From an uncultured virus (IMG/VR IMGVR_UViG_3300027127_000005) (lineage: Duplodnaviria; Heunggongvirae; Uroviricota; Caudoviricetes): a stretch of 64,000 nt of DNA. The DNA is taken from positions 1 through 64,000 of the IMG/VR virus record IMGVR_UViG_3300027127_000005, one strand, 5' to 3'. A program made the translations under genes and the position numbers. The notes under the pieces were generated by a model. The model made no database searches, was not told where the DNA came from, and saw only the letters and a program-made list of their open reading frames with translations. This document shows, one piece after another, positions 1 through 64,000 of the stretch (positions within the stretch are counted from its first letter, which is position 1; every line of letters begins with the position of its first letter).

Positions 1-1514
1 ACATTTTATCGTTATAAATGATTATTTCATCTTATGATTAAGTGTTAGTGTTTAGGTTAATCAGTTCTTTTTGAATCGTAATTACATCATATTCATCATC
101 TACACTTGATAGATCAACAGGTGCAAACTCAGAAAGATTTACAGTGTTGTTTGTATGAATGGGGGCATAGAAGAGTTCTTGAGTATCAGGATCAATTGTA
201 TAAACACAACCGTAGTTTTCTTTTTGAAGAATAATCATTTGGTTTGAGAGTTAATAATTGCTTGTGCGATTAGAAGAAGTTCATTACCATCTTGTGCTTT
301 AGATAGTAGTTCAAGTTTTTCTTTACGTTTCATCTTTGTTTTAATCAATGACTGAGTAGTTGTCAACATCAATCTCTTTGAGAAGAGTTGTGTATGCTTG
401 AATAGATGCTTCAGTGCAATTATTCTTTTTGAGGTCTTGAATATAATACTCAAGTGCCTCGATAAGCATATGAGTTCGATTGGATTTTTCCATTCTAATT
501 ACTCATTACTTTATCGAATAAAGAATCATAAGCATCTTCACTTAACCATTCGGGAATCTCACAACCAGAATGAAATTCAATCAATGCTTGTAACACTTCA
601 AGTTCTTCAGGTGTGAATCGAAAGATGAGTTCAGTCATTGATAGAACCGATTGCGAATTTCATTACGAAGTTTATTGAGTGTCTGAATATCAGAAATATA
701 TGCTACATCAGAATGATAATGCTCCTCGAAACTTGCATAACCAAGAACATCAACAATATCTTGAATAGTCAAATCATCGTGTTCTTGCAACTGACATTCA
801 TCAAACTGATTGAAGTATCGAGTCAGAAATAACAGAGCATCAGAGTAGATGGTTTCAGTGAGAGTTTGAGTCATTTCAGTTACTTACTTTACGTTCAATC
901 AGTTTAGCAGGAGATCCACAAGACCTATAAAACTCTACCATTGATTGTGCTTCTTGTAGAGTATTAAAGTATTGACTTCTCCATTCACAATCGTTGTAAG
1001 GCACCTGATAAGTAACTTCATACATTTGATTCATTTCAGGCATTGATGAGTTGTTGAACTTGTGCGAAGGTTTTACATTGCCCTGCTTTAATAGCATTGA
1101 TGATGCTATAAGTCACAAAACCACAACGTTCAGTGGCAGGATCACAAATAGCATAACCTGCTTGCTTGGTTTGAACATCGAAAACAGTTTTGATCAGCAT
1201 TGTTTGTTGTTTGTGTGGGACAGATGAAAGAATTAAGAACTAGATGCGAGCAAGTGCATCTTTCTTTTGCTTGGGATTAGAAACTTTCTTACACCAAGCA
1301 GACTTACGAGAAGAATTAACTTGAGAAGGAAGTTTCTGCTTACCTTGCACTTCATTCACAAGTTGAATCATTTGAATGAAGAATTGCTTTTCCATCCGTT
1401 GAGCAGCAGTCATTTCTTGAGTCTGAACTTCGTTCATCATAGCACGGATCTGGGTGTTTGTCAAGGTGGTAACGGTTCTTCTACCTATCAGCATCCCTGA
1501 TGGGTATGCTGGAC

Positions 1515-1733
1515 TCAGAACTGTTCATTTGCATAAGAATCAATCCCCCGAATAATTCCTTCAGCAAATGCAACAGCAATACTTGCCCAAAACTCAGGAC
1601 TTTTTACAAGATCAGAAATTGCTTTAATCCAATCTTGAGGAGTAGAGTTCTTCAGCATTTCCTTCTCTTCAGGAGTCAGATTGGAAATTGTTTCATTCCA
1701 ATCAGATTTAAGTTGTTGTTCGAGAGTTTGCAT
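1515..1733 (-). CDS. hypothetical protein
   Basis: 72 aa ORF directly downstream of a dyad promoter. Confidence 0.7.
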   Translation of the reverse strand: MQTLEQQLKSDWNETISNLTPEEKEMLKNSTPQDWIKAISDLVKSPEFWASIAVAFAEGIIRGIDSYANEQF

Positions 1734-1781
1734 AAAGAATGAAGAATGGGACTCGGGTGGGACCAGACCCCTCCACCTCTT

Positions 1782-1839
1782 TAATATACCACATCCAGGG
1801 GTCTGTGCTCATTTACTGTGCCACTAGAACAAGTGGCAC
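1782..1839 (-). promoter_or_regulatory. Dyad-type promoter (example copy)
   Basis: Minus strand GTGCCACTTGTTCTAGTGGCAC-N30-TATATT, upstream of ORF 1515..1733. Confidence 0.8.
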
Positions 1840-1852
1840 ACGGTATAAGAGA

Positions 1853-2101
1853 CTAGAGTTGAGACAGCACCCACATCATCGCAGATACTTCTTCTTTAGT
1901 ATTCCAACCATTTACATCTTCAGTCATATTTCCATTGGGACGGAAAATTGCAACTTCATAATTGTTCTCATTGATGTTGCCATAGAGACCACAATTCGGT
2001 GGACCAGCAACTACACTAATCTCCCAACCGTTGGAAAACTTATGTCGTGCTTGAATACACTCAGGAATATGATGGGGGTTAAACTTCAGAAGGTCAAACA
2101 T
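1853..2101 (-). CDS. conserved phage hypothetical protein
   Basis: 82 aa with the F-x-N-G-W-x-I-S-V...YEVAI pattern seen in small phage proteins. Confidence 0.7.
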   Translation of the reverse strand: MFDLLKFNPHHIPECIQARHKFSNGWEISVVAGPPNCGLYGNINENNYEVAIFRPNGNMTEDVNGWNTKEEVSAMMWVLSQL

Positions 2102-2293
2102 TGTAAGTAACTTGATAAGAACTGAACTTTGTAACTGCGTCGAGAATCTTTAGATGTTCTTGCGTTGGTTCATAATCATCATTGTCAAACGGAGAAAGAA
2201 TATAAACCATTTGGTCGCAGATGAGTTTATGTAGAACCTTATAATTTTCCTTACTCAGTGTGATTTGCATTAAATCTTTATCCATTGTCATTT

Positions 2294-2626
2294 TCAAATA
2301 ACTTGTTGCGAGAGTGCATACTTCACAATCTCGGTGCGATTGTTCTTATATTGCAGAAGAAGTTCAATCAGAGGTTTGGTATCATCAGGATTTTGAACTT
2401 TTGGGTCACATTCACTATTGACAATAGCAGTGAAAATACTTGCAATCTCAAAATCAGATTCAAACAGAATTTCCCGATGCTCATCAATATAAAGATAATC
2501 ATCTACTGCACTACCAGAAAGTTTCAGAGGAATATCAGGACCAATCATACCCAAAGTTGCAAGTCGTTGCAATGCACCAACAACCCACATCAGTTTACAC
2601 TCATCAATTGTCAGTTGTGCGTTCAT
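2294..2626 (-). CDS. hypothetical protein
   Basis: 110 aa ORF in the same operon, overlapping the next start. Confidence 0.7.
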   Translation of the reverse strand: MNAQLTIDECKLMWVVGALQRLATLGMIGPDIPLKLSGSAVDDYLYIDEHREILFESDFEIASIFTAIVNSECDPKVQNPDDTKPLIELLLQYKNNRTEIVKYALSQQVI

Positions 2627-2670
2627 CGTATTAGGAATAAAGGGAAAAGTGAAGTAGAGGCGAGATTAAC

Positions 2671-3345
2671 TCACACTCCACACAGTTGTTTGGTCACAGA
2701 ACCAGTTGCTTGACGGTTCAGAGATACACCAGCACCAACGTTAGAACCAGCATAAGCACCAGCACCATTAGCACCATTCATCTTCTTTGCACGTCCGAAT
2801 CGCATCGTAGAGAGTTTATCACTCACTGCTTTTGCATCATCGTGAACTCGGTTCTCTGCTTTCTTCATTTCACGCAAACGCAGAGCAACATTATCTGCAA
2901 ATGCCTTGCGGAAATTAAGTTTGAAACTACGAGAAACAGTTGCACCAGTTAGAGCAGACATAATCTTCTCTGCTTGATATGCAACTTCTGCTTCTTTCTC
3001 CATCACTTGATTCAGGTAATCATAATAGAGACGCACTTGGATTTGTTGTGCTTCACTACCAATGATTTGCAGAGACTTAACATCACCATTCTTCATATAT
3101 GCCTTTGCATCATAGAAAGATGCAATCGCATTCAGAAGAGTTGTAAGTGCAACATTCACACGTTTGAAATTGATGAAAGATTCATCATAAACTTGAGTTT
3201 CAGTTGCTTCGGTGATTGTAACACCATACTGCTTACACAGTTTATCAATCATCTTGGCAGCAGCATCTGCTTCACCATCAAAAGAAGTTCCTTCCTGAAG
3301 TTTCAGGATAGACTGAATCTTGGAGATGACTTGTGAACGGTCCAT
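2671..3345 (-). CDS. DUF2786-family protein
   Basis: N-terminal 'VISKIQSILKL...FDGEADAAAKMIDKLCKQYGV' matches the DUF2786 pattern; glycine-rich C-terminus is typical of the family. Confidence 0.7.
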   Translation of the reverse strand: MDRSQVISKIQSILKLQEGTSFDGEADAAAKMIDKLCKQYGVTITEATETQVYDESFINFKRVNVALTTLLNAIASFYDAKAYMKNGDVKSLQIIGSEAQQIQVRLYYDYLNQVMEKEAEVAYQAEKIMSALTGATVSRSFKLNFRKAFADNVALRLREMKKAENRVHDDAKAVSDKLSTMRFGRAKKMNGANGAGAYAGSNVGAGVSLNRQATGSVTKQLCGV

Positions 3346-4676
3346 GTTAAAAGAATGAAGATTGAGACTCGGGTGGGACAGTGCGACCTGCTCCCTCCAC
3401 CCTTTAAGATTAGCATATTTGGGGGTCTGTGCCCATTTCGTGTGCCACTAGAACAAGTGGCACATCTCAACACTGGACTCACCGATTTGTGCTGATAATA
3501 TCAGCAACAGTGTAAAGTGTGTTTGCAGTTACATTCCTCACACTCGGAGAGAAAATAAATGCAACTGCAAAGATAAGAATTATAGTTCGCATCTTATTTG
3601 GTGGTCTAAATGTGAGTGTTTTAGTTCTCATCAGGCAGAGATGGCATAGAGTTTATCAAACTCATAAGCACCATCATCTTCCTCAACTGCCCGATAAACA
3701 ATCACATTCTCACCAGAGAGTTCAACACTCCAATCAAGTGCTTCATCTTTTGCTTCATATACATTGTCAAACCACTCAGCATCAATCAAATCAAAAGATG
3801 CGGGACAGATAACAAACATTGGAATCAAAGAGTAAATGAATTAAATCCACAGAGGGAGAATTGAATCTCCCCCAAATTAAACTCAGGCAGCAACCATAGC
3901 ACGGGCAATCTCATCATCATTCTCAGGACAATCAGCAATGCCCAGGTCTTCACAAACTTGCTCACGAGTGAGTTCAGTTTGATAGGGAACAAGAACATTC
4001 AGAATATCCAGAATGTCGTTGCCAGTATCACCCTGGCAGAGCATAGCAACCATCACATCACGAGAGAAATCAACAGTCATTTTAGTTTGAGTTAGTTGGA
4101 CGTTTGTGGGTGGGTGTGACCCCTTCCACCCTTTAAGAATACCACATTTAGGGGTCTGTGCTCTTTTAGTGTGCCACTAGAAGAAGTGGCACAGGGCATC
4201 ATTGGACTCAGTGAGATTCAGAGATTTCAACATAATCAAGATATTTCACACACCAACCAGTTCTGTCAGAAACTGCATCAGCAAGTTCATCTTCAGTCTC
4301 AACCTCAAAGACTTCACCAATCACGGATTTAGTGACTGCAACCTGTTCATCATAAGGAAGTTCCCCAGAGATTTCTTCTCCATCATCAAAATCAAACTCA
4401 ATGTCAGTTAGTTTCAGAAGCATTGTCAGACACCAATAAAAGGATTAGCAAGTTGTGGAATCGTATTGAAGTCTACAACTTCATACGGAATAGTGTGATT
4501 GAGATATTCTTCAATCTCAAGATTCATCTCAATGCGATTGAGAAACTTCTTGGATTGACTTTGACCCATAAAAGTGAGAGTCTTCAAGAACCACTCTTGA
4601 GATACATCACCAAAAGGTGTTTTGATGGGGTAGAAATCTACCACCATGTTTCCATCGTTAGATTGAAGTTTCATAT

Positions 4677-5072
4677 TCAGAATTTGGTATCAAAAACAAA
4701 ACCATTGACATAAACAGAATCAAGATTGTCAAAGGTATTTTCCCAGTCAATCTCAATAAAAGCAGGGAAATCAACAGAATAACAATCAGTTACAAAGTTT
4801 TCCGCATAATCTGCTTTAGACTCCCATTCACCACGGTAAGCATCTTCAAAGGAAGAGAGATTATCAATACCAAACTCTTCAATGAAAGTATCTACAGCAC
4901 GATAGTTATAAGATTCACCAAACTGAACATACTCTTCGTAATACTGAACAAATGTATCTTCACCATGCTCACCGATGAAAATATACATATCTTCATCATA
5001 ATAGGATTGCTCAACCAAATCCTTAATGAAATCAACAGTGGATTCTTTAAGTTGCATTTCAGTTGCAGGCAT
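4677..5072 (-). CDS. ArdA-like antirestriction (DNA mimic) protein
   Basis: Very acidic 131 aa with 'FEDAYRGEWESKADYAENF...FIEIDWE', resembling the ArdA C-terminal region. Confidence 0.65.
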   Translation of the reverse strand: MPATEMQLKESTVDFIKDLVEQSYYDEDMYIFIGEHGEDTFVQYYEEYVQFGESYNYRAVDTFIEEFGIDNLSSFEDAYRGEWESKADYAENFVTDCYSVDFPAFIEIDWENTFDNLDSVYVNGFVFDTKF

Positions 5073-5355
5073 TGGGTCTCTTAACCTCGATTACTTTGTA
5101 ATGATAGCACCCCAGAGGGGGAAATGGGGGGTTTGGTGGACAGTCCCCCAACTGTCACAGTCTCACACTAGACTCACTCATCATACCAGTATTCATAATC
5201 TTTCACAATATCATCAGGATGATGATACTTTTCAGTCATACGTTCAATAAAGTCTCTCACTTCACCATCATCCATCTCATCATTAAAGAAAAGTGCAACG
5301 TTTACACTTTTGTGAGTAGGAATACGTCCTTGTGTCAGAGTGTTTTCTTCTTCCA

Positions 5356-5763
5356 TTAAAATTGTTCTTCGATTAGTTTAGAAAGTGCTTCAAAAGTATA
5401 ACCCGTATCGTTCAGATTGGCAATATACTCCTTATAGGACCAATCATCTTTATCATCATCCTCAGTAACATCAACTCGAACTTGAGGACTATGAAGAGAA
5501 AATCCTGCCCAATTCATCACAGATTTAGGCAGAAACTCACCCTCACCATCGAAATACCAATAGTCCATTGGTTCAGGATTAGTTTCATCACTATTTTCAT
5601 CATGACTCCTAAACTCCCATTGAGTATCGTGTTCTTGTGAATAAAGGTCACACAGAACACCAAGGCAACAATAACCATTTGCACCACGGAGTTTCCCACT
5701 GCCTTGTTCGTATTTGCCAGAAAGCAGAGCATCAACCCATTTCTGTTTAATTTCAGGATTCAT
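5356..5763 (-). CDS. conserved phage hypothetical protein
   Basis: 'KQKWVDALLSGKYEQG..L....YCCLGVLCDL...LND.GYTF..I..LIE' phage family pattern; likely start at MNPEIK. Confidence 0.75.
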   Translation of the reverse strand: MNPEIKQKWVDALLSGKYEQGSGKLRGANGYCCLGVLCDLYSQEHDTQWEFRSHDENSDETNPEPMDYWYFDGEGEFLPKSVMNWAGFSLHSPQVRVDVTEDDDKDDWSYKEYIANLNDTGYTFEALSKLIEEQF

Positions 5764-6125
5764 TTTAGTTTTCAGTGTCGTTGATGTCATCAAACCAAGT
5801 GTCAAGTGAATTAAAGATTTCTGTAACTATACTATCAGATATAGAATCAATGTGTGGTTCTGAATTATGCTTAAAAGCACGATTGTATCCAAACCTTACA
5901 CCTTCTTCTATTGCCATTTCTAATACGGCACGGAACTTAGGTTTCATCATTCATACGCAGGAAACTGACTTTCTGGTCCATACTCTTTCACATACTCAGG
6001 AAAGGCAAGAATCAGTCTAGTTTTATTTGATGGGTCTGCTTTTCGCATTGCATAAGCAAGTGCAACAACAAATGAACCACCAAATGATTCCATTCGGTTC
6101 ATCATTTCATCAATTTCAATAGCAG

Positions 6126-6392
6126 TCATCGGCAAGTCCAAGGAAGAGTTTTCAGTTCATCATCAGTAAATTGAATACCATCATCAAGTCGTGCTTCATT
6201 CTTATACAAATACCACTGCTTGAAGTTAGTAATGTGTCCTCGCAAATCACCATCCTCATCTACAAAATATACAAGGACATCACAATACTTATTTCTGTCC
6301 CAAGTTAGAATGGTGCATTTACGAATGGGTGCTTTTTCAAATTCAATATCATCAAGTTTTTCAATAGGATAATCAGTAAAGGCATCAAGCAT
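6126..6392 (-). CDS. hypothetical protein (paralog of 40046..40330)
   Basis: MLDAFTDYPI...YLYKNEARLDDGIQFT shared by both copies. Confidence 0.8.
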   Translation of the reverse strand: MLDAFTDYPIEKLDDIEFEKAPIRKCTILTWDRNKYCDVLVYFVDEDGDLRGHITNFKQWYLYKNEARLDDGIQFTDDELKTLPWTCR

Positions 6393-7864
6393 TTGAAGTT
6401 CCTTTGTGTATGAGAGTATTATAAGGCATCAAAGGGCACTCCGAAGGATGCCCTGTGCCAGTTTTCAGAGTGCCATCACTTACCAGTCAGACCACCAGGT
6501 AGGGCAATCAGTCCCAATCGTTGATGTTCCAGATGCCCCACTGGCGACCGTTGAAGTGGGCGTCTCGGGTGGCGATTGCCTGCTCACGCTGGGCGTTAGT
6601 ATAGTTGTTCCACAGTGAGAGGTCGCCGCTGTTGTAACAGTCGGACCATATCTTGTTTGCTTCGGTCAGGGTCATCGGTTTGTTTCGTATGAGAGTATTA
6701 TAAGGCATCTGGTGCCTCTGTGCTCTTTTAGTGTGCCAGTGCTACAACTGGCACATCACCATTGATAATACCTGAACTCATCAGTAGTATCTGCATCAGG
6801 GTCAAAGAGAACATATTTTGCATTATATTTTTCTTGCACCAATTTCAACAGGTCGCACAAGCAAACCAATCCACCCTGATAATAGAAATCCCTCATCTCT
6901 GAAACAGTGGAAACAAGAGCACATTCTTTGTTTCCAACATAAGAAAATTCATCAATCTTTGCTGCTTCCAATGGATGTAGGTGTGCAGTAGAAAGAATAA
7001 TCAGACTGTGTGTTTCCATAGTCATCAATTCACAGCAAGGACAAGATTGGCAACTCGGTTCTCAGGAACAAACTCCTGCAGTTTATCATAAATCCGTTGG
7101 AATTGACCCCCAAGGTGCATATAATAAGCAGAGAGTTGATAATTCTCTGCAAGTTGAAGAGCATTTTCTTTCTCTTCAAGTACGGACATAATATCCAACA
7201 ACTCACCAGAGGTAAAAGAAATAGAAGTCATTTGATGTTAAAGATGTCAAACAGTTCTTGTTGAGTCTTAGTGAAGAGAGTATCAGGTTCAGGATAGTTG
7301 TAAAGTTCTTCCTGAAACTCTTTGTAATGGCAAAGAATGTCTTGCAGAGCAAGCAATTGTTTATCAGTCAAAACTTCCTCAATAGTCAGAACAGTATCAA
7401 GCATTTCCATCAGTAATCACTCCCATCATTTGTGCATTGTTGAATCCAATAAGAATAAGCAGGAAAGTTTTGTGGATGACTCCTATCTCGTTGATACCAG
7501 TTGAATGCAAGATTCACTCTGTTTTCTGGAATCATCAAATAAGGAATCTTAGAAAGATGTGGGGTGTAAGTCATTGAAGGTCTTCCTCAACCATAGAACT
7601 ACTATAACACATTTAGGGGTATGTGCTCATTTACTGTGCCAGTGCTACAGGTGGCACAGGATATCATTGGACTCACGTTAAGTTGTGTATGAACTTCTTC
7701 AGTAGATGTTTGCCCTTATCTACATCAAATCGTTCATCTAACGTTACCATCAGTTCTTCAATGAGTTCAGCATAACATTTCGGAACCCGAATATGGGTTG
7801 TTTCTCCTGACTGTGGAAATTTCTTTGTAAATGGCATAATTCTATGTGGGACACATAATATAAT

Positions 7865-9103
7865 TTATACACCAAGAACTTCACCTTTCACAAAGATAGT
7901 ATCCACAACATTTTGAAGTTGCTTTGCAATCTTATCACCATAGTTGTTATTAACAGGAATCGTGATAGTGCCAAATGGTTTCTTGTAGAAAGCAAACTCT
8001 CCTGCTTTCATCTTACCATCTGCGATTGCTTTACGGTCATCACCGTGCATACGGATAACCCGTCCAACAGTCTGTGCCATTTCAATCAATGGAAGATTGC
8101 GAAGCATAATGCAATCAGTCAATCCCTGCACGTTCATACCCTCAGACAAGATGCTGTAGTGAAACACAATGAACTTCTTTTCTGGGTCTGCACCAAACTC
8201 ATTCATCTTCTCAAAGAAGACTTCACGAGACACTTTCTGTTTGTCAATATAAGCACCGTGCTTAGAAGTGATATGCATAATCGTATAACCCATATCATTG
8301 AGTTGTTGAAGCAAATCACTCTCAGTAAACATTGCCCAGATTACTTTGGTGCTAGGAGCAGCAACAAGAACTTTAGGTGCATCACAATCAGAAATCTCTG
8401 ACAGGATACCTACAATGTTCTCTGCATCTACAAATGCAGCATTTTCTTTAGTGCGAATGGTTTGTGCTTCATAAGGCACAACTTTGGGAGGAATAATACT
8501 ACCAGCATCAATCAGTTCTTGTGCAGGAATACTGATGATGTTGTTGCCATAAACATCAGTATTATTCATAGACTCCATACTGTTATTGAACTTCGGAGTT
8601 GCAGTGAAGAAATAAGCATTATCTGCAACTGATGAAGTATGAGCAATACCCACAAAGTTAGATGGTTTCACGCAATGATGTGCTTCATCAAAATACACAA
8701 CATCAATTTCAATATCAGACTCATTCACCCGACCAATCGAATTGTAAGTGGTGAAGATAAACTGATGCTTGCCACTTCCGATTGCAGTGTCATTGTATTC
8801 TGCAATGTCTGCTGGACGTGTAGAGGATTGATGATGAGTTTCACCACTGTGAACGTGCATATAAGCAACATTCTGGTCCTTGAGATATGCTTCAAACTCA
8901 GAACAAAGTTGATTTGCAAGCAGAATACGAGGAGCAACAACAACAAATGTCATTGGTTCCAGTGCGTTAAGAATCCTCTGACGAGCATCTTCCATCATCA
9001 CAACAGTTTTCCCACCACCAGTAGGAATATACACAGAACCTTTAATGGAGTTCTGAACTGCTTTCAGAGCACGTTGTTGATAAGGAAGAAGAGTCAGCAT
9101 CAA
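7865..9103 (-). CDS. SF2 DEAD/DEAH-like helicase (type III restriction Res-like)
   Basis: Q motif LLPYQ, Walker A PTGGGKT, DEAHH, TATP, SEGMNV, QTVGRVIR. Confidence 0.9.
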   Translation of the reverse strand: MMLTLLPYQQRALKAVQNSIKGSVYIPTGGGKTVVMMEDARQRILNALEPMTFVVVAPRILLANQLCSEFEAYLKDQNVAYMHVHSGETHHQSSTRPADIAEYNDTAIGSGKHQFIFTTYNSIGRVNESDIEIDVVYFDEAHHCVKPSNFVGIAHTSSVADNAYFFTATPKFNNSMESMNNTDVYGNNIISIPAQELIDAGSIIPPKVVPYEAQTIRTKENAAFVDAENIVGILSEISDCDAPKVLVAAPSTKVIWAMFTESDLLQQLNDMGYTIMHITSKHGAYIDKQKVSREVFFEKMNEFGADPEKKFIVFHYSILSEGMNVQGLTDCIMLRNLPLIEMAQTVGRVIRMHGDDRKAIADGKMKAGEFAFYKKPFGTITIPVNNNYGDKIAKQLQNVVDTIFVKGEVLGV

Positions 9104-9369
9104 TAAGTCAAGTAACGTTTGTATTCATACATTATAGCACCCCTCCCGTGCGTTCGGGAAGAGTGCTGGACGGTTCCACAAGTGGCACAGAGGTCACATA
9201 AACTCGGCCATATAATAATCAACAGTCACTTCTAGTTCTGCTGCTTTACGTTCAATCTCCATTGCATACTCATCTGCATACTCAGCAGACTCGTGATTAC
9301 AAAACAGGTCAAGAGTAGAATCGTGCATTTTTCTTTGATTAAACAATTTATGTAAAATAAACTTAAACA

Positions 9370-9756
9370 TCAGAACAAAATTGGTTCAAGAGTAGGTTCA
9401 GCAAACCCAAACTCAACAGGAGAAACTTCCTTAAACTCATCAGTTCCAGGAATCTGCTTATAGCAGTGCAAAGAACCCTCAAGAACCTTATTAAGTTCAG
9501 TATTCACCTTATCAACCCCTACAGAGTCATTATACTCAGGTTCAGGGGTCTTGTCAACCACATCAAAGATGATTAGATTGACACAAGCATCCTTTGCTTC
9601 TTTGAGAGTCTTTGTGACTTGTTGAGGAGTGTCTACAACATCAACAATAATCCACTTAGCAGCAGATGCTTTACGAATGAATCCAACAGTGTTAGAATCC
9701 TTCTGAACTTCGTAGATACCAGCAGACAGACGAGGAAAGGTGAAAGACATAATCAA
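9370..9756 (-). CDS. hypothetical protein
   Basis: 128 aa ORF in a minus-strand operon. Confidence 0.7.
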   Translation of the reverse strand: MIMSFTFPRLSAGIYEVQKDSNTVGFIRKASAAKWIIVDVVDTPQQVTKTLKEAKDACVNLIIFDVVDKTPEPEYNDSVGVDKVNTELNKVLEGSLHCYKQIPGTDEFKEVSPVEFGFAEPTLEPILF

Positions 9757-11468
9757 GAAAGTTTTTTGATGTTGAGAAAGACCATTTGCATTGCTTCACC
9801 GTTCACATAAAAGAACACATAGTTTTTGTGAACTTCAATGTCACCATCTACAGTGGAGAGGTCAACATAATCATCCCCATCATTGTCGGAAATGTAAGGA
9901 TTGTCGTCCGTATCATACCCCACAAAGTATAGAGTGTCATTCACGCAGACAGCATAAGCATCTGCCAGGAGTTCGTGAAACTTTTCAAGAGTGATAGTGG
10001 TGAAAGACATAATCAATAAACAGGTTTGGAAGAGATTTCTTTCCACTCTCGTGGAAAGATTTCGTTAGCAATCTTATCGGTGAGTTTTACACTGTTGATG
10101 GGTTTGATGTTGCTTCTGCGTTGAAACGTCTCGACAGTTCCATCCTTAAACTTAACTGTAATGTTGTAAAGCATAATCAATAGCAATACTCAGGAAGAAT
10201 ACAGAAATTACCACAATACATACGAACCCATTTCAAGGTGTCAGCATAGCAACGAGGTTCAGATACTACTGTGCTCACATTCTTACGAGGATTGTAAGCA
10301 ACCGCAATATAACGATAAAAATCAGGAGATTCTTCAATCTCTTGAATCCACATTTGATTGACATTACCTTCATGCCAATCCCAACGAGAGGTGGTGTAGT
10401 TAAAGATAGTATCGAGGTCTGCCAAGTGGTCTCCTTTGCTTGTGTCCCTGTATTGTAGGGCATCAGGGGGGTCTGTGCTCATTTACTGTGCCAGTGCTAC
10501 AGGTGGCACATCGGTATCAATCTTACCCCTCATATTTCGATTGCCTTGTCTTTACATACTCAAGATTATTCCATTGTTCATAATAACACAATACAAGAAG
10601 ATGGTCTTTCTTATGAAATGAACCTTTATTGCAGACTTTATCTTTTACTGCAATCTCAATAGAAACATACGCATCATCTTTGAAATAAATCCATCCCTCT
10701 AGATTTTTCCACCTGACATAATCATCAACTTTGGGTTTGTAATGAAGTGGCATCTATAAATTAAATAATTTCTTTAATTTATACTCACTTCAAATTACAA
10801 TTTTTTAATTACTACTGCTTTATCATAAGCATCAAACATTTTCTCATCACGTTGAATTGCAAATGAGTTCCATCCAAGAACAGCAATAAAAGCAAGAAAG
10901 ATGTAAGTAATAGTTTTAGAGTTCATAATCAGAAAGAAAGGTAAGGGTGGTCAGGGTCAAGCACATCTACAGTGTTATCTGCAAAATGAAATTTGTGCAT
11001 TGGACAAAACTCATCATAACTAATGTCATAAATTGACACATCCATCTTCAACTGCTCCAGAGTGAGAGTCTGAAGAATCTCCAGAAGATTTTGATAAGTC
11101 ATCAGATTACTTTGAGTTTGCGTTTGATGTGCTGCAATGCTTGTTTTCTTGCTTTGAGTTTCCCCTTACAAGAACCTTTAGTATTCTTATTTTTTCCTGA
11201 GTTGTGCTGCCAATTTGGAGTCATCCCTCCCCTTTGCTTGTCTCCATAGTATAACACCCCTCCAGGGGGTTTGGAGAGGTGTTAGGGACAGTGCTACAAG
11301 TGGCACACTGACTATTTTTTGAGAGTCTTGGTTTCTAATCCATTAACAACCATTCCTTTCTTAATCATTTTCATCATTGCTTCCTGTGCGGATTCAAGTT
11401 GAAAATAACAAGCAAACTTTCTCTTCCCCATAAACTCATATTCTACAGTATAAAACTCATTATTGAGT

Positions 11469-11945
11469 TTAGGCATAAGAGTATTCATTCCACTCTGGGT
11501 CATTTGCTCTATCGAGAGCAAATAGCATCTTATTCAGTGGTTTTTTTGGAATAGTGCGAAGAGACAAATTAGTTTCTTCAAGAAGTTTATCACTTTTTTT
11601 AGAGTTGCAAGGCATACAAGCAACAGTAAGATTTTCCCAAGTATCTTCACCACCACGAGAACGTGGGATGATGTGGTCAATAGTTAGTTCTTTAGTCGAA
11701 CCACAATACTGACACTTATGACCATCACGTTTATAAATCATTGCTCGTGATGGTCTATTTTGCATTAGTTTCTCGTAGGGCAACTTAATGTAATTGACCA
11801 GTCGAATGACTCTCTTACCAAGTGCTTGTGCTTTGTTCTTCATAAGCAGCACGATTGCTCTTTTCCAATTAGTAAAGTTAATTGGTTCATAGGATGCGTT
11901 TAGAACAAGAATAGTTTGATTTGGTTCAATTTTTAAGTAGTCCAT
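11469..11945 (-). CDS. HNH endonuclease (McrA-like)
   Basis: LVLNASYEP N-terminus; RDGHKCQYCG...TIDHIIPRSRGG..TWENLTVACMPCNSKK. Confidence 0.9.
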   Translation of the reverse strand: MDYLKIEPNQTILVLNASYEPINFTNWKRAIVLLMKNKAQALGKRVIRLVNYIKLPYEKLMQNRPSRAMIYKRDGHKCQYCGSTKELTIDHIIPRSRGGEDTWENLTVACMPCNSKKSDKLLEETNLSLRTIPKKPLNKMLFALDRANDPEWNEYSYA

Positions 11946-11993
11946 CGACCTTTTGCGAGTTTAATGTGTGGGAAGATTCTACCTTCCTTATAT

Positions 11994-12767
11994 CTAGATG
12001 TCAAAAAGTAAATCTGGATTAAATCCAGTTCCTTGTCCAGGATACCCACCAGGATTACAAATCACTCGGCAACCTTCAATCATATAATTAAAAGCAGTGT
12101 GAGTGTGTCCGTGTGCCCAGTATTTAATTTGTGGATGATTAACAATCAAATCATCCAGATTACTACAATAGGCACCATTTGCGTGTTTCTTGAATTGCTG
12201 TGGAACCGATTGATAACTCGGTGCATGATGACTGATGACAAATACATTGTCATTGAGTGTTTGTAGTTGATTCAACAGATACTTCTTACTATCCTTATGA
12301 AAATTAAGAGTGTCAGTTGGATTCAGTTTCCGATACTTTGGAGTAATACGAATAACTTTGTAGTCATTCATCACTTGTGCTGCTTCCATCATCTCTAGAG
12401 CATTTTCATTTCTAAAGTCAGTCCAGAGAGTGAAACCTATAAAGTTCCAGTCTCCAATCTTAACTGTGTCATTGTCAAGGATTTGGAAATTATGAGGAAG
12501 ATGCTCTTTTATTTTCCTCTTACTTCCTTCGTAATTGTATCCATAATAGCAATGATTCCCAAGAACATATAATATATGTGAAAAATCTTTTGAACATTTA
12601 TCCACAAAACGAAGATAAATGTCTTTTAATTTTCCATTTGTTTTTAAATACTTTGCTGGAAATATATCTCCTGCCAGCACTAATATATCAGCAGTTCCTA
12701 AGTTTGGAATTTCTTCAAAAGAGTTTAAAAATTCAAGGTGCAAATCTGATGCTACTTTAACTTTCAT
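11994..12767 (-). CDS. calcineurin-like metallophosphoesterase
   Basis: SDLHLE, LAGDI, GNH, HHAP and HGHTH motifs. Confidence 0.9.
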   Translation of the reverse strand: MKVKVASDLHLEFLNSFEEIPNLGTADILVLAGDIFPAKYLKTNGKLKDIYLRFVDKCSKDFSHILYVLGNHCYYGYNYEGSKRKIKEHLPHNFQILDNDTVKIGDWNFIGFTLWTDFRNENALEMMEAAQVMNDYKVIRITPKYRKLNPTDTLNFHKDSKKYLLNQLQTLNDNVFVISHHAPSYQSVPQQFKKHANGAYCSNLDDLIVNHPQIKYWAHGHTHTAFNYMIEGCRVICNPGGYPGQGTGFNPDLLFDI

Positions 12768-13332
12768 TTTGAATTTTAGTAATTTTTAAAATATCTTTGT
12801 GAGGTGATTTCTGGAGATTGCAAGCTAAATTAAATAAATTTTGTTTTTTGTATCCATTGTTTCTTCCCCACTCCGTCAAACAATGAACAGTTTCTTTTTT
12901 TCCATTTAAAAATTCAACTTCATAATAATTTGACCTTGGATTGTTTTTTCCTAAGACATTGTGATGATTTTTGCTTATTTTTAATTTTGTTTCCTTTTTA
13001 TGTCCTTTTCCAAACAAAGGGTGCAATTTTCCTTTCATAACTGGGAATTTTCCTCCACCTGGAGAACTATTCAGTCCTTTTTCTAAAGTATTAAATGTTT
13101 CAATATAAAAACATTCTTTTCCATTTAATTGATTGACCTCACACTGCTCAACAATCCCAATTATGAAATCATCCCATCCAGTTTTATTTGCTTGTATGTA
13201 TAATTTTGCTCTGGAACTTTTTGCAGATGCGTATTTGTGATATCTTAGTCTATCTTGTATACTTCTTCTGGTTTGTCCAATATATTTCTCTCCAGTGGAA
13301 ATACAGTGGATACAATAAATAGTACCTTTCAT
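12757..13332 (-). CDS. GIY-YIG homing endonuclease with NUMOD3-like motif
   Basis: GTIYCI...KYIGQT, R, E and GLN catalytic residues; HPLFGKGHKKETKLKIS. Confidence 0.85.
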   Translation of the reverse strand: MKGTIYCIHCISTGEKYIGQTRRSIQDRLRYHKYASAKSSRAKLYIQANKTGWDDFIIGIVEQCEVNQLNGKECFYIETFNTLEKGLNSSPGGGKFPVMKGKLHPLFGKGHKKETKLKISKNHHNVLGKNNPRSNYYEVEFLNGKKETVHCLTEWGRNNGYKKQNLFNLACNLQKSPHKDILKITKIQNES

Positions 13333-13440
13333 AACTGCTCTTTGTTGGGTGCAATAGTATTTATATTAGAAGAGGGGACATTTCTGCCCCCACTATCTTA
13401 CCTGTGAAGATTGCACCCAACTCAGGCACTATTATTTATA
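13333..13440 (-). promoter_or_regulatory. Tandem late promoter / terminated small RNA / complementary leader module (copy 1)
   Basis: TATAAATA - gttgggtgcaat arm - ggggcagaaatgtcccc hairpin + pyrimidine tail - TATAAATA - attgcacccaac arm - ATG. Confidence 0.7.
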
Positions 13441-13445
13441 TTAAA

Positions 13446-13518
13446 CAGGCATACCTGGATTCGAACCAGGGATAAGGCTTTAGAAGAGCCGTGTGATAAT
13501 CCACTTCACCATATGCCC
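13446..13518 (-). tRNA. tRNA-Arg(TCT)
   Basis: Cloverleaf; anticodon loop CTTCTAA; GGTTCGAATCC. Confidence 0.9.
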
Positions 13519-13603
13519 AAGAGACCCTCTGGTTTGTGCATTGTTAAGAGGCATAGAGGGTGTGGGTCTTATTCAAAGTTTGGACCTTTGATGCCCGTAA
13601 GAA

Positions 13604-13855
13604 TTAACCGTTAAGGACTTGAGATTCAGAATCCTCTGGGTCAATTTTATTTAGCACATACTGAATCGGGTTCATTTTCTTTTGGATTTCACTTTCCAGT
13701 TCACGGAAAGTGCCAACCAGTGCTTCAAGAAGGTCAGAACCAGTCAAATCTTCGTAATCACAATCATCAAAGATGTTTTCTTGAAAATACTCAACAAGTT
13801 GTTCTTGAAGATTTTCAACCATTTGACGAGATGCAGACTTGTTGCGACGTGCCAT
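13604..13855 (-). CDS. hypothetical protein
   Basis: 83 aa acidic ORF. Confidence 0.7.
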   Translation of the reverse strand: MARRNKSASRQMVENLQEQLVEYFQENIFDDCDYEDLTGSDLLEALVGTFRELESEIQKKMNPIQYVLNKIDPEDSESQVLNG

Positions 13856-13893
13856 AATAAAATTAGTTGGTTAAGAAATTAAAGAATCAAAAA

Positions 13894-14124
13894 TCAAACA
13901 GAAGTTACAATACCATCTGCATCGGTGAGAGTCACTTCACCTTCATCTTCATCTTCAGAATCCACAGGTTCAGAATAGTTCTCAAGCACGGTGGAATCAT
14001 AGTTATCAAGTGCTTCGATGAGTTCAGCACCAGTTTCTGCTTTAGTCAGACTAACAATCAGTTGAGCAGCAGCAGGGTTGGTATCAACGATTTCGGAAGC
14101 AAGAGCAATCAGTTTAGCAGACAT
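13894..14124 (-). CDS. hypothetical acidic protein
   Basis: 76 aa ORF with a structured-looking 5' leader. Confidence 0.7.
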   Translation of the reverse strand: MSAKLIALASEIVDTNPAAAQLIVSLTKAETGAELIEALDNYDSTVLENYSEPVDSEDEDEGEVTLTDADGIVTSV

Positions 14125-16307
14125 TTAATGAAAAGTCAAGGGAACGAAAAATGGGTAACTTTATTGGTTAGATATTTCCAACCCATTGGCAAACCCGTTC
14201 CAAATGAAATCAAATACTTAAAGAGTATTCAATTTCAATTTCATCTTCATCGGGAAGACCAAGTTGAAGACCAATAAAGTCCTCATAATCAACACCGAGA
14301 AACTTTTTAGCAAAGTCCTCGTAATCATCGTGAAGAACACAAGTGTCAATCATCTTGAAACCTCCTTGACTTGATGAATACATCATAGCACAGGTTCTGG
14401 GGTCTGTAAAGTGTTATGTGCCAGAAGAATCAGTGGCACAAGGCACAATCAAACATCGTAAAACCGATTTTGCCTTATCTCATCTTGATAGGTTTTATTT
14501 ATCCATTTTTCATTAAAAGGAGATATCATATAATTATAATGTTCTACCCAACGACCAGAAAAATCTAGGATTAGATTATAATTTTGAAACTTATCGTAGA
14601 AACCAATAGAATCAAGGACTAACATGGTGTTGATTGATTACGAAGTAATTATAGCAGGATTTGAGGTGCTGTGATCTTTTAGTGTGCCAGTGCCACAAGT
14701 GTCACAGAGTATCAACATCCTCCAACAATTCTGGGTAGTAGTCTGTAACCTCTGTAATCAATTCTTCATCATTATAATCTGCTAGATTATCTTTCAAAGT
14801 ATCATAAACAAAACGTTCCATAGTCTTATAATCCATTCCTCCAATCGTTTGCTGGATATAATCCTCAACAAGTTGCTCACGATTAAAAGACATTTTGTTA
14901 AACACCAAGATTTCAGTATAAAGGTCAGACATAATTAGACAACATCAATTTCGGCAAGTTTCTTTTGTTGACGCAGTTCCTTCACAATCATCTGAAGTTC
15001 AGAAATATCTTCATTCAGAATTGTTAGGTCATCGTACATCATCTCTGCTTGATAAACACTTCTACACTTTTTATATTGCTTTGAGAGTTTATCAAACTTT
15101 TTCTTTGCTTCTTTGAGTTCTTTTTCGTACTCTTGAATGGATTTTGAATAATTCATTTGCGATAAGGACTAGACCAGTAAGAACGGAAAACAGTAATAAC
15201 AATAACAGCAGTGCTAATAACACCAACCAAACCAATAAAGGTAGTGGCATCACCAGTAAAATTGAATGTGTCGAACATCATTTGAGTGATTTACTTCGTA
15301 ATCATAGCACCCTTTCGGTGCGTAATCAAGTGCAAATGGACAGTGAAAAAACTGTCCATTGTTATACCTATGTAGACAATTAAGGAGTTGGGTCAAAATA
15401 AACGATTTCTTCCAGTGCAGGAAGAATCTCGTATTGAATAACATCAAGATGCTGGAGATTGATGGTCATATCCATCATATGAAGTTTATTCTCACGTTCT
15501 GCAAGTTCTTTAAGAATCTTGTAAGCACGTTCAACTTCTGAATATGCGTAAACAGTGTTACTCACCATTCCCCTCGTTGGATTAGAATCTTTTTAATTTC
15601 AGAAAATACAAACTTTTTCAGTTTAGCATCTTCAGTTGTCTCATATGCAAGATAGAGTCTCTTCAGATAATCTTCTTGTGTGCAAACTTTAACTACTTTT
15701 GCATCGGTCATTCCAATATCACGCAAAGGAGAACCTGCTTTAACTTTTGCCCTACCAAAGTTCCCAGATACAGAGCCTTGAGTGCGAAGTTTAGGTTTGA
15801 TTTTAGAAAGATTGGAAGCAGTCATTGCTCTTTTTGAATATGAGACTATTATAGGGCATCCACAGGGGGATTGGTGGGGTCTTGTGCCAGTTTCACAAGT
15901 GTCACAGGTTTGGTGAGTAAGTCATTTTTTCAGTTTCCTCACTCGTTCAAGATACTCATTACTCTGTTGATACAATCGTTCAATCAAATCCTCAATATCA
16001 GAGATTGCGATTTCATTATACTCACGATTCAGGTTTTCGCAACGCAGAGCATCAATTGCAGATTGTAATGCAATTGCTTGCATATGCATCATACTAATTG
16101 GTCCTCCAGTTGGTAATGATTCACACTCCATATTGTAGTAGTCATTATACCTTTGGAGAACACGATTACTCTTCTCCCTTCGTTCAGCAACTTCAAACAT
16201 TTCATCTGGATAAAATCTATCTTCCATAATGTTCCTTTGATTTCTCATATTATACAACAAAAAAGGTGCCCCGTAAAGGCACCTTGTTCCAGTTCGTCAA
16301 GTGTCCT

Positions 16308-17096
16308 TTATGATACTCTTATTCTTCTAGAAGTATCTATTCCTTTATGTTTTTGATATTTTGAAAGTCCTCCTGGTGTAGAAATATGTCCTGTTTCAAG
16401 ACACATCCATCTTTGAGAACTTGTTGTTTTTCCTGCTTGTATTCTTACTGATTTTGATACTTTTTTACCATCCTCACTCATCTGTTCTTTTGTTCTTCCG
16501 TGAGCACCTACTTTCAGTTCTGCTGCCCTTTTCCCTCCTATTTTTCCTGCTTCACTTCTTATTTTTTGTTTTTCTTCTTCCGTTAAAGAAAAAATTCCCG
16601 AACCTTGTTCTTTATTTTTTAATCCACCTTTACTTCTTTGTTCATTAGTTAAAGTAAATAAACCAGTTCCAGTTTTTCTATGTTTTTCTACCATTTTTTT
16701 AGAATTTTCACTTAATTGTTCTTTTGTGAGTGCGTGAAATCCCAATCCAAGTTCTTTTACTTTTAATCCAGATTTTTTTCCAATTTCTCTTGCTTGTTCT
16801 GTTGGTCTTATATAAGAAAATTTTGTAGATGTTTGATATGCCCTATTAGAAAAATGTGGATTTTCAACTACTTTATAATATTCTTGTAAAGTAATCTCAT
16901 CATCATATGCCTCTTCTCTTGTAGCATAATCACTTTTCAAGATTATCTTTTGAGTTGGTTTGAATGTCTTATCCCTGTAAGAACCAAAATATCTTACATC
17001 ATCTTCTGGTAAACATTTACAAGTTCTACTACCAAAATATCCTCTACCATATTCCTCATAGGAATAATAAACATAGTGATACTCTTTGAGTTCCAT
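16308..17096 (-). CDS. Seg-like GIY-YIG homing endonuclease
   Basis: HYVY...GYFGSR...YFGS...E...F-x-N; KxG repeats; C-terminal QRWMCLETG...GIDTSRR shared with 38641 and 40989. Confidence 0.75.
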   Translation of the reverse strand: MELKEYHYVYYSYEEYGRGYFGSRTCKCLPEDDVRYFGSYRDKTFKPTQKIILKSDYATREEAYDDEITLQEYYKVVENPHFSNRAYQTSTKFSYIRPTEQAREIGKKSGLKVKELGLGFHALTKEQLSENSKKMVEKHRKTGTGLFTLTNEQRSKGGLKNKEQGSGIFSLTEEEKQKIRSEAGKIGGKRAAELKVGAHGRTKEQMSEDGKKVSKSVRIQAGKTTSSQRWMCLETGHISTPGGLSKYQKHKGIDTSRRIRVS

Positions 17097-17200
17097 AGTT
17101 CTGCTTTATGTTGTGTCGCAATAGTATTTATACAAGAAAAGGTGCCCGAAAGCACCCAATCTCTGCTATGGTTGCGACACACATAAGCACTATTATTTAT
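17097..17200 (-). promoter_or_regulatory. Tandem late promoter / terminated small RNA / complementary leader module (copy 2)
   Basis: ATAAATA - tgcttatgtgtgtcgcaa - ggtgctttcgggcacc-TTTTCTT - TATAAATA - ttgcgacacaacataaagca - ATG. Confidence 0.75.
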
Positions 17201-17380
17201 CAGTATCTTCTTTATCCATTGTTTTTTCTATTTCAAGTTTAGTTTCTGGTGTTTTGGTTCCAAGAGTAAGAGTTTCAAGAGTTGGAGAAGGAATACGGGA
17301 CGTTTCTTTACCATTTGTATAGAAGATTAGGTCTTCACTCATTTGTATTTCAGTTCCTTTAGTGCCTCATAATTTATAAG

Positions 17381-17457
17381 AGTGTCTGGTGGGATTTGAA
17401 CCCACGTTGATTAACCGTTTTGCAGACGGTTGCCTTCACCACTCGGTCCACAGACAC
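17381..17457 (-). tRNA. tRNA-Cys(GCA)
   Basis: Cloverleaf; loop CTGCAAA; own TTGACA-N17-TATAAT promoter at 17469-17497. Confidence 0.9.
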
Positions 17458-17829
17458 AGCACCAGACGATTATACTATCAAATGTTAAAATTGTCAAAGG
17501 TTTTGTTGATAAAGGAATAAATCCCGTTGATGGTTTCAATCGGAACCCAAGCAGGTTCTTCACCATCAAAAGAAACCAGACCTTCTACTACATTTTTCTC
17601 TTTGATTTTGGAATAGATGGTTCGTGTTTGTTGAACCTTACTCAAAGGGTTGTTGGGTACAACCGATTGAACAAGTTGAGTTTTGAAGTAATCAAGAAGT
17701 TTTTGGTAATCTTCGTCGGATACTTTTGCTTGGAGTGGTTCTTTGTTCATAAAAATAGAGTATTTGTTATGTGTATGAGACTATTATAAGGCATCTGGTG
17801 CCCCTGTGGAGGGGTCTTGTGCCAGTTGG

Positions 17830-17979
17830 TCAGGTGTCCTCTTTCTTCTGCTTTTCAATAAGTTCTCTCAGTTTCTCTCTACCATAAGTCGTCAATTCTT
17901 TTTTAGAGTTTCTCAAGTCTTCAATCTCCCTTTCATAAAGAAAGAAACCATCAGGAAGATTCCCGTATTGTTCGGTCAT
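17830..17979 (-). repeat. ~150-bp duplicated segment (second copy ~20403-20553) carrying a ~49 aa ORF MTEQYGNLPDGFF...
   Basis: Near-identical sequence at both loci, ending in the right half of the dyad. Confidence 0.85.
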
Positions 17980-19640
17980 TTTTTCCAACCACCATTAATT
18001 GTAGCATAAAACTCATCAAAACAATTTAAACCGTGACATCTTTCATTTAATCTTTCCAAACTATGGGTCATCAAAAATCCCCAAATAGAAAATGCCTCCT
18101 TAACTCTCCAATATCCACCACGAAGTTTGAGATAAAGAATATAAAGTTCTTCATTCATCTCTTATCTCCTTGAACCATTTAGCAAATTCAATCCATTTTG
18201 TATCGTTGAATGCTTCTGAACGATTGGCAGTGCTGAAGTCTTGGTTCCCATTTTCAGCACAAAATTTATCAAGTGCGTGTTTAATCTCACACCTCATAAG
18301 GTATCGGTGCCTATTAACCATTTCGCAGATTTGTTCGTCAGTCATTGTTCCCAAGCATAAGATTTCAGGAATTCATTATCCCTTTGAAGTGTTTCAATTT
18401 TATCATACAAATCATCAATAATTTCAATCAAGGCATCATAATCAATCGTTTCAGTTGTTCTACCATCCTCCATATCCTCATAGTAGGAATACTGGAGTTG
18501 TTGTTTTAGGTTTCGTTCAGTCATAATAAGTGTTTGCGTGTCCGTAGTTCAAATAATACCAGAATAGGTTTCTCATTCTCTCTTCATTTGGATATCCATC
18601 AAGATGGTTCCACATATGATTTCTCCAACTATACACACAATACTCAAAGAGATGGATTGAGGTATAGATGTTCCACTTTTTCCAAGTGTCTTTCTTTTTA
18701 GTCATTTTCAGTCATCGCAACATCTCTTTCATTTTGCGTATTGCGTCATTAAATCCCTCAACAAGCAATTCAGTATTCACATTCTGCGAACCAGAAGCAC
18801 TTTGTTCTTCTAAAATCCAGTCTTCCACCAAATCTACAATATCATTACAAGTATCAAACTCGAAACCAAGTTCATCTACCAATCTATTAAAAAGTTTTTG
18901 TGCTTGGTGTTTTTTCACCAACCTATTCACAACTTCATCGGCAATTTTGAATCCAATTGAAGCAGGATTATCTTTCTCATCCCACTCTACTTCATCAGCA
19001 ACTTCATCTGGTGTATATTTTTTATAAGGATACTCTTCTATTTGTTTCATAACTTGCTTCTGGTTGTTTGAAACTCTCAAAGATACCAGGTGCCATAAAA
19101 TACAGAGCAGCAATACAAAATCCCGTGATTATTCCAAGTGTGTATGGTGAGTGTTTCATTTTTGGTTCTTACATTCACATTCATAATACCCCATCAAATA
19201 TGCCTTTTTGATTAGACCTTCTTCAAGTAATTGTTGGGATCTTTTTTTTGGTTTATTGACATTCATTTGAAAATAGAGGTCATCAATCACTTCTTGTTCA
19301 ATTTTCAGTTTGTTTTCAGTCATTGTTCATTTCCGAGTGTGTATGTTGAGATTTTTCAAGTTGTTCAATTCTATCACACAACTCTGTGATAATAGAAATC
19401 AAGGAAGGATAACAAATGGTTTCAGTATCATTCCCATCCTCCATATCATAATAAACAGAGTGAGAGAGTTCTTTCTTGAAGTTGCGTTCAGTCATTTGTA
19501 AAAAGATAGAATGTCCTCTGCGGTTTGGGTGATGAGTTCTTGTGTGATATGAGAATACTCACATTCTCTGGGTGTATAGGAGTATTATACACCATCCAGA
19601 GGCACCCAGAGAATCCCCTGTGCCAGTTCATCAAGTGTCC

Positions 19641-20030
19641 TCAATCCTTAATAAGTTCCACCAAGTCATCAAACTTATTATACACTTCTTCAAGACCATA
19701 AGCGTGTCCCTGTTCCCAAGCAAGGTCAAAACACATGAACCTTTTAGGATTATCAGTCACACCATAATCTTCAAACAAATCATTCTGGAACTGTACTTGA
19801 AGATTAAACTCTTCATCAGTATATTTTTTGCGTTGTGCCTTGTATGCGTCCTCATCCAAAATTTCTTGAATGAGAGCATTAGGATATTCTTCTTTTAGTT
19901 CTGCTTTATCCTTTTCCCAAGTAGGACCAGACCAAAGAACTACACCCTTATCATAAACATAAGAGGTGATGTAATCCTTTTTGTTGGGATAAACAGTTTG
20001 GGGTTTGGAGTAGTAATCAAAGGGTTTCAT
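19641..20030 (-). CDS. hypothetical protein
   Basis: 129 aa ORF filling the space between two dyad promoters. Confidence 0.8.
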   Translation of the reverse strand: MKPFDYYSKPQTVYPNKKDYITSYVYDKGVVLWSGPTWEKDKAELKEEYPNALIQEILDEDAYKAQRKKYTDEEFNLQVQFQNDLFEDYGVTDNPKRFMCFDLAWEQGHAYGLEEVYNKFDDLVELIKD

Positions 20031-20974
20031 CAGGGTTCTGTGTGTATGAGACTATTATAGGGCATCTGGTGCCCCTGTGGAGGGATCTTGTGCCAGTTCG
20101 TCAGGTGTCCTACAGATCCAAGAGTTTTTCATCGTCCATCGTGAATAATGAAGTTGGACGGATGAATATAGGTTTCACTTTCTGCTAAAATAACGAATGT
20201 TTCTTTTAACTCTTCGTCAGTGTAAGAAATATTACTCCCCCAATAACCTTGTTTTTCGGTGTCCCACCAGACAGATGATCTCAAATTTGCAAATTTTTCT
20301 ACGGACCAAATGCCTGTATGTAAGAGAGTTCCCTTATACCTATTACCATCAGGTCCTTCCAGTAAAAGAATTTTGTACATTACAGTTTGCCTTTAATACG
20401 TTCGTCAGGTGTCCTCTTTCTTCTGCTTTTCAATAAGTTCTCTCAGTTTCTCTCTACCATAAGTCGTCAATTCTTTTTTAGAGTTTCTCAAGTCTTCAAT
20501 CCCCTTTTCAGAAAGAAAGAAACCATCAGGAAGATTCCCGTATTGTTCGGTCATTAGAAATAATCCTTCCTCACACATTCTGTTTCAAGGTCTTCTACTC
20601 GGTCTTGTAAATCCATAATAATCTCAAGGATTTTCAAAGCATCAAGATTTCCATTCTCATCAGTAATAATTGAGAGATATGATTGATTTATAATCTCTCG
20701 TTGTTCTTCATATGGTTTGTAATGCCACTCTTTTCTTTGTTTTTGAGTATAAGTATCCCAATCTGCTGGATTGTATCTCATCTCAAATCTCTCTCTAAAA
20801 TATCAATACAATCTGCCCATCCACTGAAATAGTCAAAATCGTATTTGTTGTTGTCTTCTTTATGGTAATTTTTCAACCATTCTTTCACAACATTCACAAT
20901 CTCATTTGCGATTACATCACCAGATTGAACGGCATCGTGAGTATAATACCATTCCGTAAGTCGTTCGTGGAGTT

Positions 20975-21790
20975 TCATTTCTTATTCCTCAATTTTGATT
21001 TGATTTTCTGCAAAAGTTCATTATGTGCTTCTACAGCAACTTCGGTATTGATATTTTGAGACCCCTCTGCCGATTGTTCTCGTGGAAGAAATAATTCTAC
21101 AATATCCAGTAAATCTGCAGTACACTCATCAATAGTCCAGTGTTTGCTATAGCAAGTAGTCCACCACTTATAAATTCGGGTTTCTAGGGTTTCCCCCAAC
21201 TCAAACTTCAAGAACTCTGGTGGATTTTCCTCCCACTTCTTCAACATTCTATTCACAACTTCATCAGTAATATAAGAAGCAGAATTCTCTGTCGCAGAAT
21301 TCCACTTATTCTCCAACCTATCCAGAACCTCATTCATAGGTTTTGGATTATCCTTCTCATCCCACTCCACTTCATCATAATGCTCTGGTTCATCATACAA
21401 TCTATTGTAGAGTTTTTGTGCTTGTTGTTGTTTTATCAACCTATCAACTACTTCATCAGTAATATAATAAGCAGAATTCTCTGCTGCAGAATTCTCTGCT
21501 GCAGAATTCCATTTGTTCTCCAACCTATCCACAACTTCCTCCATCGGTTTTGTTTGTTCTTCTACTGAAACTTCTTTTGGTTGTGCTGCCTCATAACCCT
21601 TCTGGAATGCTTCCCAACTTATAACATCCCAATCACTTACAGCAAAACTACTTGTTTCTGGATAATGTCCGTAGGCATCCCTGTATGCCTTTTCTACATC
21701 TGTTGTGCTTGCTTCAAGTTGCTCCAATACTTTGAGGTTATGTTGCATCGTAGCAATTTTTTCTTTTAGTTCTTCAATTGGGTTAGTCAT
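20975..21790 (-). CDS. mosaic repeat-containing hypothetical protein
   Basis: Internal repeats (EVxDRLENKWNSAxENSAxYITDEVV); modules shared with 18712, 21787 and 28738. Confidence 0.8.
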   Translation of the reverse strand: MTNPIEELKEKIATMQHNLKVLEQLEASTTDVEKAYRDAYGHYPETSSFAVSDWDVISWEAFQKGYEAAQPKEVSVEEQTKPMEEVVDRLENKWNSAAENSAAENSAYYITDEVVDRLIKQQQAQKLYNRLYDEPEHYDEVEWDEKDNPKPMNEVLDRLENKWNSATENSASYITDEVVNRMLKKWEENPPEFLKFELGETLETRIYKWWTTCYSKHWTIDECTADLLDIVELFLPREQSAEGSQNINTEVAVEAHNELLQKIKSKLRNKK

Positions 21791-22329
21791 TTCTTATTCC
21801 TCAAAATCCAAAATTGAATTTGGTCAGCAAGGTCATCAATACATTCATTAACAGACCACATATTTTTAGATGTGAATGTATCCATCCACCATCGGTCTAT
21901 CACCTGACGGATTGTTTTATTTTCTACATTTTCACTAATATCGTGTTCAATTTCATCATATTCGGGAGGGTCATCAACTGGAACTGCTTTTGGTTGTGTT
22001 ACTCGATAACCTGCTAAAAAAGCACCCCACCTTGCGTCTTCACTTGGAGAACCTAATGGATACTCACCACACCAGTCCTTATATGCTTCTTCTATTGGTG
22101 ATTTTGGTTTAGGATAAGCATTCTTAAGTTTTTCAAAAAACTCTTTTGTTTCTTCACAATATTCAACATACTTATCAAGCATGTGAAGTTCGTCAAGTGT
22201 GAGTTCAAGTGTGAATTTTTGTTCAATCATTTTGATTTCAAGTTTAGTTTCAGGGCATTTGGTTCCAACAGTTGAAGGAGAAATACGAAATGTTTCCTCA
22301 CCATTTTTGTAGTAGATTATATCACTCAT
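21787..22329 (-). CDS. mosaic hypothetical protein
   Basis: Shares KSPIEEAYK..GEYP and WW..T...W.VNEC modules with its neighbours. Confidence 0.75.
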   Translation of the reverse strand: MSDIIYYKNGEETFRISPSTVGTKCPETKLEIKMIEQKFTLELTLDELHMLDKYVEYCEETKEFFEKLKNAYPKPKSPIEEAYKDWCGEYPLGSPSEDARWGAFLAGYRVTQPKAVPVDDPPEYDEIEHDISENVENKTIRQVIDRWWMDTFTSKNMWSVNECIDDLADQIQFWILRNKK

Positions 22330-25300
22330 TATCAGTAAGTCCTACTTCCTCCTCCAGTTTAGCATAGTTTGCTGCTTCCCAACCAGCAACAAAAGATGCG
22401 TGTATCCAACCATACATAATGTCCTCACGGGTCTTTTCGTCTTCTACTTTACAGTCCCCATAAAACCACTCACTACGAAAAGTATAAGGACTATAAAAGT
22501 CATTAAACCACTTTACAAAGGCATCCTCTGCGTCATCGTGAAAGTTCCAATCGTTCGTAGGATGTTTAGTCATAAGGTTGTTGTGGGTCTTTTTTCCAAT
22601 TAGAAGTATAAACAATCCAAGGTTCTACACCGTGAGACATTTCAGCAGTCCAGTGTTGTCCATTCTCATCAATAGCATCCAAATAATGAATACCTGATTT
22701 TGGTCCAATCACTCGTGTGATGTGTGTGAATTTTACTCGTTCAGTCATTTTCTTTCATACAAGGATACTCAAACTTTTCACCAATACATTCTAACATAGT
22801 GCGGGCAAAGGTAATCTCACCATAAGCACAACCATCTTCAAAGGCATCATCATAACTACCAGCACTTGGAGTATAATCATCTCCAAATAGACCTTCATAG
22901 CAGTGTTTTACCTCTGCTACTTCTTTGAGAACCTTGAGGAGAAGATTGAGTTTTTCTTCGTTAGTCATTTCAGTTGTGCTTTGAGTTGATTTACAAGGTC
23001 TTTTGCTTGATTTAGAAACTCTCTGGATTGATGTGCCCTATCTTTATGAATGAGCACCCAATCAGGTTTTTCCGTACTTTCAATTACACAACCATTTCCA
23101 ATCGTTCCCCGTGTGTATTCAATCGCATTCCAAAGTTGATTCAGTTGTTCTTTGGTGATTTGCGTAGTCATTTCAGTTCTCCATAAGAAAGTGTTTTGAT
23201 TTCTTCTTTATTCAAAGTTTTGACATAACCACGAGGATAATCATTATCATAAGCATTAAAGACAAAAACAGGAATGTTTCGTTCTTTACAGATTTGTTTG
23301 AACTTTTCTTCATTCAGTTCAAACTTACCAACATACTCAACATTTGGATACATATCCCAAGATGCTACAAGTCCTCCTGTATAATAACCCCACTCAAACT
23401 CATCAAGTTCTTGAATGATTTGTTCTACATCTTGAATATTCTCTGGATTAGTGTAGATGCGTCCGTATCCTTTGTAAGTGAAGGCAGTCATTTCAGTTCC
23501 TCAAAATTTCTCTTCAATTTCTTGTTTTGTTGCTACTTCCACAGTAGGATAATTCACATCCTCATAACCATACAATTCAAAATCCCTAATCAGGTCTGTA
23601 ACAAGATTATCACACAGATAATCAGCAAAAATGTTCGGGTCAAGTTCTCCATCATTTGTAAGCATATCATGATTCTTATGCTTTTCAGGGTCAAACCTAA
23701 TATAAAAAGTTACTTTATAACCTTGTAGATTTTCCAGAGCATCCTTTGTCTTCTGTTGTTCCTTATGCTTTTGGATTTGAAGTTGAAGTTCGTTGAGTTG
23801 TTCTTCGGTCAGTTGTGAAAGGTCAATCATCCAACAAAAAGATTTGTAGAAATGTCGTAAAAGTATTGAGGTGGTTCTTCTGGTTTCTTTTTCTTTTCTG
23901 GTTGATAAGAACTTTGTGGTTTTGATTGAGTTTTTAGATACTCTTTGACTTCTTCTACACTCATTTCGTAGAGTTTTGGTTGTTCAGTCATTTCAGTTCT
24001 GGTGTTGTTTGAGGTGAAGTTTGATACAATCCATAACATCATCAAGAGTTTTAGCACTACCCTCATAGTAGTAATCCATATTCATTACATCTGTGACTTT
24101 GAGTTTGTAATAAAATCTATCATCAGGGAAATACTGGTGGATGTCGATGTGAGTTTCGTAGTCCATCGGTTTGGTTGCGTATGAGACTATCATACCACCT
24201 AAAGAGGCATCCAGAGAATCCCCTGTGCCAGTTCTTCAAGTGTTCTCACCCAAGTTCTTATAAATCGCATCCATCCATATCTTATCAAGATATTTCCGTT
24301 CTTCATCAGTAATCATATTTGCTCTCATATACTCTTCAAAGGTGATGTTATTATCATCCAAGAACTTTTGGAGTTCTTTTACTTCATCAGTCATTTTGTT
24401 ATAGGTACAAAAAATCTATTTACACTATACTTTCCATTCCTCATACACCCATAAAAAGTCATAACACCACTAATATCTTGATACTGTGGATTTTCCAATT
24501 CAATCTGTTCTTCAGTTTTTTTCAATTGGTTTTCAATACCCTCTATTGTAGTGAATGTTTGATTTTCTTTTACAATATCTTGAGGAATGCTCTTGAATTC
24601 ATTTTCAAGAAATTCTCTTTGTTCTTGTGTAAGTTCAAGTTTAGTCATAATAACCTCTATTCAAAATACCATAAAATTCATCTCTTCATCAGAATCATAT
24701 TTGCTCTCATATACTCTTCAAGTGTGATTTTATTATCATCCAAGAACTTTTGGAGTTCTTCAAGGTTCATAATCATAAACCTCAAAGGTTATTCTTTTAC
24801 CACAACTGAAACATCCAATAGCATCAACCTCTAAAGATACACATTTTACTTGTGCGGTTCCATTCTTTACTTTTTCTGCCAATTCTAAGAAAGCATCATT
24901 CCCACTGTATTTGTCGTAGGATTTGATTTTTGTAATACCTGTGTTTGATGTTGCTACTGATGGAGTTGTGAGATTGGATGCGACTGAAATATTAGTTGAA
25001 TTTAGTTTTTTTAGTTCCTCAAAAAATTCAAGTGTAAGTTCATACTCCTCTTTCTTTGATTCTTCTTTCTTTGGTTCTTCTTTCTTTTCTGGATAAATCT
25101 CATAATATTTTTGAATTAAGGGATTAGTCATTTCTCATTCTCCATATATTCACGGGTAAAAATTACTCCTGGTTTCTTCTGCAAACTTTACAACCTGAAA
25201 GTGATGCAAACAAGAACTAAAAGGATTTCTCCAAGAAATCCAGTTTTTTCTCTTTTCGCACCAATAGATGTGTTTGTAGAAATATCCATCGGGTCTTATA

Positions 25301-25662
25301 TTATAATATAAACAACAATAATATCCACTTTCTTTAGGATTTCCAGTAGTCCATTTATGTATCATTTCTTACACCGATGTAATGGAATACGAATAAACTG
25401 AAAGAACCTTCCAATATATCCTATCTGCTCTCCGCATTTTTGGCAACAATAAGATGGGTGGGTCATCCCCCTACATCTCCACTCACTACAATAGGTTCTA
25501 CATCACCACAGACAACTTCTGCGTTCATTTGTTCCATAATAATAGACACCTTATCCATAACTCTTTCTCTGGTTTCTTGTGTCCAAATACTATTTCCCAC
25601 GACATTTAAACTTTTATAGAGAGTATTATGGATTACCATAAGGTCTGCTGCTGATAGTTTAG

Positions 25663-26193
25663 TCATTTGTCGTTCCAAGTAAAATCAAGAAGCATCCTAG
25701 TAAAGTATCTCACAACACGATTTGGTTTCTTTTTCAGATACACTTTGATGTTTGGTTTGATGTCCCAGTATCCTACCTCATCTTTACCAATTCTAAACTC
25801 TGTAGTCCAATCTACAGCACTGCTCACACCAAGAGTAGAACAATCTAACTTACCTACTGTAAGTCTGACTGGGAATTGTCCGTGTTCCTTCGCATACTCA
25901 AAGTTCTCAATAATTCTATTGAACTTTGTTTCATACAAAGTTTCAGCAATATACTTTGACTTATAAAAACTATTCTTTGTTCTCTCAATCAAATCATCAA
26001 ACTTCTCCTCACATTCCTGTTGGATTTCTTCTAATGATTTGGGTGGTTCTGGAATATCAAGATAATTTTTGATTACATCAAAATACTCAAAATCTTCTGT
26101 GTAATAAAAAGCACCAACAACATAAGGAAGAATACTTTGAGGTGCTCCTTTGAGTTTGTTTGGGTTGAGTTTATATCCTATTCTTTCAGTCAT
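25663..26193 (-). CDS. hypothetical protein
   Basis: 176 aa ORF starting MTER, C-terminus KKPNRVVRYFTRMLLDFTW. Confidence 0.75.
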   Translation of the reverse strand: MTERIGYKLNPNKLKGAPQSILPYVVGAFYYTEDFEYFDVIKNYLDIPEPPKSLEEIQQECEEKFDDLIERTKNSFYKSKYIAETLYETKFNRIIENFEYAKEHGQFPVRLTVGKLDCSTLGVSSAVDWTTEFRIGKDEVGYWDIKPNIKVYLKKKPNRVVRYFTRMLLDFTWNDK

Positions 26194-26336
26194 TTTCTAA
26201 TCACAGCAATTACTTTACGATTTGGATACTTCTCTACAATTATATCACGAGCATTCTCATAATCAATAGCATCCTTTACGGTTTCATAATACACAGTTTT
26301 ATCTGCATCATCCCAAGTTTGAACTTCGTAAGTCAT
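26190..26336 (-). repeat. ~147-bp duplication (second copy 29366-29512) encoding 48 aa MTYEVQTWDDADK...VIAVIRK
   Basis: Apparently identical nucleotide sequence at both loci. Confidence 0.9.
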
Positions 26337-28737
26337 TTCTCCTCCCAATTTGCTCTCACATCTTTATAAGGTTCTGCTTTTACTACATTATGAATAGTAG
26401 GAGTAGTGCTTGAAGCAGGTGGAATATAAGGAGTGCTATAAAGTGGTGGAGATTTACTCAAATACTCTTCTACAATATTACAAGACCATCCATCCTCATA
26501 GAACTGCTTACCATAGAAAATAGCATCTTCCTTATTTGGAAAGGAAGCAACATAAGTGTCGTTGTGATAAAGTGAATAAACTTTCATTTTACATTCTCCC
26601 TTGCTTTGCGAGCAGCATCATAAAGTTCCCGAAGTCGTTGCGACCTTTCATCTCTCTTTTTGACTTGTTCTGGACTATTATACCACACACTATCAGTTCC
26701 GTGTAATGGGCAATCTGGATTGAGGTTTTTGGTGTCGGAGGTCTTCATTCCTATTTGAAGATAAGAACAGGTGCATTTAGTCATACCACAAACTCCTCAC
26801 ATTTTCGTTCATTCACATTATACTGCCTTTTCGCAGAATAAGGAATAGCACCTTTCCACTTTGGAATTTGGTTCATTTCATCTACCCCAGTCCAATCCAC
26901 AAGTTCTGGTGTTTCTTCTTTCACATAATACTGGGCATTTGCGAGTGCCTCTTTCTCATCTTCGGCAAGAATAACGATTTCAGTTTCGTAGGTTAGTTTA
27001 TAGAGTTTCATTTCAGTCATTTCAAATACCTGCGTCAGCATCAATTGTGAAGTTTGCTTTGTCTGTGATAATCTCTACACTCATATCATTCATAATGATT
27101 TCAAGTTTTTTAAGGACACCATCCCGTGCTTCTTTTGTAGCAGAACCAGTCCAATAATTATTCTGACTTAAAGAATGAAGTAGAGTGTCTGTGAGAATAT
27201 AAAGGTCTAATGCTGTGAGTTTCATTTCAGTTCCTCAATAATAGATTTGATTTGTTTGAGATTATCATAGTTTTCTTTATGAAAATCATAAAGTTCAGAA
27301 TAGTTAGTTTCCTCACGGATTTCCCAAGAAAGTTCTTCCATTTGTCCTGATGCTTCTTCAAGATAATAGTTGAGAGTATCAAGTAAAGTCATAATCCTTT
27401 GCGTGATACTTCTTCATTTAATTCCCAACCAGCATCGTGCCCCACTTTGAAACCTTTAGTATAACCTTCATCATAAAGTTCTCGGGCAAACTTCAAGAGG
27501 TCTTCTTCATCACATTCCCAGTAAATGTCGTGTGTTGTTTTACTTATGTGTCTATCAAACCCATAGGTGTTAGCAAGTTTGATGATTTCTTCATTTAAAA
27601 TCATTAGAGTGCCTCCAATTCATCAGCAATCTCAAGAATATCCTTGGATTTTACCATATAAGTTCCATCTTCCCAAGTCTCATAATCACTTACAATAGCA
27701 CGAATAACAGAAGCAAGAATTTTTCTACTATCCTTATCCAAATAAGTAGAAAAATTCTCCACAGGGGTCATTAGTGCTTCTGAATATCCGTTGATGTAAG
27801 TATCCCATACTTTTTGTGCTCTTTCAGTCATAATGCCTCCAATTCATCAGCATATTCATTCAGTTCATCAGCAATATGAATAAACAAGGGTTCTTGGTCA
27901 ATAATTCCATCTCTATGAATGATAGAAGAAATCACACGAATAGAAGATGCTAGTGCTTGTTTCATATCATCGGTGGGTTCAACAATCAATTCTGCTTTGA
28001 ATGTTTCCCAGATTTGGTATGCGGTATTCGTCATAGCAACTCCAATTCATCACAAATACCATCAATATCCTTTAAGCAGTCATCATAACCAAGAACATAC
28101 ATCACATTTAGTTCATCCTTAAAATCAACAGGATTTTGTCCTGATAGTTGCTTACGAAGGTGTTGAAGAACCTCTTGAAGCATCCAAGCAGTATTGTGTG
28201 CTTCACTTTTACAAATAACTTTTAGGAGTTCTTCTGCTTTTTCTTTATTTGTGGTCATAATACATTTCCTGTTCATAACGGACATAATCACTTTGAAGAT
28301 AGTTAAAGAACTCTCCGTCTTCACTTCTCATAGTATAGCACCATTCATCAAAGATTTCTCCAATCCACCACCAACCAACTTGGATTTTCTCAAAGAAGTT
28401 CATAGGTCTGTTGTATTTCATTTCTCCTCTACCCAAGTACAATCAAAACAAAGTTTCATCATAAACCTCACAAACCTATTAGGAACGTGTCCTTCTTGTG
28501 GAGTATAAGCAATTCCACAACCAGGACTACCACCAAACATATAACAAGTCCAATTAGATTGTTTTGGATTATGAATGTAGGAAGATATATAAGGATACGG
28601 TAGATTATCCCCAGAAGGTTTTACTGGTTGTCCTATGTTATACTCCATCGCATCAACATCCCAACCACAACATTCCACAGCACTATGAAGTGTAGAAAGA
28701 AACTCTGGGGTGATAAGTTCTTTGAGTTCTTGTTTCG

Positions 28738-29178
28738 TCATTTCAAATTTTCTCCCAAAACAGTAAGACATTCTTCATATCCTTTCAAGTATTCTCCAGT
28801 CATCACATTATGAGTGTATTGAGACATCCATTCTTTTACAATTTCACAAAACTCATCACAATCAGGTACAATCCATACTGTTTCATGAAATAATTGATGA
28901 AGAGTTTTGAGTTCTTCTGGTTCTTCTTCTGGTTCTTGTGATACTTTCTCTTCATAAGCAGCATTATAACCCTGCTCAAAATTCGTCCAAGTTGAACCAT
29001 CCCAACAAGTATCGGCAATATCAGTCACAGGATACCTACCATAAACTCTTTTGAATGCTTCTTCTACTGGTGATTTTGTTTTTTCCAGTTCCTCCAAGAA
29101 TGAGAGTTTCTTCTCAAGCATTTTGATTTCTGCTTTTACTTTTTGAATTTCAGTCATTTCAGTTTGAATTTCAGTCAT
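28738..29178 (-). CDS. mosaic hypothetical protein
   Basis: KSPVEEAFK.VYG.YP module; 21-bp tandem repeat at the start (MTEIQTE-MTEIQ). Confidence 0.75.
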   Translation of the reverse strand: MTEIQTEMTEIQKVKAEIKMLEKKLSFLEELEKTKSPVEEAFKRVYGRYPVTDIADTCWDGSTWTNFEQGYNAAYEEKVSQEPEEEPEELKTLHQLFHETVWIVPDCDEFCEIVKEWMSQYTHNVMTGEYLKGYEECLTVLGENLK

Positions 29179-32100
29179 TTCAGTTTCTCAATAATGGATT
29201 TGATTTGTTTGAGATTATCATAAAGTTCTTTATTGAAATCATAACATTCAGTCAAATGGTCTATGTTGTTGTCCTCAAAGTTAGTTTCCTCACGGATTTC
29301 CCAAGACAAACCATCCATATCTGCTGCGGTTTCTGTGAGAAAGTATTCAAGTGTTTCAAGTAAATTCATTTTCTAATCACAGCAATTACTTTACGATTTG
29401 GATACTTCTCTACAATTATATCACGAGCATTCTCATAATCAATAGCATCCTTTACGGTTTCATAATACACAGTTTTATCTGCATCATCCCAAGTTTGAAC
29501 TTCGTAAGTCATTTCTTCTCCCAAAAAGGGTTTCATTTCAATCCACTCATACAAATAGAACAAAGACAATCATCAGTTTTAGGAACTCTAAACATAATGT
29601 GATTTCCAGAGCAACAATCTCTATCACCACATTTCATACAATTATCACAAACCCACTCTTTTTGATTACGACATTTTACAAAATCTTCAAGAGTGTATTG
29701 TTGGAGAATAGAAGTCATTCTAATACATCAATAAGTTTGTTAAACATCCAAGAGATTATGAGTGCCTGCCCCCAAGTAAGAGGAAATAAAGACACAAGTG
29801 CCCAACCCATCAATCCCACAAAAATATAAAATCCAATTGTTTCACCAATCTCGTGTTTAGTCATTTCAGTTCACCTTAATAGGGGGGTCAATCAATCCTG
29901 GTGGAATTACATACCAGATAATGTTGTTTGTTTTGCGAATATCTGTTAGAGCATACATAAACTCATCAATAGTATTAAAAGATAATACTTCAAAGTCCTC
30001 TTCTTGATGAAGAGAAATTTTTTTATTTTGAATATCTACCACATATCTTATTGGAGTTTTAAGAAGTTCAGTCATTTGTGGCAATAATCCCAAATCCGTT
30101 GTTCCACCAATTCTAACACATCGGGGGGCACATAGGAAGTGTCTGTGGTTCTTGGAAGTTTTGCGACTTCCTCACAGATAAGTTCCAGTTCCATTAGAGT
30201 GTAGTCAGTCATTTAATTTTATCACGCATAAGTTTCAGACAATCATTCCAACCATTATTATAATCCTCACCATCTTCAATCACTTCAGCAGGCAACCATC
30301 TTTCCACCACACCACAAATCTCTTCCTTATGAACATAATTTGTCCCGTAATACACTTCATGTAATGCCTCATAAAGTGTCGGTGGTTTTGGTTCTTCTAC
30401 TCGTTGATACTTTACACCACCAATTTCAATAATATCAGGAGGTTGTTGGTTAGTCATTTGTTTAGTATAAGGACAATATTCAGGTTCAAAGCACCCACCT
30501 TGAGTTGCGTTGGTTTCTACATTCTCTGGTGCATAACACCATCCACAATCCCAGTATTTACATTTCATTCTTCAATCTCCACATTTCCCCAACGATTGAG
30601 TGCTTCACGAATAGTATTTCTAACTTCAGGATAAAGATTGTAATACCCTCCAATCTCATCCCAGAGTTCATCAATTTGTTCGTCGGTTGGTTCAGTCATT
30701 TCTTTCTATCCATAAAGTATTCAAGTAGTCCCAAAAACATAGAACCTCCCATATAAACAATCAAAACAATCATAACAAATTCAGGCATCTTTCAAATCCT
30801 TATCTTCAATAAGAATCACAGTCTCAAAAGGCAACTCACATCCCAATACACAATAAGAACCAAACTTATTCATCAAGTCCCACATTATAAACTCACAGTA
30901 TCCATTTTCATCTTCTTTAGGTGGTTCATAAGGAAACTTATCCAATTTACCGTGAGAGTTCCAAAAATCTTCCCACTGTTTCTTATGAAGTTCTTTACCG
31001 AACTTCGTGAGACGAATCTTGACGTTGGTATTAATGTTGAAGGATTTCATTTCACATCCACCCAATCATCATAATAATATCCATAAGAACCTCCACCACT
31101 ATGATTTTTACATAGAATATTACTACAAGAAAACCAATAGTCAAAGTTTTTACTTTCTGGTCGCACTTCCAAAAGAGATTGATTACACAGGTATTCTAAC
31201 ACAGGATTTTCACAATCGGTACATTTACCAACAACACCCAAACAATCTGGTGGTTCAGTCATAATCAATCAGTAGTTTTAGAAGAACTATAAGAAGTATA
31301 AAGCAAACCAGACATAAAGAGAAACCATCCCCAACCAGCAATCCCGTGAAGAGCAAGAATGATTCCTCCAATCACACAGGCAACAGAAGTTAGATTAGCA
31401 AGAAGCAGAATAAGTGCGTGGTTCATTCGTTTTATGTTTGTAAGATTATTATACGACAAAGGGCACCAGATTTCAAGGGCACCTATGCCAGTTCTTCAAG
31501 TGTCCTGCCACAAACTTATTGTAAAGAAATACTTGTGCTTGTCCCTTCGTTGAAACCACAATATTATAACCCAGTTTATTGATAATCTTTTCTAATCTTT
31601 CTCTGTGAAAACTAGCACCACTCCAGGTATGAGGATAATGGTCAATAAACTCCACACTCTTACCAGGATTTTCAAGTGCTTCTGTGATTGCTTTGTGATA
31701 AAGAACAGTAGTTCTTCCAGTTCCTCTGGTTTCTTGTTCGTATTTTTGAATGACTTTATCAGCAAGAGACATACTAACTCCATATCTATTGATAGGACTA
31801 CCATTTGCATCATCCATCAAATTTTTCAATCTTTTTAGAGCATCGTAAAGGTCTTCAGCAAGTTGTTTGTAATTGGCAGTCATTTTTTATCCCCCCACAG
31901 TTGCTCAAAATGCTTACCACCTCTACCACAATACATCTCAAGATTTCTGGCAACTCCACAATACTCACCTTTTTTGTCTCCAGTCACCAAATCACCAGTT
32001 ATGATTGGATTGTAACATTTATCAAAATAGTTACTCCCAAAAAGATGTCCTAACCAATTCTTCTCATAGTAGAGACAATCTTTGCATAGTTTGCGTTGTT

Positions 32101-35100
32101 CAGTCATTTGCAGTCCCTCTCTGGGTCAAAGTCAATATATTCTACCACAGATTTTTTGATACGAGAACAAAGTGCTTCTTGTGCTTGTTCCAAAGTAGAA
32201 TACCCACCATCAAAAGAAGGTTCAACGGTATTATGCCACCAGAACAAAAACTTTTCTTGCGGATAATACCGAATAACATCACCATAAGTTCCTTTTTTAA
32301 TACGATACTTATTCATAATTAATCTAGGTCGTAAATGTATTCTACACTCTTTTCTTTTTTCTTTAATTTTTGAATGGCATATGTTGCTTCTTCAAGTGTC
32401 GAAAATCCACCATCACCATTATAAGGAGAGGAATAAATGAGATTATGCCACCAAAACAAATGCTTTACTTGTGGAAAATATCTTGTTCCGTCATCATCAG
32501 TTACTTTTTTAATGCGATAGTTTTTCATTGGTTCATATGGTAAAAAATCTTCACGGATAAGTCGGGATTTTGGAGGTTCTGGTTTTTTTATTTCACACCA
32601 CCATAAGTACCAAAGAGGTTTTTGAGTTCGTGATAAACAAGCACCAGTTCTTTATCCGGTGTTAGACATCCACTATCCTTTTCAGTTCGTAGAAGTTCGT
32701 AGAGTTCTTTTGCTTGGTCTTCGGTGAGTGTAAGATGGTAAGTTTTACTGATTTTAATCATAGTTTATTCCTATAAGTGTATGTAATTTCTCCAGTTTCC
32801 TTATTCATTAGGTATGCCCAGTCAGTTGGAATTGTATCACAACAATCCCGAAACTTTTCAGTTGAAGATACTTCCATCACAATAGGAAGATTGTTAGAGT
32901 GATGATAAAAGATTGCTACAAGAGTCATTGTGGGTCTCCTACAAGTCCAGTTGGATAAGATGAGTTCAGGTATTCAGCATCAGCACGACTTTCCCAACCA
33001 TTTTCATTACCAATTTCGTAGATTGCTCGGGCAAAGTTCAAGAGGTCTTCATTCTCTCCACACCATTCATTCACAGAAGTAAGAACATAAAGATGTTCAG
33101 ACGCAATTTGAAGGATTTGTTCGTCGGTAATCACTGTGGGTTCTCCGATTCAAGACTATAAGCACGAGCAAAATACCCCTGCTCAAAATACCACATTCTC
33201 AGTGCGTCAATAGCAAGAAATGTCTTTTCTTCGTCAGTAGTTCCTGATTTGACGGCATTGAAAACTTTTGTTTGAAGTTCGGTCATTGGAGTTTAGATTT
33301 GAGTTCTTGGAGTTCTTTTTGTAGTTTATTGATTTGAGCAGATTGATAATCAATTTGATTATTTTGTTTGTTTATAAGTTCAACTATTTTGATGATTGAA
33401 TCTCCATATGTAACTACGGCACTTGAAAGTTGTTCAATTGATTGTTGGATAGTCATTGGAGTTCCTTTGTTTGTCCTACTATTATAAGGCATCACAGACC
33501 ACTCTGGATGCCTACTGTGCCAGTTCTTCTACTGGTACACACTCCCTTTCTGTCCTGGTTCATTACTACCCGTGCATTCTAACTTATGGTCGGTTGCTTT
33601 GGGGCATCTTTTATTACCACAAGTAGGGCACAGAACCATTCTAAACATACGTTGATGCCCTGTCTGTTCTTCACAACATTTTTGACACCAACAGTTTAGA
33701 TTATTTTGTAGTTCGTAGAGGGGTTTAATCATTTCTCACTCCAATACTCTTCATAATCATAAAAATCTCTGGGTTCTACATATGGTTTATCACAACCAGT
33801 ATAAGCATACATTTTGTTGTTTATTTTATACCAATCGTGGTTGAGACAATACCAGAAATCCATAACATACCAATCATAAAACCCCAAACTTTCTCTATAT
33901 GTGAGAGCACACTCCAGAGTGTCCTTTGGAATGGTCATCCAGATTTTCCACTTATCAAAGATTATTCGTGTGAGGTTCATTTTTGGTTCTCCTCTATCCA
34001 AACATTTACAATACCATTAGACAAATCCTTTTCATTATTATCTTCATCATAAACAGAGAGTTCTACATTATCAGGAGGATTGAGAACTTCTTTGAGATAT
34101 TCTGTGAGTTGTTTGTTTTCAATCATTTCTGGTTCTCCAACTTCAAATAATCATACTTAATTTTACAATCTTTTGGGTTCTCCATACACAAAACAAGAGT
34201 TTCATTCACTCCTTTTTTGTATCCTTGTCCGTCAGCAAATAGCAACATACCCACAAGAGAAAAACAAAAACCGAATAAAAGAATAAGTCCCCACAAATTA
34301 TCATCATTACTATACATTTCAGTTTCTCCCAACAAAATCTTTGATTTGTGGAACTTCTCCACAAATCTCATTCACTCTTCCTACTGTTTGGTCTTTGAGT
34401 GCTTGACGACACTCCAAGTTCTTATTGTATGTTTGTTGAAAGAGTGCTCGTTGTTGTTGCTCACTATAGGTGATAGAAGTAGCAGCAACGATTATAATAA
34501 AGAATACAGACAAAACTGCCCAATCAATTTCTTCAAAGTTTTTCATACATTTTCATCTCCCATTACGATTGAAGTGTCATAACTACCTTCATTATAACCC
34601 ATTTCGTGAATTATTAGAGCAAACTTCAGAAGGTCTTCTTCATCACATTCCCAGTAAATGTCGTTTGTTGCTTTACTTATGTGTCTATCAAACCCACAGG
34701 TTTTAGCAAGAACAAGAATTTCTTCATTTAAAATCATTAGAGTGCCTCAAGTTCATCAGCAAGTTCAATAAGGTCTATGGAACTAACCACCCATCTTCCA
34801 CAATCATCATCACCATGATAGTATCCAAATTCACTTACAATCTCACGAATAACAGCAGAAACACATTCTTCATCATAGTAAACAGATTTTTCTTTTGCTC
34901 TTTGATATGCTTTCATAATCCTTTTTGCTCTTTCAGTCACAGTGCCTCCAGTTCCTCACACAATTTTAACACATCAGCACACATAATCACACCAGGACTT
35001 TGTTGGAGTTGGTTGATGACTTCACGGAGAACATTAGCAATCGCATCATCATTAAGTTTTTCAATAATAAAATCTTGTCTTTTATCTGCGAAAGTGAGAT

Positions 35101-38100
35101 AAAATGCTTCCATAATCCTTTGTGCTCGTTCAGTCATAGTGCCTCCAATTCATCAGCAAGTTCAATAAAATCGTCAGCATTCAATTCGGCAAGACCATAA
35201 CTATCCCATTCAAAACAATTAGCAATCTCACGAATAGCAGCAGCAACTCCATCCTTTGGAAAGTTGTAAGTATCCTCTGCTTCGTATGCTTTCATAATCC
35301 TTTTTGCTCTTTCAGTCATTTCAGTTCTGGTGTTGTTTGAGGTGAAGTTTCAGTGAAATCAAGATAACAATTGTATTCTGAACCCCAGTTATGAATTTTT
35401 AGTGTTTTGCCAGAGAGGAATGTGATTTCAAGATACTCTCCATATGCAGTATCATAAAGAGAATAATCCTTGATGTCTCCACTTTCTTTCAGAACTTCCA
35501 ACTCTTCAGGATGTCTGATTTTAAATTTTTCTGAGGTCATCAGGTGTCTGTGTCTATGAGAGTATTATAAGGCAAAACACACCCCATCACAAGGAGGAGT
35601 GTGCCAGTTCTTTAAGTGTCCAAATTGTAAATATACTCTACATTTTTTTTATTTCTTGCTCTGGAGTTGATATCTTGAAGTGCTCCATCATAAGTTTCAT
35701 AAAAACCAACAAATGAAGAACTTCTTGGATATATATTTTCCCAAAAAAAGAATAATACTCTTTCTTGTGGATAATATATTGCTCCCAAAACATCGTGATT
35801 TACTTTTTTAATACGATACTTATTCATAATGTCTTTGTGTCTATGAGAGTATTATAGGGCATCCACAAGGTCTGTGGTAAGGTCAGTGGTCAGTTTGGGA
35901 AGTGTCCTTATTTGTCGTGAAACCAATTGTAAGCAATCATCCACAATACTCCCCAAGCAGTTCCAAACATAAACCACAAAACATACTGTGGAAAGAACAA
36001 AGCAACTAACAGAACACCAAACCAAAGTGAAGGAACATAGATTGTTTTTAGAGATTTGATGTATTTGAGTAGTTTAGTCATAGTTATAATCAGTAGGATA
36101 AGAGGAGTTCAGGGATACACTTTCTTGGTGACTTTCCCAACCATTTTCATTACCCATTTCATAAATTGCTTGGGCAAACTCAATAAAATCTTCGGGAGTT
36201 CCGAAATATTCAGAACAACTACCATCGTCTCTCAATCCACCCTCTTGAAAGTGAAATCTTACAAGTTCAAGAATTTGTTCGTCAGTCATAAGTACCTCAT
36301 CATTCGTGAGTAAGAATAGTTGCAAGTAGAAGGGTCTTCTGCGTCAAAAGAGGTTTTACATTCCTCATTTACTTTACGCATCGTTTCTTCAAAGATAATG
36401 TCCTTTTCCAGTTCGTAGGGTGATGCTACTTTGAGATAGGTTTGATACTGATACTCGTTGAGGTCTTTGGATGGAATGTATCCCTTATATGAGATGATTT
36501 GTTGAATTGCTTTTTTAGTTGGTTCTTCCCAGTCCTCTTTGAAGTTGAACATTATTCATTTCTCATCAAAAAATTTACCATTAAATCTACCGGGATAAAG
36601 TTTTTGAACACCACCCCGTCCATACTTGATTTCACATTCTAACTGAATAACATAAACATAAACTGATTTAGGAACTTTGAAGTGTTCCAGTTCTCTGGTC
36701 TCCTGATTATAGCAGGAAATATGACAAGTCATTTTTTAATTCCCCCCACCTTTTTCAGTTACTTTTTTTATCCATTCTCTTTCTTTTTCAACCCTGTCTT
36801 TTGTCAAAATTTCATATTGTTCGTCGGTAGGAATAGGAGGAAGTTTTACCCATCCAGAAGGTGTTCCACACATAAAATCTCCATCACTCCACATCCACAG
36901 AGTTCCATCGGCACATAATGCTCTATTTCCAGAGATTTGTATAGGTGTTCTTTCAGTCATTCTTCTATCCTTTCATAATCAGCAAAACCATCTGGATTTA
37001 GATGTCCTACTGTGAGTTTGATACTTGTTCCAGTAAGTTCGTGTTGAAGAACAACTCTATGAGAATACTGCTCCATTACAACATAAACATCATTAGAGTT
37101 CTTATGTTTCCATTTAGAACCTATTGGTATTTCAGTCATTCTTCATTCTCCACAAAGTTTAAGTGCTGGAACTTTTTCGTGAGTTGTATCCTTGGTCCAA
37201 GAAAATACCTCTTCGTGTTTTCCATAATACCAAGCATCATGATAGTCCAGTAAGATTTCAAGTTCTTCAAAATGACTAACATCATCTACTCCACCCTCAT
37301 AACCACGAACAACCACTCTCAAATCTTGTGGATACTCTTTAAGTTTTTCAATCAATTCAGCAACAGTCATTCTTGCCACCCCTCAAAGTATTCTGTGAAA
37401 AAGTTAAAACTCAAACCAACCTTACCAACTTGAAAATCTACTCCAAGAAAAGAAGAAGAAGTAAGAAATGAGAGCATGATGTGTAATCCACCATTACTAT
37501 GAACTAACCTACTGGGGTTCTCATAATTCACCCAAAGTAATGAAAGATTTTTGATGATGCCAAACTGCCAGGTGTGGTCAGTATCCCCATCATCCCAAAC
37601 TTTTTTGTCATATTGAAAAAATTTCACTGTGGGTCTCCAATAAGTCCAGTAGTTCCAAAAGTATCAAATGTAGTATCTTCCATCCACTTTCTCAAATCAA
37701 CGATTTCATACCAGTCATATCTATACTTTGATTTTGATGATATTTCCTCCCATTTTTCTTGTGCTTCCTCTTTAGTTTCATAACAAGCAATCCAATCACC
37801 AGTATAAGCAGAAGGGTAATAGTTGTCCCCCGCAATCAAAAGATAAGGTTTCATTTCTCCACCTTTTGGCAAATACCAGTATCAGGAAGAACTCCAAGAA
37901 TATGTGTGGCAAATATAACTCCACCAAGCATTACAGTTGGAGCAATCAGAAGAAACAATAGAATGCTAAGAGGCATAGCAAGGTAATCTTGAAAAAAGTA
38001 TTTCATCGGTCAAAGTATCCAGAAGGTTTGTAATCACTAATGTATTGAGTTTTTAGTTGAATATCAAATGGGTCAATATCAGGGTGTTTTTCTTTGATGA

Positions 38101-38640
38101 AGGTTTTACACTCATCACGGGTAGAAAAGGCACAGAGAATGTTTCCATGATAAAGTGCGACTTCAATTGCTTCAATCATTCTTCTACCTCAAATCCACCA
38201 ATACCAATATCTACAAAGGTAGAACCATCTACATCCTCAAAGAGTTGGAAGTCAAAATCACCTTCGTAAAAGTGATACTTATGCCCATCTGTGATTTTTA
38301 CTTCTTTGTCTTGTGGAAACTCTTTGAGTTTCTCAATCCATTCAGCAACAGTCATTAGTAATCACCCTCCTCCACAGGAAATAGTTCATCATACTCTTCA
38401 TCAGTCAGAGTGAGATACTGAACATCAGCATCTTGGTGTTCTTCGGCATACACCATACGGTAATGATTGAATTGGTTGAGGTCTGTGCTGCCGTATTCTA
38501 CGACACCATCAACAAGACACAAATAATTGAGAGACATCGGTTTGGTTTCTTATAAGGTTATTATACGACAAAGGGCACCTGTTTTCAAGTGCCCCTGTGA
38601 CGGTTTGGAAAGTGTCCCTGTGACGGTTTGGAAAGTGTCC

Positions 38641-39405
38641 CTATGATATTCGTTTTCTTTTAGAAGTGTCTATATCTCTCTTTTTTTGATATGTTGAAAG
38701 AGCACCAGCATTACTAATATAACCTGTTTCAAGACACATCCATCTTTGAGAATTTACTTTTTGAATAATTTTTAACCTTTCTTCTTTTGGTATAGAAAAG
38801 GCACCGATTTTTAGTTCATAGGTTTTTTTACCACCCATTTTACCATCTTTTGATTTCTCATCTTCTGTCCTACTATGAATACCTTTACCAAGTTCTTTAC
38901 ACTTATTTCCACCCATTTTAGCAACTTCAACTCTTTCTTCTTTTGTAAAATTGTGAATACCGACTTTCAATTCTACAAATTTATTTCCAACTTCTTTTCC
39001 AATATTTTGTCTCAAAATTCTAACATCTTCACTAATATTACCCATCTTTTCTCTGGTTTCTATTGAATGAACTCTCCCTTTATTTTTTTCAGTAATTATC
39101 TCACTAAATCTATTTCTACATTTTTCATAAAGATAAGAATTGTAATATCTTTTGTTATTTTTCATTCTCATATGAGCATTAGTCATTTTGTGAGTTTTAT
39201 AATGATGAACACCATATCTCACTATACATATTTTTTCAAGTAGTGCGTGAGCAACATAATGTTCTCTTGAAGTAAGAACTACAACTCTATTATTCTTTCC
39301 GTAAATACTTACTGGAAAGATGTGGTGTTTTTCTGTATATCCATCAGGTGGAGTTCTGTTCTCTGCTTTCCTGATGAGATTACAATAAACTTTTAGATAG
39401 TTCAT
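38641..39405 (-). CDS. HNH (MobE-like) homing endonuclease
   Basis: YTEKHHIFP...NNRVVVLTSREHYVAHALL; C-terminal QRWMCLETG module; start MNYLKV follows a late promoter. Confidence 0.85.
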   Translation of the reverse strand: MNYLKVYCNLIRKAENRTPPDGYTEKHHIFPVSIYGKNNRVVVLTSREHYVAHALLEKICIVRYGVHHYKTHKMTNAHMRMKNNKRYYNSYLYEKCRNRFSEIITEKNKGRVHSIETREKMGNISEDVRILRQNIGKEVGNKFVELKVGIHNFTKEERVEVAKMGGNKCKELGKGIHSRTEDEKSKDGKMGGKKTYELKIGAFSIPKEERLKIIQKVNSQRWMCLETGYISNAGALSTYQKKRDIDTSKRKRIS

Positions 39406-39500
39406 TTCTACTCTGTAAGTCGCAATACTATTTATACAAGAAAAGGTGCCCGAAAGCACCTCTTCCACCTATAATGCGACTTACAGGTATTGTTATTTAG
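39406..39500 (-). promoter_or_regulatory. Tandem late promoter / terminated small RNA / complementary leader module (copy 3)
   Basis: CTAAATA - ctgtaagtcgca - ggtgctttcgggcacc-TTTTCTT - TATAAATA - tgcgacttacag - ATG. Confidence 0.7.
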
Positions 39501-40045
39501 TCATTCTACAATCAAACAATAACGACACTGAAAACTAAAAGTTTCTTTTTGCCAGATTTTCTTCACACCATTTTCTTCCCAAGAATACACAACTTCATAA
39601 CAAGGGTCTGTGCTCCCATAAGAATTGAGACCTTCAACAGTCACATAACCTTTGGAACCATCTGCCCGTGCCCAACGAGAACCAACTTGGATTTCGTGTG
39701 GTTTGAAGAAATGACGGACCACTGCTTTGCGTCCATCTATGATTTCGGTTTCATAGTTCATTTTAGTTCTCCATAAAGTTCAAGAATACGACGAGCAACT
39801 ACGATCGCAAGTTGTTTGTTCCCAATAGACACACATTCGGTGATACTTTTAGTTGTTGAATCGTGGTTCTTTTCAGTGTATTCAATATACACCCCACCAT
39901 TATCTGCTTGAAGTTTTGCAGTATGAGTTACACCTTCTGCTTCATCAGTGAGTTCATAAACATCAGTGGTGCTATGAAGAATTTCAGTTCCAGGAATAAG
40001 TCTGTAGAAGTCGGTCATCGGTTTGTTGTCTATGAGAGTATTATG

Positions 40046-40330
40046 TCAAATGTAACGAGGAGAACTTATTTCAGTCCAAGGAAGAGTTTTTAGTTCTTCA
40101 TATGTAAATTGAATACCATCATCAAGTCGTGCTTCATTTTTATAGAGATAGAACTGCTTGAAATTCACAACAGTTCCTCTCAAATCACCATATTCATCTA
40201 CTTGATAAACAAGAACATCACAATACTTATTTCTATCATAAGTCAGGATTGTTGCCTTACGAATAGGTGCTTTTTCTCCCGCAACATCACCATAAGATGG
40301 AATAGGATAATCAGTAAAGGCATCAAGCAT
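40046..40330 (-). CDS. hypothetical protein (paralog of 6126..6392)
   Basis: High similarity to 6126..6392, including the upstream promoter/RBS. Confidence 0.8.
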   Translation of the reverse strand: MLDAFTDYPIPSYGDVAGEKAPIRKATILTYDRNKYCDVLVYQVDEYGDLRGTVVNFKQFYLYKNEARLDDGIQFTYEELKTLPWTEISSPRYI

Positions 40331-40988
40331 TTGGAGTTCCTTTGTGTATGAGAGTATTATAGTGCAAAAAGGGCACCTGTGGAGTGCCCCTGTGCCAGTT
40401 CTTCAAGTGTCCTGATAATACATCCCCTGTCCATCAAAAATATAATCAGGTTGAGAATACTCTAAACCACTTTCATATAACTTTGTTTCTCCTTCTGTAT
40501 AAACCTCAAAAGAATGAGTTTTCAAGTATTCTTCCATTTGTTCGTGGATTTTTACTCCCCGTTTATATGCTTCTGCTTCTTCAGGAACTACACTATCAAT
40601 AGCAGCACGGAGAGCAGCAGTAATACCTCCTTGCTGATAGTTTGGGGGCAATTCACGATAGAAGGCATCTACAACTGCTTGTGCTTCAGGAGTAAGTTCA
40701 GTCATCGGTTAGGATTGATGTAATTGGGCAGTTGAAAGTTGATGTAAGGTCTTACCTGATTTCCATTCTCATCATAGATACCATCAAAGTCAATCTCTGC
40801 ATGAGTGTCGCAATCATAACTATAAAAATCAAAAGAGGCATTATAACGACGCAGGAGTTCCTCAAAGTCCCTCATAAATGCGTCGGTGATTTGTTGTTGG
40901 TCAGTCATCGGTTTGGTTGCTTATGAAGTCATTATACAACGAAAAAGGGCACCTGTGGAGATGCCCTGTGCCAGTTCTTCAAGTGTCC

Positions 40989-41774
40989 TTATGATACTCT
41001 AACTCGTTTGGAAGTATCTATACCTTGTTTCTTTTGATATATTGAAAGTGGTCCTGGTGTTGTTATATATCCCGTCTCAAGACACATCCATCTTTGAGTA
41101 CCTGTAGTTTTCCCTCCTTTCTTACCACCTTTACTTCCACCTATTTTACCACCATTAGAAGATATAATTTTTCTTTCCTCTTTAGTTAGAGCAAATATTC
41201 CTACTCCAAGTTCTTTTGTTTTTGTACCACCTTTTTTACCATCTTCAGTCATTTTTTCTTTACTTCTTCCAGCAACTCCAATACCAAGTTCGCAATTTCT
41301 TTTACCTACTTTACTTGAAAGTTTTGTTCTTTCTTCTGGAGGTACGGAAAAACAACCTATTGCTTTTTCAAAAGTTTTTCTTCCTATTTCACTTCTTTCT
41401 TCTGGTGTTAAGGCAAACAAACCTCTTTTTTCTTCATACATTTTTTTACCTGTTTTTTGTCCATTTTTTCTAGAAACATCAATAGAAAACTTTCCACCAC
41501 ATGCTTCGTTAAGACACCATTTATCAGTATTAAAAACTGGTCTAATTAATCTTTCTTCAATATCTAATGCTTCTAACCAACCTTCATCTGTGAAGTTAAA
41601 AAGTTGAAGTATCTGCTTTTTAGGAGTATAAAAATTCCACATCCACTTATGAGTTTCAGGAGAACCCATATAGTATTCATTAAACTTCTTCTCTTTATGA
41701 ACACCATAATAGTAATACAAAACTTCCTCAAAGATAATCTTGTATATGTAAATTCTTGGACTTTGTGCAGTCAT
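40989..41774 (-). CDS. Seg-like GIY-YIG homing endonuclease
   Basis: IYIY...YYYGVH...YMGS...E...CLN; KKGG repeats; C-terminal QRWMCLETG...GIDTSKR. Confidence 0.75.
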   Translation of the reverse strand: MTAQSPRIYIYKIIFEEVLYYYYGVHKEKKFNEYYMGSPETHKWMWNFYTPKKQILQLFNFTDEGWLEALDIEERLIRPVFNTDKWCLNEACGGKFSIDVSRKNGQKTGKKMYEEKRGLFALTPEERSEIGRKTFEKAIGCFSVPPEERTKLSSKVGKRNCELGIGVAGRSKEKMTEDGKKGGTKTKELGVGIFALTKEERKIISSNGGKIGGSKGGKKGGKTTGTQRWMCLETGYITTPGPLSIYQKKQGIDTSKRVRVS

Positions 41775-41883
41775 AGTTCTTTCTGTTACAGTTCGCAATA
41801 ATATTTATACAAGAAAAGAGGACATTTCTGCCCTCTAATCTTTACCTGATAAGGTGCGAACTATAACAGGTACTATTATTTAT
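41775..41883 (-). promoter_or_regulatory. Tandem late promoter / terminated small RNA / complementary leader module (copy 4)
   Basis: ATAAATA - ctgttatagttcgca - gagggcagaaatgtcctc-TTTTCTT - TATAAATA - tgcgaactgtaacag - ATG. Confidence 0.75.
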
Positions 41884-42130
41884 TCAACAATTGAACATAA
41901 AGGGAACACTCGCACACTTGAAATAAATCCTGGTTTTGTATATTTGTCCTTATAGTTTGAAGCAAAAATTCGTGCTTCATTTTGAGTTTCAAAAACTCCA
42001 AAGTATCGGTGAAGTCCCTCTACACCTTCATATTTGTTATAAAGTCCCACTATCCACTTATGAGAATGTTCTGGATATGAATCATTTTCGGCAATCCAGT
42101 CGTAGTATGCGTCCTTATTCATTTCAGTTT

Positions 42131-42412
42131 TCATTGTGTTACCTCAGTAGTAGTTACTGGTGGTGGAGGTGGTGGCAGTATAGCAGGTTGTGGTGCTACT
42201 GTTTGAACTGTAGGTTGTGGGAGATTTACAGGTTCTGGAGCAACTTGTGGTTGTTGTGTTTGTTCAAGTTTCTTTTCCAGTTCCATTACCTTTTGGTCCA
42301 ATGGAGTCAAAGGAACTTCTTTTTGTGAATCTGCCAGTTTCCAACCAGTAGCACCAGCAGCAAAGATACTGGCAAGAGCAGCAACAACAGAAACAGTCTT
42401 AGAAAAACTCAT
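42131..42412 (-). CDS. membrane-anchored proline-rich protein
   Basis: N-terminal hydrophobic helix followed by a Pro/Gln-rich tail. Confidence 0.7.
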   Translation of the reverse strand: MSFSKTVSVVAALASIFAAGATGWKLADSQKEVPLTPLDQKVMELEKKLEQTQQPQVAPEPVNLPQPTVQTVAPQPAILPPPPPPVTTTEVTQ

Positions 42413-42598
42413 TTTGAATCAGCAATTTTGTAAGGGAACTCTTCGTCCGACAACTCATCATACAGCAGTCGGGCAAAAATTAGGTGGGGTCTTGTGCCAC
42501 TTTCAATTGCGGAACTGGTGGCAACAGTCCAAAAAATATCAAGTTCGTGTTTTGGTGGAAGAGGTTTCATAAATTTTAAAATTACACCTATTATTATA

Positions 42599-43366
42599 TC
42601 ATAAAATTTGACGAACTTTCCATCCTTTATGTTGTTTTAACTTTCCCCTTAACACTTTTGAAAGGCAAGAAGAATCTAATCCATATTTTTTACCAAATTT
42701 CATCAAAGTAGTAAATTCCTCTATAATTTCTCCATTAGGTGAAGTAAAAAGAAAATGTCTTCTCTGCAAATTTGAAATTGTGTTTCTATGTTCTTCACTT
42801 AAAATTTTATTTTTCATTTTTCTTTTTGTTTCTTCACTTATTTTTTTCCCAATATTTGCTTGTCTTATTTTTTCTTTAGTTTCTTCAGTATGCAATCTAC
42901 CCTTACTACATTTACTTATTTTTTCTCTTGTTTCTTTGGATATATTTTTTTTAGATTCTCTCATTTTCCTTTTAGTTTCTTCCGTATGAAATTTACCAGT
43001 CATAGATTTACTTTTTTTTATTCTAGTTTTTAAGGAATAAACTCTATTTTTTGATGATTCACTTATTTTTTTTAATGCTTCTTCAGAAAAATTTGAAGAA
43101 CCTTGCCCACCATCAGTCCTATTGAGTAAAATACCAGTTTTCAAATTTTTCCTACCAAAAATCGCAATCATATAAATTTCGTGTCTAAATGCTTCTTCTT
43201 CGGTTAAATTTTGCTTTAATAATATTACTCTTGATTTATCTTTAGGTGGTTTTATGTCAGTTTTTTTCCTACTATAATATCTTCTTCCACTACCTTTACC
43301 TATGTAATAAGGAGTCCTATCTTCTCTTAAATACGCATAGGTATAAAATCTTTTAGGATTTACCAT
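42599..43366 (-). CDS. GIY-YIG homing endonuclease with NUMOD3 repeats
   Basis: FYTYAY...PYYIGKG...E...LLNRTDGG; repeated HTEETKxKM; C-terminal HTH-like segment with HKGW. Confidence 0.9.
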   Translation of the reverse strand: MVNPKRFYTYAYLREDRTPYYIGKGSGRRYYSRKKTDIKPPKDKSRVILLKQNLTEEEAFRHEIYMIAIFGRKNLKTGILLNRTDGGQGSSNFSEEALKKISESSKNRVYSLKTRIKKSKSMTGKFHTEETKRKMRESKKNISKETREKISKCSKGRLHTEETKEKIRQANIGKKISEETKRKMKNKILSEEHRNTISNLQRRHFLFTSPNGEIIEEFTTLMKFGKKYGLDSSCLSKVLRGKLKQHKGWKVRQIL

Positions 43367-43470
43367 AACTGCTCTTAACTTGGTGGTTATTAGTATTTAT
43401 ACAGGAAAAGCACTCGAAAGTGCTTTATCCCAACCCGAAAAGAACCACCAAGTCAGGCATTTTTATTTAT
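43367..43470 (-). promoter_or_regulatory. Tandem late promoter / terminated small RNA / complementary leader module (copy 5)
   Basis: ATAAATA - acttggtggtt - aagcactttcgagtgc-TTTTCC - TATAAATA - aaccaccaagt - ATG. Confidence 0.7.
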
Positions 43471-43485
43471 CAGGTAGTTTCTTCA

Positions 43486-43797
43486 TCATCCAACTACTCT
43501 CCAACAAACAGTTGCATTTCCATTATTAACATTTGCAATCTTACGAAATGCTCCATAACTCATATCCATATCAGCGTGAGAATATGGACCTCTATCAGTC
43601 ACGGTCACATAAACTTGTTTCCTATTGTCTTGATTTGTAATCCGAAGTCGTGTTCCAAACTTAAGATAAGGATGGGCTACGGTATGGGCATAAGCATCAA
43701 ATCTTTTTCCTGATGCAGTTCTCTGACCATCAAAACCATCACCTACTCCATAGTAAGTTGCAATTCCACAAGTCAGTCCAGCAATCAATCCAATCAT
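43486..43797 (-). CDS. rlpA: RlpA-like (DPBB) lytic transglycosylase
   Basis: ATYYG...GQRTASGKRFD...AHPYLKFGT.LRITN...VTVTDRGPY...DMSYGAF. Confidence 0.85.
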   Translation of the reverse strand: MIGLIAGLTCGIATYYGVGDGFDGQRTASGKRFDAYAHTVAHPYLKFGTRLRITNQDNRKQVYVTVTDRGPYSHADMDMSYGAFRKIANVNNGNATVCWRVVG

Positions 43798-45411
43798 TCT
43801 TTGTCCAACTCCTCATCAAGTTTCAAATCATCAATCAAATTACCTACAAGGTCATCAAGGTCATCAAACATTTCTTTGGTGAATGGAATCAGTTTCTCTT
43901 CACCTCTATCAATTCTATCACACATTTCTATCAGGTATTCAAGAAACTCTTTAGGATATGTTTCATCTAGATTGATAGAAGTCCAGAACCAATTATAACA
44001 TTCTTCATATGGGTCGTCAGTTTTCAGCAGAGCATAATCCTTATAGTTTCCACTGATAAGGTCTCTCCACATCTTGAAGTTATTTCCTACCTCCCTCCAA
44101 CCAGTTTGCAGGCAGTGACCGAAATAATACTCAAACCAATTCAGTTTTGTCTTCATCTATTTGCTCCAGTCGTTCCCAATTCCAAGTACGCTCAATAAAT
44201 CCAACATCAAATCCGAACTTATATACCCAGAACAAAATACTCAGCAGACCACTACTACCAAAAGTGATTTGAATGTAGGGCCAAGAAGGAAAATCATTCC
44301 AACTTACAGATGTTTGAAGAAGTGCCCAACGGTCTGTAAAGAAGAATTGAACGTACCATTCGTGCCCAAAATCTTCACGATAAAACCATTTAGCAACTTG
44401 AAAAAATTTCATTGTTTCAGTTCCTCAGCAAGTTGCAACATATCGTTCTTATCTAGAACAATCAAATCGTTTTGTGCCGTATAAGATATCACATAGTTAC
44501 TAGCAAGTGAAAGAATAGCAGCAACTAACTTTTCTTCAGTATTAGCACCTTGATTAGTTCTCTGCTCCCACACAGCACTCATAAACTCTTTTGCTCTTTC
44601 ATTCATTTTTTATTTTTCTTTTCTTCAGTTTGAGGTTTTGGTTGAGTATAAGGGATTCTACCAGTTTCATTATACATCAGAATATCATACTTGAACTTAC
44701 ATTCAAGTGGTTTCTGATTACACATTTTAAGTGCATTATTAGTAATTGTATTTACAGAAGTTGCACCACCAATAGCAAATCCAGCAATTGCAGTTAGAAT
44801 CAGAACTGGATAAGCAATGATAGATTTAATAAACATAATTTCAATCCCAAGAAACGTTTTGAACAAGGAAACCTGGCATCACATAAGTCAAACCAGTGCT
44901 AGAAGGTTTGTAATCCCATTTATACTCGTACTTATTATGACTATCCCAAGTTACGAATCCTTTTTCTTTATCAAATCGTGATTTAATTGTCAAACTAAAA
45001 CGATTTGAGTAAATGTTGCGTGTGCGAAGTGCTCCACCTTTCTCACGAGTTTCAACTACTTTACATACATCTGTTATAAATTGGGTCGATGTTTCTACTG
45101 CACACGAAGTTTCGTAGGCAAACGATCGATGAGTTTTCTGTTCTTGTGCAAATACAGGAGAAGTCAGAAAAAGAGAAGAAAGAAGAAGAATGCTTTTCAT
45201 AATCATTTAACAATTTGCCAGTTAAAATCTTGTGTTTTGTTTAGAGTGAATTTGTATTTTCCATTCACTGATGTCAGGAACATAGTTCCATCTTTTTCAT
45301 CATCTACATAGCAACTATGTAGATTATCCATCTCTACATCAAACCTGACTTTTGCCAGATTTGACACAGGTTCTACACAAACAAATTTACGTTTAGTTGC
45401 AGTTGCCATAA

Positions 45412-45819
45412 TCACTTATTCATTTGGAGAGTAGGAACAGGCATACCACCTTCAGTAGGCACATAGATGGTTACATTACCATTCTTACTGCCATCTTCGA
45501 TACCAGTGATATACAGATACTGAAGATACTCACGATTGTCCTTCAGACTATCACCGATGATTTGGTTTGCCTTGGCAACACCAGAAGCACGGATGATTTC
45601 AGCATCAGCAAGTTGTTGAGCACTATCTTTCTTTGCTTGTGCTTCCAGAACCGCAACCTGACGAGTGTATTCTGCCTTTTGCAGTTCTGCTTTACCAGCA
45701 AGAGATTGTTGCCACACATTATACATTGGTCCACCAATAAACAGCAGAGCAATAACAACTACAAACCCAACACCAAATACAATGGCAACAGGGGTGTTGG
45801 GATCATCGTAACGATTCAT
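45412..45819 (-). CDS. membrane protein with coiled coil (band 7/SPFH C-terminal-like)
   Basis: TM helix then 'EIIRASGVAKANQIIGDSL...YLQYLYI...IYVPTE'. Confidence 0.6.
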   Translation of the reverse strand: MNRYDDPNTPVAIVFGVGFVVVIALLFIGGPMYNVWQQSLAGKAELQKAEYTRQVAVLEAQAKKDSAQQLADAEIIRASGVAKANQIIGDSLKDNREYLQYLYITGIEDGSKNGNVTIYVPTEGGMPVPTLQMNK

Positions 45820-45838
45820 AATTTACCTCAAATAAAGT

Positions 45839-46177
45839 TCAGGGAGTAATCCAATCGTAACTACCAGGAGTTTCTACACTCTCATTCCCATCATATTCAT
45901 CAATACGATAAGGACCAGAGACCTCAGCAATAGCAAGTTTAGCACACATTCCGTCTGCTTTGGCACCCATTTCTTCTACAACTTGAACAAGAATAGGATC
46001 GTGACGGGAAATATCATAATCACCATAGTATTTGTGACTGTTGAACATACTCTTGGAGTTTGGGACATATTCTGGATTGGGTTTCAATCCATCATAACCC
46101 AATTCAATCATTCGGTCCATTGCCTCATTAGAGAGACCGAACCCACCGTAGCAGGCATTATATACTACTTTAGTCAT
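45839..46177 (-). CDS. conserved phage hypothetical protein
   Basis: KVVYNACYGGFGLS...RHDPILVQVVEE...IDEYDGNESV pattern. Confidence 0.8.
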   Translation of the reverse strand: MTKVVYNACYGGFGLSNEAMDRMIELGYDGLKPNPEYVPNSKSMFNSHKYYGDYDISRHDPILVQVVEEMGAKADGMCAKLAIAEVSGPYRIDEYDGNESVETPGSYDWITP

Positions 46178-46179
46178 AA

Positions 46180-46377
46180 TCAGTTATAAGTACAGAGTTG
46201 AGTGATACGACCGTATTGAATGCCTTCAGACCATTTGCCTCCAGCAGCAATACAGGATTGTTTGGATGGAACAATAGAGTTGCCTGTGGCAATACTAAAC
46301 AAAGCAACACATCCAATACCAGCAATAGCAACAACAATCAGCAACTCAATAAGAGTAAATCCTTTAGAGTTCATCAC
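46180..46377 (-). CDS. type IV prepilin-like small protein
   Basis: Class III signal peptide KG^FTLIELLIVVAIAGI and a C-terminal Cys pair. Confidence 0.8.
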   Translation of the reverse strand: MMNSKGFTLIELLIVVAIAGIGCVALFSIATGNSIVPSKQSCIAAGGKWSEGIQYGRITQLCTYN

Positions 46378-46859
46378 AGTTTAAATGGAGAAACAATCAC
46401 ACGAGGTTCAACATAAACAGGGCGGGTTTTGCCACTGCCAGAAGGATCAGAACACATCACCCAAGTTCCTTCAGCACTGGAAGGAGAGAACAAACCATTA
46501 GGATCTGCCTGAGGAAGAGTTGTGCCAGTGTATTCATACTTCTCTGGATTAGTGTATTGAGTGGCAGCAGGAAGACCATACCCAATAGAATTACACAGAA
46601 ACACTGGACGACCAGTAGTTTCGGGAACAGTGTAAGTATAAGTCACCAGACCATCCTGGTCACGCATCTCAATAATCTGCTTCAGCAATTTACGTTCACG
46701 GAAGTTCTTGATGGCAGGCATACCCGTTTGTGATGTGCCTTCTTGTAGAATGCGTTCTTGTTGAGCACGTTGCTTATCATCAGAATCTTCATATTCTTCA
46801 CACCCAACAAGAGTTACACTCAGAAGTGCGATTGAAGCAAGAGCAATAAAAGGTTTCAT
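46374..46859 (-). CDS. putative lipoprotein
   Basis: Signal peptide with lipobox LVGC. Confidence 0.75.
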   Translation of the reverse strand: MKPFIALASIALLSVTLVGCEEYEDSDDKQRAQQERILQEGTSQTGMPAIKNFRERKLLKQIIEMRDQDGLVTYTYTVPETTGRPVFLCNSIGYGLPAATQYTNPEKYEYTGTTLPQADPNGLFSPSSAEGTWVMCSDPSGSGKTRPVYVEPRVIVSPFKL

Positions 46860-46927
46860 AGTTTTGTTGATTACTTTGTAATTATAGCAGGGATTGAGGG
46901 GAATGGGAGGGGTCTTGTGCCAGTTCG

Positions 46928-47410
46928 TCAGAGTGTCAGGGTCTTAAGAGTCTCATCTTGACTTGATTTCAGAAGAACCTTAAGAGCATCATATTGAACT
47001 TGAGTCAGTTCAAGAGTTTGAGTCTTATAGTTTGGATTTTGTGTAACTCCCCAACGAACATCACAATAATTATCAGTCGCAAGAACCTTAAGAGTTTCTA
47101 CTGGTGCGTTTGGATTTTGTGCAACCCCATAACGAACATTATAATTCTCATCAGTCGCAAGAACTTCTAAAAGTTCTACAGGTGTGTTTGGATTTTCTGC
47201 AACCCCCCAACGAACATCAACATTCTCATCAGTCGCAAGAACCTTTAGAGTTTCTACAGGTGTGTTTGTATTATTTGCTAGTTCATATTTTTCATCAAGA
47301 GAAAGTGTGAGAACATCAGGTTCATTTACTTCCTTAAGAACTTTAAGGACGATTTCTGCGATTTGTTCTGGAGTGTAGTTCATCAGGGATTTGGTTGTGT
47401 ATAAAGTCAT
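46928..47410 (-). CDS. leucine-rich-variant (LRV)/HEAT-like repeat protein
   Basis: Three to four 24-aa repeats LATDENxxVRWGVAxNPNTPVExLxV; real start may be MNYTPEQ. Confidence 0.8.
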   Translation of the reverse strand: MTLYTTKSLMNYTPEQIAEIVLKVLKEVNEPDVLTLSLDEKYELANNTNTPVETLKVLATDENVDVRWGVAENPNTPVELLEVLATDENYNVRYGVAQNPNAPVETLKVLATDNYCDVRWGVTQNPNYKTQTLELTQVQYDALKVLLKSSQDETLKTLTL

Positions 47411-47454
47411 TATAGGGCATTTGAGGGGGTTTTGGGGTTCTATTGTGCCAGTTG

Positions 47455-48006
47455 TCAGAGTGTCCTTACCCCCTTATGATTTTTATAAAATGGTGCCTTG
47501 AAGTAATGATTTGCCGAACTATGAAATAAAATTATTCCTTCAGGATTCATAAACCCTGGAGAGGCAACAGAACCATAATCCCAAAGTTTATCCATCGCAT
47601 CATCAAGTTCATTAGTGCTAAACTCTCCAGTATAAAGAGTAGGAACAACATAACAACACTCTGGTTTGTTTTCATAATTCCAGATACTCACATTAAACAA
47701 GGAGAACCTTTTCTCACCTTTGGGTAGATTATAACCTCGTTGAATACCACTACCCCACCATTCTCCGTGATGACGACCAGCACCAAGTTTCATCAGTTCA
47801 TCTTTATTTTCAGATGCCCAACGATGAAACCCAAAATTGTCAGACTCTGCACTCAACCAACGATTGCGACTTCCGATAAACATATCTCCATCGTCAGTGA
47901 TGTAGATAATACCATTAGTGCCGTCAATCTTTTCAGTGACAATACATTCCTTATGAAGACGGGGGATTTTAGCAAAAGGAACGAACTCGGGGTAGTTTTC
48001 GGTCAT
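47455..48006 (-). CDS. RNA ligase (Rnl2-like nucleotidyltransferase domain)
   Basis: Motif I TEKIDGTN, GSRNR, GEWWG.GIQ, FSLFN, PEGII. Confidence 0.8.
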   Translation of the reverse strand: MTENYPEFVPFAKIPRLHKECIVTEKIDGTNGIIYITDDGDMFIGSRNRWLSAESDNFGFHRWASENKDELMKLGAGRHHGEWWGSGIQRGYNLPKGEKRFSLFNVSIWNYENKPECCYVVPTLYTGEFSTNELDDAMDKLWDYGSVASPGFMNPEGIILFHSSANHYFKAPFYKNHKGVRTL

Positions 48007-48011
48007 TATAA

Positions 48012-48317
48012 TCAGTTAGGAAGATTAGAGATAAAAGATTGAAGGTCAGCAGGCATAGCATCAGCAGGAACCTCTACAGCACGGTGCCGAATAATATCTG
48101 CGAGTGCTTTCTTATGTGCTGGATCTGCCTTGATGTACTCAAACTGCATATTTTGCAGTTCTTGAACAGCACCAGTTCGGAAGGACTTTGATTGCTCAAA
48201 GGTATTCCTACGAACATTCTCAAACTTAGGACCGAAGAATGCAGTGAAGATAAGTTGGTGGTAGGCAACACCCCAAAGAAGAGCAACACCGCCTACAATA
48301 GCAAGAATAGGTTTCAT
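48012..48317 (-). CDS. membrane-anchored hypothetical protein
   Basis: N-terminal TM helix; ENVRRNTFEQSKSF motif. Confidence 0.7.
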   Translation of the reverse strand: MKPILAIVGGVALLWGVAYHQLIFTAFFGPKFENVRRNTFEQSKSFRTGAVQELQNMQFEYIKADPAHKKALADIIRHRAVEVPADAMPADLQSFISNLPN

Positions 48318-48589
48318 TTGATTAACAGATCAGGTGTATAGGTAGAGATAATCCTTTCAAGTAACACGTAATAAGAATATGGAGGAAAGATTGCGGCTCC
48401 GAGTTTTAAGTTCCAAACAGGAGACAATACAACTCCAGCAACCCAGGCAAATATAAAAATAACTGAGGACAAATTAGATGAAACTGAAGCTTTCATTGGA
48501 TTTCGTTGATTACCTGTGTATTATAGCAGGTCTGCAGGAGCATTGGAGGTATTGTGTGCCAATATGAGGACTGGCACAAGGCATAAAAA

Positions 48590-48830
48590 TAGGAGGCATT
48601 ACACCTCCTTGTAAGTTTTGGGTAAGAAGGAAACTTATAACCCCCTCACTCGTTTAGTTCAAACCAATGCGGTTTGACGAGAGAAAGCAACAATTTTGTT
48701 TGCGTTTGTTTTCTTGTCCCGTCAACAGATACAACATAAACCCCAGTCGATTCTAATTTACCCCCAAGAAGTGGAGATAATCGGTACTGCCCCGATGTCC
48801 TGGAATATAGAGGTCACATCCTCTTGAACT
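48590..48830 (-). ncRNA. ssrA: Circularly permuted (two-piece) tmRNA
   Basis: Acceptor piece (T-arm atcgg-GGCAGTA-ccgat, then TATCTCC-A ending at 48772) lies before the coding piece starting GGGGGTA at 48765; G3:U70 pair; tag ANKIVAFSRQTALV* at 48703-48659; TTGACT-N17-TACTAT promoter; 3' end approximate. Confidence 0.9.
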
Positions 48831-48906
48831 TATTATATAGTACCATAAAGAGTTTTATGAGTCAAGTTTCAATATAATGTTCTATGAAATGACAGTTAGC
48901 ACTAAG

Positions 48907-48978
48907 TGGAGGATAAGGAAATCGAATCCTTATTTCTGAATTGCAAATCCAGAGTAATAACCGTTATACGAATCCCCC
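48907..48978 (-). tRNA. tRNA-Ala(TGC)
   Basis: Cloverleaf; loop TTTGCAA; G3:U70. Confidence 0.9.
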
Positions 48979-48982
48979 ATTT

Positions 48983-49057
48983 TGGTGGCGGGGGGTGGAA
49001 TCGAACCACCAACCTGAAGCTTATGAGACTTCTGTGCAACCACTACACTTCCCCACG
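48983..49057 (-). tRNA. tRNA-Met(CAT), possibly initiator-like
   Basis: Loop CTCATAA; C1:C72 mismatch; CCA encoded. Confidence 0.85.
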
Positions 49058-49080
49058 ATATTTGGATAATTTATATCCAA

Positions 49081-49153
49081 CTCCAGATGTAGGTACTGCC
49101 CCTACCAATCTCCGATTAACAGTCGGGCCCGTTCGCTTGCTCGGTCATCTGGA
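49081..49153 (-). tRNA. tRNA-Asn(GTT) with atypical GGCAGTA T-loop
   Basis: Loop CTGTTAA; acceptor TCCAGAT/ATCTGGA. Confidence 0.8.
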
Positions 49154-49508
49154 ATAAGAATGTCAAGTATTCATTAAATACTCAACTGTATTTACTACGT
49201 CATTCATAGCATCTCGTAAATTTTCTCTTTGGCCTGATTCTTGTTTAACAATTGGACGAGAATCTTCACATAAAGTCCATCTCCATTGATTCATTTCTTT
49301 ACAGTGCCAAAGATTAATTTTCATGTTTATTGTATTCGATTTTAATCCAATTCAGAAGTGCATTAAGTTCCATTCTTTTTTCTTCAGTAAGATCAAATTT
49401 CTTATTGAATAGATAAAAGTCTAGTGCCTCAATTACAACTTCTCTATCTCTTTGTGAAATTAAGGACATAATGAATTTGTAGTATTTGGAGATATTTAGT
49501 TCTCCAAG

Positions 49509-49582
49509 TCGGGATGACAGGATTTGAACCTGCAACATCTTGAACCCAAATCAAGCACTCTACCAAGTTGAGCTACATCCCG
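49509..49582 (-). tRNA. tRNA-Pro(TGG)
   Basis: Cloverleaf; loop TTTGGGT. Confidence 0.9.
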
Positions 49583-49657
49583 TGGTGGGTGATGAGGGAT
49601 TCGAACCCCCGACTGTCTCGGTGTAAACGAGAAACTCTACCACTGAGTTAATCACCC
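49583..49657 (-). tRNA. tRNA-Val(TAC)
   Basis: Cloverleaf; loop TTTACAC; CCA encoded. Confidence 0.9.
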
Positions 49658-49732
49658 TGGAGCGAAATAGGAGATTCGAACTCCTGACGTTCTGCTTGGA
49701 AGGCAGACATTCTACCGCTGAATTAATTTCGC
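49658..49732 (-). tRNA. tRNA-Gly(TCC)
   Basis: Cloverleaf; loop CTTCCAA; CCA encoded. Confidence 0.9.
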
Positions 49733-49768
49733 ATTATTTGATTGTAAGACAGAATCAAAATTCTGTCA

Positions 49769-49840
49769 AGCCCCCGACTAGATTCGAACTAGCAACCTTC
49801 TCATTACAAGTGAGATGCACTACCATTGTGCTACAAGGGC
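49769..49840 (-). tRNA. tRNA-Thr(TGT)
   Basis: Cloverleaf; loop CTTGTAA. Confidence 0.9.
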
Positions 49841-49861
49841 ATTATGCTTCATAAGAAGCAA

Positions 49862-49948
49862 CGGAAGGTGGGAGAGTCGAACTCCCAAGGGCTTTAACAC
49901 CTCAACGCTTTTCAAGAGCGGTTCCGTCACCAATCGGATTGACCTTCC
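49862..49948 (-). tRNA. tRNA-Ser(TGA)
   Basis: Long variable arm; loop CTTGAAA. Confidence 0.9.
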
Positions 49949-49987
49949 TTATAATCTATCTTTAAAGGGTGCCAGCACCCTATAAAT

Positions 49988-50191
49988 TTATTTAGAACTT
50001 ACAAAAGTGTTGATTCTATCAGCAAGTTTTTCAACTTCTTCGTATGTAGGATAATCTGGATAATCCATCTTAACCGTATTCATAGAATTTTCATTCCAAC
50101 AACGGGCAGTATCATACTCAATGCTAAACTTATCGTTAGCAAATGCATATGCTTGCTTAAAAATCTCAAATCGTAGTTCGTAAGGTGACAT
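49988..50191 (-). CDS. conserved T4-like cyanophage hypothetical protein
   Basis: MSPYELRFEIFKQA...YPTYEEVEKLADRINTFVS; sigma70-type promoter at 50278-50306. Confidence 0.75.
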   Translation of the reverse strand: MSPYELRFEIFKQAYAFANDKFSIEYDTARCWNENSMNTVKMDYPDYPTYEEVEKLADRINTFVSSK

Positions 50192-50302
50192 TCTTTTACT
50201 CCTGTGTGTTTGTGCGTTTGATGGATTAAGTGTGATATATCTCATAAGGATATAACAGGGACTTAACCTCTATCAATAGTATATATGACATTCAATTGAA
50301 TG

Positions 50303-50749
50303 TCAAGCGTCCTTTGAGAGATTAACATTAGATGCTTTATCTCTATAGTTTTTTCTCCTATAAATGTTTCTTTGCGTATTTTTTGATTTTTTATTTTTTA
50401 CCCCAAAGGTGTCAGTTTGACTATGGCAATTTGGACATAGCATTCTTATATTGTCTTTTGTATTGTTATCTGGGTTGCCATCAATATGGTCAAATTGAAA
50501 AGTAATTGGTTTACTATTCCATTCTTGTATTCCACACATCAAACATTTATGATTTTGTTTTTCACTAATCCACTTTTTTGCGATTTCTGGTGGAACTCCT
50601 TTTTTATTATTGTAATTCCCATTTAACCATTCGGTTAAAAGTTTATTTGATTGATATTTTTGTTGGCATTTATTAGAACAATACTTACCAGTCTTTTGAG
50701 ATGGACTGAAAGAAAACTCAATACCACAAGTTAAGCAGTTGGACTTCAT
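50303..50749 (-). CDS. HNH endonuclease with N-terminal zinc finger
   Basis: CxxC...KYCSNKC; C..CG; DHIDGNPDNN...NIRMLCPNCHSQT; late promoter TATAAATA at 50771-50778. Confidence 0.9.
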   Translation of the reverse strand: MKSNCLTCGIEFSFSPSQKTGKYCSNKCQQKYQSNKLLTEWLNGNYNNKKGVPPEIAKKWISEKQNHKCLMCGIQEWNSKPITFQFDHIDGNPDNNTKDNIRMLCPNCHSQTDTFGVKNKKSKNTQRNIYRRKNYRDKASNVNLSKDA

Positions 50750-50806
50750 AATAGTTAGAGCAGTTGTAATTATTTATAATACTCTATTCCACTGAGTTAA
50801 GAGGAC
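50308..50806 (-). pseudogene. tRNA (probably Arg-like) disrupted by the HNH gene
   Basis: 5' half GTCCTCTTAACTCAGTGGAATAGAGT (50806-50781) and 3' remnant AATCTCTCAAAGGACG (50323-50308) flank the HNH gene; anticodon arm absent. Confidence 0.65.
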
Positions 50807-50810
50807 AAGG

Positions 50811-50882
50811 CGAAGGGTGAGGGATTTGAACCCCCATCGCAAGGTTTTGGAGACCTGCATCTTACCATTAGACCAACCCAAC
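50811..50882 (-). tRNA. tRNA-Trp(CCA)
   Basis: Loop CTCCAAA; acceptor stem has two U:U mismatches. Confidence 0.8.
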
Positions 50883-50883
50883 G

Positions 50884-50960
50884 TGGTATCCGTGAGAGGA
50901 TTTGAACCTCCAACACCTACCCCCTCAAGGTAGTGCCTCTTCCGATTGGGCTACACGGAC
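50884..50960 (-). tRNA. tRNA-Leu(GAG) with short variable loop
   Basis: Anticodon arm CTACC-TTGAGGG-GGTAG; CCA encoded. Confidence 0.8.
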
Positions 50961-50963
50961 GAG

Positions 50964-51035
50964 TTCCAGAACTAGGATTCGAACCTAGACGTACACCTTC
51001 AAAGGGTGCTGACCTGCCAGTTAGTCGATTCTGGA
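50964..51035 (-). tRNA. tRNA-Gln(TTG)
   Basis: Loop CTTTGAA. Confidence 0.9.
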
Positions 51036-51040
51036 GTAGG

Positions 51041-51116
51041 AGTCTAGGGTGGGATTCGAACCCACGGTGATAAGAGTTTTGCAGACTCTCGCATTCGACC
51101 ACTCTGCCACCTAGAC
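51041..51116 (-). tRNA. tRNA-Cys(GCA)
   Basis: Loop CTGCAAA. Confidence 0.9.
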
Positions 51117-51149
51117 ATTTGAACTATCTGGAATTTCCAGATAGTTGAG

Positions 51150-51221
51150 AGCCCCCAGTCGGATTTGAACCAACGACCTACTCATTACTAGTGAGTTGCT
51201 CTACCACTGAGCTATAAGGGC
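51150..51221 (-). tRNA. tRNA-Thr(AGT)
   Basis: Loop CTAGTAA; body resembles the Thr(TGT) at 49769. Confidence 0.85.
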
Positions 51222-51223
51222 GG

Positions 51224-51295
51224 GGTGCCATATGAGATTTGAACTCATCTACCCAGTTTCACAAACTGGTTCCTTAACCACTAGGATAATGACAC
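51224..51295 (-). tRNA. tRNA-His(GTG)
   Basis: Loop TTGTGAA; C73. Confidence 0.85.
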
Positions 51296-51296
51296 A

Positions 51297-51368
51297 AGGC
51301 AGTAGTGGGAATTGAACCCACGGTCGCATCGGTATGAATGATGTGCTTTACCACTCAGCTATACTGCC
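51297..51368 (-). tRNA. tRNA-Met/Ile2(CAT)
   Basis: Loop TTCATAC. Confidence 0.85.
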
Positions 51369-51370
51369 AG

Positions 51371-51458
51371 CAGAAAGGGAGGGATTCGAACCCTCGGAGG
51401 GATATTCTCCCTCGGAAGTTTAGCAAACTTCTACCTTAAGCCTCTCGGTCACCTTTCT
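51371..51458 (-). tRNA. tRNA-Ser(GCT)
   Basis: Long variable arm; loop TTGCTAA. Confidence 0.9.
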
Positions 51459-51509
51459 ATGTTGTCTTGAAGCAACCCATAAGGGTTTTATGTTGCCCGA
51501 AGGCAACAA

Positions 51510-51581
51510 TTGGAATAGTGAGATTTGAACTCACGACTTCTGCGTTATCAGCACAGCACTCTACCACTGAGTTATATTCCA
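51510..51581 (-). tRNA. tRNA-Ile(GAT)
   Basis: Loop CTGATAA. Confidence 0.9.
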
Positions 51582-51586
51582 TTATG

Positions 51587-51741
51587 TGCCCTTGGTGGGG
51601 AATGATCCCACTCTCAATAGACTTGAGGTTTCGTACAAGAAGTACCCTTACGAGGGGAATCTTATCAGTGTGGGTTCAGCACACCTATCTAAAACTACTT
51701 TGTCAAGTTGAACCCTATTTCACCGTCCCAACGGCAAGGGC
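51587..51741 (-). ncRNA. 155-nt tRNA-like RNA with an expanded anticodon-arm region
   Basis: 7-bp acceptor GCCCTTG/CAAGGGC + A; D-like hairpin CCGT-TGGG-ACGG; T-like arm GTGGG-ATCATTC-CCCAC; ~105-nt structured insert. Confidence 0.65.
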
Positions 51742-51744
51742 AAG

Positions 51745-51818
51745 CGGGAACAGTCGGATTTGAACCGACAACACCAAGATCTTCAATCCTGTGCTCTACC
51801 AATTGGAGCTATGTTCCC
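51745..51818 (-). tRNA. tRNA-Phe(GAA)
   Basis: Loop TTGAAGA. Confidence 0.9.
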
Positions 51819-51846
51819 AGTTGTTTTAAAATCCCAATAAAGGGAA

Positions 51847-51922
51847 CACCGTAGAGGGGAGTCGAACCCCCAAAAATTCACCTTGAAAGGGTGATGACTT
51901 TAACCAGTTTGTCTACTACGGC
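51847..51922 (-). tRNA. tRNA-Glu(TTC)
   Basis: Loop CTTTCAA. Confidence 0.9.
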
Positions 51923-51987
51923 ACACAGAGTAATCTAAAAGATTGTTAGATTACCTGGAATATGAAGTATCCCTAAAGATACTTCAA

Positions 51988-52061
51988 CGACGATGAGGAG
52001 ATTTGAACTCCCGACTTCTTCCGTGACAGGGAAGCACTCTAGACCGCTGAGTTACACCGTC
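51988..52061 (-). tRNA. tRNA-Asp(GTC)
   Basis: Loop CTGTCAC. Confidence 0.9.
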
Positions 52062-52065
52062 AAGG

Positions 52066-52147
52066 TGGGAGAGACAAGATTTGAACTTGTGAAGGCAGAG
52101 CCGACGATTTTACAGACCGTTCCCATTAACCACTCGGGCACTCTCCC
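52066..52147 (-). tRNA. tRNA-Tyr(GTA)
   Basis: Loop CTGTAAA; long variable arm. Confidence 0.9.
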
Positions 52148-52169
52148 ATTAGATAAGTTTAATGACTTT

Positions 52170-52763
52170 CTAGGTCAAATGAGAATAAAGATTATTCAAA
52201 TAATCTTTTTTGTCTTCATCCGAAAGTTTTTGATAATGTGCCCATCTAACTCTAATAGTTTCAATACCTAATGATTTTAGATATTCATCTCTATAAAAGT
52301 TAGACTTAACTATCCTTTCATCCACATAATGCTGTTCTCCATCTATTTCAAGAGCAATATCTCCGATACGGAAATCAATACTATAAATTGATACTGGTTG
52401 CTCCGAAATAAAAGAAACTCCTTTATCTAATAACCACTTTTCAAAATAACTTTCTGGGTAAGATTGTCCTTTCGAATAATGATTAAGTTTATAAGGAACT
52501 TTATCTGGATTTTCTTTCAGATAGTTTTTTCTAGCAATAGAGATTTTTTTCTTTGTTTCCTCAGTTAGTGGGTGGCTTGGCGCAAGTTTGCGTGCCTGAC
52601 TCTTATTTCTGGAAACAAAATCACCTCGTTGTTTTGCTTTGCATAGTGTAGCAGATGTGACTCCATATTTATTTTGGAGTTTCTCCCAAGTCATACCATC
52701 ATTATGGTCCTTTTGAATAAGAGACCAATCATAACGTTTATGATATTTTGATTTGTTTTCCAT
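52170..52763 (-). CDS. DUF559/Vsr-like endonuclease with NUMOD3 motif (putative homing endonuclease)
   Basis: TEETKKKIS; SYPE...YSIDF....ALEIDGEQH...RDEYLKSLG...IRV; late promoter upstream. Confidence 0.8.
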   Translation of the reverse strand: MENKSKYHKRYDWSLIQKDHNDGMTWEKLQNKYGVTSATLCKAKQRGDFVSRNKSQARKLAPSHPLTEETKKKISIARKNYLKENPDKVPYKLNHYSKGQSYPESYFEKWLLDKGVSFISEQPVSIYSIDFRIGDIALEIDGEQHYVDERIVKSNFYRDEYLKSLGIETIRVRWAHYQKLSDEDKKDYLNNLYSHLT

Positions 52764-52813
52764 TATTTTGGTTAAGTATCTAACTTATTTATACAAGTAT
52801 AATACTTAACCAA

Positions 52814-52885
52814 TGAGTTCGGTGGGACTCGAACCCACAACCTTCGCCTTAAAAGGGCGTTATTCTACCATTGAATTACGAACTC
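52814..52885 (-). tRNA. tRNA-Lys(TTT)
   Basis: Loop CTTTTAA. Confidence 0.9.
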
Positions 52886-52899
52886 AATAATATGGTAAA

Positions 52900-53007
52900 T
52901 ATTCAGTTTTCAAGTTTCTTTGAGGACTGCTTCCCCCACCGACTCAAGTAATATACCAGAGTTTGGACCCTGGTGGCAAATCATACGACCAGTTGAACAA
53001 CTGGCAC
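52900..53007 (-). promoter_or_regulatory. tRNA-operon promoter with boxB/boxA-like leader
   Basis: Dyad, then TATATT, then hairpin TTGAG...CTCAA, then GAAACTTGAAAACTGAATA. Confidence 0.6.
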
Positions 53008-53013
53008 AAGGCA

Positions 53014-53050
53014 TAAAAAAGAGGGAGAACCTTTTGGATTCTCCCTCTTC
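53014..53050 (-). terminator. intrinsic terminator
   Basis: AAGAGGGAGAA-tccaaaagg-TTCTCCCTCTT followed by a T-run. Confidence 0.8.
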
Positions 53051-53200
53051 ATTGCTTTTATGGTTTGTTCTTTTAACTTTGACTTACCATATTCGCAACC
53101 AAGAGGGTCTCTCCAATAAACCAGCGGTTCATCGGATAATCACTCTTAGGTTGTGTATGAAGGTTAGTCATTGTTTTAAGTCGTTGTTTTATTTATAAGG

Positions 53201-53398
53201 TCAAGAAGCAACTTTTTCTGCTTTTTTAGCATTCTTTACTTCGGAGATTTCTGCTCTACGAGTCTTTGCAAGTTTTGCAATTTCTTGCAGAGCTTTCCTT
53301 GCTCTAGTTCCAGCAGAACTATTTCCAGTTTCAAACTTCTCATCTTCTTGTTTCCAAGTTTCAAAAACAGAAGCAATTTGATTTACAGTATCAGACAT
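53201..53398 (-). CDS. histone H1-like (Hc1-family) small basic protein
   Basis: EKFETGNSSAGTRARKALQEIAKLAKTRRAEI pattern. Confidence 0.7.
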   Translation of the reverse strand: MSDTVNQIASVFETWKQEDEKFETGNSSAGTRARKALQEIAKLAKTRRAEISEVKNAKKAEKVAS

Positions 53399-53490
53399 AA
53401 TTGTTATAAAAATAAAATAATTATTATTTATATATGTAATTTTAAACTATTAGTTTAAAATTGTCAAATTATCATCCTTGAATATAAGAA

Positions 53491-54336
53491 TCAACGATGG
53501 GTTCTCTTCCAATTCAATTCCACATTGTCTGGTTCATAAAGACTACCTTGCTCATATCCCTTTTTGATATGGTGCTTAACCTTCTTACCACCAACTCTAG
53601 ACATATTTCTAAGTTGCTTAGCTGTTGGGTCAGATTTAACATTAAGACCAATTCCACTTTCGGGGTCATTAATCTCATTTCCTAATCTAAATGCCTTACG
53701 TCTTGCTTGTTTAGACATTCTAGAAACAGGAAGGTCTTTCCTTTCTTCATACATATCGTATTCTTCACAAATACTTTCTCTCCACTCTTCACTCATATTC
53801 ACCATAATTGCTTCTGCTGCTTCATAAGTATCAGCATATCCTTCATCAAGGAGGTGAGAAAGAACTAAATCATAAAGGTCAAAACTTTCTTCACTTACAC
53901 CTCTTGCTATTTGTCTAGCAAGTTTCTTACCTTTTGGTTTTCCACCAGGACCTGATGGTTCACCTGCTTCTTCTGGATTATAGTCATATGAGTCAGTTTC
54001 ATCAGCAGCTCTATACATATTTCTATCACTTTGAGTCATAAATCTACGTTTACGACCTTGGTCAGATGATGTTGGTCTAGGATCAGTTCTTCTAGCATGA
54101 CTTGCTGCCACATCACCACCTTTAGTTCTCTTATCCTTGTTACGTTCCCTAGCAAGAGCACTAAAAGAAAGATGTGCCTTTGGAGTTAATCCATACGAAC
54201 CTTCTGCTTCATCAATATCTTGAAGATAAGGAGAAGCATAAGGCCAACGATTCATTACATTGTGCTCCTCAGAAGAAGCTTCTGTAAGAATTTGATGCGA
54301 AAGATAAGAAATGTTCTGAAGGTCCTTATAGTTCAT
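53491..54336 (-). CDS. late virion/head-associated protein (putative)
   Basis: Late promoter at ~54362; HLLDEGYADT..A..IMVNMSEEW domain shared with 57200 and 57862. Confidence 0.65.
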   Translation of the reverse strand: MNYKDLQNISYLSHQILTEASSEEHNVMNRWPYASPYLQDIDEAEGSYGLTPKAHLSFSALARERNKDKRTKGGDVAASHARRTDPRPTSSDQGRKRRFMTQSDRNMYRAADETDSYDYNPEEAGEPSGPGGKPKGKKLARQIARGVSEESFDLYDLVLSHLLDEGYADTYEAAEAIMVNMSEEWRESICEEYDMYEERKDLPVSRMSKQARRKAFRLGNEINDPESGIGLNVKSDPTAKQLRNMSRVGGKKVKHHIKKGYEQGSLYEPDNVELNWKRTHR

Positions 54337-54364
54337 TGGTTTTTTATAGTTTTATATAATTTAT

Positions 54365-55204
54365 TTATAAAACTGAATCCAGAACATAGTTTGTAACTAA
54401 CAATTCTGTTTTAACGTTGTCCTGAGTTCCTTTTTCCCCACGATGAACCATTGAATATCGGAGTTTCCATTCATTCAAATTGTACTCTTTATAACGATTC
54501 AGCAACCAATCATTTAGATTATATGTAATCATAAAACGATGAGGGCACTTATCTACATCATCAGCAAATCTTTCGTGTGAGAATGATGAATGAAGTTTCC
54601 TTCCAGTTCCATAAAGGAAATCCTTGATATCATAAGGTGGGTCAAGAAATACAAATACTTCCTCACCAGGGTCATTCATTACCTCGGCATAATCAATATT
54701 AGTAATCTTCCAATTCTTGATAATATAAGAATACTTTGGAAGTTTATCAATTCCAACCAAAGAGAAGTTGGAACGTGATGCTTGAACTGAGAAAGTAGAA
54801 TTCTCAGTCAAACCAGAATAAGAACACTTATTCAGAATAAAGAAAGCAACTGCTTGTTCTAATGGTTCAAGAGTTTCAATGTCACTCTGATACCGATCGA
54901 ACAAGTCTTTATGTGCTTCATCATCTCCATTCACTTCTTCTTTGATTGCTCTTAATTTGTCTTTAAGAACTTGTCCATTATCACGGAGTTGAATCCAAAA
55001 GTTATAAAGATAAAAATACTTATCATTTACCCAAATAGGAACTTTTGGATAGTTCTGCGAAACCATTAAAGAAATGCTTCCACCACCCAAGAATGGTTCT
55101 CTAAACTCCTTGAAATCACTAGGAAACCAAGGAGCAAGAGTTTTAAGTGCTTTACTCTTTCCTCCGGGATAACGGAGCATTGTCTTTAATGGAAATTGTT
55201 TCAT
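54365..55204 (-). CDS. dam: DNA adenine methyltransferase (Dam/D12 class)
   Basis: RYPGGKS, EPFLGGGS, VND, FLDPPY, ELLVTNY. Confidence 0.92.
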   Translation of the reverse strand: MKQFPLKTMLRYPGGKSKALKTLAPWFPSDFKEFREPFLGGGSISLMVSQNYPKVPIWVNDKYFYLYNFWIQLRDNGQVLKDKLRAIKEEVNGDDEAHKDLFDRYQSDIETLEPLEQAVAFFILNKCSYSGLTENSTFSVQASRSNFSLVGIDKLPKYSYIIKNWKITNIDYAEVMNDPGEEVFVFLDPPYDIKDFLYGTGRKLHSSFSHERFADDVDKCPHRFMITYNLNDWLLNRYKEYNLNEWKLRYSMVHRGEKGTQDNVKTELLVTNYVLDSVL

Positions 55205-55209
55205 TTAGT

Positions 55210-55794
55210 CTATTGTGCTTGTTCCCAAATGTATTTTAGCAGAGTTTTGCTCTCAGGTACAACATTAACTTCTTCTACATCATTTATGCCATCATAAATC
55301 ATTGTAATATCTTCCTGAGAAACTGAGAAAGTAATTCTCGATTTACCTTCAGTAAAGTTTTTAGAAAACAGAAGTTTTGCGTCAAGAACGGCAAGTCGGT
55401 GAGTCCAAGGATCAATCAAAACAAACCATTCGGACCTAGTTTTGAACTCAGAAACTCCCGACTGAGTTTTTTTGAAATCCCAAGTTTTTGATTTGATCAA
55501 CCAAGATTTCTTTTCTTGGGGTTCCAAACCAAATTTTTTCGTTTTTGCATCCCAAAGATGTTTTGTGCGATAAAGACCATCTGGGTCATTTTTTTCTTTC
55601 TTTTCTGATGCTTTAATATCAATATATTTTGAGAAGGTTTCAATGAATCCAAATTCAATTGATTCACCCCTAGCAAAACAATCAATCCCTTCATTTAGGG
55701 GATACATCGCAGCAACTTTATTTGCTTGAATGAAGAATTTTTTATATTCCTCAGAGGGAATAGTTTTCAAATCGGAAATAAACTGTTCAATCAT
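55210..55794 (-). CDS. hypothetical protein, possible PD-(D/E)XK restriction endonuclease
   Basis: RGESIE...NDPDG...WDAKT; ends 5 nt upstream of the methylase; start reassigned to MIEQF because the longer ORF overlaps tRNA-Leu. Confidence 0.55.
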   Translation of the reverse strand: MIEQFISDLKTIPSEEYKKFFIQANKVAAMYPLNEGIDCFARGESIEFGFIETFSKYIDIKASEKKEKNDPDGLYRTKHLWDAKTKKFGLEPQEKKSWLIKSKTWDFKKTQSGVSEFKTRSEWFVLIDPWTHRLAVLDAKLLFSKNFTEGKSRITFSVSQEDITMIYDGINDVEEVNVVPESKTLLKYIWEQAQ

Positions 55795-55838
55795 AATACT
55801 AATAACTGAAATAATGTGTGTTTGCCCTTTCGGGCAAG

Positions 55839-56181
55839 TGCGAGTAGGGAGACTTGAACTCCCACGGGCAATGCCCAACAGATTTTCTTACCACTATAGT
55901 TTTCACTACCCTTTCGGTTTGTGGTCTGGACTATACCTTCACCATACCTTTCAGTTTAGGTGTTCCCCGTCTAGTCTCTACACGTTTTGCATTTTCTAGA
56001 TAATTCCAACCCTCTCTAGAAGCACATTGGGTAGCCGTTGTCTTTCCAACTGTCTTGCAACTTCGCTCGGTATTGCCATTTTACAGGTTTCACCGAATTT
56101 GAGGAATTACACTCATAAGGTTTCCCAAATGAGGCTCAATTTTCATAAGTCTGGTGTGTCTACCGATTCCACCATACTCGC
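55839..56181 (-). tRNA. tRNA-Leu(TAA) interrupted by a group I intron
   Basis: Exons 56181-56147 (...CAGACTT) and 55886-55839 (AAAATCTG...) join to give loop CTTAAAA; long variable arm. Confidence 0.9.
55887..56146 (-). ncRNA. Group I intron (tRNA-Leu type), 260 nt, no ORF
   Basis: 5' exon ends in U and intron ends in G; core elements AAATTCGGTGAAACC, GGCAATACCGAG, GTAGAGACTAGACGG, GAAGGTATAGTCC. Confidence 0.88.
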
Positions 56182-56223
56182 TTGTATGAGACCATTATAA
56201 CTCAAAGAATCATAATAGTCAAG

Positions 56224-56296
56224 TGCTCGTTACTGGGATCGAACCAGTCTATCAGGTCTTATGAGGACCGCGCTTTCGCCAGAGAGCTAAACGAGC
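56224..56296 (-). tRNA. tRNA-Met/Ile2(CAT)
   Basis: Loop CTCATAA; acceptor GCTCGTT/AACGAGC. Confidence 0.85.
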
Positions 56297-56706
56297 GTTT
56301 GTAGAAACTCTCCCCAACTATTACCATAATGAATTATATGATGACAGTTGTGGCAAAGAAGATCGCATTTATCTACTTCTTCTTTAATAGTATCCCATTT
56401 TCTATTAGCAAAAGATCTCCCATCAAGTTTTAATTCTTTTTGGGAAGGATCTCTGTGGTGAAAGCATAGTGTTGCAGGTCTATCTTCACCACAAGTTTGG
56501 CACTTACCACCTTTATATTGAAGTGCTTTCCATTTATTGGAATATGCACGTTCTTTTTGTTCGGTATAAGTATTTCTATTCACAACACAAGGATCATTTC
56601 TATACCTCCACCTTTGACGACAGGTTTCATTGCAATAAAGTTTTGCTCTTCCACCCTTTCTTTGGTGTTGTGGAACTTCTTTTCCACACGATTTACAGTT
56701 AATCAT
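56287..56706 (-). CDS. HNH endonuclease with N-terminal zinc finger
   Basis: CKSCG...YCNETCR; GGKCQTCG...FHHRDP...KCDLLCHNCH; late promoter at ~56733; stop overlaps the 5' end of the tRNA. Confidence 0.85.
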   Translation of the reverse strand: MINCKSCGKEVPQHQRKGGRAKLYCNETCRQRWRYRNDPCVVNRNTYTEQKERAYSNKWKALQYKGGKCQTCGEDRPATLCFHHRDPSQKELKLDGRSFANRKWDTIKEEVDKCDLLCHNCHHIIHYGNSWGEFLQTLV

Positions 56707-56777
56707 TTGTGTTATGAAGATATACATACACCTATTTATAATAGATGCATTCGCTATTCGCAAATAACGAATAGCAA

Positions 56778-56865
56778 TACGAGTGCCTGGATTCGAACCA
56801 GGTCAAAGCCGCTAATCTGGCGGAAAGAGTTTATAAGACTCCTCTGACTACCAAGTCTCACTCGC
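56778..56865 (-). tRNA. atypical tRNA with TAT anticodon (Ile?) and long variable arm
   Basis: Acceptor GCGAGTG/CACTCGT; mini D-arm GACT-TGGT-AGTC; loop CTTATAA; variable stem CCGC/GCGG; canonical T-arm; TTGACA-N17-TATAAT promoter. Confidence 0.8.
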
Positions 56866-56903
56866 TTGAACCAGATCAATTATAGAGGATCTGGAACTCT
56901 TTG

Positions 56904-57122
56904 TCAAACAGAAATCAAAGTCCCATCTTTACGAAATTGAGAAATAAGTTTCCCAACACTATCAGCAACTTTAACCTGTTCTTTCACCAAAGTCAAGTCA
57001 TTGCACTTGAAGACATAAACTTGCTCTGGTTTGTAGGTGTAAGCAATACCTACCTGATTTTCAGCATAATCAAACTGAATCTTTGCGATAGCAGAAGAAT
57101 CAGTGAACTCAAGAACTTCCAT
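56904..57122 (-). CDS. KTSC-like domain protein
   Basis: SSAIAKIQFD...VGIAY...YVF...ADSVGK pattern. Confidence 0.55.
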   Translation of the reverse strand: MEVLEFTDSSAIAKIQFDYAENQVGIAYTYKPEQVYVFKCNDLTLVKEQVKVADSVGKLISQFRKDGTLISV

Positions 57123-57199
57123 CGGTTTTCCCTTGATTACCTAGTAATCATACCACGGATGCTGCTGCGTGGCAAGGGGAGTGGACGGTTCGGAAAGTG

Positions 57200-57358
57200 T
57201 CAGTCCTTAATAATTGTAGTGAACCAAGTCTCACTCATACCCTCAATGATTTTATTTGCAGATTCATTGTCATCTGCATAACCCTCCGAGATGAGATGCT
57301 CTATAAGTTGTGAATGAATCTTATAGGTTTCCTGCAATTCTCTTGGTGTTGGTTTCAT
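57200..57358 (-). CDS. 52-aa protein consisting of the HL..EGYAD...MSE.W domain
   Basis: Translated by hand: MKPTPRELQETYKIHSQLIEHLISEGYADDNESANKIIEGMSETWFTTIIKD. Confidence 0.7.
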   Translation of the reverse strand: MKPTPRELQETYKIHSQLIEHLISEGYADDNESANKIIEGMSETWFTTIIKD

Positions 57359-57375
57359 CTGACTACTTTTTTCTT

Positions 57376-57783
57376 TTATTTATTCAAAAACCCTCTCATA
57401 CCAGTAGTAGCAACGAAACTCTCAAGACCTTTGTTAATCGGACGAACTTTGATGTAAATTTCATCAGGAACTTCACCAAAGTATCCTTGCAACCAAGGGC
57501 ACAACCAAACAGGAAGACACATAGTCGTATCAGTATAAGTTGTACCTTCTTCATCGGATACTTCTTTCACAAGAAGAGTATCATAATCATCAGGTTCTTC
57601 AAGAAAGAGAGAAATCTCAACTTCATCACCTTCAATTGGATACTTCCCAGTCTTGAAGAAGCAATGTTCGTCAATTGCTTCTTCAGTTCCATTCATCAGA
57701 AGTTCTTCAACTGTATCATTATGAGAATGATTGAAGTGGTAAAGATTGTCGTCTAGTTTGATTGCTACAACTGTAAGTTCCAT
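57376..57783 (-). CDS. conserved hypothetical protein
   Basis: E.L..GT.E.ID...WLCPWL..YF...P..IY pattern; follows a dyad promoter. Confidence 0.7.
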   Translation of the reverse strand: MELTVVAIKLDDNLYHFNHSHNDTVEELLMNGTEEAIDEHCFFKTGKYPIEGDEVEISLFLEEPDDYDTLLVKEVSDEEGTTYTDTTMCLPVWLCPWLQGYFGEVPDEIYIKVRPINKGLESFVATTGMRGFLNK

Positions 57784-57861
57784 AAGAGTCTTGTGTTTCA
57801 AGTAGTATAGCACAAAAAAAGGTGCCTCGGGGACACCTTGGGACAGTTTGGGAAGTGGTCC

Positions 57862-58551
57862 TCACCCGTGCTCTCCCATTGCTTTTTGCTTACGAAGTTT
57901 CTTTGGATTTTTGGTTATTCCACCTTCTCCTTTTGAAGTTGAAATTCTTCTTTCTTCGGGGTCTTGGTCTTTGCCATAAGTATAAAAATCGCTAGACCTT
58001 CTCAGTCTTCTTGTTTTTGGGTCTAATCCCTGTCTTACATTAAACCTAGATGGAGGAGTTGCTGTTTTTTCATCAAGAACTTCCTCTAGAACAATACTCT
58101 CTCTCCAATCTTCACTCATATTCACCATAATGACTTCTGCTTGTTCTTGAGTATCAGCATAACCTTCATCAAGAAGATGTGAGAGGATGATGTCGTAATA
58201 ATCATAACTATCCCGAATACCTTGCCCGTCACTTCTCATTAACCTATTCCCAAATGCTTTTTTCTTTTTCTCACCCTTTTCTTTGTTTGCTGCTGCCTTT
58301 GCCTGCGATTTTTCTGGATTGTGAAACGCACTAACAGCAAATTGATTGCTTGCTCTATTTTGCAATTTTTCACCTTCGGGAGTATTGCTGGGAAGTGTTC
58401 CAGCATACATATTTCCACGAGTAGCAGTTTTTTTTGATTTATTTAATAATTGATGTCCCCTGTTTCTTGCTTTATCTCCAAGGTCTTTATAACTTTCATC
58501 ATAAACCTGATTATAAGCTTCTTGAAGGGCACGAAGGTCTTGTGAGTCCAT
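57862..58551 (-). CDS. late virion/head-associated protein (putative)
   Basis: MDSQDLRALQEAY start; HLLDEGYAD domain; late promoter at ~58572. Confidence 0.65.
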   Translation of the reverse strand: MDSQDLRALQEAYNQVYDESYKDLGDKARNRGHQLLNKSKKTATRGNMYAGTLPSNTPEGEKLQNRASNQFAVSAFHNPEKSQAKAAANKEKGEKKKKAFGNRLMRSDGQGIRDSYDYYDIILSHLLDEGYADTQEQAEVIMVNMSEDWRESIVLEEVLDEKTATPPSRFNVRQGLDPKTRRLRRSSDFYTYGKDQDPEERRISTSKGEGGITKNPKKLRKQKAMGEHG

Positions 58552-58586
58552 TTTTACAAATACTTTTTAGTTATTTATGTATATTA

Positions 58587-59435
58587 TCAGTCTGCCTTTC
58601 CGACCATCAATCCAGTTTTTGCGGACCTCTCAGTGCTTCTTTTGCCGAATGCTTTCTTATAAAGTTTTGCTCTCTTTTCTGCACCAGTTTTCTTATCTTC
58701 ACCAGACATCACAGCAGTTGGTTTTCCAATCACAGTATCACCTTTCTGTGCTCCTGCTCTCTTTAAATGTTTTGGAGTATCTTTAAGTGCTTGAATAAAG
58801 TTTCTTCCTCTTTCCATTTGTTGATGTTTATCACCTTTTCCAACTTCACTATCTCGGTGCATAATATCTACGGTATGAACTTTACCTGTCTTATTTGCAC
58901 CTGTCTTTGTCATTTGCTTTTTCAAGTCTTTCACTCTTCTTACACTTTCACTTGAAGGTGCAGTCTTGAGTTTAGTCATTCCAGTTGCAGTTCTTCCTGC
59001 TGGTTTGAACTTCTTAATTAGTTGTTCTCCCTTTGCTGCTTTTCTTGCCGATGAATGAGTTCTGATGTAATGGTCTTGTTCTGTGCTGCCAATATCATCT
59101 TCAGTCCATTCACTATCATAAGTTGTATAATCTTTTGCTTTGGTTCTCAAATCTTTAGTGGAATACTTACCAGTTCCTTTGAGTCCTGCTTTCTTTGCAA
59201 CTGATGCTGTAGTTCTCTCTTGCCTATCCATATCAGCACCACGACCACGGGCAAGAGTTACTTTACCTCTGGTTCTTTTACCACTTCTTTCACCACCAGA
59301 ACTTTCTTCAAGTTCTTCAATATCTTCTTTCACACAACGATTATAAGTCTTTCCAAAGAGTTTTTGAGTGCCTTTCTTTTTATATCCAGGCCAGCACTTC
59401 TTTGCTTCTGAAATAAATTCTTGATAAGTCTTCAC
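58587..59435 (-). CDS. putative internal head protein with T4-type capsid-targeting sequence
   Basis: N-terminus MKTYQEFISE; highly basic; CWPGY...YNRCVKE motif. Confidence 0.65.
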   Translation of the reverse strand: MKTYQEFISEAKKCWPGYKKKGTQKLFGKTYNRCVKEDIEELEESSGGERSGKRTRGKVTLARGRGADMDRQERTTASVAKKAGLKGTGKYSTKDLRTKAKDYTTYDSEWTEDDIGSTEQDHYIRTHSSARKAAKGEQLIKKFKPAGRTATGMTKLKTAPSSESVRRVKDLKKQMTKTGANKTGKVHTVDIMHRDSEVGKGDKHQQMERGRNFIQALKDTPKHLKRAGAQKGDTVIGKPTAVMSGEDKKTGAEKRAKLYKKAFGKRSTERSAKTGLMVGKAD

Positions 59436-59887
59436 TTTGAACCCCAGATAGAATATCTACCACCATACTTACCTCTCCAAGAATTTTCTGCATTACGTTT
59501 TGCTTGAACTCTATCAGTTGCAGTTGTTCCTGGTTTTGGTGCAGTCTTTGCTCCTCTTGCCTTCTTCACTCCTCTTCCAGAACCACCTTCACCGTGCTCG
59601 TGTGGTTTGAATCCCATTGTAGGTCCTCCGTGGGTTCCACCTGCTTGAATTGCGGGAGCACCACCTACTTTACCTTGCCTGTATCTTCCAAGGTCAGCAA
59701 CAGGATTGATTTGCTTTTTCTCAATAGTTCTTGTTTCCCACTTTTTACCACTACCTTCTGGTGCTTTTTGCACAGTTTTTTGTGTCTTAGTTACATAAAG
59801 AGGAGTCTTCTTCTTTCCCTTTACTTTATCCTCTTTACGCATCTCAACGAGGTATGCTTCTTCTAGGAACTCTCTGAAAGTTTTCAT
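59432..59887 (-). CDS. putative internal head protein
   Basis: N-terminus MKTFREFLEE; basic and Gly-rich; late promoter at ~59906. Confidence 0.65.
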   Translation of the reverse strand: MKTFREFLEEAYLVEMRKEDKVKGKKKTPLYVTKTQKTVQKAPEGSGKKWETRTIEKKQINPVADLGRYRQGKVGGAPAIQAGGTHGGPTMGFKPHEHGEGGSGRGVKKARGAKTAPKPGTTATDRVQAKRNAENSWRGKYGGRYSIWGSK

Positions 59888-59926
59888 TTTTTTAACTTTT
59901 ATTTTTATTTATCTTGTTTTTTTTTA

Positions 59927-60763
59927 CTAATCTTCTCCTCTTCTAGTCTTTCTTCTTGCTTTATTCACAAGAGTAGTGAAAGCTCTCATGGGACTAATAA
60001 CATTATCAATATCTTTTAGTTTACTGCGATTAGTTCTTTCAAATGCGTGAAACTTGCTGTGATGAAATCCTGGTTTTTGTGGTTTAAACTTTGAGACTGT
60101 ACCTTTATCAGCAACAACTAGATTTCTTGGGTCATTGCCATGATACTTTTTTTCTTTTGCTTGCTTTTTCTTATGTCTCAATACATCACCAGGAGACATA
60201 TCTTTCATTTCTTTACCAGAGGTTTCTATTTCAGTTGCATGATGAACTTCTCCACCACGTTTTCTTGCCAATCTATGCTTATATTCAACCTTTGCTCTCT
60301 CTTTTGGTGTTAGTTGCCCTGTTGCCTTTTTAGTTCTTTCTTCACGGTCTTGTTTGTGCTTTTCTCTAGCTTGAACTGAAGCAATGCCATACTTAGGATT
60401 TTCTTTTGTTCCTCTATTTTTAATGAAAGTTCCATCTGGCAATTTCCCTCCATGATGTCTCATTAACTCATCTTTAGTTGAGAAATGTATTCCTTCCCTA
60501 ATTATTATTGATTCTTCCACAAACTCTTTGAAAGTCTTTTTCTTACGATTACGTGCTGGTTCAGATACTCTTGCACTATCTAAATTTCTATTTGCTTCTT
60601 TTCTTTTTCTCATTAGTTCTCCCATCAAAGGAAGACTGGGTGCAGCATCGTGCCCAGATCTTACTAATGATTGAGGAGATTGTGCAGCATTTGCAGCAAA
60701 TGATAATGCCAAAACTGCATTTGCTGCAACATCTCTTTTTCTACCTTCAGAAAGCATTTGCAT
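59927..60763 (-). CDS. late basic protein (putative virion protein)
   Basis: Start reassigned to MQMLSEG after the late promoter at ~60781; internal KTFKEFVEE. Confidence 0.6.
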   Translation of the reverse strand: MQMLSEGRKRDVAANAVLALSFAANAAQSPQSLVRSGHDAAPSLPLMGELMRKRKEANRNLDSARVSEPARNRKKKTFKEFVEESIIIREGIHFSTKDELMRHHGGKLPDGTFIKNRGTKENPKYGIASVQAREKHKQDREERTKKATGQLTPKERAKVEYKHRLARKRGGEVHHATEIETSGKEMKDMSPGDVLRHKKKQAKEKKYHGNDPRNLVVADKGTVSKFKPQKPGFHHSKFHAFERTNRSKLKDIDNVISPMRAFTTLVNKARRKTRRGED

Positions 60764-61007
60764 ACAAAAATACCTTTGATTATTTATCAAAGGCAGGAGA
60801 ATCAACATAAGAAAGAGACTTAACAAAAAGTTCAGTAAATCGTTCTTGTTTTTCTGGATGTACGTATGCTGGATTTTGCGAGATTGCCTTACGCAAAACA
60901 TCCATTTCTTCAAATTCTTCTTTACTTAAACTCATTAAATGCTCCTTATTTTTGTGTTAGTATTCTAACACATTATCTATCAATATGTAGTTTTCTTAAG
61001 AATTTAT

Positions 61008-61367
61008 TTATGTTTCTGTGAACTTTTGTAAAGTTTCAATATCTTTATCCAATTCGTTTTTTTGTCTTATTTTATCATAATATTCATAGAGGGAATTATG
61101 AACATCCATTAAATGGTCAACCCAGAAACCAGAAGGATAAATTCCAAGTGCATCTTGAAGTCCACGATGAGAAGTTCCTTCCTGTTCTGCCTTACACATA
61201 ATGTAACAGATTGCCTGAACCATATCAAGTTTATCTTCTTCAGAAAGCATAAAATACTTTCCTACTGCTCGTTGCTTTGCTTCTTCATTTGCTTTTTGAA
61301 TTTGTTTACATTCATCAGAATCCCACCATTCTTGGAGAGAACGACCAAATTCATTAGGTTTAGTCAT
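61008..61367 (-). CDS. hypothetical protein
   Basis: 119 aa ORF in operon. Confidence 0.7.
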   Translation of the reverse strand: MTKPNEFGRSLQEWWDSDECKQIQKANEEAKQRAVGKYFMLSEEDKLDMVQAICYIMCKAEQEGTSHRGLQDALGIYPSGFWVDHLMDVHNSLYEYYDKIRQKNELDKDIETLQKFTET

Positions 61368-61592
61368 TATTCTCCAAACATAGTCCCAAAGAAACCACTA
61401 CTTCCTGGTTTACGATTTTCCAATTTATCAAGAAGTGCATCAGTGCTTTGGAGAGAATTAATACGATTGATAATATCGGCAATTACACTACAAACCATAG
61501 GTCGCTCTTGACGAGCAGCATATGCAAGAGCATTACGCAATGATGCTTCTGCTTCTTTCAGTGATTCTTCAACAGATTGTGATAATGCCATT

Positions 61593-62228
61593 TCAATTCT
61601 CCTTAATCCAAAATCCATCAGCAGTCATAGTCCATCCAGCAGCAATTGTCTCATCATAAGTCATTTGTTTTTCAATTTTTTTAAGAAGATAAGAACCATC
61701 ACCCTGATCCACCCATTCAATTTGATCCCCTTCTTCTAGGTTTGCTGCCTCTAGAAGATCGTCAGGGAAAGTAACAAAGTATTCAGCACTAGGACCATCT
61801 ACTTCAATGGGAAGTTGCCACTTGGTTACTTTATCCTTCTTTTGATTGGCAATGCCATACTCAAGATCACTGTGCCCCCAAGGACGCATACCATCATCCT
61901 TTTCTTCTTCTGGGTAATAATGCTCTTCCCAGAAGGAAGTCCAAGACTTTTTACATTCTGGTGATGGGTTATCTTTATCACATACAAGATTTTCTTTCTT
62001 CTCAAGATATTCATCATATGCTGGGATATGTCCTTTACCATTACCATTTAATAATGCAAGGAGTTCATAACAACGAGAAGTCTGATTTTTGTAAGAATAA
62101 TAGTTTTCTTCAACTACTTTACGAATACAGTCATAAATTTCTTGTGGAGATGCTTCTGCAGAGTTTAGAGCATCTTCTACCCAAGTCTCAAGTTTTTCAA
62201 GAGAATACTTTTTATAGTCAAAGTTCAT
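61593..62228 (-). CDS. hypothetical protein with C-terminal AbrB/MazE-like domain
   Basis: FVTFPDDLLEAANLEEGDQIEWVDQGDGSYLLKK. Confidence 0.65.
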   Translation of the reverse strand: MNFDYKKYSLEKLETWVEDALNSAEASPQEIYDCIRKVVEENYYSYKNQTSRCYELLALLNGNGKGHIPAYDEYLEKKENLVCDKDNPSPECKKSWTSFWEEHYYPEEEKDDGMRPWGHSDLEYGIANQKKDKVTKWQLPIEVDGPSAEYFVTFPDDLLEAANLEEGDQIEWVDQGDGSYLLKKIEKQMTYDETIAAGWTMTADGFWIKEN

Positions 62229-62375
62229 TAAGATAATCCTTGATTGCTTGCTCCATAATAACCTGAATCTCCTTCTGCGTCAACCCATTCATCCAAGACC
62301 ATTTTGGGTCTTGTGGGTCCCAATCCATAGTATAAGACCCATCTTCATTTTGAGTGATTTTTAAAGTATCTTCCA

Positions 62376-62576
62376 TCACATATCAATATGAATATCAGAT
62401 TCCCAAGATTTCTTTTCAACTTTACGAAGAGTTTTAAGTTCTTTATAAAGGTCTTTAATCTGTTGATATGCTTCCTCTGGTGAAATTTTATCACTAATTT
62501 CAAGACCAGCAATTAGAGCAACCTTATCACCAAATCGGGCAAGTGCTCTTTCGAATTCAGTTAGAGTTTCGTACAT
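62376..62576 (-). CDS. conserved small cyanobacterial/cyanophage-type protein
   Basis: F..KV..I.GLE...KISPEEAYQQIK.L pattern. Confidence 0.65.
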   Translation of the reverse strand: MYETLTEFERALARFGDKVALIAGLEISDKISPEEAYQQIKDLYKELKTLRKVEKKSWESDIHIDM

Positions 62577-62866
62577 CAGAGATTCTCCTCTTGTTCGGTT
62601 TCAATCACACAATCACTCAGAGGATATGCAACACAAAGCATAGAGAAACCTTCATTCATTTGGTCATCATCAAGGAAGGATTGTTCGGAATTATCCACTT
62701 CACCTTCCACAACTTTACCAACGCAGGCAGAGCAAGCACCAGCACGACAAGACGAAGGAAGGTCGATGCCTGCGTATTCGGCAGCATCAAGAATGTATTG
62801 GTCTTCAGGGCATTGAATAGTTTGTTCGGTTCCGTCAGCAGAACGGAGAGTTACATTAAAAGTCAT
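62576..62866 (-). CDS. petF: plant-type [2Fe-2S] ferredoxin
   Basis: [24 protein letters not shown]...QSFLDDDQ...LCVAYP.SDC.IET.QEE.L. Confidence 0.95.
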
Positions 62867-63727
62867 TTGTCTAAAGTATAATTGCTTAGATTGTAAGTTA
62901 TGGGATGAATATTGTCAATCTTTTCTTGTAGTCTCTTTTCAACTTCATACAAACAGTTAGTGAGTTCTACATTTTCTTCTTCCAATCTTTTGATATCAAG
63001 AAGAAGAGCATTATACTTTTCTTCCAAATCAATAATTTTATCAAAAAGTGACATATCAGTTGTTGGAATCTGGTAAGGTTTTAAAAAATCATCAATCCAT
63101 TTAAACATTAGATTACTCCTATTTCTTTAAGATATGCTTGATACCTCATAAAACCCCCAAGTCTTACTGGTCTTCCCAAACTATTGCAACATTCAACATA
63201 ACTATTGAATTCAAACCACGGTGTTGTCGGGTCGATTTGGGGGAATTGGCTCTTTTGTATGTAGTTGTTTGATGAATTTAGAAAGTTCTGTAGTTTCGTT
63301 CCATTCCCAGATTGTTCCATCTTTTTGCGTATAAGTTCTTTTAGTCATATTTTTTCAAAACACACACTATTAAAATTACCACAAACTCCCCTTAAAGTCA
63401 ATTTTGTATGATAAGAATGAACGTTTACTGTTTCTACACAATACACAAAATTTTCAAATAAGGTGTTTCTTGGGTCATCATTGGAACCCCAATTAATTTG
63501 TGCTTGGGTACAACCAATGTAAATTACTTTATCCCCGTGTTTAAAGTTTTCCACCTACCTCTCCTTCATAACGTCTGGATTCAGGGAAACCTTCCTGCCT
63601 CCCTTTAAGATAGTAACGGGTCGCTGAGATACATTGCTCTTCAGTGAGAGACGTGATAAGTCCATTGTCGTCTTTGTCTGTTGAATACCAGAGTCCATAC
63701 TTTTTTTCTCGAACATAAAATGCATCA

Positions 63728-63934
63728 TCATAAAGTTGTTCCACTCTTAACTCCATCGACTTGAATATAAATTGTAGTAGTATCGTTCCAATGCCTAATC
63801 GCATTGGCACATATGAATATGTTAGTAATAAAATAAGTTGCAAATAGAATTGTTCTAATAATTGCAACTTTATCTGCTTCCTTATTATTTTTTCCTACTT
63901 TTTCTCCCAGTGCCTTGCACCATAGTCTCCACAT
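63728..63934 (-). CDS. conserved cyanophage small membrane protein
   Basis: MWRLWCKALGEK...ADKVAIIRT followed by a TM helix and IRHW. Confidence 0.65.
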   Translation of the reverse strand: MWRLWCKALGEKVGKNNKEADKVAIIRTILFATYFITNIFICANAIRHWNDTTTIYIQVDGVKSGTTL

Positions 63935-64000
63935 CTGTTCCAGGTTTAATGAATAGTTGATAATCTGTTTTTTTGAACTTGGATTTAACAATATACTTTT

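Follow-up and report, generated by a model that had tools for sequence, protein, structure and literature searches.

The window analysed here is a stretch of 64,000 nucleotides from an uncultured virus, a freshwater T4-like cyanomyovirus akin to Synechococcus phage S-SRM01 (Kyanoviridae). An initial annotation had described a common layout upstream of five nuclease genes on the minus strand, and inspection of the sequence found all five modules in place. Each nuclease gene is headed by a control unit of about 110 bases with the same order of elements: a NATAAATA-like motif (P1), arm A within a small local hairpin (hairpin 1), a GC terminator hairpin, the promoter TATAAATA (P2), arm A', which is the leader, and the ATG. 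When the 71,415-base contig was searched with a covariance model of the module family, exactly these five modules were matched (E 1.9e-18 to 4.6e-12), with no sixth match at E<=1.

In the first module (m1), the upstream unit (P1, hairpin 1 with arm A, GC terminator and T-run) occupies 13368..13440 on the minus strand, within a covariance model match at 13324-13452 (E 4.6e-12). Its P1 octamer, TATAAATA, lies at 13440-13433 with a predicted start at 13427, the T-run ends at 13368, and P2 (13365-13358, predicted start 13352) and the leader make up 13333..13365, ahead of the ATG at 13332. The other four modules, also on the minus strand, follow the same plan. The upstream unit of m2 covers 17135..17201 (E 1.9e-18), with P1 GATAAATA at 17201-17194 (predicted start 17188) and a T-run ending at 17135; P2 at 17132-17125 (predicted start 17119) and the leader cover 17097..17132, and the ATG is at 17096. 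In m3 the upstream unit is at 39439..39501 (E 3.7e-17), with the P1 variant ACTAAATA at 39501-39494 (predicted start 39488) and the T-run end at 39439, followed by P2 at 39436-39429 (predicted start 39423), P2 plus leader spanning 39406..39436, and the ATG at 39405. The upstream unit of m4, at 41812..41884 (E 7.3e-14), has P1 AATAAATA at 41884-41877 (predicted start 41871) and its T-run end at 41812; P2 (41809-41802, predicted start 41796) and the leader lie at 41775..41809, before the ATG at 41774. Finally, the m5 upstream unit at 43404..43471 (E 4.6e-15) has P1 GATAAATA at 43471-43464 (predicted start 43458) and its T-run end at 43404, with P2 at 43401-43394 (predicted start 43388), P2 plus leader at 43367..43401, and the ATG at 43366. 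The terminator loop contains TTCG in m2, m3 and m5 and GAAA in m1 and m4, and P2 sits 3 nt behind the T-run.

The genes behind the modules, all on the minus strand, are diverse. HEG1 (12757..13332, 191 aa) is a GIY-YIG homing endonuclease with NUMOD3 (Pfam PF01541, E 2.7e-6, and PF07460; phrog_314, 5123 and 7168). HEG2 (16308..17096, 262 aa) had no match in the Pfam search and a single PHROG match of unknown function (phrog_24910, E 8e-4); its 5' end is similar to an S-SRM01 gene annotated as HNH / NUMOD3, and its C-terminal half shares 42-44% identity with HEG3 and HEG4. HEG3 (38641..39405, 254 aa from the ATG at 39405) is an HNH-type homing endonuclease (phrog_655, E 1.2e-28, and phrog_12434). 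HEG4 (40989..41774, 261 aa from the ATG at 41774) is homing-endonuclease-like (phrog_314, E 3.9e-8) and resembles HEG2 and HEG3 in its C-terminal half. For HEG3 and HEG4 these ATGs are likely to be the starts, rather than those of the longer GTG/TTG frames. HEG5 (42599..43366, 255 aa) is a homing endonuclease with NUMOD3 repeats (PF07460, E 1.1e-8; phrog_15526 and phrog_314). The module is common to unrelated nuclease families, as the initial annotation had proposed: the N-terminal heads are GIY-YIG in HEG1 (Pfam), an HNH-type PHROG in HEG3, and three further types that BLASTP finds mutually unrelated.

Three of these genes have promoter-like sequences at their 3' ends, all on the minus strand. 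Directly downstream of HEG3, a sigma-70-like promoter (TTGAAA-17-TATAAT, 11/12; 38560..38588) could possibly restart early transcription behind the cassette. Just 3' of HEG4, a GC stem-loop with a T-run overlaps a sigma-70-like promoter (TCCACA-17-TATAAT; 40931..40967) in what appears to be a PeSL-like composite, and a putative sigma-70-like promoter (TGGAAA-18-TATAAT with TG; 42593..42622) lies at the 3' end of HEG5. As a class, sigma-70 promoter-like sites are no more frequent in this region than in shuffles (30, with a shuffle mean of 29.6).

The module is not restricted to this contig. A pattern search gave 128 instances, of which 113 met the terminator and duplex thresholds and three of these were judged false by eye; IMG/VR contributed 105 true modules among 123 instances, corresponding to 94 distinct sequences. 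The covariance model also found six copies in the cultured freshwater phage S-SRM01 and one or two copies per contig in four long IMG/VR contigs. Among 56 distinct downstream ORFs, 47 match PHROGs labelled homing or HNH endonuclease, six match only PHROGs of unknown function and three have no match. Modules are nearly always placed ahead of homing-endonuclease-like ORFs, and the association is tight. A single arm type can occur with as many as 13 different ORF N-termini and with many different upstream flanks. Because one arm type combines with so many different nuclease ORFs, a ribonucleoprotein or guide role with the nuclease, which had been suggested, is unlikely. Judged by its sequences, the module is a conserved portable family with many arm "addresses".

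The arm sequences given in the initial annotation are all there, and the complementarity of each arm to its own leader, and its covariation, were both confirmed. In a matrix of five arms by five leaders, the diagonal ranges from -18.2 to -23.5 kcal/mol and the off-diagonal from -4.6 to -15.1, so that the addresses of the five cassettes pair poorly with one another. Over the family, the mean is -20.4 +/- 1.8 kcal/mol for duplexes with the own leader and -9.8 +/- 3.8 for those with a leader of another type. Compensatory changes occur at all 10 RNAalifold pairs of this long-range helix. When these are taken together with the six terminator pairs (n=16), 90.1% of cells are paired, compared with 66.5% in shuffles and 40-55% in slid controls, and the covariation score of 0.563 (0.201 in shuffles) was reached in none of 500 shuffles. 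The sense strand is the stabler one in 88 of 91 arm-leader duplexes, in which G-U accounts for 49 of 1329 pairs. The stability of the sense strand, the G-U asymmetry and the compensatory changes argue that selection acts on the RNA structure rather than on repeats in the DNA: the long-range helix covaries at the RNA level, on the sense strand. In all five modules the minimum free energy fold of the read-through RNA is this helix, closed around the terminator and P2 (-37.3 to -47.0 kcal/mol). It reaches the purine-rich, SD-like stretch of the leader and leaves the AUG outside.

These results suggest that the module is probably a portable 5' control cassette of free-standing homing endonuclease genes, which elaborates the T4 lock made of a late promoter within a hairpin. 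The strong GC hairpin and T-run would end transcription arriving from upstream early-region genes, and late in infection P2 would start an mRNA with an unstructured, translatable leader of about 20-25 nt. Any read-through RNA would also carry arm A, which would form a long-range helix of 13-19 bp with the leader. With the 5' UTR buried in this helix as far as the SD-like stretch, the nuclease would not be translated from early or read-through RNA. Several observations fit this lock less well. It leaves unexplained why 91 of the 94 distinct family members keep P1, at an invariant spacing of 5 nt to the conserved purine where the hairpin starts, and why the 3' strand of hairpin 1, a rival of the leader for arm A, covaries independently. 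The helix ends 6-10 nt short of the AUG, and an extension that would bury the AUG finds weak support (Fisher p = 0.036, among related sequences). Moreover, an efficient terminator would make the read-through RNA rare.

The first two of these points could be accounted for if arm A served chiefly as the active part of a separate late small RNA that starts at P1 and stops at the terminator (predicted length 48-61 nt, median 54), a tentative reading that falls somewhat short of probable. The loop and 5' stem strand of hairpin 1 would act in trans, pairing with the initial 13-19 nt of the P2 mRNA, and limit the nuclease dose; the inverted repeat would provide each cassette with a same-strand RNA of its own address. 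The upstream half of the module (P1, hairpin 1 and terminator) is indeed shaped like a small transcription unit, and it may yield a free anti-leader RNA in addition to the lock. Arm A is not the free stretch that had been supposed: its 5' half is the 5' strand of hairpin 1 and its 3' half is the loop. Hairpin 1 folds (<= -4 kcal/mol) in 88 of 91 modules, and four positions of its stem covary (86% of cells paired, against 28-49% with a shifted partner), with means of -6.5 kcal/mol for cognate and -3.5 for swapped stems. Cofolding in trans with the leader remains favourable once the cost of opening hairpin 1 is deducted (-9.2 to -18.6 kcal/mol), and the five poorly cross-pairing addresses also fit a set of separate small RNAs, as does the precedent, in this phage group, of CfrI of S-PM2, an antisense RNA tied to a homing endonuclease gene (PMC2984593).

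The assignment of P1 as a late promoter, which is part of this reading, is partly supported. The consensus NATAAATA reported for late promoters of cyanomyoviruses (PMC2984593) is matched by 61 of 91 P1 motifs, but the other 30 read NCTAAATA, and within the contig only m1 has the perfect TATAAATA. In support of P2 as the late promoter, this octamer occurs 13 times on the minus (gene) strand of the contig and never on the plus strand; six occurrences are within the five modules and five just ahead of other nuclease ORFs. S-SRM01 has 32 copies on the coding strand; 26 of them precede an ORF of 80 aa or more by 10-45 nt, and several of the 26 come immediately after a terminator hairpin. The motif class as a whole is strongly strand-biased in that phage, with coding to opposite counts of 32:3 for TATAAATA, 30:2 for AATAAATA, 13:2 for CATAAATA and 14:0 for GATAAATA, and an ORF starts 10-45 nt after 58 of the 89 coding-strand sites. 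The bias is 19:5 for ACTAAATA and TCTAAATA jointly, with 7 of 19 before ORFs, and no strand bias is seen for control octamers in which position 2 is G or T. Yet the 7-mer ATAAATA is not enriched on the gene strand of the contig (24, against 26.3 +/- 5.0 in shuffles). The three modules of 94 that lack P1 keep arms, terminator and P2, and one of them heads an intact nuclease ORF of 231 aa. In 72 of 90 cases the stem of hairpin 1 could be lengthened by a base pair that lies before the predicted +1, and repressor and target would be made simultaneously, from one promoter class. Where a nuclease lacks the module, its leader has no remote complement. The arm complementarity is also bound to act in cis, by the established mechanism, whenever an RNA reads through the terminator. 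Finally, of 54 modules whose upstream ORF is clear, 34 have that ORF's stop codon inside P1, and part of the motif's conservation may therefore have another cause.

This last observation leads to an unlikely reading in which the conserved TAAATA block is no promoter at all: it could be a single-stranded, A/U-rich stretch that serves RNase E-type processing, or the context of the upstream stop codon, which lies within 4 nt before the motif in 11 more of the 54 modules. In that case the upstream mRNA would have the upstream unit as its structured 3' end, and a 3'-UTR-derived fragment might still be released from it. The NCTAAATA variants, one third of cases, fit this reading, and RNase E processing has been reported for the segB, segG and Aeh1 mobE transcripts (PMC2988022). 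However, the motif is retained next to an upstream tRNA gene (m1 and the family members L035, L087, L067 and L116) and in m5, whose upstream stop lies well away; TAAATAA gives stops in two frames only, and the invariant distance from motif to hairpin is what one expects of a start site.

It is very improbable that the module serves mainly for recombination at the DNA level, as a late-promoter counterpart of the PeSLs documented as terminator/promoter cassettes that mediate shuffling (PMC2839356; PMC4122927), with arms of little regulatory meaning: the many partners of a single arm type, and the PeSL-like repeats elsewhere in the window that fall at strain-level joints in contigs, would suit the shuffling of nuclease ORFs, but the compensatory changes and the G-U asymmetry in favour of the sense RNA do not, and shuffling and regulation are compatible with each other.

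Among known systems, CfrI of S-PM2 resembles the candidate small RNA as a cyanomyovirus non-coding RNA linked to a homing endonuclease gene, but it is an antisense transcript of about 225 nt, made from the opposite strand and overlapping the endonuclease gene and psbA, whereas the candidate would be about 54 nt, same-strand and complementary to the leader only (Clokie, Millard and Mann 2010, PMC2984593). IS10 RNA-OUT, with its target RNA-IN, and the type I antitoxins of short complementarity are RNAs shown to exist and to act in trans, from opposite-strand or divergent transcription. They are comparable for the trans reading only, in that the loop of a stem-loop RNA pairs with the 5' end and translation start region of an mRNA encoding a potentially harmful DNA-cutting or toxic protein; in contrast, the RNA proposed here is predicted from sequence and encoded in tandem on the same strand.

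The promoter-early stem-loops (PeSLs) of T4-type phages are also composites of about 100 bp with a terminator stem-loop and a promoter, repeated in hyperplastic regions where they mark junctions of modular shuffling, and ending at the SD and ATG of the downstream ORF. They differ by having sigma-70 early promoters ahead of ORFans and, as described, no arm-leader complementarity (Arbiol et al. 2010, PMC2839356; Comeau et al. 2014, PMC4122927). Hairpins that hold TATAAATA have also been described in the 5' UTR of free-standing endonucleases located in fractured genes of metagenomic origin (Dassa et al. 2009, PMC2677866). These come from aquatic phage-like loci and have complementary conserved motifs around a T4-type late promoter, ahead of GIY-YIG or Vsr-like nucleases, with ATAGT-like bases after the promoter as in the modules. 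The text description of that work gives no upstream promoter motif or local hairpin, and gp41-1, the one full sequence compared, has a plain hairpin that, unlike the modules, lacks an internal terminator (PMC2677866).

The T-even locks, a precedent correctly invoked by the initial annotation, have been described for I-TevI, I-TevII, I-TevIII, segB and Aeh1 mobE, and also for the late genes e and soc: hairpins sequester the RBS in early or middle transcripts, and a late promoter lets late transcripts escape (Edgell, Gibb and Belfort 2010, PMC2988022). A plain version of such a lock is present in the same contig at 52770-52815, ahead of a DUF559/Vsr-like nuclease. In T-even locks as in the module, the upstream arm forms a helix with the nuclease mRNA at its leader or RBS region, TATAAATA lies between the arms so that late transcripts lack the upstream one, and the controlled genes are homing endonucleases in early regions (PMC2988022). 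The module differs from them in four ways: its loop also carries a strong intrinsic terminator directly before the promoter, its upstream arm is folded in a covarying hairpin of its own, a second late-promoter-like motif precedes this arm at a fixed spacing, and the whole recurs as a conserved, portable family of about 110 nt with many arm addresses.

Our analysis showed that five nuclease-like ORFs of this phage (HEG1 to HEG5) are each preceded, on the minus strand, by a module of ~110 nt (m1 to m5, respectively) whose elements follow one order at all five places, which upholds the layout that the initial annotation had read from the sequence. A covariance model of the family (R1), a check proposed there, recovered the modules from the 71,415-base contig with precisely five matches, m1 to m5 (E 1.9e-18 to 4.6e-12), and no sixth place at E<=1. 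No Rfam family overlaps any module in the window, and none was found at E<=1 for two module loci of S-SRM01, a cultured freshwater Synechococcus phage.

Each module opens with a motif, P1, whose octamers all end in TAAATA (TATAAATA, GATAAATA, ACTAAATA, AATAAATA and GATAAATA, in the order m1 to m5 on the minus strand). The ATAAATA-like motif described earlier is indeed present, but only one of the five copies is a perfect TATAAATA. A short local hairpin (hairpin 1) opens at a purine 5 nt behind P1 and is followed by a GC-rich hairpin with a TTCG or GAAA loop and then by CTTTTCTTG-like T-runs; this GC hairpin with its T-run, present in every module, is by its sequence the terminator of the upstream unit (P1, hairpin 1 and terminator). 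The second motif, P2, is TATAAATA and lies 3 nt after the T-run, and a leader of 20-25 nt then runs to the ATG of the nuclease-like ORF. When each stretch is folded as one RNA, a long-range helix between arm A and the leader (-37.3 to -47.0 kcal/mol) encloses the terminator hairpin and P2, and this late promoter sits between complementary arms in all five modules. Besides the promoter, the loop of this helix contains the 3' strand of hairpin 1 and the terminator hairpin, the latter with a median of -15.4 kcal/mol. Arm A is complementary to its own leader, as had been claimed, but it is not a free arm, since part of it forms the 5' strand of the local hairpin and the rest its loop. Similarly, the helix covers the leader from about +1 and reaches the purine-rich AGAG/AAGC stretch ahead of the ATG, but it stops 6-10 nt short of the ATG, which stays outside it. 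A further pairing, between ATAGT (located between P1 and the hairpin) and ACTATG, would bury the AUG, but is weakly associated at best, its 2x2 table of 7/4/22/55 giving p = 0.036 among related sequences.

The genes behind the modules are diverse. Pfam finds GIY-YIG and NUMOD3 domains in HEG1 and NUMOD3 repeats in HEG5, and no match in HEG2, HEG3 and HEG4 (3 of 5 proteins). Four of the five carry a homing-endonuclease label from PHROGs, and the 5' end of the remaining one, HEG2, is similar to an S-SRM01 gene with the annotation HNH / NUMOD3. By BLASTP, the C-terminal halves of HEG2, HEG3 and HEG4 share 38-44% identity, and the N-terminal halves of the HEGs have no mutual relationship. HEG5 contains, at 42804-43087, a direct repeat of ~86 nt in four copies, which start 51, 96 and 51 nt apart and have 63-74% identity to the reference copy; they lie where the NUMOD3 repeats of the protein would be expected. 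The contig has every gene on one strand and carries 25 tRNA genes and a cyanobacterial-type tmRNA; its sole cultured relative among 50,697 phage records is S-SRM01 (Kyanoviridae). The tmRNA gene is permuted and lies within the tRNA block at 48593-48846 on the minus strand (RF01851 84.9 bits; RF04321 68.2 bits), and is not reported by ARAGORN. Also on the minus strand, a group I intron match (55905-56156; RF00028, 58.8 bits) lies between the ORF at 55210-55878 and tRNA-Met (56223-56296), and an abiF RNA motif (13524-13560; RF03085, 48.8 bits, gathering score 37) is found immediately ahead of tRNA-Arg (13445-13519) and m1.

The family extends well beyond this phage. The T-run and P2 pattern matched at least 125 IMG/VR stretches; 128 instances were examined (123 from IMG/VR and m1 to m5), leaving out two loci with the match too near an end. 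Thresholds on the terminator hairpin and the arm-leader duplex were passed by 113 of the 128, three of which were false by eye. At least 105 IMG/VR modules result, with 94 distinct sequences among the matches listed. With the covariance model, S-SRM01 gave six matches, at about 17.9, 48.4, 51.2, 55.9, 62.4 and 192.4 kb, and four long contigs gave one or two apiece.

Covariation supports the long-range helix. A MAFFT alignment of 90 distinct modules among the matches listed, analyzed with RNAalifold, gave 10 long-range pairs, all 10 with compensatory changes. Together with six terminator pairs, 90.1% of cells were paired, against 66.5% in shuffles and 40-55% in slid controls. The covariation score of these 16 pairs (0.563 against 0.201 in shuffles) was matched by 0 of 500 shuffles, a control that overstates significance because the aligned sequences are related; the argument is carried by the slid controls and the number of pair types. 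The complementarity is specific to the translation start region of the cognate target: the arm-leader duplex averages -20.4 kcal/mol with the cognate leader and -9.8 with leaders of other types. In 30 of 91 modules some other-type leader pairs as well as the module's own, because the arm typing split close relatives. Compared with its complement, the sense strand forms the stabler duplex in 88 of 91 cases and the stabler local hairpin in 83 of 91; selection therefore acts on the gene-strand RNA, not on DNA repeats.

Insulation and silencing in cis, by a terminator, a late promoter and a lock on read-through RNA, is the best-supported function of the module, and probably the right one. Good sigma-70-like matches just after three nuclease ORFs hint that early transcription may restart behind the cassette; these are a lead only, and such sites as a class do not exceed shuffles (30 vs 29.6). 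In the contig, TATAAATA occurs 13 times on the gene strand and 0 times on the opposite one, and 11 of the 13 lie either in the five modules (6) or just ahead of other nuclease ORFs (5). The latter include HNH genes (50778 and 56740), a DUF559/Vsr-like gene (52793) and, outside the window, a GIY-YIG-like gene (70065); the HNH gene at 11469-11945 is without the motif. The site at 52793 lies in the loop of a plain 12-bp hairpin (52770-52815, minus strand), directly behind tRNA-Lys and ahead of an ORF (52170-52763, minus strand) for a DUF559/Vsr-like nuclease (PF04480 E 8.8e-4, PF18741 E 7.7e-5). It is a classic T4-type lock, without terminator or P1, unlike m1 to m5. Beyond the window, the region at contig ~69990-70100 (minus strand) leads into a sixth GIY-YIG-like nuclease ORF and has a terminator hairpin, then TATAAATA with ATAGTG behind it, as behind P1 of the modules, and a leader of 23 nt, with no complementary arm upstream. 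For nucleases with a late promoter and no adjacent arm (leaders behind 70065, 56740 and 50778), the contig has no remote complement to the leader, only chance matches of 9-11 nt, the longest inside an ORF. After tRNA-Pro and before a small non-nuclease ORF, a short hairpin (TTGGAGA / TCTCCAA, 49470-49510, minus strand) has ACTAAATA in its loop, which hints that NCTAAATA can stand in place of TATAAATA. Terminator hairpins with TATAAATA directly behind are common ahead of late genes in S-SRM01, and the module therefore looks like a generic intergenic unit of this type to which an anti-leader arm was added.

The upstream unit might in addition act in trans as a small RNA, as the initial annotation had proposed. 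This is compatible with the cis lock, not exclusive of it, and we hold it tentatively, as the less probable of two things the unit could do. Each cassette would then make its own late RNA of ~54 nt, which would start at P1, include hairpin 1 and end at the terminator, and whose loop and 5' stem strand might base-pair in trans with the 5'-terminal part of the cognate nuclease mRNA, a scheme that we regard as somewhat doubtful. The unit is in any case the 3' end of an RNA whenever the terminator works, and if P1 fires the predicted RNA measures 48-61 nt (median 54 nt). Cofolded with the first 70 nt of the P2 mRNA, it gains -9.2 to -18.6 kcal/mol, which favours pairing. The local hairpin also speaks for such an RNA. 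The first 5-8 nt of arm A, from the conserved purine, pair with the segment just past the arm, at -4 kcal/mol or below in 88 of the 91 modules among the matches listed. Since MAFFT shifts its 3' strand between rows, we used a per-sequence anchored count with shift controls, which gave 86% of cells paired (against 28-49% with the partner shifted), a count that leans towards structure. Alternative standard pairs occur at four positions (for example C-G 57 / U-A 32, and G-C 31 / U-A 25 / A-U 10), and swapped stems reach -3.5 kcal/mol against -6.5 for cognate ones. Both pairings covary, which gives the 5' strand of hairpin 1 a covarying partner in the leader besides the local one. The local partner is superfluous for a plain cis lock, and at the level of sequence this double pairing is the strongest hint that the upstream unit may have a life of its own.

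Such an RNA depends on P1 being a promoter, and here the evidence is divided. TAAATA lies 61-74 nt ahead of P2 in 91 of the 94 distinct modules among the matches listed; P1 is thus widely kept, and homologs without it, which the initial annotation had named as counter-evidence, number three. The octamer is NATAAATA in 61 of these 91 modules and NCTAAATA in 30, and the positions that follow it are well defined (A, T, R, R, T, then R, C) and do not vary in length. According to the consulted sections of PMC2984593, NATAAATA is the late-promoter consensus of cyanomyoviruses, which encode homologues of gp55, gp33 and gp45. The four NATAAATA octamers add up to 89 sites on the coding strand of S-SRM01 and 7 on the opposite strand; for 58 of the 89, an ORF of at least 80 aa follows at a distance of 10-45 nt. 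The corresponding figures for ACTAAATA and TCTAAATA are 19 against 5, with 7 of the 19 before ORFs, and control octamers with G or T at position 2 showed no strand bias in this phage. The strand bias and the siting before ORFs make the motif class promoter-like in this clade. Yet ATAAATA as a 7-mer shows no excess on the contig's gene strand (24 observed, 26.3 +/- 5.0 in shuffles), the stop codon of the upstream ORF falls inside the motif in 34 of the 54 modules with a clear upstream ORF, and in 72 of 90 cases the hairpin can be extended by one pair upstream of the predicted start.

Twenty metatranscriptome runs hold 7-40% of the words of 35000-44900, and four riverine ones were compared as assembled contigs. 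These contigs cover the small flanking ORFs and hardly cover the three nuclease ORFs, with loose ends near cassette borders (39521/39540, 40985 and 41918). Contigs show neither starts, ends nor strand, and the gaps may reflect strains without the cassettes. Repeats resembling promoter-early stem-loops (PeSL), with a GC stem-loop overlapping a sigma-70-like promoter, lie at 35838-35861, 38588-38640, 40343-40421 and 40942-40997. Joints of the metatranscriptome contigs fall at these repeats (35863 to 40967, 35863 to 40383 and 35867 to 42483), which suggests strain-level indels by recombination between them.

Among the 56 distinct complete downstream ORFs in the matches listed, 47 match PHROGs labelled homing or HNH endonuclease; six of the other nine match only PHROGs of unknown function that co-occur with nuclease PHROGs, and three have no match. 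One arm type is found joined to up to 13 different ORF N-termini and to many upstream flanks (among the matches listed), which makes the module a portable head and not the partner of one protein. The ribonucleoprotein or guide role suggested earlier is unlikely, because arms and ORFs are shuffled independently and nothing points to co-evolution between RNA and protein.

As selfish genes, homing endonucleases are bound to do next to no harm to their phage, and in T4 their down-regulation is multi-layered, each case seemingly ad hoc. Here, one sequence-conserved portable unit of ~110 nt equips many unrelated nuclease ORFs with a terminator, a late promoter and a translational lock, and can for this reason be seen as a natural 'expression insulator'. 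Its covariation data are clean, and it occurs in one cultured phage and in over 100 contigs of freshwater phages. The module also marks nuclease cassettes in metagenomes where the proteins escape Pfam, as three of five do here. Should the upstream half also be released as a small RNA, phages would have a new class of regulatory RNA that carries its target addresses within it, and T4-like phages their first family of small RNAs that regulate in trans. Its address-like specificity would allow a genome to carry five or six cassettes side by side, and the RNA would accompany the selfish nuclease genes as a self-limiting control of their dose. The small-RNA reading is directly testable in the S-SRM01 / Synechococcus system.

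The principle is already known, from what the consulted parts of the sources describe: the T4 lock (PMC2988022), TATAAATA hairpins before metagenomic endonucleases (PMC2677866) and PeSL cassettes (PMC2839356, PMC4122927). The internal terminator, the covarying local hairpin and the second upstream promoter motif are absent from those parts of the four papers, and full-text literature searches found no description of a terminator-containing twin-promoter module. In its supplement table, a 2023 catalogue of viral candidate structured RNAs places unnamed candidates upstream of HNH and GIY-YIG genes (PMC10690425); the module may be catalogued there without a name.

Among known systems, the candidate small RNA would have an analogue in IS10 RNA-OUT, but it would be same-strand and encoded by an inverted repeat. 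A true cis-antisense RNA comes from the strand opposite to its target, whereas both units here lie on the minus strand and owe their complementarity to the inverted repeat. Like PeSLs, the modules are conserved repeats of ~100 bp that extend to the SD/ATG and have a terminator-like stem-loop next to a promoter, and they stand at junctions of modular shuffling, with one arm type before up to 13 ORF N-termini and among varied flanks. The PeSL promoter, however, is early and of sigma-70 type, whereas P2 is TATAAATA, with no -35/-10 pair reported in the modules. The closest logic is that of T-even homing endonucleases, for which PMC2988022 describes, in the sections consulted, early and middle transcripts left untranslated because a hairpin sequesters the RBS, and transcripts from a late promoter inside the structure that escape. 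The module follows the same logic and adds a terminator to it.
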